Below are positions 1-64,000 of a stretch of 64,000 nt of DNA, one piece after another. The notes beneath the pieces are model-generated. The model did no database searches. It had not been told where the DNA came from and saw only the letters and a program-made list of their open reading frames with translations. The translations under genes were made by a program, and so were the position numbers. Every line of letters begins with the position of its first letter. The first letter of the stretch is position 1. The DNA is from a virus (Duplodnaviria; Caudoviricetes). The stretch is taken from IMG/VR virus record IMGVR_UViG_3300032275_000001, positions 1 through 64,000 of that record. One strand, given 5' to 3'.

Positions 1-182
1 TCTTGATCTTCAAAATCCTCTACAGGGAAACCAGTTAACAAGGAAGCTATTTGTTTTAGCTTCCTTGCAAATGATTTTTGTTCAAACTTTGGCCCATTGT
101 TAGTAAGACATAACTTTTCAATTATATCTCCTACAGTATTTTTTCCAGAACCCATACGTCCTGATATACCTATTACACTCAT
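1..182 (-). CDS. deoxynucleoside monophosphate kinase (partial, runs off the window)
   Basis: Not in the ORF track. Own translation: MSVIGISGRMGSGKNTVGDIIEK...KSFARKLKQIASLLTG, i.e. a P-loop GxxGSGK plus the SFAxxLK motif of phage dNMP kinases. ATG overlaps the recA stop (ATGA). Confidence 0.8.
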   Translation of the reverse strand, partial: MSVIGISGRMGSGKNTVGDIIEKLCLTNNGPKFEQKSFARKLKQIASLLTGFPVEDFEDQ

Positions 183-1246
183 AATTCCTCATCATTAGGC
201 ATTAAACTGTGATTTGCGCATGGTGCTAGTTCTACTGCAACATTAGGATTAAAAGAATTAATTACAAGTCTTTCTAGTTCTTCTAACTCTTCATAATTTT
301 CTTCTAAATAATCTTTCATTTTATCCATTCCTTGTAGCTTAATAGTTTCTTGAAATTCACCTAATAAATTAGTGTATGTAAACCATCCTGCTCCTCCTTT
401 TTTAATTAAATCAAAATCTACAGCATAATCAATTATTTCACCTAATTTATCTATACCATGTCCCCATACAATATTAAATTTAGCTTGTCCAAATGGTGAA
501 GCTAATTTATTTTTAATAACGTCTACAGTAGTTTTATTTAACTCATTAATTTTATCATTCATCTTCCAAACTTTCCATCTAACGTCAGCATAAAATTTAA
601 TAGCTTTTCCTCCTGTGGTAGTTGTAGGTTCTCCCATACTTCCAATAGCATCTCTTAACTGAGATATAATAAATAATGTACAATTATTCATATCAAGAAG
701 CCCTTTTACCTTCATACAAAATTTACTGTTGATTCTAGCTTGTAAACCAATTGTAGCGTCTCCCATTTCACCTTGTAACATTGCTTTTGGTTGAGCTGCT
801 GATTGACTATCTATAACAATACAAGATGTAATTTTCTTTTCTATTAGTGCTAATATCATATCATACCCTCCTTCTTGTGTTTCTGGTTGATATATCAACA
901 AATTATTAACATCAACTCCTAAAGACATAGCATATTTTTTATCAAAAGAATGCTCATAATCAAATAAAGCTGTTTTTTTATCTGGAAAAGCTTTTTGATA
1001 TTCTGCAATTTGATGTAAAACTATTGTCGATTTTCCTGAACTCTCAGGCCCAAATATTTCTACTATTTTTCCTAATGCAGTACCGCCAATACCCATTGCT
1101 TGATCTAATTGAAGACTACCTGTACTTACAATAGTTAAATCTTCTGGTACTAATCTACCAAGTCCATACTTTTTTTCTAATTCTGCAAGAATTAAATCAA
1201 TTCCTTGCTTTTCTACTTTTTGCTTTGCCATAACTAATAATTCCAA
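179..1246 (-). CDS. recA: RecA/UvsX-like recombinase
   Basis: STGSLQLD, Walker A GPESSGKS, DYEHSFD, IVIDS, SQLR, TTGGKAIKFYA and KNKLASPF motifs. The real start is probably MAKQK a few codons downstream. Confidence 0.95.
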   Translation of the reverse strand: MELLVMAKQKVEKQGIDLILAELEKKYGLGRLVPEDLTIVSTGSLQLDQAMGIGGTALGKIVEIFGPESSGKSTIVLHQIAEYQKAFPDKKTALFDYEHSFDKKYAMSLGVDVNNLLIYQPETQEGGYDMILALIEKKITSCIVIDSQSAAQPKAMLQGEMGDATIGLQARINSKFCMKVKGLLDMNNCTLFIISQLRDAIGSMGEPTTTTGGKAIKFYADVRWKVWKMNDKINELNKTTVDVIKNKLASPFGQAKFNIVWGHGIDKLGEIIDYAVDFDLIKKGGAGWFTYTNLLGEFQETIKLQGMDKMKDYLEENYEELEELERLVINSFNPNVAVELAPCANHSLMPNDEEL

Positions 1247-1794
1247 GTTTTATAATTAATAATATCTTTTACATTTTCTCTCTTTAAATTAAAATGATCT
1301 GCAATTTCTTGCTGAGAGAGATGATCATTATCTTGTTTAAATTTTCTTATTTCATTTACTTTTTCCATAGTAAGTTTTGCTCCATTATTTTTTTCTCCTT
1401 TTTGAGATTTATTACCTTTTAAAAAAGCATATCTAGTATTTTGACTTTGACTAATCCATTCAAGATTATCAACATGATTATTATCTCTAACACAATCAAT
1501 ATGATTAGCTACACATTTATAACTAGGTTTTTCTAAAAATGATTCTGCAACAAGCCTACTTACTATAGGATTATATAATTTTGAGTTTTTAGAAAGTTTA
1601 GCTTGTATATATCCTGTGTATCTTTTAAATGTTTTTAAGATTTTCTCATCTTTAATAATTTTTGTTTTGCTTTTTCTAGCTAAACTTTTAACTCTTCCGT
1701 AATTACTAATCTCATACAAGTCTTCATAATCTTTAATAGGTTTCCAAATTTCATTTGGGAGATTATCAATGTTTAAATTTTTCCAATGTTCCAT
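1234..1794 (-). CDS. free-standing NUMOD4-HNH homing endonuclease
   Basis: EIWKPIKDYEDLYEISNYGRVKS (NUMOD4), NHIDCVRDNNHVDNLEW (HNH), and a C-terminal HTH (AKLTMEKV...SQQEIA). Confidence 0.9.
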   Translation of the reverse strand: MEHWKNLNIDNLPNEIWKPIKDYEDLYEISNYGRVKSLARKSKTKIIKDEKILKTFKRYTGYIQAKLSKNSKLYNPIVSRLVAESFLEKPSYKCVANHIDCVRDNNHVDNLEWISQSQNTRYAFLKGNKSQKGEKNNGAKLTMEKVNEIRKFKQDNDHLSQQEIADHFNLKRENVKDIINYKTWNY

Positions 1795-2040
1795 ATTTTT
1801 ATATTTTTATATATGTAAAGATATGTTATATATGTTGGATATCCAAATAAAGTCACTAATTTTTTTGTGTTATTTCCTAACCTTCTGTGGTAAGATAGAC
1901 CCCATAAATTAGGGTTTATCTATCTACGATTGGTCCCATAAATCATGTAAATCGGGACAAAATAGTTATTCTTAGTGAAAAATAGGTATATCTGAACTGT
2001 TTTGGTGAAAAATAGGTTTGACTATTGACTATTAATAGTC

Positions 2041-2068
2041 AAAAAAACCCTATATTGCTATAGGGCTC
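2041..2068 (-). terminator. intrinsic terminator
   Basis: Minus strand CCCTATA-GCAA-TATAGGG followed by a T run. Confidence 0.75.
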
Positions 2069-2113
2069 TTTCTTCACAATTTAAAAAAACATAACAAAAC
2101 AGAACAGAACTTT

Positions 2114-2293
2114 TTATTCACTTGTTCTAAGTGATGTATTACCTTTTTCACACTTATCATACGGACAATGTCTGCATTCATTACCACAACATTGTTTCTT
2201 TGTCTTTAATAGATATTCCTTAGTGAAATGAATTCTTCCTTCCTCTAAGTAATAGTCTCTAAACTCTATGAATTCTTTTTTATCTTCACTCAT
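2114..2293 (-). CDS. small Cys-rich protein (DUF5522-like)
   Basis: Own translation, 59 aa: DYYLEEGRIHFTKEYLLKTKKQCCGNECRHCPY. Confidence 0.7.
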   Translation of the reverse strand: MSEDKKEFIEFRDYYLEEGRIHFTKEYLLKTKKQCCGNECRHCPYDKCEKGNTSLRTSE

Positions 2294-3004
2294 TTCTATT
2301 CATTTTAGAAGGAACTATGATGTATTCCTCATCAAATAATTGATGCACTCTCTTTGGATCTAAACTGAATATTTCTATTAGTTCTTCTGGAGATAATGCT
2401 GGATATCTTTCTTTGAACTCAAATATAAGAAGTTTAGTTTTTAGAGCTAGCTTTCTTGTATTCCCCATCTTGAGATTGTTTTATAAGTTCTCTTTCATCT
2501 TCAAATGCATATCGATATTTAGAATCTTTATATTCCTCCATAATATATGGATTTGCCATTTTTCTAAAGAAGTCTTTACTGGTGCTCTCTATAGCAATGA
2601 TGACATGACTATCATTATATCCACATACATATCCCTTATACTTAGGGTGCACTATCAACATATTCTTAAACTGGTTGAATACTTTTTCCATCTTTGTCTA
2701 GGTTTAAACTTGCTAATCTATTTTCTAACTCATATTCCACCTTCAAAATGAAACTAATCTTATCCTCAAGCTCTTGTTGAATGATTCTTCCTGCGAATGG
2801 CATAATATCCTGAAGATTTGTATACACTCTAGGTAATCCATATTTGGTTTTGATTTGTTGGTATTTAAATCCAGGGATACATGTAAGATCATTAAACACC
2901 TGATCAACATAAGCTAATACAGAAGGTTCTTCAATAGACATTCCATAATGTCCTTCTTCTAAATAAGCTGCATACTTATAATTAAATTCTTCACTCTTTC
3001 TCAT
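2286..3004 (-). CDS. three small hypothetical proteins (2286-2468, 2434-2691, 2666-3004)
   Basis: Tightly packed, overlapping co-directional ORFs. No recognised motif. Confidence 0.6.
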
Positions 3005-3016
3005 ATTTTTAATTAT

Positions 3017-3727
3017 TTATGTTTTAACTACAAATCCTGATTTGTCTTTCTTAGCTTCTCCTTTTGCATGTAAACCAATTACATGATTAGGAGGATCATA
3101 AAATCTAACATCAGTATCATCTCCATCATATACAGGATAACCATTCCATTCTTTAGGCAAATATACACCTTTTTTTGTATTAAACACAACAGCTACGTTA
3201 TATCCATTATTTAAAGCTATTTCACAATCACGATCATTCATTTCATTTTTACTAAATGTAACGTGATAGTTAGGAATAGCTTTTGTTAAATGTTTAAGCA
3301 CCTTAGTGTAATCATAGAAGTGCACATCTGAATATTGTTCAAAGATGTTAAATCTTATCCAGTTAATATCAGAAGTACCATTAAGTCTTACAGCAGGTAA
3401 CATATTTTCTTTCTTAGCCTTTGCAACAAGACTTTTTATGTCTTTATGTAGCAATTTAAAGAACTCATCTCTCTGCTCAAAGAACATAACAGTCTTCTTT
3501 ATACGAGCTTTTTGTACATTAGAAAATGCTCCCATACCAGAGGTATACAAGCAAGCTTCTGTACAACCTATGCTTCTCATAGGACATACTTCATAACCAG
3601 AGATCTTAGCAGGAGCTAAATATAGTATTCCTGTTAAGATTCCTAGTTTTTCTCCTTTTACAGTTTTGTAATTACTCCTGCTTAATAGTTTCATCGTAAT
3701 GCTCTCCTGTATTACCATTCTGTCCAA
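3017..3727 (-). CDS. Gp88-like protein (Cys cluster, radical-SAM-like)
   Basis: LYLAPA...CPMRSIGCTEACL, VRLNGTSDI, FYDYTK, YHVTFS and DGDDTDVRFYD. Probable start is MKLLSRSN. Confidence 0.7.
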   Translation of the reverse strand: MDRMVIQESITMKLLSRSNYKTVKGEKLGILTGILYLAPAKISGYEVCPMRSIGCTEACLYTSGMGAFSNVQKARIKKTVMFFEQRDEFFKLLHKDIKSLVAKAKKENMLPAVRLNGTSDINWIRFNIFEQYSDVHFYDYTKVLKHLTKAIPNYHVTFSKNEMNDRDCEIALNNGYNVAVVFNTKKGVYLPKEWNGYPVYDGDDTDVRFYDPPNHVIGLHAKGEAKKDKSGFVVKT

Positions 3728-4855
3728 TGATATTTATTCTTGCTTCTTTTAGTTTATCTTCTAAGATTTCAAATGCAGCTTCTATAGCAAATGCTTCTGC
3801 TTCTTTTCTTGTTTTCCAAGATTGAGTGGTAGCTTGATTACCTATTTTAATTGTAAATGTTCCATCTGGATATAAAAAGTTCTCTATTATGATATTATTA
3901 TCATCAAATACATCTAATAACATTCTAGGATTGGCATCAATCATAATTGCTAGTTTGTCATCTTCTATACCTGTTTCTCTCATCATATTCTTAAAATCAT
4001 CTGGAACATCTGATGTCTGTAGAGATTCAATCATCTTTTCTAAAAACCATGCTCTAATAACAACAGCTGATGCTGTATGTTTTTGTAATAAATCTATTCC
4101 TTTCATATTATTGTTCTATTGGTTGTTCATGTAATACTAGAGAGGCTTCTATCCACCACACTCTTTCAAAATCAAACTCAGTTAACGGTTCTTTCTCTTT
4201 GCATGCTTTATATTTGATGTCATACATCATTGCAGCCATCTCACAGAATGTAGCAGTCTTTTCTGTTCCATACTCTTCTATCAGTGATTCTAATATTTGT
4301 CTATTGAACATGTTCTTTTAGTTTATCAATTATTAATACTTCTTTTTCTTCATCCCAGCCTTCCCACACTTCAAAATCATCTTCAAATGTAATACCTATT
4401 TTATCTTCCCAGAACTCTATAAGATCTGCGCTCTTTTTAAATATTCTCAATTGAAGACTTATCTCATCTTTGCTTAGTCCTGATTTGATAATCTTAACAG
4501 ACTTAGGGAATTCACTTTGGAATGCTTTTGATGTTTTAGAATACTTACCTTGTTTAACAAGTTTAAAGTCTTGCTTGAATCTTTCATTGAGTTCATATAC
4601 AACAACAACAAATCCATCTTCATAATCATAATCTTCTATTATAGATTTTGTTCTTTCATATTCACCGTCTAAAAACTCCCTAAACTTATCCAAATTATCA
4701 GGCTTAAATAACAGATATATAGAATCTTTATAATCATGTTGCATTCTTTCATCTTTAATGTATCCATTTATAAATCCATTAGTTCTTAAAGCATCCTTTG
4801 GTACCCTTAAAGTGGGCACCATAAAGATACTAGTTATATTCTTTTTAACTTCCAT
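3672..4855 (-). CDS. hypothetical proteins (3672-4106, 4108-4311, 4301-4855)
   Basis: Contiguous ORFs in the operon with genome-typical codon usage. Confidence 0.6.
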
Positions 4856-4856
4856 G

Positions 4857-5909
4857 TTATCCCTTAATGTTAACTATTCCATTAGATAAATAGTTTTTGT
4901 GGCTTATGTTCCACGTTCCTGTTTCCTTACACCATATAAGTGCTTTAATTATATCTTTTACACCAGGATATGTTCTTCCTTTATGTACAAATCCATCATG
5001 AGCAGCTAGCATATCAAACTTATCAAGAGTGTATATAAGAGGTTGATAATAGTTTGTTGAATCACATACAATGAATTTTAAATATTCTACACTATATCCA
5101 TAATAAGGACTTTCTTCATCTCTTACAAGATGTAACATTGCATGAAAATACAAATAAGCTTGGATGTATGCTCTTCTGTAAAGATAATACTCTTCATAGA
5201 AATTCTCTACAGACCATGTGCATTTTAAATCATATGGCTGAATAACTTTTTCATCATGATCGATGATCACTTTATCTAACATACTCTTAAGAGGAAGACC
5301 ATCTATTTCATATCCTTCTACCTGCATTTGATCTATCACTGTATATCTAGAGCTATTTACTAGATTAACAATTGGTGCTGTTGTACTATTAGTCTTTAAC
5401 TGCTCAACAATCTTTTCAGCAATAGATACTTCCATTGTATTGATGACAGTTAGATTCTTGCTTCTAACAGTTCTAATTTCATTGTAATAGATCTCAGCAT
5501 CAGATCCAAAGAACTTACCTATTACAGCCTCATATTTAATCTTAAATCCTGATAGAGTGTATGCTTCTTGTGATATGTCTGTAAAATCTCTAGTCACTAC
5601 ACCAAATTCATCTGTACAATCTCTTGTTACACGATAGAGAGCTTCAACAAAGTCTAACATTAATCCTGTTGGTGTAGATAAACAAGATGACATATAAAAC
5701 TTTTCATCAAATAAATGAGGTTCCATAAGTAGGACCTCCACAATGCGTCCCATATTAGCTGCTGAGCTATCTTTATCTTCCACTTTCTCACCAAGAAAAT
5801 ATTTCTTGTAATACTTCTTTCTATCTGTAGAGAAATCTTTTAGGCTACTGGATGAATCCATAAGCACTGCTCTGTATTGAGCTTCTGTTTTTGCTGTTCC
5901 TTTTATCAT
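4857..5909 (-). CDS. PD-(D/E)XK exonuclease (RecE/ExoVIII-like)
   Basis: SSSSLKDF, AANMGRIVEVLL, KSMLDKV...YDLKCT and YIQAYLY motifs. Confidence 0.75.
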   Translation of the reverse strand: MIKGTAKTEAQYRAVLMDSSSSLKDFSTDRKKYYKKYFLGEKVEDKDSSAANMGRIVEVLLMEPHLFDEKFYMSSCLSTPTGLMLDFVEALYRVTRDCTDEFGVVTRDFTDISQEAYTLSGFKIKYEAVIGKFFGSDAEIYYNEIRTVRSKNLTVINTMEVSIAEKIVEQLKTNSTTAPIVNLVNSSRYTVIDQMQVEGYEIDGLPLKSMLDKVIIDHDEKVIQPYDLKCTWSVENFYEEYYLYRRAYIQAYLYFHAMLHLVRDEESPYYGYSVEYLKFIVCDSTNYYQPLIYTLDKFDMLAAHDGFVHKGRTYPGVKDIIKALIWCKETGTWNISHKNYLSNGIVNIKG

Positions 5910-5913
5910 AATA

Positions 5914-8339
5914 TTATTTAATTATTGTTACTTCTCCTTGTGTCTCAATCCAAACATGTGCTCCACAACTTAATGGTTTGTCTGGACTATATACCACCTT
6001 GCTAGGTCCTAGCACCTCAACTTCATGAGCATATCTATTATTCTTGTAAGTCTTAACAGTTAGAACAGGATCTTCTACACCATTCTTTCTGTTACTCTTA
6101 ATCACATGCTGGTTAACATGTATTATAGTCTTCATATTATTTATAGATTAATATTGCACTATATAATGACAATGATCCTTTTGGATCTTCTGTAGCAACT
6201 AAGTTAAATGATACAACGGTCTTCACTATCTTATCATCTAATAATTGCTGCAACTCTCTATTTATATTAAAGAGATGTTGATTCTCCCATGTCCATGTTT
6301 GCATCTTCTTTTATTTTTAAAATTTGATTAGTTAAATATTCTAATGAATAAGCATAAGCTTCTTCTGATTCATATGCAAACTCTATACCTATCTTTTCAA
6401 ATAGATATACAATAGCATGAAAGGCTTCATGAGCCACAATCCCTGGATTATCTATATCATCTTTAAATCTTATAAGAATACATCCAGTTTTTAGTTTAAA
6501 TGTAGTGGCTATACTTTTTTGATTAGTCATTTTCTTATCAAACTTCTTCTTAGATATATTCTCTCTGATATGTTCATATAGATCCTCATCTGATTGTCCT
6601 ATAGACACAACTATATCATGCCCATACACATCTATTGGTATCACTTTGAATATGTTCATAATGTTTGTTTAAATGCTTCTATAATTTGTGGATACAAAGC
6701 TCGTATCTCCCTTGGTACTCTTGAGAAAAACCATCTGATTTCAATTTCATAATTATGTCCATTTACATCCAATCCTTGTGGATACACTAGCCAGAAATGA
6801 TGATACTTCCCTTCATGCTCTACATGCCCTTCATGAAAAATTTCGTGAAAAGCAGGTTCTTTGTTTATTGTTATTGCGTTAGTCATCTATTGTAATGTTA
6901 TTAGTTATACGATGTTCTATTTCCTTCTTCATTATATCTTCTATCCATGGAGCTATTTTACCTCCCATATATTTAATGATATTATTGATATGTTGGTTTG
7001 ACATATCTGCTATAGATTTATATAATAGAGGATCTCTACCATCTTTACCTCTATTACCCCAATGTGCAGCACTTCTATTCATCTCATGATCATCTGATAG
7101 ATAGATTGTAGAGCTAGTATCAACTAAATCAAGATTCAATCCTCCATAGCGTTGATATTCATTACCACCATCTACCATTGTTTCATTAGTGCATCCACAT
7201 GTTTTATAATCATGTCTATGATAAGAAGTCAACATTTCTCCACATTCTCTACATTGTACTCTATTGAGTATTATTTGTTTTTCCATAATGTTTTATCTAT
7301 CACATTCAACAAATGATTCTGGATACTCTTTTAATGCTTTAAGGTATTCTTCTATCCAAGGTACAAAGTTATGATACATTCCCCAGCCATTTGGGCTATT
7401 AAATGTTTCATAATGTTTAGGTCTAGCTTTCATGTCAGCAAGTCCTTTTTCTATAATAGGAATTATTTCATTTGCTTTTACAGGATTAGCTTTTTCAAAC
7501 TTATATTCATTATCATAATCATCTTCAGGAATATTATATCCTTCTTTTAATTCATATGGTCTCCATAGTGTTTCATATAATCCAGCAGCTTCAGCCATCT
7601 TTCCAAGATTATGTGTAATGTTTGAACTATACAAAGATTCTCTTTGTGGTTCTAATGTTTTACCTTCGTCATAAGTGACATGGTAATTTCTATATAATGT
7701 TACGTCTAAACTCATTTGTTTTGTTTATTACAGGTTTTACATTTTAGTGTCTCTGGATCAAAGTTTCTCTCTGTCTTACACTTGTCACAATATTGATATA
7801 ATGTTATCATATTTTTAAAATAAACTTATTTGTGGTTTATTAGATCGAAACTTCTTTTCTAATTCATCCATTTGTATTGCATTATTTAAAAATTCTACAT
7901 TTGGATATAACCAATCTTGATTACCAACAAGTCTTATTTTTAAATGTTCAGATTTAAGAACAGGGTTTCCCATTCCTTGAAATTGTAAATCTTGAGAAAT
8001 AAAAAATGTTAGTATAGTATTGATAGAATATCTTTTATTAAAGTTAAACCACCAACCTTCTAACATAGGATTTGTAAAGATTTTTCCAAAGCAATATTCA
8101 TAAGAAGCTTTCTCATCTCCTACTATAGATCTTGCAAATAAAAAATAAGCTTCTTCTTCTCTAAATTTTCCAAAAGGAAAATAATCTCCCCATTCTAATT
8201 CTCCTATTACAATCCATCCTTGTTCTTCAGATCTTCTTATTCCTTTTTTCCATCTCTCATATCCTTTTTGTATGGTTTCTTCTCCATAATGACTAATGTC
8301 TATATTAGTCTGTTGTTTCATCATTTCTTCTGTTGTCAT
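5914..8339 (-). CDS. cluster of small hypothetical proteins (5914-6135, 6267-6659 with HEAFH zincin-like motif, 6656-6886, 6879-7286 Zn-ribbon, 7293-7715, 7815-8339)
   Basis: Coupled ORFs. HExxH in 6267-6659; CxxC...CxC...DGG in 6879-7286. Confidence 0.6.
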
Positions 8340-8725
8340 ATTGTTTTCTTTTTAGATTGTTTCTCTTTTAATGTTTTCTTATCGTGGCAGGTTGTACACA
8401 AAATCTGTAGGTTATCTTGTTCACAGAACAATCTTTCTACAAATCCTGGTAAATCATCTGCACAATTAAGACTCCCAGCAGGTAACACGTGATCAACGTT
8501 AATTTGTTTCTCAGGATACCACTTCTTACACTTCTTACACTGATATTCATACTTCTGGCGTTTACTAACACCTTTGTAATCTCTGCGTGCATTTAATTTA
8601 CATACTGATATAGGCTTCCACCATCTACTCTTTTGTCTCAAAGCACTTCTTATGAAGCTCCAGAAGGCTGCCTCACTCATTGTACCACTGCATCTTGTCT
8701 TTGGGACTAACACTCTCTTTGCCAT
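8336..8725 (-). CDS. HNH endonuclease
   Basis: CKKC...VDHVLP...NLQILCTTCHDKKT. Confidence 0.85.
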   Translation of the reverse strand: MAKRVLVPKTRCSGTMSEAAFWSFIRSALRQKSRWWKPISVCKLNARRDYKGVSKRQKYEYQCKKCKKWYPEKQINVDHVLPAGSLNCADDLPGFVERLFCEQDNLQILCTTCHDKKTLKEKQSKKKTI

Positions 8726-8761
8726 ATTATTATAATTAAGTTATGTCGCAAATATAGTAAA

Positions 8762-9217
8762 TTAATTACTTAAATAGTCAATTGCTGAAGTTAATATTGA
8801 AACATCATCATTAGAACAACCAAGAAGTATATTGCATTTAGAACATAATAAACCTCTTACTTTTCCAGTTGTATGACAATGATCAATGTATAATCCACCA
8901 TGTGTAGATATTGAAGAATGTTCAGTTTTACATATCTTACATTTTTTATCTTGAATAATATATAAACTTTCAATTTCTTCAAATGTTAAATTGTATTTAT
9001 TTAGTATTCCTCTATTTCTACTTTTAATATAGTTATAAGAATTCTTTTTTTGAACACTGTTACAATCTCTACAATAGTGATGAACACCATGTGTTCCAAC
9101 TTTGTTTTTATTAAATTGATCTAATTCTTTCTCCTCTTTACATTTACTGCATATTTTTTTCATGATTACATATTTTAAGCTGTAAAGATAACATACTCTT
9201 GCGACATATTGCGACAA
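8762..9217 (-). CDS. endonuclease VII-family homing endonuclease
   Basis: CKIC...IDHCHTTGKVRGLLCSKCN with an N-terminal Zn finger. Likely start is MKKICSKC at 9163. Confidence 0.9.
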   Translation of the reverse strand: MSQYVARVCYLYSLKYVIMKKICSKCKEEKELDQFNKNKVGTHGVHHYCRDCNSVQKKNSYNYIKSRNRGILNKYNLTFEEIESLYIIQDKKCKICKTEHSSISTHGGLYIDHCHTTGKVRGLLCSKCNILLGCSNDDVSILTSAIDYLSN

Positions 9218-9281
9218 AAGTATGTTAAATTTATGTTAAATAATCAATTACAAATTTGCGACACAACTATAATTAATTTTA

Positions 9282-10802
9282 CTACTTAATCGTGTTCACA
9301 CGATTGGTAATCTTAGCTTTCATCTCATTAAGATTCAATACAATAGCATTGATCTCTGCTGCTGATATAGAAGGCATGTTGAACTCATGTTTCTTAGCTT
9401 CAGTTGCAAATCCTTCTTTCGCTTTTTCAGCTAAGCTTTCCAATTCACGAATAGCATATTGCTCATCTAATTGTAAGAAATCAAAGCTTCTATCATTCAT
9501 GATCTGATCTGCTTCTTGAACAGTAGTTAGCATGAATGGAAGATATTCCCAACATCTACCTTTCTCTGTACCAATACCAACTACCTTCATAGGATTATGA
9601 AGAGTCATAACTGTAGTGTCACCACAAAGAACATAAGGAGCTGTATAGCCTGCGAAGTGAAGACCTGCTGTAGCACAATCTTGTGTACTCCAGTTACAAT
9701 CTTCTTTAGGCATGCTTACAACTTGTCCTACACGAATGTCAAATGTTTCGGTCCAGTTGTCAGTAAATCTATTTTCTTCTCTATTAGGAAGATCTAGATA
9801 GATTTCTGTAAGTGTACCAATTCTTTGTCCATAGTCTATAGGCCATTCTTCAGTGTATGTGTATTCTGCCACTTCACCTGTTCCACCACATCTTTCACAC
9901 TCTACCCATTCTCCATCTTCCCAAGCATCTTCATCTTCCCATCCACCATCACCTAAACAATCAGGACATGTTGTAGATGTATGAGTTTCTGTTTTAGTTA
10001 GATTATCTTTATGTACAAGTTTGTACTCTTCATCTTCTAAGAAGATTGTATAATCATCTGGGTTCTTTTTCCACACAGCTTTCACTTTATTGTAAGCATT
10101 ACTTACAAAATATACAAGCTCTGGAGATCCATGGAGTGTTACAACATTTCTAAGAGCTACAAAGAATCCTTGTTTAGTGATTTTGAAACTATTGTCTGTT
10201 AAGAATCTGTATAGTTCATTAGCAACCTCAGCTCTTGGATTAAGACAACACCACATGAAGAAGTTCTTATGTGCCATATAATCATCATCTTCGTTCAATG
10301 AATCAGGAGTAAAACCAAATCCTTTGTGATATTTAACTCTATCAACTATCTCAATGAATTTCTCTACAAGTAATTGAGGCATACTTCTAGATGTTCCTGT
10401 TAGATAAACAGAATTACCCTCTACAGTGAAATCAGGAAGATCACCAAGCAATTGAATTCCTTTCTGTAGAGCTTTGATTTTAGCTGCTTCAGCTTTAACC
10501 TTCTCTACATCAGCAACAACATCTTTAGAACCTATGATAGCATGTATTTCATGTGCATCTCTAGCTTTACTTACAGCATGGAAATCTGCTTCTGTTGCAT
10601 CAGGTTTAGTTATTACACTTCCATCATTCAACACTACAGTGAGAATGTCATTAGACAATTGAACTCTAAGACAAGGCTTTATCTTTGGAGTTTCCTCTTC
10701 TTGCATTAAACTCTCTAGCTTTTCAGCTACCACTTTAGTAATTGCAGATTCTGCTGTTTCTTTAAACCAGTCTAACGACAGGAATTTATTTGTATTACTC
10801 AT
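9282..10802 (-). CDS. rIIB: rIIB-like protein
   Basis: ELYRFL...ITKQGFFVALR...GQVVSMP...CATAGLH...GRCWEY motifs. Lies downstream of the rIIA-like gene. Confidence 0.7.
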   Translation of the reverse strand: MSNTNKFLSLDWFKETAESAITKVVAEKLESLMQEEETPKIKPCLRVQLSNDILTVVLNDGSVITKPDATEADFHAVSKARDAHEIHAIIGSKDVVADVEKVKAEAAKIKALQKGIQLLGDLPDFTVEGNSVYLTGTSRSMPQLLVEKFIEIVDRVKYHKGFGFTPDSLNEDDDYMAHKNFFMWCCLNPRAEVANELYRFLTDNSFKITKQGFFVALRNVVTLHGSPELVYFVSNAYNKVKAVWKKNPDDYTIFLEDEEYKLVHKDNLTKTETHTSTTCPDCLGDGGWEDEDAWEDGEWVECERCGGTGEVAEYTYTEEWPIDYGQRIGTLTEIYLDLPNREENRFTDNWTETFDIRVGQVVSMPKEDCNWSTQDCATAGLHFAGYTAPYVLCGDTTVMTLHNPMKVVGIGTEKGRCWEYLPFMLTTVQEADQIMNDRSFDFLQLDEQYAIRELESLAEKAKEGFATEAKKHEFNMPSISAAEINAIVLNLNEMKAKITNRVNTIK

Positions 10803-11039
10803 AATTTTTAATTTAATGTGTTAATTGCTATTTCTGTTAATTTTTCTGCATCTTTTTTTATTTTTTCATGATGCGCTTTGTTACTTGGACTAGGATTATG
10901 AAGTCTTTCGTCTGAAACTTGATCAAATATTAGATAAGTTTCAATTGCTTTAATCAGTTCTTCTTTTTTGTTTTTCATTTTATTTATTTATTTAATTGTT
11001 ACTTGTTAATGAGAGGGACACGAATGTCCCTCTGTTAAA

Positions 11040-14000
11040 TTATACTAATTCTTCTAAACTAGCTTCTGTTAATATTTCATCATTTATTCTAATTTTATAA
11101 TTCTCAAGATTCACTCTATGTTTGTGATATTTGAACAAGTCAGTCATCAAGCTACATAATGGATCTTCAGCGGTGAAATACCCCATTCTTGAACACAAAG
11201 GATTCAAGAAATACAATTTATCAAGCAAAGCTTTCATCTCTAGATACTCTGTATATATTAATGGATCAAATAGATTATGATCTTGTGCTACAGATAACAT
11301 TGATTTAACTAATGCTGGATCACTTGTTACATAATTCAAACGCTTATATTGAACTAGCTTTTCTAGTTTATCACCTAGATCTGTAGAAGTGTAAGCAATC
11401 ATTTTTGCTTTATCAAATACATATCTATTTCTCTCAATCAGCTCATTCACTAACACTGATGTAATCATTCTTTTGAATGGTGCATTCTTTCCTTCCATAA
11501 ATTTGTCATATGATATTAAATTGTGTATTTCTAGTTGATTAACTATCTTTAATTCTCTGTCTGAAAATGTAACCACTTCCATCACTTGCTTTTGCATCAT
11601 TCCATAAAGAGCATCAAGTTTTAATGAATCTTCATGTTTATCATATACAATAACCTCTTTACGTTTGTGTAACTCTTCCAGTTTATACAATTGAGAATCA
11701 AACTTACAGTTTCTACCATTGCTATATCTAGCTAATGGAACACCTTTCTTACATACAATCTCTCCTTGAATCTTAAGTCTTTTACCACTAGTTACACCAG
11801 CTGTACTAACTTTCACCTTCTTTCTACTATCAATAAATGATTGTGACACAGTAATTGCATCTAGATTTTTGAAGTTTGCTTCAATAAGAGATAGAATGTA
11901 TTGATATTCCTTAATCACTTGTCTCCACTCATGTCTTTTATACTGATGCAATTGTAATCTATGGTAGTAGGTATCTGAATCATAGCTGCTAGGTTTACCT
12001 AGCTTCATAGGTTTATTTCGTTTAACAAAACATTGCTGAACATCCGTTCTGCATATATATTTCATATAGTCTTTCTTCAATTGAGAAATTCTATCTTCAT
12101 ATAAATACACATTAACCTTACCATTACATATGTTCTCTACGTTATATCCCCAAACATAATGCTTAGTAGCATCCTTCATTTTCTTATCCTTCAATGTGAA
12201 TTTAAGAACGTATGCACTATCTAGCATGTGTGACTTAGTTCTACCATATACAGCAGGAAAATCTAACAACGTTACATCTTTTAGTTCTGGGACAGCTGCT
12301 TTAATAGTGGCATGTTTAATCAAAGGACTAATACTAAGTGTTCTATTATTTACCATTTCAACAAAATGTCCACTCTTCTCCAAGTAATTAATCATAGAGT
12401 TGATATCATCACTCTTGATTACAGTTTCATTATACTTACCAATAAAATAATCTGCTACCTCTGCAAGTTTCTTCTTGATGATGTTTTTAGCTTCCTGTGT
12501 ATATCTCAATGATTCTCTATTTGGTGTAGGAAATAACCCATCACTCAATGAAAATCTAAGAGCTATAGGAAACTCAAGTCTGTCTATACCAAGTTTTTCA
12601 AAGTCTAGTGGATAATACACATTGTCCAAACAAATGTGTAACTTATTATCTGTAGACATTTCAGAGAATTGAAAGTGTGTGTGTCTAGAGATAACAAAAT
12701 CATTAGTAATAGAATAATCTTCTGGTACATCAAAATACACACTCTCAAAATAACATAGTTGCTCTTTAATCTTTCTTTGGAAGTTATACTTATCACCATA
12801 CTTAACAGGAATGATGATCTTTACACCATTAGCTTCTGTTGTTTCTGTTTCATATAAAAGATCAATAGTGTTGGTATCTTCTCCTTCATACATCATATAC
12901 TTACGCTCCATTCCATCTTTTCTACATACAAAATAGAAACTAGATGAATAAGCAAGAGGTGCTTTGAACCCTAGCGGTTCTGTTAATCTCTAGTTTCCTA
13001 GAGTGTCGGACTATATCATCACCCTATAAATAGGGGTTGGACGCTTTTTCATATGGTTACTAACCCATACTACTTCCTGTTATTAAGCAGACTTTACTGC
13101 TCAGGTAGTCTCTAAACGTTCTGAAGATGTATCTTCAGCTTCGCTTTTGATTGTCTCGGCATAAATATCTTTTTTAGTATACCAATAAGGTATACAAATG
13201 TATTTTATATTGTGTTGTTCAAAATAGTCTTTTTTTAATTGGTCTTTAAATTTCTGATATTCTAAGGTATTTTTACCTTTATGAAAATATGGAATAACTT
13301 TATAGTGTTGAATACCTTGATACTCAACTACAATTCCTTTTTTTCTAAAATAACCATCAACTCTTAAACTTTTTTTAGTTAAAGGATTAGACAATCCTTC
13401 AAAAACTACTTCAGATTCATACTCTTCTTTTAAAATTTCTTTAATATAATTTAAACAGTTTATAGAAGCTATAGAAGTATCACTTCTTTGTTTTTCTATA
13501 TAAACTCCTTTAATTACACCAATTAATTCTTTATATGAAGAATATCCAGATTTTTCTATACGATAATAAATATTTCGTAAAGAGGTTTTTAATAATAAAG
13601 ACAATTGTTTAATTGATATTTGAGGATTTTTTATAATCTCTTCAATTATTATCTCTATCGTACATTCTGGTTTTTCTGATAAGTATATTTTAGCACATTT
13701 TTTATTACAAAATTCTAAATCATTTCTATAAGAGTGGTTTTCTTTACCACACTCTTTACATAAAAAAGAATGATTTTTGTAGTTTTTATATTTATATGCA
13801 TTTTTACACTTATTTGAACAATATTTAGCTTTTGAACTTTTACACTCAAAGCTACTTTCACAATTTATACATTTCTTTTCCATACTACAAAAGTATTAAA
13901 AAGAATTGATATTTGCAAGGGATTTCCAAAAATTCATCCAATATTTTTAACGTAAAATTACTCTTACGCTGGGCCTAGTTTCTTTGACCCATCATACCTA

Positions 14001-14349
14001 ATTCTGTAGCACTATTACGTTTTGTAGATTTACCATACTTACTAATGATGTTACGTACATCATCAGCATCTAGGCCTATACCAAAATCTTCTACACAAAA
14101 CTCATAATTGTTATATGATGCAGCTTTTAATGAAACTACAATTGGTGTGTCCACACCAGCTCTTCTATGACTATCTAGAGCATTACTTGCGCATTCTCTA
14201 ATAGCTGAGCCTATATCATCAGAATATAAATTCTTACTTAACATCTGCATCAATATCTGTGCAGAATCTAAGTCTAAGGACATACCAATACTTTCTTGTG
14301 CTTGTCCTTCTGTTAGGACGTGTGCTTCTGTTTGTTTTTCGAGGATCAT
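11040..14349 (-). CDS. rIIA: rIIA-like GHKL/HSP90-type ATPase, spliced: join(14349..13987, 12974..11040), 765 aa
   Basis: Exon 1 has LYSD...IRECASNALDS, DFGIG and STKR...GMMG. Exon 2 resumes LGFKAPLAYS, restoring the GxxGLGxK motif, then NGVKIIIPV and PTPNRESL. Confidence 0.9.
12975..13986 (-). mobile_element. group I intron in rIIA with internal HEG
   Basis: 5' exon ends GGU. P1 is UGGGU|C pairing with GGCCCA and contains the U.G pair. P3 UUGGAUG/CGUCCAA, R AGAGACUA, S GAUAUAGUCC, terminal G at 12975, P10 CUAG/CUAG. Confidence 0.92.
13101..13883 (-). CDS. intron-encoded endonuclease (Zn fingers + HTH + Vsr-like/PD-(D/E)XK domain)
   Basis: CINC/YCSNKC/CKECG/FCNKKC, then LRVDGYF...VEYQGIQHY...DQLKKDY. 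The ORF runs into the intron core (Q, P6, R). Confidence 0.8.
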   Translation of the reverse strand: MEKKCINCESSFECKSSKAKYCSNKCKNAYKYKNYKNHSFLCKECGKENHSYRNDLEFCNKKCAKIYLSEKPECTIEIIIEEIIKNPQISIKQLSLLLKTSLRNIYYRIEKSGYSSYKELIGVIKGVYIEKQRSDTSIASINCLNYIKEILKEEYESEVVFEGLSNPLTKKSLRVDGYFRKKGIVVEYQGIQHYKVIPYFHKGKNTLEYQKFKDQLKKDYFEQHNIKYICIPYWYTKKDIYAETIKSEAEDTSSERLETT

Positions 14350-14350
14350 G

Positions 14351-15642
14351 TTATATAAATTTAATTTGTTCTAAAATTTGTTTTGATTCTATATATCTAT
14401 TTAAGTCTTCTGGATCTGTAAATAAACTCTCTGGGTTTTCTATTTTTATCACTCTCCATCTCCAATTATTTACATATGATTTTGCTATCCAGCTTTTATC
14501 AAACTCTTCTGAATTAGCTTTATCATGATCTTTATATGCTGCATCAGCTTTTACTCTGTTATAATGATCTAAAGATGTAGCAGGCCAATGTGTTTCAAAG
14601 AATTGTAATGTGTTTTTACCTTCTCCACAATACCAACCAAGTGTAAATCCAGCTGAATAACTAATAGCTATGAAGTCTCCTATTTGAAGATCTCCTCCAT
14701 GTTTTACTGTTCTCATATTGTTTCTCTTTTTACTAACCAGATCTGTTTAAAGTTTAAGTCAAACTTCTCAACTGGACTATCCTCTTCAGGAGCTTCTATT
14801 TTATAACTCTTTATGTCATATGTATAAGGAACACTTTGTTTTAATACATTGTCCCATTTAGTACCCTGTCTTTGCTTAATGCCTACATTAACTCTACATT
14901 TTACACTTATGTATCTATCTACAAGTGGTTGCCATTGATACGCTGTTTTACTTCTTCTAGGAAGTTCTACCACTTTTAAATATTTAGGCTGTTGTGTAAG
15001 TGTTAAGATTTCATCTCCTATCTCAAGCTCTTCTATCTTTATTAATTGATTTTCCATATTGCTTAACTTAATAATGATACTTTTTCTAATAATTGTTTAG
15101 TTGCTCTAGCAACCATATTATCTTTAACAGACTTAGATATTCCTGCTATAAGTCCTTTTTCTACATGATATAATGATACATGATTAAATGTTTCTGGTGT
15201 TTTAGAACCATTTCTATCTGCTGTCCATTTATCTACTGTATAGACATGATCTCCACTATAATCTCCATTATCTACAAGAAACTTTGTTATTTGTTCTCTT
15301 ATACTTTTTGTAAATTCGTTGATCTTAGTATTTACTTTTTCTTCAATCAATCTGTCTAATTGTCCTGTTGTTTCTGCCATGTTTTCTATTTGTTTTAAAT
15401 TAATCTACTATTCCTCCTTTATAATAATTTTCAATTGTATTATGTTTTGGTAAAAATTCTTTTCTATATCTTTCACTAACATCCTTATCTACAATAATGT
15501 AATGTGATCCATTACAATATTTTAAGCTGTTATTAAGATCATAGAACTTAATGAAAGACTCTTCTGTATCAGGCCATTTTTCTGTTCTAGCTAATTCTGA
15601 TTTTGCTCCTCCATAAGGAGAATTCCAATATTCTATTTTCAT
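14351..15642 (-). CDS. hypothetical proteins (14351-14716, 14713-15057, 15063-15380, 15400-15642)
   Basis: Contiguous co-directional ORFs. Confidence 0.6.
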
Positions 15643-15651
15643 ATTGTTAAA

Positions 15652-17228
15652 TTAAAAGGGCACATCTATAGGCACCCATTGTACACTAAATCCATTGTTT
15701 TCTTCTAATAGCACATCCACTTTAGTGAACACACCCTCTGTATCCCATTCAGAATGTTTATATGCATCACTGGCTGGATGACTAAGCTCAAACACATGAG
15801 CAAATACCCCTGTGTATTTTTTATATCTAGCTGCATCCTTACCAAGAAACACAATTGGCACTCCTAAGTGGTTTATTATCTCTTCAAACAGATATTTAAC
15901 AAGTGGTTCCCATGCATCTAGATGACTTCCTGCTTTGTTAATCTCTGTTGTTAGAGCTGCATTGAACATAAGAACACCCTGATGAGCCAAATGACTAACA
16001 TCTGGATCTTTAATAATACTTAAGTTCAATCCATTATAATACTCTCTCTCTATGCCCATATAGAAATGTTCTAATGTAGGCTGTAATTGTTCTGTAATAG
16101 AACATCCCATTAATACATTTGTTATCTCTGAGGCTCTTTATCCTCAGACTCTGCATCTTTTTTTTTAGATTATACATGCAGTTCAGACTATATCATCAAT
16201 TTCTACTCTCTCGGAGGAAATTGTCCTGCGCTCGTGGTGTTTTACTATCTTCAGCATTATCTGTTAAGACTCCTTACACTAGTCGTTGAACCTTCTAATT
16301 ATTTCTAACTAGCTTGGCTGCTGATTGTCTATCTCTAGATTTTCCAGCAATTCACAGGATTTATCATGGACTATTAAATAATTATATGCTGCTAATAAAA
16401 TTTCTTTGTTGTCTTTTAGAAAACCTAATCCTCTGTTACAATTATTACATAATAATCCTCTTACTTTATTTGTTGAATGATCATGATCTATACATAAAGT
16501 TGTAGCTCTCATTTTTTCTGAATCAGATATATTTAATGATTTTTTACATATAGCACAACTTTTATTTTGATCCTCAAACATTTTTATAAATGTTTCTTTA
16601 TCTAAACCATAACTTTTTATTTTAGAAAGTCTAGATTTAGATTTATTACATTTTTTACAAGAGTAATTATTACCTGAGCAACTAAATGTAGAAACACAAT
16701 TATTAAAATTAGATAAAGGAAGTTCTAATTTACATGTTGGACATATAAAATTACCATTATTAATGGCTATTTTTCTCTTATCTCTAAGTAATTCTACTTC
16801 AGATTTTTCTCCTTTTCTTACTCTAGCGTTTCTAATTGTTGCTGATTTTTTACAAGAAATACATGTAGTGTAACACTTATTTTTTATTTTTCCTAAAAAC
16901 AATTTATTATGTTTTTCTACTTTACAACGTGTACATTTTTTCATATACAAATATAATTATTTTAATTGGTTAATCCATCTGCAACAGGCGCATCATTCTT
17001 AAGTGTGTGATATGGACATAGGCCCACTAACACTACCTTCAGATCATCTAATGGTGTCTCTAAGAAACATCTCCAAACATGCATAGAGAGAGGGGCAACT
17101 CTTTTGCCCCTTTTACTCTCTGCTTTTAGGAATGCATATATCTTATCACACTGCTCACTCTCTATAAATGGACGCATTTTAGCATGCCATGATGGGTGAA
17201 ACTGATGTTTAAAATTGCTCCAATTCAT
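15652..17228 (-). CDS. ung: uracil-DNA glycosylase (family 1-like), spliced: join(17228..16973, 16115..15652), 239 aa
   Basis: LKVVLVGLCPYH, ADG|LLMG across the splice, QGVLMFNAALT, GSH...W, VFLGKDA and SHPAS. Confidence 0.88.
16116..16972 (-). mobile_element. group I intron in UDG with HEG in the P1 loop
   Basis: Exon ends GAUGGAU. IGS UAGUCCAU at about 16373-16366 pairs with AUGGAU|UA including U.G. P10 UUAAUA/UAUUAA; P UUGCUGGAAA, Q AAUCAGCAG, R UUCAACGACUA, S GAUAUAGUCU; terminal G at 16116. Confidence 0.93.
16309..16950 (-). CDS. intron-encoded endonuclease VII-family HEG
   Basis: CAIC...IDHDHSTNKVRGLLCNNCNRGLG with two N-terminal Zn-finger units. Likely start is ATG at 16944. Confidence 0.9.
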   Translation of the reverse strand: MYMKKCTRCKVEKHNKLFLGKIKNKCYTTCISCKKSATIRNARVRKGEKSEVELLRDKRKIAINNGNFICPTCKLELPLSNFNNCVSTFSCSGNNYSCKKCNKSKSRLSKIKSYGLDKETFIKMFEDQNKSCAICKKSLNISDSEKMRATTLCIDHDHSTNKVRGLLCNNCNRGLGFLKDNKEILLAAYNYLIVHDKSCELLENLEIDNQQPS

Positions 17229-17394
17229 CCTTCTATTAATTGTAATATGTCTTCTTTACATAAATCTATCTCATGATTCTCTGAACCTCCTTGTTCAATC
17301 TCATCTTGACATAGTGCTAGTAATTCCCATATTTGGTTTCTGTGAGCAGGATTATCTTTAATGATCACCTTGGCCCATTGTAATAAGTTTTCCA

Positions 17395-18162
17395 TTACGC
17401 AACAAATAATTCTAATTGGTTACCAGTTGGTATAACTAATTCTTGTTTAGATGTAATAATATCTGCTGCCCCTGTAAAGAAACTATGAGCATCAATATGA
17501 TTGTTCATCCAAAGACTTGGGTGCACTTGTTTCATACTAAATGTTGTAAACTGATAAAGCTCCCATAATGAATTGCTAGCATTGTAATCATGAGTTGGTT
17601 TATCCAATTCTCTTTTTATGATGTTCAATTGTGTTGATTCAATGAACTGCTCTTCAATGTACATTCTACCAATCAATTCAGCTTGTGTTTTTTTATCAAG
17701 ATCAATAGTTTTCATAGCTTCTCTCTCTGATTGCATATTTTGAAATGCTTCTCCTGCTCTCTTGATATATTCTACAATAGCTTGTGGTGTGAATGTTTGT
17801 ATTTCTCCTTGGTGTTTCTTTTTGAATGCACCATAATCACCACTTACACATCCATTCTCACATATAAAGATCTTTGTACCAATAGCAAACTTCAGTGATA
17901 ATGACTTATCATAACTATTCTGCCATCCTATTTGTAATTGCATCTCACTATCTGCCACATTTTTAATTGTGAACTTACCATTAGCTACCTTACCTTCTCT
18001 TGCAGAGGTGTATAGTTCTTGGTCTAGAACAAATCCTGATTGATGTATACTCTCAAGTGTGAGGTCCATCAGTTGTTCATGTGAAACTGGTTTGTAAGTT
18101 TTGGTCTGTTGTGGGATTGGTGCTGCTAGCAACATACCTCTTGCTGTGTTGTAATTTTCCAT
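17395..18162 (-). CDS. DUF932/DUF945-like protein
   Basis: YKPVSH, QNSYDKS...G...ICENG...KKH and SLWELYQFTT. Confidence 0.65.
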   Translation of the reverse strand: MENYNTARGMLLAAPIPQQTKTYKPVSHEQLMDLTLESIHQSGFVLDQELYTSAREGKVANGKFTIKNVADSEMQLQIGWQNSYDKSLSLKFAIGTKIFICENGCVSGDYGAFKKKHQGEIQTFTPQAIVEYIKRAGEAFQNMQSEREAMKTIDLDKKTQAELIGRMYIEEQFIESTQLNIIKRELDKPTHDYNASNSLWELYQFTTFSMKQVHPSLWMNNHIDAHSFFTGAADIITSKQELVIPTGNQLELFVA

Positions 18163-18168
18163 GTTGAT

Positions 18169-19127
18169 TTAATTTAATGATTTTCTTTTGTTTTTTTCTA
18201 TTAGTAATATATCTTTCATCTCAAGTATTGAAGTTGTTTGATTTCTTCCCATCTTATCAATCCAATATATTGAGTTTTGTAAATGTGAATCAGTCATATC
18301 CTGAATAAGCACATTATCTCCATCTTTTTTGCACCAAAGCAAATTACCTTTTAGGTATTTTTTTAATAAGCATGTGTAATGAATGTCATTGTAATGATTA
18401 TTATGATGTTCCCATCTTAACTCAGCATCAAGACCTCTCATCATTAAATCATCTGCAAAATCTCCCATACTATCCTAGTGTTAATGATATCTTTCTATGA
18501 AAGAACTTTGTTAATATTCCCTCTAAATTCTCTATTCCTATACATTCCACTTCATCATCTTCTGTAGTGGATAACCATTCAATATTCTCTTTAATCTCTT
18601 CTTCTAGTAGTTCTAATGATTCATCTTTTACTACCATCCAATCATTTATTGCTTTCATAATCCTTTCTCTTTTTTATATATTTCTAATAGTTCTTTTTTA
18701 TCATTATACTTTACTCTATATGGTTGATTTAATAACCACTGACCAAATTCAATAGCAAATTCGTCTGCTACTTGTTCACATTGCTGCACAGGATATGTAT
18801 CTGGATTGTTTACTAATGTTTGGTAAATTTTATCTTCTAATGTCATAAACCTTTTTCTTTTTTATAGATTTCCATTAATGATTGAATTGTACAATACACC
18901 GTAGGCTTTTCCTTACCTACATACTTTGTTATATCAAAATACCTTGATGATGTATTAGCATAGTATGTATTATCTTTATACTTATTAAAGTTAGTATCTT
19001 TCCATTGTGCAAATCCAATAGCAAAGTCATCTGCTACTTGTTCTAACTTACTTGTCCAATATTCAATTGCTTCGTCCATAACAGGTGCAGCAATTATTTC
19101 ACTTTTTAATTTTTCTTTTAGTGTCAT
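18169..19127 (-). CDS. small hypothetical proteins including a tandem paralog pair (18655-18846, 18843-19127)
   Basis: The paralogs share MTL..., EQVADxFAIxFxQW and EIYKKEKGL. Confidence 0.65.
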
Positions 19128-19192
19128 ATTATTTCTCTTTGTGTTAAATATCTCTCAATTGTCTTTAATCCATGTGTTCTGGCAAGATCTGC
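19124..19192 (-). pseudogene. orphaned original 3' end of the primase gene
   Basis: Translates ADLARTHGLKTIERYLTQREII*, which aligns without gaps to the primase tail ADWAKLEGLEVIKLHFIKKRLL*. Its TGA overlaps the next ATG. Confidence 0.75.
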
Positions 19193-19195
19193 TCT

Positions 19196-19672
19196 TTATA
19201 TTAATTTAAGTGCTTCTTGCAATCCAACTTCTAATGCTTCTTCGTAAGTAAAGTATCCACTAAATACATCATTATCTAATGGTCTTAGTCTTGAGATGTC
19301 TTTGATATTATCATGTATAAAAATACAATAACTTTCTTTTCTGAACATCCCATCTCTGTTTATAAAAACATCAATGTTATGAACTTCTCTTAACCATTTT
19401 TGAAGAAGTGATTGAGTTGGTGCAAAATAGTTTTTTTGAACTATAAAATCTTTGTCATCATAAGATTCCAAAAGACCATTAATGTTAGAAGAGTTAGTTC
19501 CTACATTTAAGTTAAGCATTTGTTCCTCTTTTATTACTCTGTAAAAAGAATATCTTTGTACATCATAATTTCTAGAGTCTATTAATGTACTTTTAAAAGA
19601 ATCTTTAAACATTCTAAACCCTTTCTCTTTAGCTAATTTAGCTGTTTCAAATGTTATTAATTGTTCTTCCAT
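19196..19672 (-). CDS. hypothetical protein (FETAKLAKEKGF...APTQSLLQKWLRE type)
   Basis: ORF track. Sits inside the primase tail-swap cassette. Confidence 0.7.
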   Translation of the reverse strand: MEEQLITFETAKLAKEKGFRMFKDSFKSTLIDSRNYDVQRYSFYRVIKEEQMLNLNVGTNSSNINGLLESYDDKDFIVQKNYFAPTQSLLQKWLREVHNIDVFINRDGMFRKESYCIFIHDNIKDISRLRPLDNDVFSGYFTYEEALEVGLQEALKLI

Positions 19673-19677
19673 AATCT

Positions 19678-20325
19678 TTAAATTTTATTGCTTTTGTTTA
19701 AGTTACCTATGTATTCAATACCATTTATTATTTGGGTAACAGCAAATAATGGTTGTAAGTTAGTATAATGAAAACATTTCTTTTGCTCTTCTTCAATTGA
19801 TAAATCAAAAGAAGCACAAGGAATAATATGATCTATATGCCAATACTTACCATAATTCTCCCAAGTCATTGTTGGTAGAAATTTAGATTCAATATAAAGT
19901 TTTAAAAAAGAAACATCACATCCTAAAAGTTTTATACTTTTAGTATTTTTTAAAGCAATATTTCTTTTTAAAGCTGTTCTTATTCGGCTACTAATTATAT
20001 TAGTTAATTTATAATTAATGTCTTCTTTTAACTTATTTTTTCTATATAAGTTTATCTTTACGCTATTTTGTTTTCTATATTTTTTACTTTGATTGCGAAC
20101 TTTTTCAAGATTAGAATAATAATAATTTAAATTATTAGTATTAATTTTCTCTTTATTATTAACAAAATAAAGTTTATTTTGTATTTTTAATTTTTCTTTA
20201 TTTTTTTCTTTCCATATTTTTCTAGTTATTAAGTTATCTTTCTTTCTACAATCCTTACATTTATTTCTATTTTTATCAAAAGAAATAATAGGTTTCTCTA
20301 CATTACAATATTTACAAAACTTCAT
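19678..20325 (-). CDS. HNH-family endonuclease
   Basis: WHIDHIIPCASFDL...CFHYTNLQPL with an N-terminal Zn finger and a basic helical linker. Confidence 0.8.
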   Translation of the reverse strand: MKFCKYCNVEKPIISFDKNRNKCKDCRKKDNLITRKIWKEKNKEKLKIQNKLYFVNNKEKINTNNLNYYYSNLEKVRNQSKKYRKQNSVKINLYRKNKLKEDINYKLTNIISSRIRTALKRNIALKNTKSIKLLGCDVSFLKLYIESKFLPTMTWENYGKYWHIDHIIPCASFDLSIEEEQKKCFHYTNLQPLFAVTQIINGIEYIGNLNKSNKI

Positions 20326-21314
20326 AATAATCTTTTTTTTATAAAATGTAATTTTATTACTTCTAATCCTTCTAGTTTAGCCCAATCTGCAAAATCTTTT
20401 ACTACAGGAAGTAAATCATCAGGAGGATTAATATGTCTAAATCCAAAAGATTCTGTTATATCAAAACTTGCTTTTTTTCCAGGTACATCAGAATCACCTC
20501 CATAAAATACTTCTTTAGAGTTATTTTTAATAAATTCTACAACTTCATCACTTAATGCAGCAGTACTTTCATTTTGAATATGACATACATATGGATAAAC
20601 TTTTTTACACACCATATAATCTTTTAAAGATTTACAAATCAATGTATTTTTGTCTGGTCTTAAATTCTCTAAACCTTTAGCAGTAGTTAATGGTACATTT
20701 GATAGCCACTTACCTCTTTTATTTGTTGTATAGGGAACGTAGATTTTCCAATAGCTTTCATATAGATACGCAAATCTAAGCTCAGTGTCCTTTAGAGGAA
20801 ACTTCTGTTTGTTTAGATATAGTGTGTCTATTGAGTACACATTGTTAGCTCTAAGATCATCTATGTCCTGATAGTATTCATTCCAGTATGCTAGTTCTTC
20901 GTGTGTGAAGTTTCTTGTCTTCATTTGAATAAAGAATTCACGTTTGCTCACTGGTGGTGGTTGCTTATATTCAGAAACAATTCTCTCATATTCTTTTGTA
21001 GAAGAAGAATTGACAATACCAAGATCAAAATCTCTATCTATAATTTTAAGAGCATCGTTGAAAGAACAAGAAAACATTTGCATAACAAAAGCAAAACAAT
21101 TTCCTTTCCATTCATCGCATGAAAAATCTTTATGAGTAAATTTTTGATATTTGTTGCCTATTATAAAAGAAGGATTTTTATCTCCCCTCATCCAGTTACA
21201 CGTAACTACATTTGGTTTAAATTCTCCAAAATACTTTCTGTAAATATCAAAAGTTGATAGTTTTTCAAGAATAGTTTCTGGAGTAAGTACTAATTTTTTT
21301 TTACCTTGTATCAT
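20322..21314 (-). CDS. DNA primase (TOPRIM)
   Basis: RGDKNPSF, KDF...GNCF, ICKSLKD, DSDVPG and KDFAD motifs. Confidence 0.8.
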   Translation of the reverse strand: MIQGKKKLVLTPETILEKLSTFDIYRKYFGEFKPNVVTCNWMRGDKNPSFIIGNKYQKFTHKDFSCDEWKGNCFAFVMQMFSCSFNDALKIIDRDFDLGIVNSSSTKEYERIVSEYKQPPPVSKREFFIQMKTRNFTHEELAYWNEYYQDIDDLRANNVYSIDTLYLNKQKFPLKDTELRFAYLYESYWKIYVPYTTNKRGKWLSNVPLTTAKGLENLRPDKNTLICKSLKDYMVCKKVYPYVCHIQNESTAALSDEVVEFIKNNSKEVFYGGDSDVPGKKASFDITESFGFRHINPPDDLLPVVKDFADWAKLEGLEVIKLHFIKKRLL

Positions 21315-21316
21315 TT

Positions 21317-22090
21317 TTACATATTGTATTTCCAGATAAAACCATGTGCAGATTTTTTATTTCTAGTATTATTTGCACATCTAGTTATTTCACTATGATA
21401 TGTAATTCCTAAAGATTCAGAAGCATTTTTAGCACAACTAAATTCATTTATGAATACGTTATCTAAACTAAACTGATACACTTTCTTTTTTTGAACATCT
21501 GAAATATGATTTTTTTGTTCTTTTGTTAAATTTTTACCTAATCTACTGTTTTTTAAAATTTCTATATTTTTTGGAATTTTTCCTTTTTTAGATTCTGACA
21601 TTTTTTCTTTAGTTTTATTGGAAACAATTTTTCCTTTTGCACTATTTGACATTTTTAATTTAGTTTCTTCAGAATGTTTTTTACCAAAAAAATGATTGTT
21701 TTCTGCAATAGATTTATTTTTTCTACTATTAGAAATTTTAAGTTTAGTTTTATTACTATGTTTTTTTCCTAACATAGGTTTTGTTAAAATACCATTTGGA
21801 TTTGTATTTGCTATATTATAGCCATATATTCTATCATGGACATTTAAAATATTACACCAATAATGTTCCATAGCTATTAATAACTCTTCAGGGTATTCTT
21901 CTAATATTTCTGGACAAAAACTTTCTTTTTTGTAAATTTTATAATCTTCCTGCAAATAGTAATTTCTATGTGTGTTATTTTTTAATTGATACATATGATT
22001 ATATTTTCTAGTGTTAAAATCATTAGTGTATCCTATATAGATACGATTAGTTACCAAGTTTGTTATTGTATAAATTGCTGATATTTTCAT
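21317..22090 (-). CDS. GIY-YIG homing endonuclease with NUMOD3 repeats and NUMOD1
   Basis: AIYTITN...YIGYT...GYN, GKKHSxxTKLKxS repeats, KVYQFSLD...SAHGFIWKY. Confidence 0.92.
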   Translation of the reverse strand: MKISAIYTITNLVTNRIYIGYTNDFNTRKYNHMYQLKNNTHRNYYLQEDYKIYKKESFCPEILEEYPEELLIAMEHYWCNILNVHDRIYGYNIANTNPNGILTKPMLGKKHSNKTKLKISNSRKNKSIAENNHFFGKKHSEETKLKMSNSAKGKIVSNKTKEKMSESKKGKIPKNIEILKNSRLGKNLTKEQKNHISDVQKKKVYQFSLDNVFINEFSCAKNASESLGITYHSEITRCANNTRNKKSAHGFIWKYNM

Positions 22091-22166
22091 AATTTTTAAT
22101 TTTAATACAACAAAGATACAAAATTAATTTGGATTAATATCAATACTAAAAGGATTTTTTAATAAT

Positions 22167-22200
22167 AAAAAACCCTCTCCAAATTAATGAAGAGGGCTTT
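22167..22200 (-). terminator. intrinsic terminator
   Basis: Minus strand GCCCTCTTC...GGAGAGGGT followed by a T run. Confidence 0.7.
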
Positions 22201-22217
22201 TATTAACAACAAACGAA

Positions 22218-23096
22218 TTAATAATCATCACCATCTTCACTAATAAATGCATCAGAAGCAACTAAGTTATCATCTGCATTATAATCTTGTAAGTCTTTGA
22301 GGATGTAATAGTCTTTACAACCATATTCTCCAATAACATTCATTACAAACTTCTCATGTGCTTTTAAGTCACGAGGTTTCTTATTCTTAAGATCACTCTG
22401 CACTCTCTTGCTTCCATAATCAACAAGTCTGAATTGTTTAAGAGCATAACCTCCTAAGAAAGCTTTGTTATAGATTCCTTGATACTCTTTAGATTCACCA
22501 TCACGTTCTTTGACAATAACAGTAGCAAGAGCTGCAACAGATTTAGCCCACTCACCATCAATTTGGTCCTTAAGATCTTTTACATTACCTCTCATCAACT
22601 TCTTCCATTCTAATTGTAGAACAGTGTCTGCATCACGATAATCAAGATCAGCTAACCATGTACGCATGAAGTTATAAAAATCTTCTTCTCCTGTATATGC
22701 AATTCTATAATCTCTTCCTTTGGTAAACCATTCAGCTAGATCATTCTCATCACCTGCCCAAGAACACATACCAATAGAATTGATATATTGATTCTTAGTA
22801 CCATCTTTATTCTCTCTCTCCTTATCTTCTAAGAAGAAGCTCACTTTCATTGGTTGTAATGTTGCATCTTTAACATCTTTCAACCATACATCGATTCTAA
22901 GATAGGTATTACCATCTTTAGTTTCTCCTAAATACTCAGCAGCTTTACTATCTTCTTTAAGCTCTATACCAAGCTTATCTTTATATTCTTCGATTGTTGG
23001 ATTGATAGCAACCACGTTTGCTTCAAACAATCCCACTCTTTTTACTGAATCACCACTTCCTGTGTTTTCTCTTTTCTTTCCTCCGATACTACTCAT
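22218..23096 (-). CDS. conserved replication-module protein (possible SSB)
   Basis: VVAINPT motif and acidic C-terminus. Lies next to the AAA ATPase, as in crAss-like replication modules. Confidence 0.5.
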   Translation of the reverse strand: MSSIGGKKRENTGSGDSVKRVGLFEANVVAINPTIEEYKDKLGIELKEDSKAAEYLGETKDGNTYLRIDVWLKDVKDATLQPMKVSFFLEDKERENKDGTKNQYINSIGMCSWAGDENDLAEWFTKGRDYRIAYTGEEDFYNFMRTWLADLDYRDADTVLQLEWKKLMRGNVKDLKDQIDGEWAKSVAALATVIVKERDGESKEYQGIYNKAFLGGYALKQFRLVDYGSKRVQSDLKNKKPRDLKAHEKFVMNVIGEYGCKDYYILKDLQDYNADDNLVASDAFISEDGDDY

Positions 23097-23113
23097 AATT
23101 TCTATTTATTTAT

Positions 23114-23788
23114 TTAAGCGTTATAATAATTTTTTAAACTGTCTGCTACTAATTGCAGGTTATTTGGTATTTTAAGTTCTGGGAACATTCCATCAGGACT
23201 TTTAGCTGGTATCTTTCTATGACGATTAGTTATTAACTGATAGTTAGTTGTACCATCTTTGTTCTCTTCTACATTAGTGTATAGACAAACAGTCAATAGA
23301 CCTTCCAATAACACTTGATTATCGATAAGTTTCCCAGCAGTCTTAATTTTATATCCTATGATATCTTGTCCATCCATCACTTCTTCTGGATGTGTTAGAT
23401 AGAATACAGTGATATCATCTCTTAACTGTCTAGCAGTTCTAAATAGATCTACCATGTCTTTAGCCATAACACTAAATTTGGTAAATCCTGTCTCTGTAGC
23501 TTTACTCACCATATTAAATCCCATAATGTAATTAGAGTCTTCAATGATGATGTTCTTAACATGTGGAGCTTTCTCTGAAATAGTTTTTAGCAATCGAGAT
23601 ATCTCGTTAGCATCATCTACTTCTTTGTAATTCTTCTTTTCTACATTGTAAAGTTTCTCACTTCCTTTGAATGGAAGCTCTTTCTTTGCAACATTAATAA
23701 TGTACGTTTCCTCTGGATCTAGGTGCTTGATACTGGTTGACTTCCCAGTTCCTGTGCTTCCCACAATCCCTACTAGCTTTGAACTCAT
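23114..23788 (-). CDS. AAA ATPase (Sak4-like)
   Basis: GSTGTGKST, IIIEDS, KIKTAGKL and AKSPDGMF. Confidence 0.8.
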   Translation of the reverse strand: MSSKLVGIVGSTGTGKSTSIKHLDPEETYIINVAKKELPFKGSEKLYNVEKKNYKEVDDANEISRLLKTISEKAPHVKNIIIEDSNYIMGFNMVSKATETGFTKFSVMAKDMVDLFRTARQLRDDITVFYLTHPEEVMDGQDIIGYKIKTAGKLIDNQVLLEGLLTVCLYTNVEENKDGTTNYQLITNRHRKIPAKSPDGMFPELKIPNNLQLVADSLKNYYNA

Positions 23789-23850
23789 GTGTTTTTAATT
23801 TATTTAGTTATTTATTTTAATTTTATAAAGATACAAAATAATCTTTTTAA

Positions 23851-24924
23851 TTACAAGTATTTTATTTTATTCTTGTCAAAAAACTCAAGTGCCTTGGTCA
23901 GCCATTTAAGTTCGATAGGTTCATTAGTGCTAATAATATAGATATGAGCTTTTTTATCTGGTGTATTATATTCCATACCCATACAACGATTTATTTTTTG
24001 TGCAAGATTTTCTGCATTACTATCAAAATAGTTGATGATCACCTTATCTAAGGGAGTATATGTTACGCCAGAATTTCCTATTTTAACAACAGCTAAATGA
24101 TTTCCTTTACCTTCAGCAAAGTCTTCAAAGATTTCTTTTTCTTTAGACTTATTATGATAGGAAGGAATACCAAGATTATCTGCAACAGCAGTGGTACCGC
24201 AGAATACTAAGACCCTCTCATTTTTATGTGCAGCCAAAAGTGCCTTTGTAGCTATAGTTTTGGCTAAGGATGATTGAATAAGTCTCATTCTAGCTAGACG
24301 TAAGAACATTGTATCAGACCCACTATTCTGTAGTTTGTTAATCACCCAGGATATGCCATCATAATGTTTCTTCTCAGTCTTGAACTTACCCTTGTAATCA
24401 TTGTATACAGTGTTATCTAAAGAAACTCTTATTACATGTATTTCATAATCTACTATCACTCCCTCTTCAATTGCTTTTTCAATTGGATAGTGAGCTATTA
24501 CATGTATGTCAAGTTCTTCTTCTAATTTTCTTTCTGTCCAACTGGATAGTGTACCAGTGAGACCAAGAATCTGTCCATTAACATCGAACAGGTCCTTACA
24601 AACTTCTATCTGAGCGTCACTCAGTAGATGTATTTCATCTATGATAACAATATCAAAGCTTTGTTCAGCATACTTCTTTAATGATAGATGTGTAGTGTAT
24701 GTGACAGTGCTGTCATCATAACCTAGATCATTAAAATCAGTTTGCCAAGACTCTTTAATCTTATTATCTGGATAAGCAATAAGTATGCTTTCAGGTTTTA
24801 GTTTTTCTAGTATTTTAATACTAGTTCTAATTTTACCGAACCTTGGAGCGAGCAATAGTATCCCATGCTTATTCTTAAGCCAAACCTTTGCAAATTCTTT
24901 TTGCCTCTTGTCTCTTAGTGTCAT
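23851..24924 (-). CDS. superfamily 2 helicase
   Basis: APRFGK, IIDEIH, LGLTGT and QKINR. Confidence 0.85.
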   Translation of the reverse strand: MTLRDKRQKEFAKVWLKNKHGILLLAPRFGKIRTSIKILEKLKPESILIAYPDNKIKESWQTDFNDLGYDDSTVTYTTHLSLKKYAEQSFDIVIIDEIHLLSDAQIEVCKDLFDVNGQILGLTGTLSSWTERKLEEELDIHVIAHYPIEKAIEEGVIVDYEIHVIRVSLDNTVYNDYKGKFKTEKKHYDGISWVINKLQNSGSDTMFLRLARMRLIQSSLAKTIATKALLAAHKNERVLVFCGTTAVADNLGIPSYHNKSKEKEIFEDFAEGKGNHLAVVKIGNSGVTYTPLDKVIINYFDSNAENLAQKINRCMGMEYNTPDKKAHIYIISTNEPIELKWLTKALEFFDKNKIKYL

Positions 24925-25988
24925 TCTCTTAGGAAATATGATTTGTTAGTAATTGCTGCATAATCAGAATCTGTTATATCTTTCTTTCTAGGGAGTTCTT
25001 TGAACATACCAATCTGACCTAGGAAACCTAAACCAATACGTACATCATCTTCTCCATAGCTATTCTTGATAAGTCTTAAGCTTCTGAAATACTTAGCTCC
25101 ATATTGATCTTTTAATTTATCTAGGTCATATCCAGAAGGATCTGCAACCTTGTATCTCATAGGATCAAATAATGCCATAACAACATCAGCATCATTCTGT
25201 GTTGCTGAGCTGTCTGCAAAATCTTCTAGTTGAGGTTCTACATCACCATTCTTTATCCTAGAAGGATTAGAAATGTCACGATTAAACTGACTAACCACCA
25301 CTGGTGAATATCCATAGAAGTCTCTAGCATATCTGAGTTCATCAGACATCTTATCAATAGCTTGTTTCTTTGTAGGTTGATCTTTAGTTAGTTTAAGCAA
25401 ACCAATGTGATCTATCACCACCATAGTGATTTGACTTGGGTCATTAGGAACATATATTTTATTCCATTTGTCCAATTGTTGTATCTTACCATTCTCAAGA
25501 GCATAATCTCTTAGCTCTTTTGCTATACCTACAGGATTTTCTGGTCCATCAATGATAGTAACAATTTCACTTAGTTGCTCTACATAATCTCTGTAATGTA
25601 GAAACAAGTCATGTTCATCTTTAGTCATCTTCTCAGTCCAACCAAGAAGCTTACCTACAGGAATAATAATTCCCTGGTCTAGAAATATCTTACGAGATAC
25701 CCATTTGGCCATCTTGTATGTTCTACTTCTCTCCATGGACCTATACCACACTTTCACTTTGATACCTGAAGCAATTCCTTCTTTAGACATAGCCCAATCA
25801 ACAGGATTAAGAACAAATGCATCATCAATAAATGATGTCTTACCTGATCCAGTGTTACCACCTATCAAATAATACATACCCTTACGAATACCTACATATC
25901 TGGTCAAGCGATCAAAGCCCATTGGTATTCCTCTATTGAAATCACCTAGGCCTTTGTTAACTTCTGCATTTAATAGTTCAAAACTCAT
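24921..25988 (-). CDS. dnaB: DnaB-like replicative helicase
   Basis: GNTGSGKT, SME, VIDHIG, SQFNR, D..DS....NDADVV and KNSYG. Confidence 0.9.
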   Translation of the reverse strand: MSFELLNAEVNKGLGDFNRGIPMGFDRLTRYVGIRKGMYYLIGGNTGSGKTSFIDDAFVLNPVDWAMSKEGIASGIKVKVWYRSMERSRTYKMAKWVSRKIFLDQGIIIPVGKLLGWTEKMTKDEHDLFLHYRDYVEQLSEIVTIIDGPENPVGIAKELRDYALENGKIQQLDKWNKIYVPNDPSQITMVVIDHIGLLKLTKDQPTKKQAIDKMSDELRYARDFYGYSPVVVSQFNRDISNPSRIKNGDVEPQLEDFADSSATQNDADVVMALFDPMRYKVADPSGYDLDKLKDQYGAKYFRSLRLIKNSYGEDDVRIGLGFLGQIGMFKELPRKKDITDSDYAAITNKSYFLRE

Positions 25989-26614
25989 ATGTCTGTACCT
26001 CCTTGTGGTTTCTGTGGAGCAATGTCTATTTTAGCTCCATCATTAATTAGTTCAATATAAGCCTCGAATGCTCTCTGGTTTAGATAAGTTACACTGTTTT
26101 GCATAAAGGTCATTCTATTACTGTTGCTATCAACAGAAGATTCTTTCTTTTGTAAGAGTTCATAATTGAGGGCACCTATAAGCTGTGCAGCTGTATATTC
26201 TCCTTCAAGTAAAATCTTATCAAATTTAAGTCTACATTCATCTTTACCCTTTCTAATAGATCTGGTACCTGTGAACTTCTTGTTCTTATACTCAAATGAA
26301 TCAGTTCCTGGATAGGTCTTCCACCACTCTTCAAAATCTGTTGTGGCAGGTCTTCTTCTTACAATCTTAGTGTTCATCTTAGTGTCCATAAACACCAACA
26401 AGTCTCTACCTAGCACTGTGAGTTTCTCATCATCTTTTGTTATTAATGCTTTTCTTATCAAAGACTGATAGACAGAAGCAATTTTCATACTCCCCTCACA
26501 TAGAGGAGAGACATCATACTGTTCGTCTATCAGCTTCAGTAGAAATATAACATCAAGGTTGTGTCCTATTTTGATGAGCTCTTCGTATTGTTGAGGGCTT
26601 ATTGTTAATTTCAT
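25985..26614 (-). CDS. putative replication initiator / helicase loader
   Basis: FEEWWKTYP...SVTYLNQRAFE, directly upstream of DnaB. Confidence 0.5.
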   Translation of the reverse strand: MKLTISPQQYEELIKIGHNLDVIFLLKLIDEQYDVSPLCEGSMKIASVYQSLIRKALITKDDEKLTVLGRDLLVFMDTKMNTKIVRRRPATTDFEEWWKTYPGTDSFEYKNKKFTGTRSIRKGKDECRLKFDKILLEGEYTAAQLIGALNYELLQKKESSVDSNSNRMTFMQNSVTYLNQRAFEAYIELINDGAKIDIAPQKPQGGTDI

Positions 26615-27290
26615 GTTTTACTATTTTAATTATTGCAGGTTTTCTTTTTTTATTTTCCTGTTCGTTTTCACATTTATGCCATGCTGCCTCAATCTCTTTT
26701 TGTCTCTCAACAGCATAGATTTCATCATTGGTATATTCCCAATCTTGTAACAGCCAGTCCATAATTATTTAGCTTTTCTAGGTCTTCCAACTTGTTTTTT
26801 AGCAACTGGTGTAGTTTTAATGATGTTAATCTTAGGGGTTCTCTTTTTATATTTTCTCTTTGGTTTAACTATCAATTCTTCTACATCATCACTTTTAAGC
26901 GGATATCCTTCATCTTCCATTCTAATTGTAACTCTTAAATCTTTAGATGATCCATAAAGACTTAATACTATTGCTGTAAAAATAGCAAATACTCCTGTAA
27001 TAATAATAACTGAATTTGTTTCCATGTTTTCTTTTTTTTAATGTTAAAATTTAATTCTCAATCCAAACTGACAGTCAAACCATCCGAATGTTGATTCTGC
27101 TTTACTTTTGTTAAACTTAAATATTTTCTTTAATAGAGGAATAGCATAAGCTTTAATTTTATCATGCTGTTCTGGTGTTATTGTATTGTTATAATACCAT
27201 TGTTCATCCTCTTCTACATCTTTTATTGTTAAATCAATTAATGATAATTGATACTCAATTAGATGTTGTGTAATGTTTGTGCGATTTATT

Positions 27291-29309
27291 TTACTTGGCT
27301 TCACCCCAAGATTGCCCAATGTTTGCATCTGCTTTTATTTTTAAGTTAGTTAAATAATAATTACCTCCTTCTAACATAGAGGATTGAACAGCTTCTTTAG
27401 CTATTTCTTTTAAATTTTCTTCACATTCTACAATAATTTCATCATGAACTGTATTAACAATTTTTATTTTATTAATATAGTTGTTATTTAAAATCCATTC
27501 AAATAATATACTAGTTGCTCTTTTTAGTTGATGAGCACTTCTAGCTTGAACAGGATTATTAAGACATAAACGTTGATATTCAGATTTAAGTTTAAAGAAT
27601 TGACTTACTTCTATTTTTTTAGATTTATAATAATTTACTGAATTAGGAAAAATATATTTGTATTTATTTCCTTTTTCTTCTTCGTCAAACTTTTTTTTGT
27701 AATCAAGTTTTCCTTGTTTATACATTGTCCATTGTTCTTTTGTAATGGATTCTACTTTTTCTTTGTATTCTTTAAATTTATCAAACTTAGGAAGAGCAAG
27801 TTTCCACCCATCTGCAGATTCAATATATCCTTGTTTAATAGATTCTTTAAACACTTCATCTCCCCATGTATACAATCCTTCATGAAGTTCTTTAAAAGCA
27901 TTTTCAATTTTATATGCTTTTTCTAAAGGTATTCCTTCATTTTGGTGAATAGTATAAGCTGAGCCTCCATATTGAAATGCAAATCTTGGACTTTTAGCTG
28001 ATTGTCTTTTAGATTTATGTTCATTAATTATTGTTTCATCATCAAAATCTTTTAATTCTGGAAACAATATTCTAGCAAAAGCACAATGTAAATCATAACC
28101 ATTAACTACAGAAGCAGTCATAGCAGTATCACCAGATAAATCTGCAGCAACAACAGTTTCTTGACCACTATAGTCACAAACAATAATTACATTTCCTTCA
28201 TTAGCTTTAAAACACTTTCTAGTAATAGAATCAGAAGGAAAATTTAAGAAATTTATATTGCCTTTTCTTGTAGATAATCTAGCTGTATCAACCATTGGAT
28301 TAAAATTAGTATATATACGTTCATTTTCTATTTGTTTATATATACTATTCCCAAAGGTTGTCACTCTATGATTAGCTTCTTGAAAACTAAGCCACATCTT
28401 AACAAATTTATGTTTAGATTTACTTATAATGTTTTCACCAATACTATTCTTACCATCTTTATCTTTAGTTTCTATACCAAGAGCATTAAACACTTTAATC
28501 ATTTGTAATGAAGAACCTATTGATATATGTATTCTTTTTTTAGTATCAAACATGTCTATTTGACTATCTGCAAACTGTTTAAGATTATCATATATATAAT
28601 CTTCAATGACTTCTTTCCATTTAATTGTATTTTCTGCATCTACAAGCATTTTATCAATCCATGCTTCAGAGCTAATAGGAAGCCCACATTGCTCAATATA
28701 AGCAAGAGCTTTAACATATCTACAATGTAAATTATAAGTGTCTATAAAGCCTCCTTTATCAATCTTTAACATAAGAGCATCATGTAGCTCAATAAGTCTA
28801 TCAATATCATTAAATGAATATTCAATTGTGCTTGTTTGACTTAGTTTTACTATATGAATATTCTTTTGGTCTGTTTTGTCATAAATAACATTTAGCTCTT
28901 TTTTCATTACAGAACCAAAATCATGTCTTATAGGTAGATAATATTCATCTACACCTCCATTATATAAGATTTTACTAGCAAGCATTGTATCTTTTACATT
29001 TTTAGGATAAAACCCATACTTATAACAAAATCCTACATCAAACAAAGCATTATGAAATATCATTGTTTTATCTTCTATATATGGAACAAGATCAGCAAAC
29101 TCATAATTATCATTATACATAACAATTATATAATTATTTTCTCCTGTTCCTATTTGAAAACAAAACATATCACAATTTCTTGGTTGTAATCCTGTAGTTT
29201 CTGAATCACAAGCTATTGTTTCAGGTAATACCATATCTTCTAATGTACAATAATTATATTCCCCAATAGCCTCAAATGGTTTTTTATTTTTACATATTAT
29301 ATAATTCAT
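27291..29309 (-). CDS. polA: family A DNA polymerase with 3'-5' exonuclease
   Basis: Exonuclease motifs DSETTG, HNALFD and DTML. Polymerase motifs TARLS, DYSGQE (A), RQSAKSPRFAFQYG (B) and VHDE (C). Confidence 0.93.
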   Translation of the reverse strand: MNYIICKNKKPFEAIGEYNYCTLEDMVLPETIACDSETTGLQPRNCDMFCFQIGTGENNYIIVMYNDNYEFADLVPYIEDKTMIFHNALFDVGFCYKYGFYPKNVKDTMLASKILYNGGVDEYYLPIRHDFGSVMKKELNVIYDKTDQKNIHIVKLSQTSTIEYSFNDIDRLIELHDALMLKIDKGGFIDTYNLHCRYVKALAYIEQCGLPISSEAWIDKMLVDAENTIKWKEVIEDYIYDNLKQFADSQIDMFDTKKRIHISIGSSLQMIKVFNALGIETKDKDGKNSIGENIISKSKHKFVKMWLSFQEANHRVTTFGNSIYKQIENERIYTNFNPMVDTARLSTRKGNINFLNFPSDSITRKCFKANEGNVIIVCDYSGQETVVAADLSGDTAMTASVVNGYDLHCAFARILFPELKDFDDETIINEHKSKRQSAKSPRFAFQYGGSAYTIHQNEGIPLEKAYKIENAFKELHEGLYTWGDEVFKESIKQGYIESADGWKLALPKFDKFKEYKEKVESITKEQWTMYKQGKLDYKKKFDEEEKGNKYKYIFPNSVNYYKSKKIEVSQFFKLKSEYQRLCLNNPVQARSAHQLKRATSILFEWILNNNYINKIKIVNTVHDEIIVECEENLKEIAKEAVQSSMLEGGNYYLTNLKIKADANIGQSWGEAK

Positions 29310-29346
29310 AATTTAGTTTTTAGGGTTACAAAGATAATAAAAAATA

Positions 29347-32300
29347 TTAGTTATTATAATAATATCTTACGTGATCAGAATATATTACCACTCTACTTGG
29401 TACACCATTGAATGATATATTAGTTGGAGGAACTTCAATACCTATTTCTGCAGGCTGTTGTTTAATCTCAGACTTCTCTATAATCTCTTCACATATCTCT
29501 TTTAATATGACTTCTGATTTATTATCAGTTACATCTAATAGAGAACCTGGCATAAGATCAAAGTCTATTGATTGTTGTACAATAGTTGGTCTAATCTTTC
29601 TTACATGTGGTCTTCTAGTTGGTCCATCATAATTCTTTTTAATCTTCTTTGTAGATTTAGCAAGTTTCCAAACTTTTGCATAAACTCCTCCAATTGGTCT
29701 ATCAAATTCTACGCATAAATTATCTGCAATAATAGAAACAGGTTTACCTGTTCTAATTTCTTCTTTAATGTAATTAATTTCTTTTGCTGTGTACGTTCTT
29801 TTCATACTGGTTTTAGTTTACGGTTTATAAATTCTCTTACAATCATTCTATTTCTATGTGATAACTCTCTAGTATCAAACTCAACTTGTATGATGTTCTC
29901 ATATACCTTTCTTGATATCATGTATTTAACACCATTCTTGTGAGTTGGATCATTTGATTCTAATGTAGCAGCTGTACTCTTTAGTTTGTTAGCTATTGAT
30001 TCAGCTATTTTTCTTTCTTTTGTATGCTTATCTGATGATAATATATTCATATTTATTCTTCTTCTAATCCATCGTTTAATGTTTCATCCCAATCATTATC
30101 TGATTCAGGAACTCTTAATATCACTTTATCTTCAAATAATATAGGCCCTGGTTCTTCATCATTCTCACTTAGTTCTATATCTATATATCCATCACATTCT
30201 CTTAATATGAAATTGATGTCATCTAATGATATTTCTCTAAGTTCATCTGTATGTTGTCCTTCATCCCACCAACCAAGTTCTTCTTCAGTTGCTAATAGTT
30301 CTTCACCATCATCTATGATGAATAGTTCAACAGGCGCACCATTAGCAGCCATAAATGCAGCAGCATCTTCAGGAACTTCTTCTAGTGCCCATAGTTCTAC
30401 ATATGGTTCTATTATGCCAACAGATATTCTATTGACAAAGAGCATACCCTTCTCTAATGTAAAAGGAAGGTAACTCTTTAATACTATTTCTCCTGTATAC
30501 CACATTAGAAATCTGTTTTAATTGGTTGTGGTGATATTTCATATGTACATGTTTGACTATATAGTCTTAGTATTATGTGAAGCTGTTCTATTCTTAAATA
30601 ATTCTCTTCTTCCTCTAATGCTAGTCCTTTTATCTGTACACCATTACCATTATCAATTAGTTCAATAGCTTTTGTTTCTACAATACTACTGTCCCATTCA
30701 AGATGCTCACTGTAATACAATGTGTGAATCATTGAACCTTCTGTGTTTGTTTTTAGATAGTCATACTCATGTATACCATCTATGTAAATTTCTTCCATGT
30801 TATTAGGGGGTTTTAAGTTAATATCCTGCTAGTTTTGCCATTAATCCATCATTGCTTAATATATAAGCAAGAGAGTTTTCTTGTTGTGATGTAAGAGATT
30901 TAATAGCAGAAACAAGATTGATTCTACTATATGTTATATCTTCTCCATACATCTTCTTTACATTCTCTCCTATTTCTAAGAAGTCTGTTATGTTAAAATG
31001 ATCTATAGGTTGTTCATTATCATCAACCCATCTTCCGTTAATTATTTTCATTGTTCTTGATTTAATTGGTTATCTATTGCTTTCTCTATTATTTCATTGT
31101 ATACATCATCACTAAGTAAATCAGTGATTCTTGTTCCATTAAGTGACACAGATATTATTTCAAACTCAGCAGAACATCCTGGATGTCCAGATCCATCTGG
31201 ATAATACATAACCATTGGTTCTTCAGGAGAATAATATCCATGTACATCTAAATACACATCATCTATTGTAACACCTATTTCTATTTCTTTCATAGCTTAT
31301 TTCTTTTTAAATTGTTCAAACCATTCATCAAATGGTATATAACTTTGAGCATAAGAGTTTTTATATCTCACCCAATAATGTTCTCTTTTATCCATTAAAT
31401 CATATACTTCTTCCTCACTATAACTATTCTCTTGTTGCCATTTAGCAAATAATATATGACTTTCTATAATTGCTTCTTTACTTGCATAAATGTCTGGATA
31501 TGTTTTATCTCCACTAATTTGTTTAGTAAATCTATTATTTACAAATATTTCAGCAGCTTCTTCAAGTGTTTCTTTATTTTTCATAATGTGATTTCATTGA
31601 TTTATAAGATTCTAATAATAATTCTCCATCTCTGTTATCAAAAACAGATTTTAATATTCTATTCTTTTCTGTGTCATCAGGTAAAGAATTAATCATATCT
31701 ATAAAATAACCTAACCTCCAAGTAAGAATAATATTCTCTTGTTCTTTCATACACATATCAATAACCTCTTTAGGGTTGATGTTATAATCAAAAGGAACTT
31801 TAAATATAACTTCTTCAAGTGTTTCTTGTTTAGGTTCTTCTTTTGGATTACACTTTCTACATATTTTAGGGTTAACCCCATTAATTACACCTGATTGACA
31901 ATTCTTATTATCACAATTACTAATTTTAAGTTCTTCTTTTGGAATGATGATTTTATATTTATAGGTTAATTTATGATTTTTAGTTCCATTAGCAATTCTT
32001 TTAATGTCAACTTCATCACAACTACTATTATTAACAAACCACTCTAAAAAATCATCATCAATAGCTTGTACACCATCTTTGATTAAGTCTTGGTCTGTTG
32101 TTAGGATTATTTTACGTTCATAACCTCCATAAATATCTCTAATTGTAGATTTTGACATTTGATTTTGCAATCCTAAAAACCAATCTCTTTCTTTAATTTC
32201 TTCTGAATTAGTGATGTAGATGTGTTGGTTAGTTGCCCCATCAACTTGTTGTAAATAACCTTCTGACCAATCTAACTTACCAATACTATTTACTTTATAA

Positions 32301-33216
32301 GTTCTACTTGGTTTGTCTGTTGATAATATGTGTATGTTTTTCATCTTATAATGTGTTTTTATAGTTAAATTGTAAGTTTTAAACTGACTAGAGTGATATA
32401 AATCATAATATAATGTGATTTATATCTCAAGATAGTCTTCTATATCTTCTCCTTTTTCATTTTGAAAAATGTCAGGACACATACCACATGTATACCATTC
32501 TAGCACAATCTCATGTACTTGATCATCAGTTAATCCTAACTGTTCAATAGTTGATATATTTGGTAGAATCTTATTAGTCATAATATTATATAATGATTTA
32601 ACTTGTTCTATTGTTTTTATATGTTTCAAGCTATAATGTAATGAATCTTCAAAATCATCATTACTAACACACATTGTTATATAATCATCATCACGTTCAT
32701 AACAATGAAATTGTAAAGAGATATCTTTATTTATTTTTAAAGATAAATAAGGATTAACATCTATGAATCCTAAACCAATAAGATTATCTTTTGTTATCTG
32801 TATATTTTTCATAATGTTATTTGTTTTTTACTATATGCAATCTTCTTTTCTTGTCATAAATAACATTTTCTTCTGGTATAAGCTTAACCTCACTCAATAA
32901 TATCTTACAAGGCTCATCTAAATACCATACATAGTCTGGATCTGTATCTGAGATCATACCAATCTCACAATACTTTGCTCTGATTCCTGGTGGTTGGAAA
33001 TAAACTGTGTTACTCATTTTTGTTGAATGTTTCTTCATAGATCTTTTCTAAAGTCCAGTGGTTTTTCTGTGTTGTCATAATACAACATTTAGCTCCAAAG
33101 TGTAGCATGTCTTTCTTCTCCATTTCTTTGGCTTGTTCATATATACTATCAAATTCATCTTGGGTAAAATGTTCTTTTGATTGCATTTGTTTGAAATACC
33201 ATTCTATTGCTGTCAT
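29347..33216 (-). CDS. array of small hypothetical early proteins
   Basis: About 11 tightly packed ORFs. Recurrent motifs ETLEE, WFEQFKKK and EQAKEMEK. Confidence 0.6.
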
Positions 33217-33458
33217 ATCTTATTTCTTTTTAAGTTAATAAAGAATAAGGGCTCCTGTTACAGAGCCCATCATTCCCCTCCTTAATAACCCAACTTCTCA
33301 AGTTGATTTATATTGGCTTCTACAATATACACACCGTGTGTTATTGTACATGAGAATGCTATACACATAGCAAACGCTAATTGTCTGAATTGCCAAAATT
33401 CTGTTGGCTGTAATCTAATTGTCTTCATTTCTATTGTTATTAAGGATTAATACAAATT

Positions 33459-33485
33459 AAAAAAGCCTCTTGTTACAGAGGCTTT
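33459..33485 (-). terminator. intrinsic terminator downstream of tmRNA
   Basis: Minus strand AAAGCCTCT-GTAACA-AGAGGCTTTTTT. Confidence 0.8.
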
Positions 33486-33613
33486 GATTGTTGAGGTTGG
33501 AACTTTCTTCTCTTAAGTACTCAACACCTTTTTTGTGTAAAAAGGACTTAACATTCGTGGTATGCAAACTACCCAATGTCTGTTACTGTGCTATTTGCGT
33601 CAAGTAACTGCTG

Positions 33614-34029
33614 TGGACTCGGAGGGATTCGAACCCTCGTGTTGCTTACTTCAAAAATACAATTTTATACAGCTTTACGTTTCTTTAAACTCTTTACGTT
33701 AGAAAGGTCAACTAATTAAAGAAGACTCCACCAGAGAGTTTTTTACGTATACTCACAAACTTCTATGGCAAATGTTATAGTCTGTAGCCAGTGTGTGACT
33801 TAATCTCCTAATTCTTAGGTTTAGGCAGCCTCAACTAATTCTCCGAATATAACATCAGATTTAACTTCAGTTCCACCATTTAAGATGTTATGAACTACAG
33901 TCATGTTAGCTTGTACTTGGGCATTCTCTTGTTGTTTGTCATTTAAAATGATTCACCTTAGTTTTATACAGTTATCTCTCTGTGCTGAATTGTATAATCT
34001 ATAATAACCAGTCAATTCCATTCGAGCCC
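33614..34029 (-). ncRNA. ssrA: tmRNA
   Basis: 5' GGGCUCGAAUGGAAUUGAC and 3' GAGGGUUCGAAUCCCUCCGAGUCCA. 7-bp acceptor stem with G3.U70, T-arm, and an internal tag ORF ending GCU GCC UAA. CCA is not encoded. Confidence 0.92.
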
Positions 34030-34333
34030 ATTATTATTAGCACCCAGTTTATATAGCTTGAATCTCTCAAGTACCATGCCTTATTAGGGTCTATATATAA
34101 ACTTAGGGTCACGTAGTTAATAAAAAAATGATAGGCTTATCAGAACCTTTTTTTAAAAATTAACTACTTGCTGAGAACTCATTACGTGAGTAGAGATAGT
34201 ATCCTATACTCTCTTTTAAATGACTATATTGCTTTCTCAAGGCAACTCACGTTTACATATTACTATGTATATCCAATTTTTATACAGGCTTTCAATGTTT
34301 AGTCCTGTTTTTCTAAAAATAACAATCTTTTTA

Positions 34334-34365
34334 TTTGTTCCTTTGAGAAACATTTATTATATTTG
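34334..34365 (+). promoter_or_regulatory. Bacteroidetes-type sigma70 promoter
   Basis: TTTG (34334-34337), 20-bp spacer, TATATTTG (34358-34365). Confidence 0.65.
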
Positions 34366-34872
34366 TATATGACTAAAGAAATCCTTAAACAAATGTTAGA
34401 TGATGGTTTAAATACTCAACAAATGGCTGAGATATTAAACTGTACAAGAAGAACTATAAGTAATGCTATTAATAGAAATAACTTAGAGTCTCCACGTAAT
34501 AAAAGTATTAGATTAAATGTTAAGCACTGTGCTGGATGTAAAAAAACATTAGACAGAAGCTTATTTTATACTAAATCTAATAAAAATAGTAGTTTATGTA
34601 AAAGTTGTATTGTTACAAACAATAAAACTAGTAGACAAACTGTAAAGCAACAATGTATAGAATACTTAGGTGGATGTTGTTCTAAATGTGGTTACAATAA
34701 ATGTAACGCTGCTTTAGAGTTTCATCATTTAGATCCAAGCCAAAAAGATAAAAATTATACTAATAATAGATTTTTAAATTTTGAAAAACTTAAACCTGAG
34801 TTAGATAAGTGTGTCCTTCTGTGTGCAAATTGCCATAGAGAAGAACATCACTCATCAACTACTGACATCTAA
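34363..34872 (+). CDS. HTH + HNH endonuclease, antisense to its neighbours
   Basis: CCSKCGYNKC..ALEFHHLDP...ELDKCVLLCANCHREEH with an N-terminal HTH. Likely ATG at 34369. Confidence 0.9.
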   Translation: MYMTKEILKQMLDDGLNTQQMAEILNCTRRTISNAINRNNLESPRNKSIRLNVKHCAGCKKTLDRSLFYTKSNKNSSLCKSCIVTNNKTSRQTVKQQCIEYLGGCCSKCGYNKCNAALEFHHLDPSQKDKNYTNNRFLNFEKLKPELDKCVLLCANCHREEHHSSTTDI

Positions 34873-35271
34873 CATACATTACTGCATGTATCTTTATGTA
34901 ATGTTTAATATTTACACCAACACAATTGTTGGGATTATTTCATTACAAAGCATCAATGTTTAGGCTTTTACCAACCTGTGTCTTTCTTGTAGCTTACCGA
35001 GTTATCAGTTACGGAGCTTGTACAAGAGCAGGGTTTCTGGTTTGCTGTCCTTACTATAAACCCTTTTTCGTATGTTACAGCCTAACAGTTAGCATTGGTA
35101 ATCTTTTGTATCATTCTAGTGAGTTTTAAACTGACTACAGTGATATGAAACATAAATGTATAATATAGGTAAGTTCAATGATACGCAGCACATACATTGA
35201 CTATTTAAACTGCTATGTGGCGTTTATAGTTCCCAGTGATTATACAATAATTGCAAATATAATAAATTATA

Positions 35272-38200
35272 TTAATAAATTGTTCCTGATGAATTAATAT
35301 TTAAACTAATATCACCCTCTGTTGTATTAGATAATATCTTTCTAACATATATATCAGGATTAGATAACACTGAGTTACATTTGTCGATTGCTGATTGAGC
35401 TTTATCCATTAATTCTTGCTTCATTTTATTGAAACCTAGTTCAAGTAATTGTGGAAGCTCAAGAGCACAATCACCCCATCTAGCAATTAAGAATCTATTT
35501 AAATTCCATGTATAGTCTTTCTCTTTATCAGTTGCTGATTTCCAGTTCCATCCTATTAATAAAGGATCAGGATCAACATCATTGTACCAAATGTGAAAGC
35601 CATCAAACATCTTATTGTCTTTAGCAAACTTATACACTTTCAACACTTCTAATGGAATAGTTGACTTATTATACTTATCAGCGTCCACCTTCATAGGACA
35701 AACAGCTTTTAGTTGCTTCTCCATAGCAAGGTTTAAGCTAACATATATATTAGGTACATTTTGTTCTTCAATATTTGATTGTGTACCAAACCCAAGCTCA
35801 AGTGCTAAGTCATTATACTCAGCTAATTGAACTTCATCTAAAATTAGAGATTCATTTTCTGGCTCTCTGTAAATTTTTACTTCCATAATTATTGATTAAT
35901 TGTTTGTCTTACATCAATTGTTTTTTGTCTTATAATACCTCTTCTAAAGGTATATATCACTTCTACTATTAGTCTCTTAGACAATATATGTCTGTAGGTA
36001 TTAGTTGAACCAACTAATGTTCCCTTGCTAATTCTAGGTCTCATGTTACAGTGTAATAATAAGCATTGTAACTGTACATACAGATAATACAAAACATACC
36101 CAGCACATTATATTCAAATCACGTTTATATATAGCTTTCTGTCTTTCTAAGATGTTTATTATATCATCTTTAATTTCTAATAATTTCTGTGTTTTTTCCT
36201 GATGTCCATCTACATCTTTTCTTATTTTATGTATTTGATTTAATAGTTGATCTATTGTCTTTAAATCTTTCTTCATTGTTATTTAGTTTTAAATTATTTC
36301 TTACCTAATATCATACCAATAAGAATTGGTAATATAATTGGACTACATATAAATGATGCAAAAGCATAAGCCTTTACATCATCTAATCTATCAAAAGTTT
36401 CTATTATCACACCTAGCATAACTAAGTATGATGCAATTATATATATTACTATCATAAGCCAATAAGTTCATCAAAACAGCTCTCTAACAAATATGTTAAA
36501 TCACGTCTCTCGTGTAACAATACATCAACTTGTTCTTCAATGATATGAATATTCGTATCATCGTGTGCATCTCTAAGACCATCTAAGAAACATATTTCAT
36601 TCTTGATGTCTTGTAATCTCTGTTCAATCTGTTCTGTTCTCATTATATTAAGTATTTTTTAAATTTTTCTGTTATTAATCGTATTTGTTCTCTAGCATAA
36701 ACATCTGCATCATAATCCATATATGCATCAACAAGATCTTTTATTTCATAAGCTCTATCTGTTACATAATGTACACCATGAGTAGAATTATTATAACTAT
36801 GAGCTGTGTCAAAGCCTATAATAAAGTATTCATTGTCTTTATCCCATTTAGATAATGTTATCTCTTCAGGACAATTATCAGGCTGTAGATAGTTTCCCCA
36901 ACCATCATCAGTTAATATTTTAACTAATATTGGATGGTCTTTGGGAATATGAACGTATCCACATCCCCAACCAGTTTTACATGATTTTTTATAATCTTCT
37001 TCGTACTCCACTGTACTAATATATGTCTCTATAATGTTATAATCCTTTATCTATTATTACTTCTATTAATACTAATCCAGAAAATAATAGAGCTAATATT
37101 ATAATTAGCCCTAATACAGCTTCTCTATGTTTCCATATATAAGCTAATTGTTGTTTAATATCTTTCATATCACTCTATGTGTATTCCAATATCTGTGCAT
37201 TCTTTGACATTTAGATGCACAACTTGTAGTTAATAATGATGTTACTAGCATTAATGCTATAATGTATTTTATTGAGTTCTTCATAATTACATGTATTTTG
37301 GATATTTATAACTGTGTGGTGAATGTGAAGCACAACTACTCATACTAAGTACAATAAGAAGTGCCATTGCTGTAATGGTGTACATTATTAATAATGTAAT
37401 GTAAGGATGTCTTTTCATGGCTAATTGCTATTAAAATGTTTATCAAGATCACATGCTATTATAACAGCTGGTATCCAACCAAATATTAACATAAGCATTA
37501 ATGTTGCACCATCTGTGTAACATTCACGTAGCGATAGCTCTGATAGAGCATATCCAATAAGACTCATAGAAGTCCATGTTGTAAGTAATGAAGCTATTAC
37601 AGCTAACATAAGTTTTGTTGATTTCATTTGTTTGTTATTAAGGGTTTGTTATTAAAATTTCCAATGTTCTTCAAAATCTGGTGTATAACCAGTATATCTG
37701 TCTACAAGAGGTCTAGACTTATCTATTAACCATCTCACCTTGTATCTACCAAGCTTGTCTTGTTTAATAGATTGTAGTGATCTATCACCAAGCATAGCTT
37801 TAAAGCCTTCAGCACTCTTGAGACTGTTGAAGACTCTTGTAGCATATTTTTGTTCTTTATTTTTCATAATTTAGTCAGTGTTATATAATCAGTCAACCCA
37901 GCATTACCTGTAATTGACTGACTAAAGTATTGTTATTAGTCAGTTATTTAAAAGAGCTCGTAGAAGAGCCCATTATTATTTATCTCCTATATTGGGAATG
38001 AATATATCTTCATCATTCTCCCAATCGTAATCTTCGTAATCATCCATAAATATATTAATTAAATTCAAATCCATATATATTACTAATAATACAATCTACA
38101 TCATTAGATAGAATAGATATTGATTTAGGACCAAGAGTTTTACCATTAGAAGCAAAACTAATCCATTTATCTATTATAGATTGTCTACCTGATAATAAAC

Positions 38201-38279
38201 CATCAGTAATATATTTAAGTTCATGTGATGCAATATGTTTTAGTACATCTTTGTATCCTTTGTCTTCATTTATTGTCAT
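35272..38279 (-). CDS. small early/accessory ORFs, several hydrophobic
   Basis: ORF track plus additional ORFs under 60 aa. Confidence 0.55.
37165..37284 (-). CDS. small putative lipoprotein (39 aa)
   Basis: MKNSIKYIIALMLVTSLLTTSCASKCQ...: basic N-terminus, hydrophobic core, lipobox-like TTSC. Confidence 0.55.
   Translation of the reverse strand: MKNSIKYIIALMLVTSLLTTSCASKCQRMHRYWNTHRVI
37287..37418 (-). CDS. small putative lipoprotein (43 aa)
   Basis: MKRHPYITLLIMYTITAMALLIVLSMSSCASH...: lipobox-like MSSC. Confidence 0.5.
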   Translation of the reverse strand: MKRHPYITLLIMYTITAMALLIVLSMSSCASHSPHSYKYPKYM

Positions 38280-38666
38280 AATGCTATATGTATTGATTAT
38301 GTTATTTGATTATTTAAGTTTATTATTAGGGCTTATTATATGGTTGATGAGTACACTACCACACATTCACACTCAAGCAGAATTATAAATTCTTACAAAA
38401 ATGAAGACAACATTCAATATTCTTATGTAATATTCTTACAAATAAGCTAAAAAAGTTTATTTCTCCCTCGTAAAAAGTTTTATTTCTTCCTACAAAATGT
38501 ATTCTACATATTTACTCCTATATATATAGGAGTGGTTATGTTATGTTGTTATGTTGTTTTTAATAACCCACACCAAACGATCAAGATCCCACCCATATAT
38601 ATAACGTTAGTCTTAACGTTGGGTAGAATGTTAAGCCTCCCATTGATTGAGAGGCTCGAGTTCTAT

Positions 38667-39065
38667 TTAGATTTGCGCTAACAATGCGTCAACATTAACT
38701 TGAGACAATCCTGCGCTCACTGCAGTTGATTTTACTGCTTGTGCTTTAAGAATGTCCACTGCGAAATCATCAGCATAATCATCAGCCAATGCTTGTGCAC
38801 TAGTGAATGCATCAATGATGTCAGTTCTTGTGAATGTGCTGTTAGTACCATCAGCATTAAGAATGACATTCTTGTCAGCATCAACATTGTTGTATGTGAA
38901 TGTGTTAACATTACAGTACAATGGGAATGTGATGTCCTCCGACTTGGTCCAACCATTTTCTACTAACACTGCCTTTGGGCAGAAGTAAGAATTTTTAGCT
39001 TTATCAACGAAGTAAGCATTACCTGCAGGCGTGAAGTTAGCCTTAACAATTTTAGGTGATTTCAT
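38667..39065 (-). CDS. hypothetical protein, first gene of the leftward arm
   Basis: 132-aa ORF followed by a hairpin (GCCTC...GAGGC). Confidence 0.7.
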   Translation of the reverse strand: MKSPKIVKANFTPAGNAYFVDKAKNSYFCPKAVLVENGWTKSEDITFPLYCNVNTFTYNNVDADKNVILNADGTNSTFTRTDIIDAFTSAQALADDYADDFAVDILKAQAVKSTAVSAGLSQVNVDALLAQI

Positions 39066-39402
39066 AATCTGTTCTGTTTTTAGTTGAGTGTTACGTTCAA
39101 TGGGGGACTACCCCCAACCACTCAAATTGTTGCGGGGGTCTTGGGTTGGAGTGGTCAACCTATCCACATACACAATGGGTTCTAAAATTTTGAAAAAAAA
39201 TTTGAAAAAAAGTTTGGTAGGTATGCAAAATATGTTTTACCTTTGGTGGGTGGGTGGGTTTGTCTATAAGAATAATTAATCATTTGTATAGCTAAATAGA
39301 TAAAATTATTCATAATATAGCTATGATATAAAAATATTTATTTATTATGTTCATTATATGTATTTATTATATATCTTTGTATGTAGAATATGAAACTAAA
39401 TT

Positions 39403-41765
39403 ATGGAACCAACAGTAACATTACAAAGACTAAAGAAAGTTGTACCAACTGATATACAACTAGCTGAGAAGTATTATTCTATTCTATCAGCTATAAACAA
39501 TCTTCATCTCACTGATAGAGAAATACAGCTTATATCTTTTACAGCTATTAAAGGAAACATTACATATGCTAATGTAAGGGAAGAGTTCTGCAAACTACAC
39601 AAGACAACAAGTCCTACAATTAACAACATCATCAGTAAGCTGAAGAAGGTTGGTATATTTATTAAGGAAGGTGGTAAGGTGAAGGTGAATCCAGTTATTG
39701 TTATTGATTTCACTAAAGATTTAACATTAGAAATAACACTTACACATGAATAAGCCAACAACAATGTCTGTGAAAGAGTTCATCATTAAAAGGATGGCTC
39801 TTAGTTTGGTAGTCTCTGAAAAGGTGATTGATCAAGTTGTACAACATCAGTTTGATTCTGCCAATGATGCTCTTAATTTAAATAACACTGTTGAGATATC
39901 AGGGTTTGGTAAGTTCTTTTTCAATACAAAGAAAGCAGAAGCACATTACAATAAGCTTCTAGCTATGAAGCAAGCATATGAGAATACATTAGCTGATGAA
40001 TCTATTACAGATAAAAAGAGATATGCTACAGAACAAAGAATGATTACAGTGTTGAAGGATATCAAAACATTAAAACCAAAGATGAAATGAGTCTATCACA
40101 AGTAATTGAAGGATGGAAGAATCATCTTCTCCCTGAAGAAAGAAATAAAGCTTTTATAGAATATACAAGCCAAACAAGAACTGCTATATGTGAACAATGT
40201 GATAAGCATTCTTCTAAGCACAAATCAGTGAGACCAGATGCACATTGCACAGAATGTGGATGTACACTCTCAGCAAAAACAAAATGTTTAACATGTGAAT
40301 GCCCATTAAAAAAATGGAAAGCCACAGAACTACCTACAATATGAACATACGTAAAATTCCTTTAGAGCCTCTTATGCAAATCCTAACAGATCTATTTGAT
40401 AATGGAGCTGATTTCATTGATATATCAGGGGAACAGAATGCAGAAGGTGATGCACCAAGAGACATGATAAAGATTTCAATTAAACCTGAATATATGATGG
40501 ATCATGATGACTCTGGTGATGAGAACATGATTGAGTTTATAGAAGAGGAAATAGAGATGGATTACACTGGTTCATTTGAAGAGAACACTAAACGTAGTAT
40601 TATAGATAATAAAACGTCCTTCTCTGATGAAGATATAAATAATTTAATATAGAAAGCTATGACAAAACCAAACTATCATAGAAAAATTATACAGCTGTTA
40701 GAACGTCTACACAAAGCACATCCTACATATAATATAGGAAGACATTTTGCAACAGCTCTTGATGGTTATCAAGATGTATGGGGAGTGTCTGACAAAGAAC
40801 TGCTATTCTCATTACAGAAATATGAAGCAAGCTTGAATATGGATAGAGATCATATAGATGAAGAAGAATTGGAAGAGATAATAAAGGATGGCATGAATTT
40901 GGAGAGAACATTGTTCGAAGAGGAGGAAGACTAATAACTAATATAATACCAACTACATTATGGAAGATCAAGATTTAAGATGGAATATGGATACAAGTTC
41001 ATTTGATACATGGTATCAAACTACATGGACAAAAGAAAACAAAACTGTTCCATATATTTTTAATGGAAAAACATTAGGAACATTTAGAAGAGCTTGTTAT
41101 GGAGATATGCAAGATAACATTAATAAATGCTATCAAAGAGATATTAAAGATCAATTTTTAAACAATCCTAATAACTATAAATCTACACATGTTGTATTTA
41201 AAGATAATTTTTGTTATGTAAAAGTAGGATATTCTAGCAATCAAATTAAAGCAGCCTTAACTATATTAGAAAATAAAAAAACTTTTACTGGTAAAGTAAA
41301 AAATAGTTATTTAAATGTATACTTATATTTATTAAAAGTAATAAAAAAAATAAAGTCTTTTAAAGAAAATAAAGAAGAAGAAGAATCAATGGCAGAATTT
41401 TTAGATTATAATTTTGTTAAAACTAAACAACTATGGCATTAAAGAAAACTACATATATTACAGCGGAGCTAGATTGGAGCGAAGAGCAACTAAAGTCTTG
41501 GAAACAATACGTTGATGCTAATCCTTTACATACATTAGAGGATAGAATCAAATGGAAAGAAACCAAAGCTGGTGGAGCTATGCCTATGGTGATTGCAAGC
41601 ATTGAAGCTCAAGGTAAGTTTGTACAAGAGACAATGAAGAACTACCTAGCTCTCTTAGAACAAGTTGAGAAACTACGTGAGAAAGAAGAAGCAAAGGTGG
41701 TGCCTGTAAGAGGTGGTGTTGAGCTTGGATCTATGGCTGAAGATTTCTTAAAGGGTAGGAAGTAA
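39403..41765 (+). CDS. pre-terminase cluster: HTH protein 39403-39753, HU/IHF-like 39746-40090, Cys-rich 40087-40344, acidic ORFs, AT-rich 40960-41442, conserved 41433-41765
   Basis: VEISGFGKF (HU/IHF signature); CEQC..CTECGC..K..C..CECP..KW; position as in crAss-like late modules. Confidence 0.65.
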
Positions 41766-43789
41766 TGGATGGCCTTCAAAGTATTGATTACAAAGACTGG
41801 TTTATCAACCAGAAGAGAGTTCCACAAAAAGACTCAGAAGAGTATAAGGAATTCTATGCTTTCCATAAACAACTATGTATGGATGGTTGTACAATGGGAG
41901 GAGTATATATCAATCCTTTTTTATATTGGCATTTAAACTTCTGGAATACAGAGGTAGACATTATAGATGAACGTGGTAGAATATCACAGAAATATGCTAA
42001 CCCATATCTACGTGATAACGAATGGGTTATTACAAATGAAATAGATAGAGCACAAATAGAAAAGAAAGGCCTGGTTATACTAGGCATTCGTCGTTTGGCT
42101 AAGTCAGTAATTGAGAGCAGTTATATAGGTTGGGGAGCTACATTTGATGAGAACTCCCAGAACATTATAGCAGGATTGAATGCTCCCGATATAAAGCTTA
42201 TCACAGATAAGATTGACAAAGGATTAAACTTTTTACCAGAAGCATGGAGATGGCAGAGAGTAGAAGACAATTGGAAAAACCAAGTTACTTTAGGGATCAA
42301 GACAAAAGCAGGAGAGCGAATCCCCTTTTCTCAGATCCTTATTCGTAACTTAGATGGTGGTAATAACGAGGAAGCAATTGCAGGTACTAAACCTAGAAAA
42401 TTAATTATTGATGAGATTGGTAAAGGAAGTTTTCTTAGAGGACTACAAGCTGCAACACCAGGTTTTACTACACCATATGGGTGGGGATGTAGCCCTATCC
42501 TTACAGGTACTGGAGGAGATATGCAGAACTTTATGGATGCTAAGTCTCTTATGTTCGATGTAGAAAATTTCAACTTCCTTACATACAATAACGCTAAAGA
42601 TGATCAGAGAGTACATGGGCTATTTATTTCCCATAAGTACAGAATGGAAGCTAAAGAAGAATCCTCATTAGGAGCCTACCTTGAACAACCTGCAGATTCT
42701 GAATTACACAATGTAAAAATGTTAGTCTCTAATTTAGAGAAAGCAGATAAGATTACAAATGATAACCTTGACAGATTAAAGAAAGCTGGTGATAGACTAG
42801 CTTATTTAAAAGAGAAGATGTATTACCCACAAGAAGTGGATGATATATTCTTGAATGAGGACACAAATATATTTGATATAGAAGCATCTAAACGTCAGAA
42901 AGCCAGACTGCTAGCACAAGAAAGAACAGGAACACCTGTTATTCTTTATGATGATGGACAAGGAGTTAAACATGAGTTTACAGATAAAATGCCTATATCA
43001 AACTTCCCTTTGAAGAATAGTGATAACAAAGAAGCTCCTGTAGTAATATATGAGTTTCCAATTGAAAGTCCTCCTTATGGATTATATGTAGCAGGGATTG
43101 ACCCTTATAGACAGGGAAAGTCTGCTTATTCAAGTTCATTAGGATCTGTATATATATACAAACGTATGCATGCTATTTCTGGAGAGAAGTATCAAGATAT
43201 GTTTGTAGCTAGTTATTGTGCTAGACCAGAGAAGAAAGAAACATGGGAAGAACAAGCACGCTACCTGATTAAATATTACAATGCAAGAGCTCTATGTGAG
43301 AATGACGAAATATCCTTTATAGATTACATGATAGCTAAAGGAGATGCTCATTACCTAGAAAGACAACCTGATTGGTTAAAGGAAATAGTTCCAAACACTA
43401 CCGTAAGAAGAGACTATGGAATACATAGATCTTCTGAGAAAATTAGAGACTTTTTACATGGCTGCCTTAAAAAATATTCAGAAGAAGTTATACATACAGA
43501 GAAAGATGAAGATGGAAACATTAAATCTGAAACAAAAGGTATGTCTAAAATATTTGATCCTGTTCTCCTCGAGGAGATGATACAATATAATGAGACAGGC
43601 AACTTTGATAGAATCATTGCAGCAGAACTAGCAATAGCTCTAGCAATGAAACTAGATCCCATAATGGGAAAAATAGGAGGAGAGCAAGATGTAAGAATGC
43701 AATCAATGTTCACTAAGAACAAAAAGAATACTCTGTTTACACAAAGCAGATCAATGTTTAACACACCAAAAAATAAATTGTTTAGATAA
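41765..43789 (+). CDS. terL: terminase large subunit
   Basis: RRLAKS, IIDEIGK, TGTGG, AGIDPY and NFDRIIA. Lies upstream of the portal. Confidence 0.9.
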   Translation: MDGLQSIDYKDWFINQKRVPQKDSEEYKEFYAFHKQLCMDGCTMGGVYINPFLYWHLNFWNTEVDIIDERGRISQKYANPYLRDNEWVITNEIDRAQIEKKGLVILGIRRLAKSVIESSYIGWGATFDENSQNIIAGLNAPDIKLITDKIDKGLNFLPEAWRWQRVEDNWKNQVTLGIKTKAGERIPFSQILIRNLDGGNNEEAIAGTKPRKLIIDEIGKGSFLRGLQAATPGFTTPYGWGCSPILTGTGGDMQNFMDAKSLMFDVENFNFLTYNNAKDDQRVHGLFISHKYRMEAKEESSLGAYLEQPADSELHNVKMLVSNLEKADKITNDNLDRLKKAGDRLAYLKEKMYYPQEVDDIFLNEDTNIFDIEASKRQKARLLAQERTGTPVILYDDGQGVKHEFTDKMPISNFPLKNSDNKEAPVVIYEFPIESPPYGLYVAGIDPYRQGKSAYSSSLGSVYIYKRMHAISGEKYQDMFVASYCARPEKKETWEEQARYLIKYYNARALCENDEISFIDYMIAKGDAHYLERQPDWLKEIVPNTTVRRDYGIHRSSEKIRDFLHGCLKKYSEEVIHTEKDEDGNIKSETKGMSKIFDPVLLEEMIQYNETGNFDRIIAAELAIALAMKLDPIMGKIGGEQDVRMQSMFTKNKKNTLFTQSRSMFNTPKNKLFR

Positions 43790-43790
43790 C

Positions 43791-44336
43791 ATGGCAGAAC
43801 ATAAATACAAAAATAAAGAATATAAGTCCAGAATAAACGGAAAACATACTATTCAATATAATGCTTGGAAAGCTATGTATCAAAGATGTAATGATAGTAA
43901 TTTACATTTAAAACATCCTTCATACAAAGATTGTTATATTTGTGATGAATGGTTAGATTTTCAAATCTTTGCAAAATGGTTTGATGAAAATTATATTGAA
44001 GGTTACCAATTAGATAAAGATTTATTAACTACTGGAAATAAATTATATTCACCAGCAACTTGTTGTTTTATCCCACAAGAAATAAATCTTTCTATTATAA
44101 AACCTCATACATCTAGAAATTTACCTTTAGGTGTGTATAAACACCATTATAAATTTGTAACACATATAAAAGAAAATAAAGTTAGTAAATATATAGGTAT
44201 TTTTAATTCAATTGAAAAAGCTTCTGATTGTTATATTAAAGAAAAACAAAAACAATTAAAAAAGTTGGCACAAAAATATAAAGATACTATTACATTAGAA
44301 ACTTATAACTCTTTATTAAACTATATAGTAAATTAA
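43791..44336 (+). CDS. free-standing HNH-like endonuclease with AP2-like C-terminus
   Basis: YNAWKAMYQRC...CDEWLDFQIFAKWF...LDKDLL..GNKLYSPATCCFIP, then LPLGV...YIGIF. Confidence 0.8.
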   Translation: MAEHKYKNKEYKSRINGKHTIQYNAWKAMYQRCNDSNLHLKHPSYKDCYICDEWLDFQIFAKWFDENYIEGYQLDKDLLTTGNKLYSPATCCFIPQEINLSIIKPHTSRNLPLGVYKHHYKFVTHIKENKVSKYIGIFNSIEKASDCYIKEKQKQLKKLAQKYKDTITLETYNSLLNYIVN

Positions 44337-44338
44337 TT

Positions 44339-46924
44339 ATGATAATTAGATACACAAAAGACGCTACCATACGGTATGCCTACTTAAACATCTTTCCTGA
44401 TCAGTTCAAGACAGAGAAGGAGAAACAAGATGAGAGCTGGATTAAGAACACCATGGATTATTTTTCCAACAAGGCTTATGCTGAATACATAAAGAATAGA
44501 GATACGTTTGTAAAAAACTATGATCTTATGAAGGGGATTCTGCGTATGGAAGATTTCTATCAGGAACCAGAGGTGAGAAGCTTTACAGATGTACTTACAG
44601 CAGATCTAGAACTTCCAGCTTATGTAAAACATTATTCTATTGTAACAACACCTATTAATGAGTTAGTAGGAGAGATATCAAAAAGACCTGATACATTCAG
44701 AGTGAAAGCTTTTGATGATGATAGTAAAGCAGAAGAACTTCAGTTCAAAACCGATACATTACAAGAATATGTAATCAATCAAGTGAAGCAACAACTAACT
44801 GCAAAAGCTGCAATGCAAGGAGAAGAAATTGATCCTGAGCAACTAGATCAGATGACTATGGAACAAGTTAAAGATCAACTTGATAGTTATACATCCATAG
44901 CTGAGAAGTGGGCTAACCATGTTCTTACATGTCAGAAAGCTGAATTCAATCTTAAAGAAAAGAGTGAGGATGCATTTAGAGATATGTTAATATCTGCTAG
45001 AGAGTTCTATCATATATATGAAGACAACTCTAAGTTAGGATTTAACATAGAGGTGGCTAATCCAAAAAATACTTGGTATCTATCTACACCAGATAGAAAA
45101 TATATATCAGATCCAACAGGTAGAGCACAAGGTGCATATGCTGCTGGTACTGTGACAGTTATGGAACTATCTGAGATTATTGAATCTGTTCCTGATCTTA
45201 CTAAAGAAGAAATAGATCACCTCAGATCATCATTACAAGATTATGGACTAATCAATGTACGTGAATCTAATCTTGGTAATCCTAATGCTCCAGAAGGTAT
45301 TGACTCTGTAAACTATGATACATTTGACCCTCTTGTATTACAAACAAGAATGATGATAGAGAGTGAGATGAAGGAGAACAATGATGGACTTAAAGATTTC
45401 TTAGGTCTTACTAATAATGTAAGTTCATTTGGATATAAATATGTTGTTGTAAGAAGCTATTGGATATCTAAAAAGAAAATAGGTAAGTTGATTTATATAG
45501 ATGAAATGGGTAACGAGCAATCAATGCTTGTTGATGAATCGTATAAATCAGGAACTATTCCGACACAAGAATCATTAGAATGGGGATGGATTAACCAATG
45601 GTACCAAGGAACTAAGATTGGTCCAGACATTTATCACATTAAACCATTTAAGTTATTAAACTACTGTCCTATCATAGGCATTGTGCATGAGGTGAAGAAT
45701 ACAGAGGCTAAATCTCTTGTTGATCTCATGAAGCCTTTCCAAGTAATATATAATGTATGTATGAACCAACTTTACAAACTACTTGAGAAAGAAGTTGGTA
45801 AGGTGCAGCTTATGTCATTAAGACACATTCCTATTCCTAAAGATGGAGATGCACAAGATGCCTTAGACATATGGGAAATGGAAGCACGTAATAGAGGAGT
45901 GGTATTTATTGATGATAGTCCAGAGAACATGAAGAGCCCTAGCTCATTCAATCAATTTACAGCTCTTGACCTTACACGTACACAGGAGATACAATCTAGA
46001 TATAATCTTGCTATGCAGATTAAACAAGAGTGTTGGGAACTTGTAGGTATGTCTAAACAACGTATGGGATCTGTTTCTGCTTCTGAATCAGCTACAGGTA
46101 CAAACACTGCTATGCAACAGAGTTATTCTCAAACAGAGCCTCTATTCGTGGCTCATGAATATGTAATGGGTCAATTGTATCAGAGTATTATAGATGCTGC
46201 TTTATATGTAGAATCATCTAAACCACAATCCACTCTATCATATATTACATCTGAAGGAGAATCTGCATTTGTACAAGTGAATGGAACAGATCTTAGATTT
46301 AGAGATTTGAAAGTGTTCCTTACTAACAGACCAGAAGATACACAAATGTTTAATGAGCTTAGACAATTGTCTCAAGCTATTATACAGAATGGTGGCACAC
46401 TTTATGATGTTGTTGAACTATACAGTTCTAAATCACAAAGAGATCTTAAGAAAACATTCAAAGATCTTAGAGATAGACAAATTGCACAGCAAGAACAAGC
46501 TCAGCAATTACAACAGCAACAACAACAAGCTCAAGAGCAACAAGCTCAAGCTCAACAACAGTTTGCTATACAACAACATCAAGAACAACTTGCTCATGAT
46601 GATTATCAAAAAGAACTTGATAGACTATCTAAAGAAAAGATTGCCATCATTGCTGCTACTGGATATGGTAATATTGAGAGTGAAGATGTTAATGCTAATG
46701 CTATTCCTGATGTAATGGAGATGAGTAGATTAGCTCATGACCAAGAGAAAGCTTCTAAAGACTATGGATTAAAAATGGCTGATATTCAATCTAAGAATAA
46801 ACAAGCTAGTGATAAAATGTCTATAGAAAAAGAAAAATTAGCAGTGCAAAGAGAGAATATGGCAAATGATGAAAAAATAGCAAAGATAAATGCAAGCAAT
46901 AGAGCAAATAAAACAAAGAAATAA
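44339..46924 (+). CDS. portal protein
   Basis: 861 aa after terL. HYSIVTTPINELVGE, SLVDLMKPFQ..YN, ELVGMSKQRMG and a Q-rich coiled coil. Confidence 0.85.
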   Translation: MIIRYTKDATIRYAYLNIFPDQFKTEKEKQDESWIKNTMDYFSNKAYAEYIKNRDTFVKNYDLMKGILRMEDFYQEPEVRSFTDVLTADLELPAYVKHYSIVTTPINELVGEISKRPDTFRVKAFDDDSKAEELQFKTDTLQEYVINQVKQQLTAKAAMQGEEIDPEQLDQMTMEQVKDQLDSYTSIAEKWANHVLTCQKAEFNLKEKSEDAFRDMLISAREFYHIYEDNSKLGFNIEVANPKNTWYLSTPDRKYISDPTGRAQGAYAAGTVTVMELSEIIESVPDLTKEEIDHLRSSLQDYGLINVRESNLGNPNAPEGIDSVNYDTFDPLVLQTRMMIESEMKENNDGLKDFLGLTNNVSSFGYKYVVVRSYWISKKKIGKLIYIDEMGNEQSMLVDESYKSGTIPTQESLEWGWINQWYQGTKIGPDIYHIKPFKLLNYCPIIGIVHEVKNTEAKSLVDLMKPFQVIYNVCMNQLYKLLEKEVGKVQLMSLRHIPIPKDGDAQDALDIWEMEARNRGVVFIDDSPENMKSPSSFNQFTALDLTRTQEIQSRYNLAMQIKQECWELVGMSKQRMGSVSASESATGTNTAMQQSYSQTEPLFVAHEYVMGQLYQSIIDAALYVESSKPQSTLSYITSEGESAFVQVNGTDLRFRDLKVFLTNRPEDTQMFNELRQLSQAIIQNGGTLYDVVELYSSKSQRDLKKTFKDLRDRQIAQQEQAQQLQQQQQQAQEQQAQAQQQFAIQQHQEQLAHDDYQKELDRLSKEKIAIIAATGYGNIESEDVNANAIPDVMEMSRLAHDQEKASKDYGLKMADIQSKNKQASDKMSIEKEKLAVQRENMANDEKIAKINASNRANKTKK

Positions 46925-47627
46925 AAAAGGTTTAATTTATAAAATAAACTTAAGTGATAAATTTATTATAGGAAGTACTATAAATTATAAAGAAAGAGTA
47001 TATCACCATAAGTATTGTTTAATAAATAATAAACATTGTAATAAACCATTACAGTCATTATATAATAAATTAGATAATAAAAATATTAGCTTTGAAATAT
47101 TACAAGAAGATATTCCAGAAATTATTTTACAATATGTAGAGGATATTTGGATAGGTGCAAGTTGTAGTAAAATACAAGATAAAAAACAAGGTTTAAATAT
47201 AATAGACGGTTCTAGGATTTCTTATACAAAAGAAATGATAGAACATAAAAGAATTATACAAACTGAAAAAATGAAAAATCTTTCAGTAGAAGATAAAAAA
47301 CAAATATATATAAAAGGACAACTTACTAAAAAAGTAAAAATTATAGAAATAGGAGAAAATATATCAAAAGGTAGAAAAAATAATGCAAAGTTTAACTGGG
47401 ATAATAATCAAACAAAACCTGTTACTCAGTTAACAAAAGATGACATAGTTATCAATACATGGTCTTCTGCTTATCAAGTGCAAAAAGAATTAGGTTTTAG
47501 TTCTTCTAAAATCAGTGCTGTTTGTAGAAATAAATATAATTTAAAAACACATAATAACTATAAATGGAGATTCTCTACAATAGAAGAAATAGAAAATGCT
47601 AAAGGACGTAATAACAAAAAAGGTTAA
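46890..47627 (+). CDS. GIY-YIG-like endonuclease with NUMOD1, fused to a portal-like tail
   Basis: GLIYKI...FIIGST..R...H, KPVTQLTKD...WSS...ISAVC...YKWRF, ending ENAKGRNNKKG. Confidence 0.8.
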   Translation: MQAIEQIKQRNKKGLIYKINLSDKFIIGSTINYKERVYHHKYCLINNKHCNKPLQSLYNKLDNKNISFEILQEDIPEIILQYVEDIWIGASCSKIQDKKQGLNIIDGSRISYTKEMIEHKRIIQTEKMKNLSVEDKKQIYIKGQLTKKVKIIEIGENISKGRKNNAKFNWDNNQTKPVTQLTKDDIVINTWSSAYQVQKELGFSSSKISAVCRNKYNLKTHNNYKWRFSTIEEIENAKGRNNKKG

Positions 47628-47770
47628 AAAACTTCTCCTCTTCGGGGGAGATAAAAATATTAATGCTATATTATCAACAAAATTGAATCACATTGGCTGA
47701 TAATGCTTTGATATTCAAAACTCTTATTATACATTTACACTAAATAAACCAAACACAAATACAACTACAT

Positions 47771-49033
47771 ATGGCTGACAATTTAGAAACTATGGGAAAC
47801 TTTAGTATCCAAGATACTATGGAAATGGGAATGGGTAACCAAGAACTATTAAATGACTTGTTTTCTCCTGAAACAGCATCCTCTAATCCAGAAGATGTAA
47901 CTCCTATTATCAATGAGGCTGATGCACCTGCTGCACCTGCTAAACCAGAAGTTCCAAAAGGTAAGGACATTGTTCCTCCAAAGAGCGTTGATGGTAAAAC
48001 AGATGAAGAGAAACTAGAAGGTCAATCAATGATCTCTGATTTCTTAAGTGATAACCCTGATGATGAAGAGGAAGACGCTCCAGTATCAAAAGTTGCAAAA
48101 TCTGCAACAGTTGATAATGATGATGAATCTGATGAACCAGAAACAACTCAGTTCACAGCTCTTGCTAATGATCTATATAAACTAGGAGTGTTCACATCTG
48201 AAGATGATGATGATGATCAAGAACCAGTAACTACAGCAGAAGAGTTTTTAGAAAGATTCAATGCTGAGAAGAAAAAAGGTGCTAGTGAAATAGTACAAAA
48301 CTTCATAGGACAATTTGGAGAAGATTATCAAGAAGCGTTTGATGCCATATTTGTAAAAGGAGTTGATCCAAAAGATTACTTCACTACATATAATACTGTT
48401 GTTGGATTTGCTGAGATGGATCTTTCTGATGAGACCAATCAAGTTAGAATAATGAAACAAGCTCTAACTAATCAAGGGTTTGATCCAGAAGATATAGAAA
48501 CAGAAGTTGAAAGACTTAAAAACTACGGTGACTTAGAAAGCGTTGCAACTAAACATCACAAGGTGTTGGTTAAAAAAGAAGCAGCTAAGTTACAAGAATT
48601 AGAAGCTAAATCTGCAGCTGAGCTACAACAAAAAGCTCAAGTCAGAAATCAATATATAAGCAATGTGCAATCCATCTTAAATGATAAGGTGAAAGCAAAA
48701 GAGTTTGATGGTATTCCTATCAATCCAAAATTAGCAACAGAACTACAAGACTTCTTATTAGTAGATAAGTGGAAAACTCCATCAGGAGAAACTCTTACAG
48801 ACTTTGATCGTGCTATTCTTGATATGAAAAGACCTGAGAACCACGCAATGAAAGTTAAGGTGGGACTTCTTTTAAAGATGTTAGAAAAAGATCCTACATT
48901 ATCAACTATACAAAGAACAGGCGTTACAAAGAAATCTAACGAACTGTTTGGAGAAGTTGCAAGACAAGTTACCAAAGCTAAGAGCACTGGTACAGGAACA
49001 AGTAGTGTTAATACAAAATCGTGGTTTCAATAA
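47771..49033 (+). CDS. putative capsid scaffolding protein
   Basis: Acidic, low-complexity N-terminal half and helical C-terminal half, between portal and capsid. Confidence 0.55.
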   Translation: MADNLETMGNFSIQDTMEMGMGNQELLNDLFSPETASSNPEDVTPIINEADAPAAPAKPEVPKGKDIVPPKSVDGKTDEEKLEGQSMISDFLSDNPDDEEEDAPVSKVAKSATVDNDDESDEPETTQFTALANDLYKLGVFTSEDDDDDQEPVTTAEEFLERFNAEKKKGASEIVQNFIGQFGEDYQEAFDAIFVKGVDPKDYFTTYNTVVGFAEMDLSDETNQVRIMKQALTNQGFDPEDIETEVERLKNYGDLESVATKHHKVLVKKEAAKLQELEAKSAAELQQKAQVRNQYISNVQSILNDKVKAKEFDGIPINPKLATELQDFLLVDKWKTPSGETLTDFDRAILDMKRPENHAMKVKVGLLLKMLEKDPTLSTIQRTGVTKKSNELFGEVARQVTKAKSTGTGTSSVNTKSWFQ

Positions 49034-49062
49034 CAAATTAATAATTAATAAATTCAAATAAA

Positions 49063-50625
49063 ATGGCAGTTCAAACAATCCCTGGGTTAACTGGTTTTAC
49101 TTATGCTCGTGTAGCGTCTATGGACAAGCGTGCAGTAGGTAAACTTACAGACTCGAATCACTTGGAAAGTTTTCACTCTACTGAGCCTGCGGACTATGAT
49201 AAAAAAATCATCAGTCTTTATACCCAGAGTTCATTGTACAGTAATGACTTTCTTGACATGATTAACAAAAGCACACCTTATTACATAGATAATAATAGTG
49301 ATGCCTGGAAATGGCAAGTATCAGTTCCTTACAAATTCCCAAAAATTATTGACATCCCTGCTTCTACGCAAGATTTAATTGCAACTGGAAAAACAGGTAT
49401 TGATGGTCAAGAATTCCAATTAGTATTAGATACTAATGAGTTCTCTAAAAACGCTATCATCTCTGTAGGTACACGTCAATATGGTCCACGTTTCTACGTG
49501 ATCAAAGATCCTATGCCTTGGAATGCAGGATATTTGTATTCATTCACTCTTGTGACTGACAATCCTACTATCGATTTCGTTAATCCTTTATTCTTACAAT
49601 ATGGTATCGAACTTGAATTAGTTGATGCAGCTATTGGAGAATTTGATCAAGACTTATTAGGTCTTCCAAGATTAGGTGAGCAAATCACAATGTTCGAATC
49701 TTTAGGTTCTGGATATGGATATGAGCACAAAATTACAGAATGGGCTGATGATAAAATGATGGTTGATGCTTCAGGTAAACCTCTTGACATTTTAGTATAT
49801 GCTCCCCAAAGACGTAACCAATTACCGCTTACACGTAATGATGTTAAATGGGAACCGTTCATTGAGTTCTGGATGCGTAAATCTATGTTGGAATTGAAAG
49901 TTAAACGTATGATCTGGGCTAAACCAGGTACAGTTAAAACTAACGGTTCTAAACAAGAAGTTAAACGTACATCTGCAGGTGTTTACCACAGAATGCGTAA
50001 CAATGGTAACTTAGTACAATATAACAGAGGTGAATTCTCTGCTAACTTGATTCGTTCAGTATTTGGTGATCTTTTCTACAGAAGAGTGGATGTTAAAGAC
50101 AGACGAGTTAAAATGTACACTAACGAAGCTGGATTCGATGTATTCCAACAAGCTTTGAAAACTGATGCATTAAATTCAGGTCTTACTTTTATGGCAGATT
50201 CTGGAAACAGATACATGCAAGGTGAAGGACAACATATCACTTACAACTTTGCATTTGATGCAATGGTTACACGTGAGACTGGTCGTGTTGAACTTATTCA
50301 CTTGAAAGAATTAGATTTACCACAAACTAACCTAGAGTTTGGACAAAACAAAAAATCTACTCCAGTATTTATGGTGTTTGATGTTTCTCCAATGGGTGAT
50401 GGTTCTATGGTAAATAACATTAGAGAAGTGAGAATGAAAGGTGCTCCTTCTATGACTTGGGGTTATATTGATGGTACTCGTCACCACTTAGGTTTTGCTA
50501 AGTCTCAAGGTATGAGTTCAGCTAACAAATTCCCAGGATACGAAATCTGGATGAAGGACAGATGTGATGTATTTATTGAAGATTTATCAAGAACTGTGTT
50601 GATTGAGGAAATCCCACAATTCTAA
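49063..50625 (+). CDS. major capsid protein
   Basis: 520 aa with strongly biased codons. LTDSNHL near the start, YTNEAG, and a DVFIEDLSRTVLIE end, in the crAss-like position. Confidence 0.85.
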   Translation: MAVQTIPGLTGFTYARVASMDKRAVGKLTDSNHLESFHSTEPADYDKKIISLYTQSSLYSNDFLDMINKSTPYYIDNNSDAWKWQVSVPYKFPKIIDIPASTQDLIATGKTGIDGQEFQLVLDTNEFSKNAIISVGTRQYGPRFYVIKDPMPWNAGYLYSFTLVTDNPTIDFVNPLFLQYGIELELVDAAIGEFDQDLLGLPRLGEQITMFESLGSGYGYEHKITEWADDKMMVDASGKPLDILVYAPQRRNQLPLTRNDVKWEPFIEFWMRKSMLELKVKRMIWAKPGTVKTNGSKQEVKRTSAGVYHRMRNNGNLVQYNRGEFSANLIRSVFGDLFYRRVDVKDRRVKMYTNEAGFDVFQQALKTDALNSGLTFMADSGNRYMQGEGQHITYNFAFDAMVTRETGRVELIHLKELDLPQTNLEFGQNKKSTPVFMVFDVSPMGDGSMVNNIREVRMKGAPSMTWGYIDGTRHHLGFAKSQGMSSANKFPGYEIWMKDRCDVFIEDLSRTVLIEEIPQF

Positions 50626-50790
50626 TAATAATAGTAGTTGTATTGCTTCCCATTATAGAACAGCATACATCTCTTTTTTCCGAGAAGAATCCCCTCACCT
50701 CCTCTCCCTCCTAGAGGGGAAGCTTCTCAAATTAGAGTGATGGATTGTGGTGTCCACAGTCGCATTCCATTCAATTGGAACACTCTGCAA

Positions 50791-50861
50791 GGCGGTTTAG
50801 TGTAATTGGTAGCATATCGGGCTCATAACCCAATGGCCAGGTTCGAGTCCTGAATCCGCAA
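50791..50861 (+). tRNA. tRNA-Met(CAT), initiator-like, degenerate
   Basis: Cloverleaf with CTCATAA loop, GGG/CCC in the anticodon stem, GGTTCGAGTCC T-arm and a 1:72 mismatch. Additional stem mismatches; CCA not encoded. Confidence 0.7.
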
Positions 50862-50896
50862 CTAAAATAAACCAAATAAATTAAATTAACTACATT

Positions 50897-53800
50897 ATGG
50901 GTAAGACTGGAAAAATCTCTACGATCAAACGTGAGTATAATAGTTCGCAATTGCAAACAATGGACAGTGGGCTAGCACAAAAAGGAATGACAAGAATCCC
51001 TGGAACAGGAGTATTCAAATATCCTTACAAAGAATTAGATGGTAAGTACAGAACAGGATTAGATCCTACTGCTTCATATATCAGAAGAATTTCAGATCCT
51101 CTAGAAAAAGAGTTAGAAATTGAGAGAGTTACTAAACTTAAGGCTAAGCTTGAGTATGATTTAGGAGATATTGATTTAGGACCTCGTTCACAATTCTGGA
51201 ACTATGGGCTATCAACTTCTACAGATGACCAGACTCACGTACAATCTGTTAAATTAATGGATGGTGATAACTTCTTTGATCTATCAGTTCCTTTTCAAGA
51301 GATAGCCTTTTCATGGTTAAGAGTACATCCAACAATTGCATCAAGTCACCAAGCTTGGGAAAGAGGTGAGTATCCAGCAGAGACACAGTTCTATGTTGTA
51401 GATGATGAGATTGAGAATGCAGTTATATACAAGAAAAAACAATTGATTAACAAAGCAATTGTTATGTTTGATTCAATGACTCCTGAAAAGAAAAAGAAAG
51501 TTGCAAGACTTTTAGGACTTCCAGTAACAGAAGAAACCAAAGAAGAAGTTGTTTACAATCAAGTAGATAACGTATTGAAACAAACAGAATTTAAGAATGG
51601 AAAATATTTAGGATTAAATCCAGTTGAAGTGTTCAATAGATTTGCTAATATGAAAGATGACTTACTCCATATTAAAGATTTAGTTAAACAAGCAACAGCA
51701 CATTCAGTATATAGAATCAAACCTAATGGTAAGATATATGAAGGTGAATATGAAGTGGCAAAAGATGAAGATGACTTAGTTAGATTCTTAGCTGATGATG
51801 ATAACCAAGATGAGTTGTTGATATTAGAAGGTAAATTAAAAACTAAAAAACTAGCTTCTGTTTAAGGGGCTAGTTTTAAAAATATAAAAGCATATGATCC
51901 CAGTAGATAGTTTATTATATAAAGTAGATCAAAGACTAAATAAACTATCAACTAATGAGCACCAACAGATTCAATTAGAAGATAAGATTTTAGCTTTGAA
52001 CGAAGCTCAGATTAAGTTGATAAAACAAAAGATTGATGGTATAAGTGTTACTAGTGGATTAGGAATGGATTCTTTTAAAAAGCGTTACGAAGATTTACAA
52101 AGCTTAGTAATGAATTATAATCACCAACCTTTAACATTAACATTAAAAGATCGTGATTTGAATCAATGGGCTGCTAACATTCATTTACTTGAACCTAAGT
52201 ATATGTTTTATGTTGACAGTTATGCATTAGCTGATAAAGGTAGATGTAAAGATAGAAAGATATGGATTAACCGAGATCTTGCTAAACATGGTGATCTTCA
52301 ATTCATATTAAACAATGAGCATTACAAACCTTCATTTGAGTACCAAGAAACATTTAACTTCTTAGCATCGGATGAAATCTCAATTTTTACTGATGGTACC
52401 TTTACCCCTAAGAATCTACAAATAATGTATATGAGATATCCTCTTTATATTAATAAAACAGGATATATAATGTTAGATGGTAATCCATCATTTGATCAAG
52501 ACTGTGAGCTTGAAACATACTTAGAAGATGAACTTCTAGATCTTACAGTTCAGAATCTAGCAATGTATACTGAAAACTCTGCTGCAGTACAAAGTGCACA
52601 GTTCAGAATACAAACAAACGAATAAACTATTAATTTAAATAAATAAACAATGGCTGATTTTTCATTAACCACGTTATTCGTGGTTCCAGTAGGGCAAGCA
52701 ACGATCCCTAGCTCTGGTACGAGTTCAACACAAGACCTTACTGCAGGTATTGTGGGCATTTTTAGCAACAACTATGTTCCTGTTAATTCAGGTACAATTG
52801 CTGCTTCTCCTTATTTCTACATTGCACAAGGAAGAGAAAACACTTACCTTCAAGGTTCTAAAAGATCTGATAAGATATCAGGTAAAAACAATGCTGGTAC
52901 AGGAAGTAATGTAACTGAATGGTACAAAGTAACAGGATGCCCAACTGCGGCAAACCAAATTACTGATGTAACTAACTTCTCTGCACAATGTGGTGATACA
53001 ATCACACTTACACTTCGTGCTGACAGTTCTTACCTTAGAACTCTTTATTTCAACGGATTTACACGTTCAGTAACTATTCAAGCACCTTGTTGTGATTGTG
53101 GTGATGATCCATGTGTTGATGTTGATGTAAATGATTTGATTAATCAATTCATTGCAAAATTAACTGCACAAGCTCCTGGTATCAATCCTGACAACATTAG
53201 CTTGAACAACTTCTACACATTTGAAAATTTTGATGGAACTACTCTGCGTATTACAGGAAAACCTTTAACTCAATATGGACAACCATGTGATGTTGCTGCG
53301 TTCCCTTTTGAATATGACAGAATGACTTTTAGAACTTTTGTATATGCTGGCCCAGCTACTACTGCTGACTTCATTGTTGCAGATTCTTGTAACATTGTTG
53401 CTAATGCTGTCATCACTCAACGTTCTTCTTATGCTTCAGGACAAGCTGCAGAATTTATCCAATTGGAGAAAAACTTCTATAGCTACCAAGCTGGTTACTT
53501 GAAACACCTTTACAGAATGAATGGTTACAATGAGAACTTTGAGTCTTATGTTTCTGCTGGTAAAACTTATAATTCATTCTATATCAAATTTAATGAATAT
53601 GATAAGTCTGCTTACCAATGGGGTGATTATATCCAAGAAGATTCTACAGTGATTATTGCTATCCCTCAAGGTGGTTATGATCTTACTAGTGACTTCCAAG
53701 ATATTTTAGAAGCTGCTTTAGGAACTGTTACAGATGGTAATGATTGTGTAATCACAACCACTACTACATCAACTGCTGCTCCTAGTACAACAACAACATC

Positions 53801-54475
53801 TTCTACTAACATTCCTTAAGGATAAGTAGAAAATAATAAATTCCTAGTATCAAGGGGAGATGAGTTAACAAACGCTCTCTCCCCTTTTTATTAACCTTCA
53901 AAAACAAAATCATGGCAGATTTAAAATTAGATATAATTGTAGTACCTACATATAGTACATTGACACTTGGAGTGATGGACGCTTCAACCTATCCAACAGA
54001 TCCACCAGATGTTGAGAGCCCATCTATAAAGATAACTGTTCCTGGATTTGGTGATACAACATTACCATTTGATATAAATTCATTTAATTTATATACCACT
54101 GCAAATCTTGGGATTACTGAAGTGGGTAGCGAACAACCTCTACCTGATGGAATATATAGATTACGTTATTCTATTGCACCAGCATATTTAAACTTTGTAG
54201 AAAGAACAATAATGCGTACAGAAAGAATACAAGAGAAGTTTGATAGAGCTTTTCTTCAATTGGATTTAATGGAATGTGATAGAGCAATTAAAACACAATC
54301 TACCGTTACATTAAACACAATCAACTTTTTTATACAAGGATCAATTGCTGCAGGTAATAACTGTGCTGAATATGAGGCAACTAGATTATATAATCAAGCA
54401 GATAATATGTTAAATAGTTTTTTAAAATCTAACTGTGGTTGTTCAGGTAACAACTATCAAATTAATTTTAATTAA
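50897..54475 (+). CDS. virion/structural genes (50897-51865, 51894-52625 ring/adaptor-like, 52650-53819 capsid-accessory-like, 53912-54475)
   Basis: Order after the capsid gene as in crAss-like phages. LNEAQ and YMRYP motifs in 51894-52625; biased codons in 52650-53819. Confidence 0.6.
53852..53889 (+). terminator. intrinsic terminator
   Basis: AAGGGGAGA...TCTCCCCTT followed by TTT. Confidence 0.7.
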
Positions 54476-54477
54476 TC

Positions 54478-54567
54478 ATGGCACAATGTAATTCATGTGG
54501 AGCTAATGTAGGATGTGGATGTCAATTAAAAAATGGACTATGCGCTACATGCGCAGCTAAAAAATAA
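54478..54567 (+). CDS. 29-aa Cys-rich peptide
   Basis: MAQCNSCGANVGCGCQLKNGLCATCAAKK*; fills the gap between two genes. Confidence 0.6.
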   Translation: MAQCNSCGANVGCGCQLKNGLCATCAAKK

Positions 54568-54572
54568 TAAAT

Positions 54573-56108
54573 ATGTTAACACCGAGACTAACTAATTGTC
54601 CTGAATGTGCAGACATTCCTAATTTATTAAAAAGAATAGATTGTAAGTTAGCAGAATATGCTAATGGTCTATACAACAATGTTGTATTTATGTTGAATCA
54701 AGTTGTTCCTGCAAGAGCAATGATTCAACTTTTGGCGTATAAAAGAATCCTTACATACAAACAATGTAATCCAGACTATTTAAGTGATTTCTGTATGGAT
54801 AAGATTGTAAGTAAAGTGATAAGATTAACATTAGGCTGTAATATCAGACCCATTTTTACTCCAACCCCTACAACATCTACAACATCAACATCTACTACTT
54901 GTCCTCCATATACCACTACCACTACCACTACAACAATATTATATAATTATATTGTACTTAAATGTAATACATCAGAATATTATATTCTTACATATGATGG
55001 ATCTGAATTATTACCACAAGGACTTATAGTAAGTAGTGAAAGTAATGAATGTTGGCAAATAATACAAAGAACTAATGATGTTGGAAGTATGGCAATAGTT
55101 ACACAATTTGGTATGGATGATTGTACAGTTTGTATAGATTCTTTTACTACTACAACTACTACCACCACTTTACCAAATATTCCATGTAATACAACTTATA
55201 GTTCAGGAGGAAGTGGTGTTACAGAATATAATATACCATTAGATCCTTTAGGAGGAGTAATATTATTTCAATTTAGTGCTAGAAATGTACCTGATAAAAT
55301 TGAAATAATACATGATAATATTAAAAAATCTACATCAGGAATGTTATCAGATGGTAATTCAGGCCCATTTGATGCTTATGGAGAGCCACCAACTAATTTA
55401 CCAACTGTTCTTCAAACATATGATATAAATCAATTTATAGGAAAAACTAATTATAATGTAGACCCTCCTATTTTTTATAAAAATATTCAACCTATACCAA
55501 CTAGACAATTAGAACTTTTAGCTGAAACAGGTATTGATTTAACATTAACAGGTAGTTATGAACAATTTGTATGGTGGGTATACACTCCATCAGATTATAC
55601 AATAAACAATAATGTTATTATTAGAATAACAGGTCCTGCAGGCGGTACAACAGGTTGGGATTTACAAAGATTATGTCCTTCACCTACCACTACTACAACT
55701 ACTACTATATGTCAAAGACCAGAAGGTTTAACTAATGGTAATTTAATTTCCTCTTGTCATAATTCAGGAGACCCTGAATGGATTTTCTATAATGTATCCG
55801 TAGAAGATGCTTGTAATGCTTTTAATTATTATAGAGATAATCCTGAAACTGCTGGAACAGGAGTTAATTATTGGGACATGCAATATGATACTTTAAATAT
55901 AGACACTTTAGTATATAGATACAATAATGGTACTGATTGTACTTTAATTAATAATGGATATTATTGGTTTCAACCAAACATTAGTGATATAACAACATAT
56001 TTCAAAACTATTAATCAAATAAGTATTGTCACAATAGTAGCTGGATATATTACAGCAATTGACATATGTAATTATATTCCAACAACAACCACAACAACAA
56101 CAATATAA
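54573..56108 (+). CDS. modular virion protein with poly-Thr linkers
   Basis: Several domains separated by T-rich tracts, each flanked by Cys. Confidence 0.65.
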   Translation: MLTPRLTNCPECADIPNLLKRIDCKLAEYANGLYNNVVFMLNQVVPARAMIQLLAYKRILTYKQCNPDYLSDFCMDKIVSKVIRLTLGCNIRPIFTPTPTTSTTSTSTTCPPYTTTTTTTTILYNYIVLKCNTSEYYILTYDGSELLPQGLIVSSESNECWQIIQRTNDVGSMAIVTQFGMDDCTVCIDSFTTTTTTTTLPNIPCNTTYSSGGSGVTEYNIPLDPLGGVILFQFSARNVPDKIEIIHDNIKKSTSGMLSDGNSGPFDAYGEPPTNLPTVLQTYDINQFIGKTNYNVDPPIFYKNIQPIPTRQLELLAETGIDLTLTGSYEQFVWWVYTPSDYTINNNVIIRITGPAGGTTGWDLQRLCPSPTTTTTTTICQRPEGLTNGNLISSCHNSGDPEWIFYNVSVEDACNAFNYYRDNPETAGTGVNYWDMQYDTLNIDTLVYRYNNGTDCTLINNGYYWFQPNISDITTYFKTINQISIVTIVAGYITAIDICNYIPTTTTTTTI

Positions 56109-56120
56109 AATAAATATAAT

Positions 56121-57287
56121 ATGTCCAATTGTCAAAATTGTTTTAATGGATGCACCGAAACTATTTCAGATCAGTGTGTCAAATATACAGGAATAAATGT
56201 TCCTGAATTAGGAATTAGCACTGGTGATCCTTTATCAGTAATTGAACAATCTCTAACAACATTCCTTGTTTCTGCATTAAATGGAACAGGAATAAAAATA
56301 GATCTAAGTGGTATAGATATATGTACATTAGTACAACAATATCTTCCTACATGTGGAGAAATGTCAATAGCAGATATATCAAAAGCTCTTGTGCAAGCTG
56401 TATGTAATATACAAGAACAAATAGATGCTATTGTAGCAGAACTTGCTATATTAAATGCTGATTATACAATTGACTGTTTGACAGAAGTTACAGCTTCTTC
56501 TGATACACATGCTATTGTACAAGCAGTTATAACAAAACTTTGTACTATTGATACTAACTTAACAGAATTAATTACAGAAGTAGATAATCAATATGTTAAA
56601 AAAACTGAACTTTGCAGTTTAGTTACAGAGTGCATGAGTGGAGAAAGTGGCACAGATTTAGCTAGTGCAAAAATGCTTCCTTATAGTATCATTCCTTATT
56701 ATGGACCAGCATCTGGATATCCAACAGTTAGTGATGGATTTAGTTCAACAGGTGCAGGATATGGATATTGGCTTAATGTATATTTATGTAATGGAGGAAA
56801 TCCAGGTGTTCCAGATTTGAGAGGAAGAGTAGCTGTAGGTGCTACAGATATGGCAACAGCAACATGGCCTATGAGTGGACAAACACAACCAGGTGTTAAT
56901 AATAATCCTACATATGAATACAAAGATCCAGCTACAGGAATACAAGGAAGTAATTTTACTACATTAACATTAGCACAGATACCAGCACATAATCATACTA
57001 CTTCTACAGCTAGTTCTACAGCTATTACCACTATTCCCCCACATACTCATTCTATATTAGGAATAACAGGTGGAGATAATAGTGATAATAATAATACTGT
57101 AAGATTTGCTGGTGGAGATAAAAATCAAACAGAACCAGGTTTCTTTTTTACAAATATACAAGCTTGTCAATCTGCAACTTTATCTGCTACAACAACATTA
57201 ACAATATTACCACAAGGACAAGGTGAGAAACATTCAAATGTTCAACCAGGACTTGCAGTTTATTATCTTATCTATATCCCAGCATAA
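56121..57287 (+). CDS. tail fibre/collar-domain protein
   Basis: LCNG...PDLRGRVAVG...TLTLAQIPAHNH...HSNVQP (tail-collar motif). Confidence 0.75.
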   Translation: MSNCQNCFNGCTETISDQCVKYTGINVPELGISTGDPLSVIEQSLTTFLVSALNGTGIKIDLSGIDICTLVQQYLPTCGEMSIADISKALVQAVCNIQEQIDAIVAELAILNADYTIDCLTEVTASSDTHAIVQAVITKLCTIDTNLTELITEVDNQYVKKTELCSLVTECMSGESGTDLASAKMLPYSIIPYYGPASGYPTVSDGFSSTGAGYGYWLNVYLCNGGNPGVPDLRGRVAVGATDMATATWPMSGQTQPGVNNNPTYEYKDPATGIQGSNFTTLTLAQIPAHNHTTSTASSTAITTIPPHTHSILGITGGDNSDNNNTVRFAGGDKNQTEPGFFFTNIQACQSATLSATTTLTILPQGQGEKHSNVQPGLAVYYLIYIPA

Positions 57288-57293
57288 TAATAT

Positions 57294-58298
57294 ATGTCTT
57301 ACCCACCTACTCCACAAAGAAAAGCTTGCAACTGTAGTGATCCTTGTATCTCTACAGATGATGTTTACTATGCTGGTCCCAATCTTCCAAACTTAGGAGT
57401 TAATACAAATGACTTACTTACAGAAGTTATAGAGAAGCTAGATGCTATATATGCTGTTCCTACATTACAGAGAGTTACAGAGATGGATAATCTTACCACT
57501 TTACCAATAATTGCAGATTCATTTGTAAAGATTGGCGGAGATGGAACTAATATTTTATTGGATGATGGTACAGTATTACCTATAGGTGATTTACCTTCAC
57601 CTACAACTCCTCTATCTTTACAACAAGTATTAGATGAAAATAATCAAGCCTTAAATCAAAATATATTATTAGAATATAATGATGGGGTTAATGTAGTTGC
57701 TAGTACTCAAGTATATCCTGGAAATATAAATATAATATCTAATGAATCAGGTTTATATTTAGGTACAGTAGGATACAGTAGTGGATTAAATAATTATGAG
57801 TTAGGGGCTATACATTTTAGTTCATCTATTAATAGTCAATCTTATTCAAAAACAGTATTATATGAGAATCCAGAATCTGTTGCTAGTAATCCAAGTGAAT
57901 CTTTATTATTAAGACTACCAAAACATATTGGTTCAGAAACAAAAACACTAGCTACACTAGATGATATACCTGCAAGATTATATAAAGTGTACACAGCTTT
58001 GTTATCACAAACTGGACAAGAAGTTCCTGAACCTACAGTATTAGAAAATACATTAGGAGGAATAGTTGTTTGGACTAGAGACAGTGCTGGTAATTATATA
58101 GGAACTTTAAATGGTGCGTTTCCTGCAGGTAAAACCGTATGCTTTTATACACATGATGGTTTAAATGGTTCTACAGGATATGGCGGTTTATTAAGAAAGG
58201 ATTCTAACAGTGTATGGATGACTTTTAATAATGGCACTGGTATCTATATAGATTCAGAAGGGCAATCAGATTCAATAGAAATAAGAGTATATAATTAA
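57294..58298 (+). CDS. tail fibre-like protein
   Basis: TLQRVT and SLQQVLD repeats; C-terminal YKVYTALLSQ...IEIRVY domain. Confidence 0.55.
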   Translation: MSYPPTPQRKACNCSDPCISTDDVYYAGPNLPNLGVNTNDLLTEVIEKLDAIYAVPTLQRVTEMDNLTTLPIIADSFVKIGGDGTNILLDDGTVLPIGDLPSPTTPLSLQQVLDENNQALNQNILLEYNDGVNVVASTQVYPGNINIISNESGLYLGTVGYSSGLNNYELGAIHFSSSINSQSYSKTVLYENPESVASNPSESLLLRLPKHIGSETKTLATLDDIPARLYKVYTALLSQTGQEVPEPTVLENTLGGIVVWTRDSAGNYIGTLNGAFPAGKTVCFYTHDGLNGSTGYGGLLRKDSNSVWMTFNNGTGIYIDSEGQSDSIEIRVYN

Positions 58299-58319
58299 TA
58301 TAATAAAAACCAAATAATT

Positions 58320-58934
58320 ATGACAGTAATAATAACATTAACAACAGCAGGTGCAGATACAGGACCATTCAATCTATTTTCAGATGCAAATGAATATACA
58401 ATAGCATTTGCTATAGGAGTAACTAAAGCAGAATTAGAAGCAGGTTATCCATCTGATTTAGTTCCTGATGGTACAACAACAATTAAAGTACAATCTGTTA
58501 ATAGTTTATGTAATAATTTTGCAGATTTACCTACAGGTATAACTACAACAACCTCTACTACATTACCTCCAATTAACTCTGTAGAATAGCTTACTGGTGA
58601 TTATCCTCCTATTGCTTATGGTATTTCTCCTGGAGATATAATTAGCTTAAGTGGGACTGTTGAAATAATAGGGGACCCTGTTACTTTTAGAGCTTACGCA
58701 TTTTTACCTACAGGACCTGGTGATGGTGCTGTAGATACTAGCATAAGTATAGGTAATATTGATGTGGAAATAACAAGTAGATATGTAGATGCTGTAACAC
58801 CATATGATAATGGCATAAATCAATACTCTACTTCATTCACCCTTCCAGCAGGAATATATGATTGGAATGTACTTTGTACATTCTCTAATACAGCATCTAT
58901 AGGAGGAGAAGGTGGCATAGATTGGGTACAATAA
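58320..58934 (+). CDS. virion protein interrupted by an in-frame TAG at 58587-58589 (89 aa, or 204 aa with readthrough)
   Basis: The frame stays open for 114 codons after the TAG, with no ATG, to TAA at 58932-58934. N-terminus is paralogous to 58952. Confidence 0.7.
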
Positions 58935-58951
58935 TATAAAAATAAAACCAA

Positions 58952-60151
58952 ATGACAGTACTATTAACATTAACAACTGCTGGATCTGATACAGGTTCAT
59001 TTGATCTATATTCTAATTTAGATTATGCTATTCCTTTTGAAACAGGAGTTGGTAAAGCTACATTAGAAGCAGGGTATTCAACAGAGGTTCCAGATGGTGC
59101 AACTATTGTTAGAATTACATCTACAGGAGATTGTATTAATTCTGTAGATATAACATTAAGATTAGCTGAATGTGATTTAGATGGATATGTAGAACAATTA
59201 ACCACTACAACAACAACAACTATATGTATTCCCCAAACAATATATGCTGGAGAAACATATTATAAATCAGGAAATACAGCACTAGAGTCTGGATTAAGAG
59301 TAAATAATTATGCTTCTTTTTATCCTAATGGAACTAAAGTATTTTTTACACAACATAATAATGGTTTAGCAGGAGGAAATCCTACAGGTATATATGATCC
59401 AATTATATCATATGATTTAGCAACTCCATGGGATGTATCCTCTATCATTAAAACTGGAGAGTTACAGTCTTCTAATTCGCCTAATCAATGGTTTAGTACT
59501 CCAGCAGTTACGTCAAACTTAACAACATCTTATGGATCACCACTTGAAAACTTTACAGCAGGGCATACCTTTTCAGAAGATGGTACTAAATTATTTACAG
59601 CTGGAAAAGATAAAGGATTGCTACAAAAATATACTTTAGGTACTGCTTGGGATATTACTACAATGATTTTTGATTCTTCTACATTAGAATATGTAGTAAT
59701 TACAGGAGATAGTTTAACAGCAGTTAAATTTAGTAGTGATGGTTTAATTATGATATTGCTTGGAAATAGTATTACAGCAAGATATGAATTAGTTTCTCCT
59801 TGGGACATAATTGGTGCAACATTGATATTTACTTCTACTGGTAATTCTAGTGATATTGATTTTCAAAATGGTGGTTTATATTTATTTACATTTAGTGGAT
59901 CTAATTTAGTTAGAAAAACTTTAGGAAGTCCATATGATATAACAACTATAATTGAAACTCAAACACTAATTACTACAGTAATTCCTCAAGCAATATCTCC
60001 AAGAATAGTATTTAAAGATGGATTTAAAGGATACATAAGTACATTTAATAGTTTAGAACCTAGTATAATTTCTGCATTTGAGTTAACATGTGAGTTTGAT
60101 ATTAGTGGTACTATTCCAACAACAACTACTACTACAACATTACTACTATAA
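58952..60151 (+). CDS. virion protein with beta-propeller-like repeats
   Basis: Repeats YDLATPWD, YTLGTAWD, YELVSPWD and TLGSPYD between poly-Thr tracts. Confidence 0.65.
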   Translation: MTVLLTLTTAGSDTGSFDLYSNLDYAIPFETGVGKATLEAGYSTEVPDGATIVRITSTGDCINSVDITLRLAECDLDGYVEQLTTTTTTTICIPQTIYAGETYYKSGNTALESGLRVNNYASFYPNGTKVFFTQHNNGLAGGNPTGIYDPIISYDLATPWDVSSIIKTGELQSSNSPNQWFSTPAVTSNLTTSYGSPLENFTAGHTFSEDGTKLFTAGKDKGLLQKYTLGTAWDITTMIFDSSTLEYVVITGDSLTAVKFSSDGLIMILLGNSITARYELVSPWDIIGATLIFTSTGNSSDIDFQNGGLYLFTFSGSNLVRKTLGSPYDITTIIETQTLITTVIPQAISPRIVFKDGFKGYISTFNSLEPSIISAFELTCEFDISGTIPTTTTTTTLLL

Positions 60152-60319
60152 AAAATCTGAGTTTGTTGGTTTTCTTAGATTTCCTCTCAATATATTCTTG
60201 GGAGGTTTTTGGTTTATAACCTTTTTGATTATAAAGAATAACATATTTGGTTAAATTTATTTGGATAGTATGAAAAGTATTTTTATCTTTACCCTAATTT
60301 TAAGTAAACTAAACTAAAT

Positions 60320-61543
60320 ATGATTGAGAATCAAGATTTATTATTCAAGTTAGAAGAGTTGTTAAAGCAAAAGAAAAGTAAAAAGTTCTATGCAGAGAGA
60401 TTAGGGATAAGTGAAAATGAAGTGAATGAACTTTTAAAAGAACTTAGAGAGAAAGATGATTTACCAATTGAACTATCTCCTAGTTATAAAGAAGAATTAC
60501 GTAAGGTGAATGTTGAGAAGGGTACAATAGAAAGCACTATCACTAGTGACTTTGATCCAAAGGATGATATTGAATTAGCAGCATTGCACAAAATAAATTT
60601 AGACAAATACATCATTACCAACTACTGGTCTAAGATGTTACCAAGTGGAAACTTTACATCTTCCATCTTTAGTAAAAGAAAAGAAGCACAAGACTACACC
60701 CCTGAAGACTTTGCTAAGTTTTTAGAAAACTACAAACCAAACAATATAACTGTTGTTAAACCAAAAACTAATCTCACTAAAGAACATGTAGATGTAGAGA
60801 TATCTATTTCTGATTTCCATTTAGCTAAGAAACATGTAGATGGAGATAATGATCCTGGAAGTAGAGCACTCAGATATTTCAATGTAGCACAATCTTTGAT
60901 ACATAAGGTGAGAGCTAATTACAATATAGACACTGTTATCCTTCCTATATCGAATGATTTCTTCCACACCGATAACTACCAACATCAAACTACAAATGGT
61001 ACCCCACAGGACACTATAATAGATTATGCAGATGAATATGAATTAGGCTTTGCAGTTCTTGTAGATACAATCAATATGTTGAGACAGAATGCAAATGATG
61101 TAAAGGTGGTACTTGTACAAGGTAATCATGACAGAACTAAATCATTCTACTTAGCACATGCACTAGATGTGTATTTCAAAGACTACTTTGATGTAGATTT
61201 TGATAGAGCACACACTACAATAAAAGGACTTACTATTGGTAATACATTCATAGGATGGCACCATGGTAATTGCAAAATAGATGATCTTCCTTTATTATTT
61301 GCAACACATCCTCAATATAGCCAAGCATTTGGTAATGCTAAATATAGAGAAGTTCATACAGGTGATAAACATCACTATATGGCTAAAGAACTTAAAGGAG
61401 TAAGAATACAACAAATGCCTAGCTTATCTGGAACAGATAGATGGCACCTAGATAATAATTTTGTCCACTCAGTTAGAGCTGCATTAGCTCTTGTATATGA
61501 CCCAATTGTAGGGAAGATCTGTGAGTTCGAAGAAAGAATATAA
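60320..61543 (+). CDS. HTH + calcineurin-like metallophosphoesterase
   Basis: SDFH, NDFFHTD, GNHD, HHG and TGDKHH. Confidence 0.85.
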   Translation: MIENQDLLFKLEELLKQKKSKKFYAERLGISENEVNELLKELREKDDLPIELSPSYKEELRKVNVEKGTIESTITSDFDPKDDIELAALHKINLDKYIITNYWSKMLPSGNFTSSIFSKRKEAQDYTPEDFAKFLENYKPNNITVVKPKTNLTKEHVDVEISISDFHLAKKHVDGDNDPGSRALRYFNVAQSLIHKVRANYNIDTVILPISNDFFHTDNYQHQTTNGTPQDTIIDYADEYELGFAVLVDTINMLRQNANDVKVVLVQGNHDRTKSFYLAHALDVYFKDYFDVDFDRAHTTIKGLTIGNTFIGWHHGNCKIDDLPLLFATHPQYSQAFGNAKYREVHTGDKHHYMAKELKGVRIQQMPSLSGTDRWHLDNNFVHSVRAALALVYDPIVGKICEFEERI

Positions 61544-61546
61544 ATT

Positions 61547-62275
61547 ATGGCAACATTAAGAAAATTAGTATCAGATGTTAGAAGTGTCCACAAGATACTT
61601 TCTACAGATTCACTTATAACAGATCGTGCAATTGCATCTGAAATAAGAAACAACTCTTTATTATTAATCAAAAGAGAAACAAATCTTAGAAAGCTTTGGG
61701 CTACTGATACATTGTTTACTACTATTCCTTGTTTGGAGATGATAGAGGTATCTATTTCTGAATGTTGTAACTATGTAGATCCTTGTTCTATAGCTAGAAC
61801 TAAATTTAAACTCCCACGTATATCTGAAGGAAACTATCAATATGTTATACAAGGAGTTTATTCTATTAATGCAATGAGTGGAAAAGGAAGAAAGCTAAAA
61901 GAAATTACAGTTAATAGATATATTAATCTATTAAAACTTCCTGTAATTAAAAAAGAAGAATACTTCTGGATATCTAATGGATATTTATATGTAAGTAATC
62001 CACTTCTTAAAGCAATTAGATTTGTAGCTTTCTTTGAAGAAGATGTAGATAATGAAATCATGTATCCAGAATGTGGATGTGGTGCTCCTGAATACACAGT
62101 GGAACAATTATGTCAAAATCCTTTAGACAAAGAGTTTCCTCTTCCTGGATACTTAGAACAACAAGTCCTTGAGTTAACATCTAAAAAACTACTATCTACT
62201 TATTTTAGCATACCTCAAGATTTGTCAGTAAATGGTATTGATGGACAAGATCCAAAATCTCCTAATATAAGATAG
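61547..62275 (+). CDS. ring/adaptor-like virion protein
   Basis: crAss-like position; YFWISNGYLY motif; C-terminus duplicated downstream. Confidence 0.6.
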   Translation: MATLRKLVSDVRSVHKILSTDSLITDRAIASEIRNNSLLLIKRETNLRKLWATDTLFTTIPCLEMIEVSISECCNYVDPCSIARTKFKLPRISEGNYQYVIQGVYSINAMSGKGRKLKEITVNRYINLLKLPVIKKEEYFWISNGYLYVSNPLLKAIRFVAFFEEDVDNEIMYPECGCGAPEYTVEQLCQNPLDKEFPLPGYLEQQVLELTSKKLLSTYFSIPQDLSVNGIDGQDPKSPNIR

Positions 62276-62276
62276 T

Positions 62277-62495
62277 ATGCAAAATAATCATTTTATTAAA
62301 GAGTGGGAATCTCTTAGAGACATACATTCTACATTATATATAAATAAAAATTTTAAAAATTTTAAAAAATATATACTTAATGTAATATCTGGAAAAAGAA
62401 AATCTGCATTTTCTTTTAATTGGAAATATATTAAGACAGACATAAGTCAAGAAGGGATAGATGGACAAGCTCCAAATTCAAAATCAACTAATTAA
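62277..62495 (+). pseudogene. NUMOD1 remnant of a HEG fused to the displaced tail of the upstream gene
   Basis: FIKEWESL...NVISGKRKSAFSFNWKY (NUMOD1) followed by IKTDISQEGIDGQAPNSKSTN. Confidence 0.7.
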
Positions 62496-62971
62496 TGCGT
62501 GTAAAAGTAGACTGGCGATCTTCTAGTAAAGATAATTATAATTTATTTTGTAAAAATCATCCATCTATTAAACTTACATATGATGAATGGAGAAACATTA
62601 TATATACATATAATGAATTCTTCAAAGAATACATATTAGAGACTGGTGAAAAAGCAAGACTACCTTATGGTTTTGGAGAGTTCTCTATCAATAAGAAGAA
62701 AAGAAGAAAGATGAAAGGCATAGATGGAAAAGAGTTTATTAACTTACCTATCGACTGGCAAAAGACTAAAGAGAAAGGAAAGGTTATCTACAATTTCAAT
62801 TATCACACAGAAGGATATTTCTTTGGATGGATGTGGTTTAAACAAGCAGCACGCTTTAAGAATTCTGACCTTTGGTATTTCAAACCTTCAAGACTCACAT
62901 CAAGATTATTATCACATTACTTAAAGACCAACGATAAGTACCAACATATATACCAAGAGTGGAAAAAATAA
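62495..62971 (+). CDS. HU/IHF-like protein (crAss-like)
   Basis: RLPYGFGEFSINK, IDWQKT and N.HTEGY. Confidence 0.65.
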   Translation: MRVKVDWRSSSKDNYNLFCKNHPSIKLTYDEWRNIIYTYNEFFKEYILETGEKARLPYGFGEFSINKKKRRKMKGIDGKEFINLPIDWQKTKEKGKVIYNFNYHTEGYFFGWMWFKQAARFKNSDLWYFKPSRLTSRLLSHYLKTNDKYQHIYQEWKK

Positions 62972-62977
62972 TAAATT

Positions 62978-63907
62978 ATGAGCTACTACTATAAATATGC
63001 TTTCGTAAGTCCAGAACCTGTTTACTCAACTGTTAAAGAAGAGCTGAAAAGCTATTTTGATACCGCTGCTGTAGATGATCTTTTATTTCCTACCTATTTA
63101 GATAAAGCTCTAAAGAAGTTAGGAAGAACAACTTATGTAATCACTGATGAGATTCTTTTTGTTGAAGACTTTCAAGCTAGACTTCCTGATAACTTTTATG
63201 CTGTTAGAGAAGCATGGATGACTACAGAGGTAGCAAACTACCCATATCAATCAGCTAACTCATTCTATTCACAAGCAGCTTCTGAAACAACAATACAAAT
63301 GTCTCCATTAACTATTGGTGGAACACAATGTAATAATGGAGGATGTCAAGATCCAGGATGTGAGGGAAACTGTATGCCTGTATTAATACAAGCTGTATAT
63401 AAGACAAACAATAGTGTAGCTAGAGGATTTACTCATAACTACTTACTTAAGCCTGGAAACATATCTGCAAGAAAGAATTGTGATGTATTTTATACAAATA
63501 ACTTTACTCCTGGTTCTGCTAGTATTGATTCATTTGATATTAGAGATAATAAGTTTGTTACTAATTTTAGAAATGGTGTTGTACATTTAATATTCTATGC
63601 TACAGAGTATGATGAGACAGGGAACCAATTGATTCCAGATAATTATCGTATAAGAGAATATGTAGAAGCATTCCTTAAATTTAAAGTGTTTGAAACTCTT
63701 ACAAATCAAACTGTTGATGAAACATTTAATCAGTTACAACAGAAACTGATGTATCATAAACAAGCTTATGAAGAAGCTTTCATTATGGCAATGATAGAAG
63801 TTAAGAAGGAAACTGCTTGGGAAAAACAAAGAAAAATCAAAAATGACTTAAATAGATTTAATATGTACGAACTTCCTACTAGTAGATATGGTAGAAGACG
63901 TAACTAA
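62978..63907 (+). CDS. tail ring/tubular-like protein
   Basis: ARLPDNF and DETGNQLIPD motifs; position in the tail module. Confidence 0.55.
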   Translation: MSYYYKYAFVSPEPVYSTVKEELKSYFDTAAVDDLLFPTYLDKALKKLGRTTYVITDEILFVEDFQARLPDNFYAVREAWMTTEVANYPYQSANSFYSQAASETTIQMSPLTIGGTQCNNGGCQDPGCEGNCMPVLIQAVYKTNNSVARGFTHNYLLKPGNISARKNCDVFYTNNFTPGSASIDSFDIRDNKFVTNFRNGVVHLIFYATEYDETGNQLIPDNYRIREYVEAFLKFKVFETLTNQTVDETFNQLQQKLMYHKQAYEEAFIMAMIEVKKETAWEKQRKIKNDLNRFNMYELPTSRYGRRRN

Positions 63908-63920
63908 TTAAAATATCATT

Positions 63921-64000
63921 ATGGCTGAAGAACAATCACAAGGAAATATAAAACAAGAACTTAACAGTGCTAATATAGGGTTAAACCTAGATAGCACATT
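63921..64000 (+). CDS. start of the next tail gene (muzzle/stabilisation-like, partial)
   Basis: MAEEQSQGNIKQELNSANIGLNLDST; GLNLD motif and position. Confidence 0.45.
   Translation, partial: MAEEQSQGNIKQELNSANIGLNLDST

What the first reader, a model, noticed from the sequence alone, without database searches (positions are those of the whole stretch)
19124..62495. Recurrent 'tail-swap' nuclease cassettes that replace the C-terminus of essential genes instead of splicing
Seen: at three separate loci an essential gene ends in one tail, is followed by an AT-rich nuclease cassette, and is then followed by a second, homologous tail. The pairs are primase (22 aa vs 22 aa), ring protein (21 vs 21 aa) and portal (12 vs 11 aa). 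In each case the stranded tail is in frame with the last ORF of the insert. At two loci it keeps stop/start coupling to the next gene (ATGA at 19124-19127, TAATG at 62493-62497). Established: free-standing HEGs home without introns, and HEG elements carrying a replacement 3' gene end are known from fungal mitochondria (e.g. atp6). Inference: this phage lineage repeatedly uses HNH and GIY-YIG/NUMOD1 cassettes that insert 11-22 codons before a stop and recode the tail. That keeps the protein intact, should destroy the cut site, and can carry cargo genes.
Basis: partly seen in the sequence, partly recalled or inferred. Interest (0 to 1): 0.8.

Follow-up and report, generated by a model that had tools for sequence, protein, structure and literature searches.

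The report
Homing-endonuclease cassettes carrying replacement gene tails
In this crAss-like phage, selfish nuclease gene cassettes sit near the ends of three core genes and bring a substitute gene end with them, so the gene stays whole without splicing and the original end is left behind as a dead remnant.

Summary

- **Relatives end in the stranded tail.** This holds for 80 of 80 ring-protein loci, 78 of 80 portal loci and 31 of 41 primase loci from IMG/VR. The best matches are identical over 21, 11 and 22 residues. Spacing to the next gene is unchanged at the ring and portal loci.
- **No splicing element.** The cassettes contain stop codons and give no group I intron signal. The same search mode finds introns in two other genes of this window.
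- **Independent events.** A different (HNH-like) cassette made the same duplication about three codons away in another portal lineage (L189). The primase cassette recurs with a GIY-YIG-like gene in L001.
- **Decay stages.** L301, L143 and L156 show the portal nuclease gene progressively deleted. The swapped tail remains in all three.

- The ring locus now holds only a probable 51-residue nuclease-gene remnant.
- At the primase, 139 codons were replaced, not 22.
- The new tails look like natural alleles from diverged relatives rather than recoded sequence (shown for primase).

Cleavage and homing are inferred, not tested. This is a new variant of a known kind. It resembles the C-terminal duplications beside endonuclease genes in fungal mitochondria. 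My searches of the held library found no description of it in phages.

The parts
20322..21314 (-). DNA primase, a three-part mosaic. Residues 1-85 travel with the upstream GIY-YIG gene. Residues 86-191 are backbone. Residues 192-330 travel with the downstream cassette.
   Evidence: Pfam Zn_ribbon_DnaG and phrog_12622. Segment identities: residues 1-85 are 98% identical to L002 and about 45% to the others. Residues 86-191 are 88 to 92% identical to L008, L012, L007 and L014. Residues 192-307 are 96% identical to L001 and about 45% to cassette-free relatives.
20322..20739 (-). Replaced 3' segment of the primase (139 codons). It includes the new tail ...DFADWAKLEGLEVIKLHFIKKRLL*.
   Evidence: Nucleotide similarity to cassette-free relatives stops at 20739/20740 in most loci and resumes only at 19192. 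Protein segments are given.
19678..20325 (-). HNH-like endonuclease ORF (215 aa). Its start overlaps the primase stop (ATGA).
   Evidence: phrog_1035 'endonuclease VII' E 1.8e-6 and phrog_2340 E 2.9e-5. Atlas neighbours include HNH and I-HmuI_NUMOD-like clusters, which is a lead only. Homologues 47 to 56% identical follow the primase in L003, L004 and L024. No Pfam, NCBIfam or PDB hit.
19196..19672 (-). Cargo ORF of 158 aa, function unknown.
   Evidence: phrog_12005 E 7.9e-26. A homologue (34% identity) occupies the same position in the L001 cassette, directly before the stranded tail.
19124..19195 (-). Stranded ancestral primase tail: 23 codons plus TGA. It is in frame after the stop of the 158-aa ORF, and its TGA overlaps the ATG of the next gene.
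   Evidence: The 22 residues that aligned are all identical to the primase C-terminus of L008-L012, L014-L016 and L019. Nucleotide identity is 96 to 99%.
21317..22090 (-). Free-standing GIY-YIG/NUMOD3/NUMOD1 endonuclease gene in the spacer upstream of the primase. It is linked to the replaced primase 5' segment (about 21060-21314). No duplication is seen here.
   Evidence: Pfam GIY-YIG, NUMOD1 and NUMOD3. L002 carries it (93% identity) with the old primase tail and no downstream cassette.
44339..46924 (+). Portal protein (861 aa) ending in the new tail (46870-46924).
   Evidence: P22_portal and phrog_6547 E 2e-100. The left junction against L122 lies after 46869.
46890..47627 (+). GIY-YIG-like endonuclease ORF (245 aa). 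It starts inside the new portal tail in another frame and ends in the old portal tail.
   Evidence: BLASTP E 4e-13 to the Pfam-confirmed GIY-YIG gene over residues 16-228. Residues 229-245 are a linker plus the old tail.
47592..47627 (+). Stranded ancestral portal tail ENAKGRNNKKG*, fused in frame to the endonuclease ORF. The ancestral 143-nt spacer follows.
   Evidence: 78 of 80 relatives end in this tail type. The right junction and the spacer align with L122 and L125.
61547..62275 (+). Tail ring protein 2 (242 aa) ending in the new tail (62206-62275).
   Evidence: PF25702 E 2.3e-18. The flanks are about 99% identical to L042 up to position 62205.
62277..62429 (+). First 51 codons of the 72-aa ORF: a probable remnant of an endonuclease DNA-binding domain.
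   Evidence: Weak match (E 0.001 in a 13-sequence set) to residues 140-180 of the GIY-YIG-like gene that sits at this same locus in L085. No Pfam or PHROG hit.
62430..62495 (+). Stranded ancestral ring tail IKTDISQEGIDGQAPNSKSTN*, fused in frame to the remnant ORF. Its TAA overlaps the ATG of the next gene.
   Evidence: 21 of 21 residues identical to the ring C-terminus of L042 and L043. 80 of 80 relatives carry this tail type.

Best explanation
These are free-standing homing-endonuclease gene (HEG) elements that occupy the last 11 to 23 codons of a core gene. They avoid harm by carrying their own copy of the gene's 3' end.

Each element has three parts:
- a substitute tail with a stop codon, homologous to the host tail but diverged from it and probably taken from the same gene of a diverged relative (shown for primase);
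- the endonuclease ORF, sometimes with a cargo ORF, packed tightly against the host gene (the start overlaps or lies one base after the host stop at all three loci);
- the displaced original tail with its original stop, spacer and coupling to the next gene.

**Shown here**
- Empty, occupied and decayed alleles all exist.
- The junctions are exact.
- The host ORF keeps its length.
- No ribozyme is detectable.
- At the primase, flanking segments travel with the cassette.

**Inferred**
- During co-infection the nuclease cuts the empty allele near the gene's 3' end.
- Repair copies the element between two homologous flanks: the gene body on one side, and the old tail plus the next gene on the other.
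- The occupied allele is immune because the site is split and its left half replaced.

**Likely origin, also inferred**
- An endonuclease gene sitting just after the stop codon in one lineage cut a diverged allele.
- Repair used homology only on the gene-body side.
- The other end was joined at the break, which left the recipient's tail stranded.

**Later fate**
- The nuclease gene later decays or is deleted. The swapped tail stays behind as a lasting allele change.
For: **Empty sites**
- Ring: 80 of 80 relatives have the old tail, and 79 of 80 have the next gene within -1 to +9 nt.
- Portal: 78 of 80 have the old tail, most with a 135 to 151-nt spacer.
- Primase: 31 of 41 have the old tail.

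**Exact junctions**
- Ring: 4 nt are replaced by 224 nt between flanks about 99% identical to L042.
- Portal: about 21 nt are replaced by about 725 nt relative to L122.

**Nuclease identity**
- Portal ORF: E 4e-13 to a Pfam-confirmed GIY-YIG/NUMOD gene.
- Primase ORF: PHROG endonuclease families.

**No splicing element**
- Lax-filter Rfam searches of the three cassettes give no intron hit.
- The same mode gives Intron_gpI at 74.3 bits (E 8e-19) in the split uracil-DNA glycosylase gene and at 31.6 bits (E 5.8e-6) in a second split gene.

**Independent recurrence**
- L189 has an HNH-like ORF ending ...AIDYLKGRNKKSK*. That ending is the native portal tail of its close relative L190.
- L189's portal has its own substitute tail, and TAATG coupling to the next gene is kept.
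- L001 has the new primase tail, a GIY-YIG-like ORF, a homologue of the 158-aa ORF, and the stranded tail (83% identical).
- L006 has a stranded ...HGLKTVEEVLKEKGII*.

**Decay series of the portal element**
- L301 has an in-frame internal deletion leaving 57 codons, and sits in a different portal background.
- L143 keeps only the ORF start plus the old tail.
- L156 keeps the new tail only.

**Flanks travel with the cassette**
- Primase residues 192-307 are 96% identical to cassette-bearing L001 but about 45% identical to cassette-free relatives.
- The middle segment of those cassette-free relatives (L008, L012, L007, L014) is 88 to 92% identical to the window's.

**Reading frame**
- In all five apparently separate events the old tail is in frame with the last cassette ORF.
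- The events are the primase in the window and L001, L006, the portal GIY-YIG element, the portal HNH element in L189, and the ring.
- By my own simple calculation the chance is (1/3)^5, about 0.004, if the events are independent.
Against: - No cleavage, homing or expression data exist.
- The ring locus has no nuclease gene. Its remnant assignment rests on a weak match. No other copy of that remnant or of the new ring tail was found in IMG/VR.
- The HNH assignment lacks Pfam, NCBIfam and PDB support.
- Primase tails with the DFADW motif occur without any cassette in L020, L036 and L037. L003 and L004 have the HNH-like gene but no detectable stranded tail.
- Part of the primase pattern could therefore be ordinary allele mosaicism.
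- Other endonuclease-like insertions in the same genome lie in spacers with no duplication. The 181-aa ORF at 43791-44336 is absent from 70 of 70 relatives, and the terminase tail beside it is unchanged. Tail replacement is thus one outcome among several.
- The relatives examined are the best-scoring 80 of 580 (ring) and 80 of 360 (portal) candidates, not a random sample.
Confidence: 0.85

Rival explanations
1. This is ordinary phage mosaicism. Illegitimate or short-homology recombination between diverged relatives exchanged gene ends and left scars. The endonuclease genes are passengers that happen to lie at module borders and did not cause the swaps.
For: - The primase region is highly mosaic in many relatives, with a shared break at 20739/20740.
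- DFADW-motif primase tails occur without cassettes in L020, L036 and L037.
- The ring locus has no nuclease gene.
- No cleavage data exist.
Against: - Every one of the five separate duplications lies directly beside an endonuclease-like ORF or its remnant.
- The portal tail was hit twice, within about three codons, by two different endonuclease families.
- Ring and portal flanks are about 99% (ring, L042) and about 95% (portal, L122) identical right up to the junctions. That fits a site-specific insertion better than module exchange.
- The same portal element lies in two different portal backgrounds.
Confidence: 0.1
2. The inserts are self-splicing introns or inteins. The mature product uses the downstream ('stranded') tail after RNA or protein splicing.
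For: - The same window does hold group I introns carrying endonuclease genes in two other genes.
- The whole-window Rfam runs missed those introns, so a negative Rfam result needs care.
Against: - Lax-filter Rfam runs that detect the two real introns find nothing in the three cassettes.
- The cassettes are filled almost end to end by ORFs. The ring insert is 224 nt, of which 70 nt encode the new tail and 153 nt the remnant ORF. The portal insert is about 725 nt, nearly all one ORF. No room remains for a ribozyme core.
- In-frame stop codons precede each insert, which excludes inteins.
- The upstream tails are homologous to the downstream ones, so splicing is not needed.
Confidence: 0.02
3. This is an assembly artefact. 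Two co-existing strain variants were joined in tandem in a metagenome assembly, which created false duplications.
For: - Public runs holding the 10-kb test stretch are metagenomes, so the genome is probably metagenome-assembled.
- I could not lay reads on the loci.
Against: - Analogous arrangements occur in independent contigs: L001, L006, L189, L143 and L301.
- The new and old tails share at most short identical runs and are 62 to 64% identical overall, so there is no long repeat to mislead an assembler.
- The inserts carry unique ORFs flanked by sequence collinear with relatives.
Confidence: 0.03

Closest known systems
Free-standing homing endonucleases of T4-like phages (seg and mob genes; 'intronless homing')
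   Same: - Endonuclease genes of the GIY-YIG and HNH families lie outside introns.
- They are sporadically present among close relatives.
- They are read from upstream host promoters.
- Flanking markers are co-converted.

These points come from passages of the review PMC2988022. The primase mosaic here fits that picture.
   Different: - The T4 cases in that review lie in spacers or split a gene into two polypeptides. The word stem 'duplicat' occurs 0 times in its text.
- Here the element sits inside the coding 3' end and supplies a substitute tail, leaving the old tail downstream.
HEG islands / nucleases at boundaries of genetic exchange (Barth et al. 2023, PMC10448857)
   Same: - Endonuclease genes cluster by essential genes and mark recombination borders.
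- Core genes flanked by two such genes move as cargo (passages read).
- The window's primase is flanked by a GIY-YIG gene and an HNH-like gene, with a three-part mosaic.
   Different: The passages returned for 'duplicat', 'C-terminal', 'remnant', 'truncat', 'pseudogene' and 'partial' describe no replacement or stranded 3' gene ends. I did not read the whole paper or its supplements.
Partial C-terminal duplications of atp6 and cob beside GIY-YIG/LAGLIDADG ORFs in fungal mitochondria
   Same: A complete gene is followed by endonuclease ORFs, often degenerate, and then by a duplicated C-terminal segment of that gene (passages of PMC6279837). From memory only, similar cases are described for Allomyces atp6 and for rps3 in Ophiostoma.
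   Different: - Those cases are in organelle genomes with slow turnover.
- Here the setting is a lytic-type phage population in which empty, occupied and decayed alleles coexist.
- The tails are short (11 to 23 codons).
- The old tail keeps translational coupling to the next gene.
- Two endonuclease families hit the same portal tail.
Group I introns carrying homing endonuclease genes
   Same: The selfish nuclease is the same, as is the problem of sitting in a coding sequence. The same window has two such introns, at 16111-16961 and about 12912-13974.
   Different: No ribozyme is present. The host protein is completed by a carried tail instead of by exon ligation.
Genes-in-pieces (for example Aeh1 nrdA split by mobE)
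   Same: A free-standing endonuclease gene is inserted within a coding region without an intron (passages of PMC2988022).
   Different: Those insertions yield two polypeptides that must reassemble. Here one full-length polypeptide is kept and the displaced piece is discarded.

Membership tests
Free-standing homing endonuclease gene (intronless homing) | Encodes a nuclease of a recognised homing-endonuclease family | tested here: inconclusive
   - Portal cassette: met by homology to a Pfam-confirmed GIY-YIG/NUMOD gene (E 4e-13).
- Primase cassette: PHROG endonuclease matches only; nothing in Pfam, NCBIfam or PDB.
- Ring cassette: no nuclease domain, only a weak remnant.
Free-standing homing endonuclease gene (intronless homing) | Present or absent at one and the same site among close relatives | tested here: met
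   - Ring: 79 of 80 relatives are empty.
- Portal: 78 of 80 have the old tail and none of the 80 has an intact copy of the window's nuclease ORF.
- Primase: 31 of 41 have the old tail.

Free-standing homing endonuclease gene (intronless homing) | Not housed in an intron or intein | tested here: met
   No Intron_gpI hit in lax Rfam runs on the three cassettes. The same mode gave positive controls in this window. Stop codons precede each insert.
Free-standing homing endonuclease gene (intronless homing) | Co-conversion of flanking host sequence | tested here: met
   Primase residues 192-330 and 1-85 each travel with their adjacent endonuclease gene. At the ring and portal loci the only co-transferred host-like sequence is the new tail.
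Free-standing homing endonuclease gene (intronless homing) | Site-specific cleavage of the empty allele and biased inheritance | not testable with these tools
   This needs in-vitro cleavage assays and crosses.
Endonuclease element with a duplicated 3' gene end (mitochondrial atp6/cob type) | Order is complete gene, then endonuclease ORF(s), then a homologous C-terminal fragment of that gene | tested here: met
   All three loci. The architecture of the known cases comes from PMC6279837 passages.
Endonuclease element with a duplicated 3' gene end (mitochondrial atp6/cob type) | The downstream fragment is the ancestral end; the upstream one came with the element | tested here: met
   Cassette-free relatives carry the downstream tail.
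Group I intron | Conserved ribozyme core | tested here: not met
   Searches are negative. Searches are positive for two other elements in the window.
Intein | In-frame insertion without stop codons, removed by protein splicing | tested here: not met
   Each host ORF ends in a stop codon before the insert.

The most novel reading that the evidence does not exclude
Tail replacement may be a general third way for homing endonuclease genes to live inside essential phage genes, beside introns or inteins and gene splitting. Three consequences would follow:
- The in-frame fusion of the last cassette ORF to the old tail would be selected, because it ends translation at the ancestral stop and so keeps termination-reinitiation coupling (ATGA, TAATG) to the next gene.
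- The start of each stranded tail would mark where the nuclease cuts the empty allele, so target sites could be read from genomes alone.
- Each invasion would permanently change the C-terminus of a core virion or replication protein, which would make these elements a driver of tail diversification in a widespread group of environmental crAss-like phages.
Probability: 0.4. Interest if true: 0.72.

Novelty: new variant of a known kind. Interest (0 to 1): 0.62.

Why it matters
- **A third solution to a known problem.** It shows, with natural empty, occupied and decayed alleles, how a selfish nuclease gene can sit inside the coding end of an essential phage gene without an intron, an intein or a split gene.
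- **Lasting allele change.** It explains abrupt changes in the C-termini of core proteins (portal, ring, primase) among otherwise near-identical phages.
- **Annotation.** Automatic pipelines would call the stranded tails, and the odd C-terminal extensions of endonuclease ORFs, as part of those ORFs. Annotators can watch for this.
- **Testable targets.** The junctions give concrete predictions of cleavage sites.
- **Scope.** The relatives come from many metagenomes, so the behaviour belongs to a widespread phage group rather than one genome.

Tried and rejected
**Rfam**
- Whole-window searches, at gathering threshold and at E up to 1, found no intron anywhere.
- That was misleading. Small-region searches later found group I introns at 16165-16430 and 12987-13108.
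- The whole-window negatives are therefore not used as evidence.

**Phage record collection**
- Nucleotide search gave only short hits or none.
- Protein mode gave relatives at 23 to 31% identity, too distant to judge tails.

**Searches for further copies**
- The intact portal endonuclease gene in IMG/VR: only two partial relatives.
- The ring remnant ORF in IMG/VR: all 80 kept loci matched only the ordinary ring tail.
- A degenerate DNA pattern for the new ring tail: 0 matches.
- The donor of the ring tail therefore remains unknown.

**Further tail swaps in the genome**
- The genome-wide scan gave no convincing new case.
- Two more endonuclease-like genes outside the window (70076-70708 and 72739-73425) were examined with 16 relatives.
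- The upstream gene's tail is unchanged in relatives with or without the GIY-YIG gene.
- The second site lies in a region too mosaic to read.

**HNH identity of the primase-cassette ORF**
- BLASTP against the Pfam-confirmed Endonuclease_7 ORF of the intron: E 0.094, not significant.
- NCBIfam and PDB sequence searches: nothing.

**Public runs**
- The 10-kb test stretch is held by sediment, hydrothermal-vent and freshwater metagenome runs. No run was laid, so nothing is concluded from that list.

**Literature**
- Searches of the held library for a phage description of this arrangement returned none.
- Supplements were not seen. Subscription journals are mostly outside the library, so an earlier description may exist.

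- No structure prediction, complex prediction or large protein-database search was run. The questions were settled by locus comparison.

Full report
**What the window is.** The window is the first 64 kb of a single 109,994-base contig.
- G+C is about 30%, with genes on the minus strand up to about 39 kb and on the plus strand after that.
- Its proteins match crAss-type families: tail ring protein 2 (PF25702), a P22-like portal (phrog_6547, E 2e-100) and a DnaG-type primase (phrog_12622).
- Named phage records are only distant relatives, at 23 to 31% protein identity.
- IMG/VR holds hundreds of close relatives on contigs of up to about 119 kb.
- The window is rich in endonuclease-like ORFs; I count about ten.

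**The observation.** At each of three loci a core gene ends in one tail, a cassette follows, and a second tail lies just before the next gene.
- Primase locus, minus strand:
  - primase 20322-21314;
  - HNH-like ORF 19678-20325;
  - 158-aa ORF 19196-19672;
  - 23 stranded codons 19124-19195, whose TGA overlaps the next gene's ATG.
- Portal locus, plus strand:
  - portal 44339-46924;
  - a 245-aa GIY-YIG-like ORF 46890-47627, whose last 11 residues are the second tail.
- Ring locus, plus strand:
  - ring protein 61547-62275;
  - a 72-aa ORF 62277-62495, whose last 21 residues are the second tail;
  - its TAA overlaps the next ATG.
- Within the genome alone, only the ring pair is clearly above background (score 48).
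- The primase pair scores 35, which dozens of unrelated tails reach, and the portal pair was not recovered.

**The test with relatives.**
- Ring:
  - All 80 of 80 fetched loci end in the stranded-tail type. These are the best 80 of 580 candidates.
  - L042 and L043 match 21 of 21 residues.
  - 79 of 80 run into the next gene within -1 to +9 nt, mostly with the same TAATG overlap.
  - Against L042, whose flanks are about 99% identical, 4 nt are replaced by 224 nt at 62206-62429.
- Portal:
  - 78 of 80 loci end ...NDLAVAKENAKGRNNKKG*-type, most with a 135 to 151-nt spacer. These are the best 80 of 360 candidates.
  - The window keeps that spacer (143 nt) after its stranded tail.
  - Against L122, about 21 nt are replaced by about 725 nt.
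- Primase:
  - 31 of 41 loci end in the stranded type.
  - Nine match the window's stranded tail at all 22 aligned residues.
  - In L022 that tail overlaps the homologue of the window's next gene by 4 nt.

**What the cassettes are.**
- The portal ORF aligns over residues 16-228 with the window's Pfam-confirmed GIY-YIG/NUMOD3/NUMOD1 gene (E 4e-13). Its last 17 residues are a linker plus the old portal tail.
- The primase-cassette ORF matches PHROG endonuclease families and has phage HNH-type neighbours in the Atlas, which is a lead only. It gets no Pfam, NCBIfam or PDB support. Its H-x-D-H...N-L-Q motif is something I recognise from memory.
- The 158-aa ORF belongs to phrog_12005, of unknown function.
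- The ring insert has no nuclease. Its 51 non-tail residues resemble, weakly, the DNA-binding part of a GIY-YIG-like gene that sits at this very locus in L085.

**Not introns or inteins.**
- Stop codons close each host ORF before the insert, which rules out inteins.
- Whole-window Rfam runs found no intron, but that proved to be a filter failure.
- Run on small regions, Rfam finds a group I intron at 74.3 bits (E 8e-19) inside the split uracil-DNA glycosylase gene. It also finds a weaker one (31.6 bits, E 5.8e-6) in a split ATPase-like gene.
- Run the same way, the three cassettes give no intron hit.
- The inserts are also filled almost end to end with ORFs.
- This one genome therefore uses introns for mid-gene insertions, plain spacer insertion elsewhere, and tail replacement near gene ends.
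  - The spacer case is the 181-aa ORF at 43791-44336. It is absent from 70 of 70 relatives, and the terminase tail beside it is unchanged.

**Recurrence, mobility and decay.**
- In L189 an HNH-like ORF lies after the portal and ends ...AIDYLKGRNKKSK*.
  - That ending is the native portal tail of its close relative L190.
  - L189's portal has a substitute tail.
  - The junction lies about three codons from the window's, and TAATG coupling to the next gene is kept.
- L001 has the window-type primase tail, a GIY-YIG-like ORF in place of the HNH-like one, a homologue of the 158-aa ORF, and the stranded tail (83% identical).
- L006 has a short ORF followed by a stranded ...HGLKTVEEVLKEKGII*.
- The portal element also shows decay stages:
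  - L301 carries the new tail, a 57-codon in-frame deletion derivative of the nuclease ORF, and the old tail, in a different portal background;
  - L143 keeps only the ORF start and the old tail;
  - L156 keeps only the new tail.
- The ring remnant fits the same path.

**The primase is a special case.**
- Nucleotide similarity to cassette-free relatives is confined to 21059-20740 within the gene and resumes at 19192-19124.
- By protein segment:
  - residues 1-85 are 98% identical to L002, which shares the upstream GIY-YIG gene, and about 45% identical to the others;
  - residues 86-191 are 88 to 92% identical to L008, L012, L007 and L014;
  - residues 192-307 are 96% identical to cassette-bearing L001 and about 45% identical to cassette-free relatives.
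- So 139 codons came with the downstream cassette and 85 with the upstream endonuclease gene.
- This is the 'nucleases at boundaries of exchange' pattern (PMC10448857, passages), with the added feature that 23 codons of the displaced end survive.

**Mechanism.**
- Shown:
  - allele states and exact junctions;
  - preserved ORF length (ring 242 aa in both forms; portal one residue longer; primase 330 against 331 to 337 aa in the seven relatives aligned);
  - preserved downstream coupling;
  - absence of a ribozyme;
  - co-transferred flanks.
- Inferred:
  - the nuclease cuts the empty allele near its 3' end;
  - recombinational repair copies the new tail, nuclease gene and any cargo between the gene body and the old tail plus next gene;
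  - the occupied allele escapes cutting because the site is interrupted.
- The new and old tails are 62 to 64% identical at nucleotide level.
- In all five apparently separate events the old tail is in frame with the last cassette ORF. The chance is about 0.004 if the events are independent (my own calculation).
- I suggest this is kept because it ends translation at the ancestral stop and preserves coupling to the next gene. That is inference.

**Comparison with what is known.**
- The nearest phage systems are the free-standing seg and mob endonucleases of T4-like phages and the HEG islands.
- Passages of the T4 review describe spacer insertions and gene splitting, and the stem 'duplicat' does not occur in its text (PMC2988022).
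- The architectural match is with fungal mitochondria, where partial C-terminal duplications of atp6 and cob lie beside GIY-YIG and LAGLIDADG ORFs (PMC6279837, passages).
- Six library searches found no phage description. Supplements and most subscription journals were not covered.

**Verdict.**
- It is a new variant of a known kind, documented across many environmental relatives.
- It is of moderate to good interest to people who work on mobile elements and phage evolution.

Noticed in passing
window 15652-17228 (minus strand): The uracil-DNA glycosylase gene is split by an 851-nt element (16111-16961).
- The element carries an Endonuclease_7-type HNH ORF at 16309-16950 (Pfam E 1.4e-17).
- Rfam gives a group I intron hit of 74.3 bits at 16165-16430, but only when the small region is searched.
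- The gene is contiguous in 32 of 34 relatives. L015 and L016 share the element.
   Followed up: partly
window 11040-14349 (minus strand): A GHKL-type ATPase-like gene is interrupted after ...ELGMMG.
- The second part (LGFKAPLAY...) has no start codon of its own.
- The gene is contiguous in L035.
- The insert holds a 260-aa ORF at 13101-13883 and a sub-threshold group I intron hit (31.6 bits, E 5.8e-6) at 12987-13108.
- L037 has what looks by eye like a LAGLIDADG ORF at the same site.
   Followed up: partly
window, whole: Whole-window Rfam searches, at gathering threshold and at E up to 1, missed both group I introns that small-region searches found. A negative from a 64-kb run is not evidence that introns are absent.
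   Followed up: yes
window 43791-44336 (plus strand): A 181-aa ORF fits exactly between the terminase stop and the portal start.
- It is absent from 70 of 70 relatives, and 66 of those have only 2 to 4 nt there.
- The terminase tail is unchanged, so this is a plain spacer insertion.
- Its family is unresolved; only a weak DUF6161 hit was found.
   Followed up: partly
window 33611-34029 (minus strand): A tmRNA-like gene is called by ARAGORN, with tag peptide GGTEVKSDVIFGELVEAA*. Rfam tmRNA gives 32.6 bits, below its gathering score of 47.
   Followed up: no
window 50791-50862 (plus strand): A tRNA-Met (CAT) gene lies between structural genes.
   Followed up: no
window 18655-19127 (minus strand): Two adjacent small genes (18655-18846 and 18843-19127) are tandem paralogues that share the ending ...EIYKKEKGL. 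L001 has a similar pair. This part of the replication module varies in gene content among relatives.
   Followed up: no
locus L085 4729-5493: One ring-locus relative has an intact GIY-YIG-like ORF between the ring gene and the next gene, with no tail duplication. The same site can therefore also be occupied in the plain spacer mode.
   Followed up: partly
genome G000 70076-70708 and 72739-73425 (locus L284 6076-6708 and 8739-9425): Two more endonuclease-like genes lie among the large tail genes outside the window: a GIY-YIG gene (34% identical to the one at 21317-22090) and an HNH-like gene.
- The tail of the gene upstream of the first is unchanged in relatives.
- The second site lies in a highly mosaic region. 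There the N-terminal 23 residues of the downstream 1210-aa protein match only the one relative (L298) that shares the HNH-like gene.
   Followed up: partly
window 1234-1794, 8336-9217, 34363-34872: Further endonuclease-like ORFs were not examined. By eye they are a NUMOD4/HNH_3-like ORF next to the RecA-like gene, two HNH/Endonuclease VII-like ORFs, and an HNH-like ORF.
   Followed up: no
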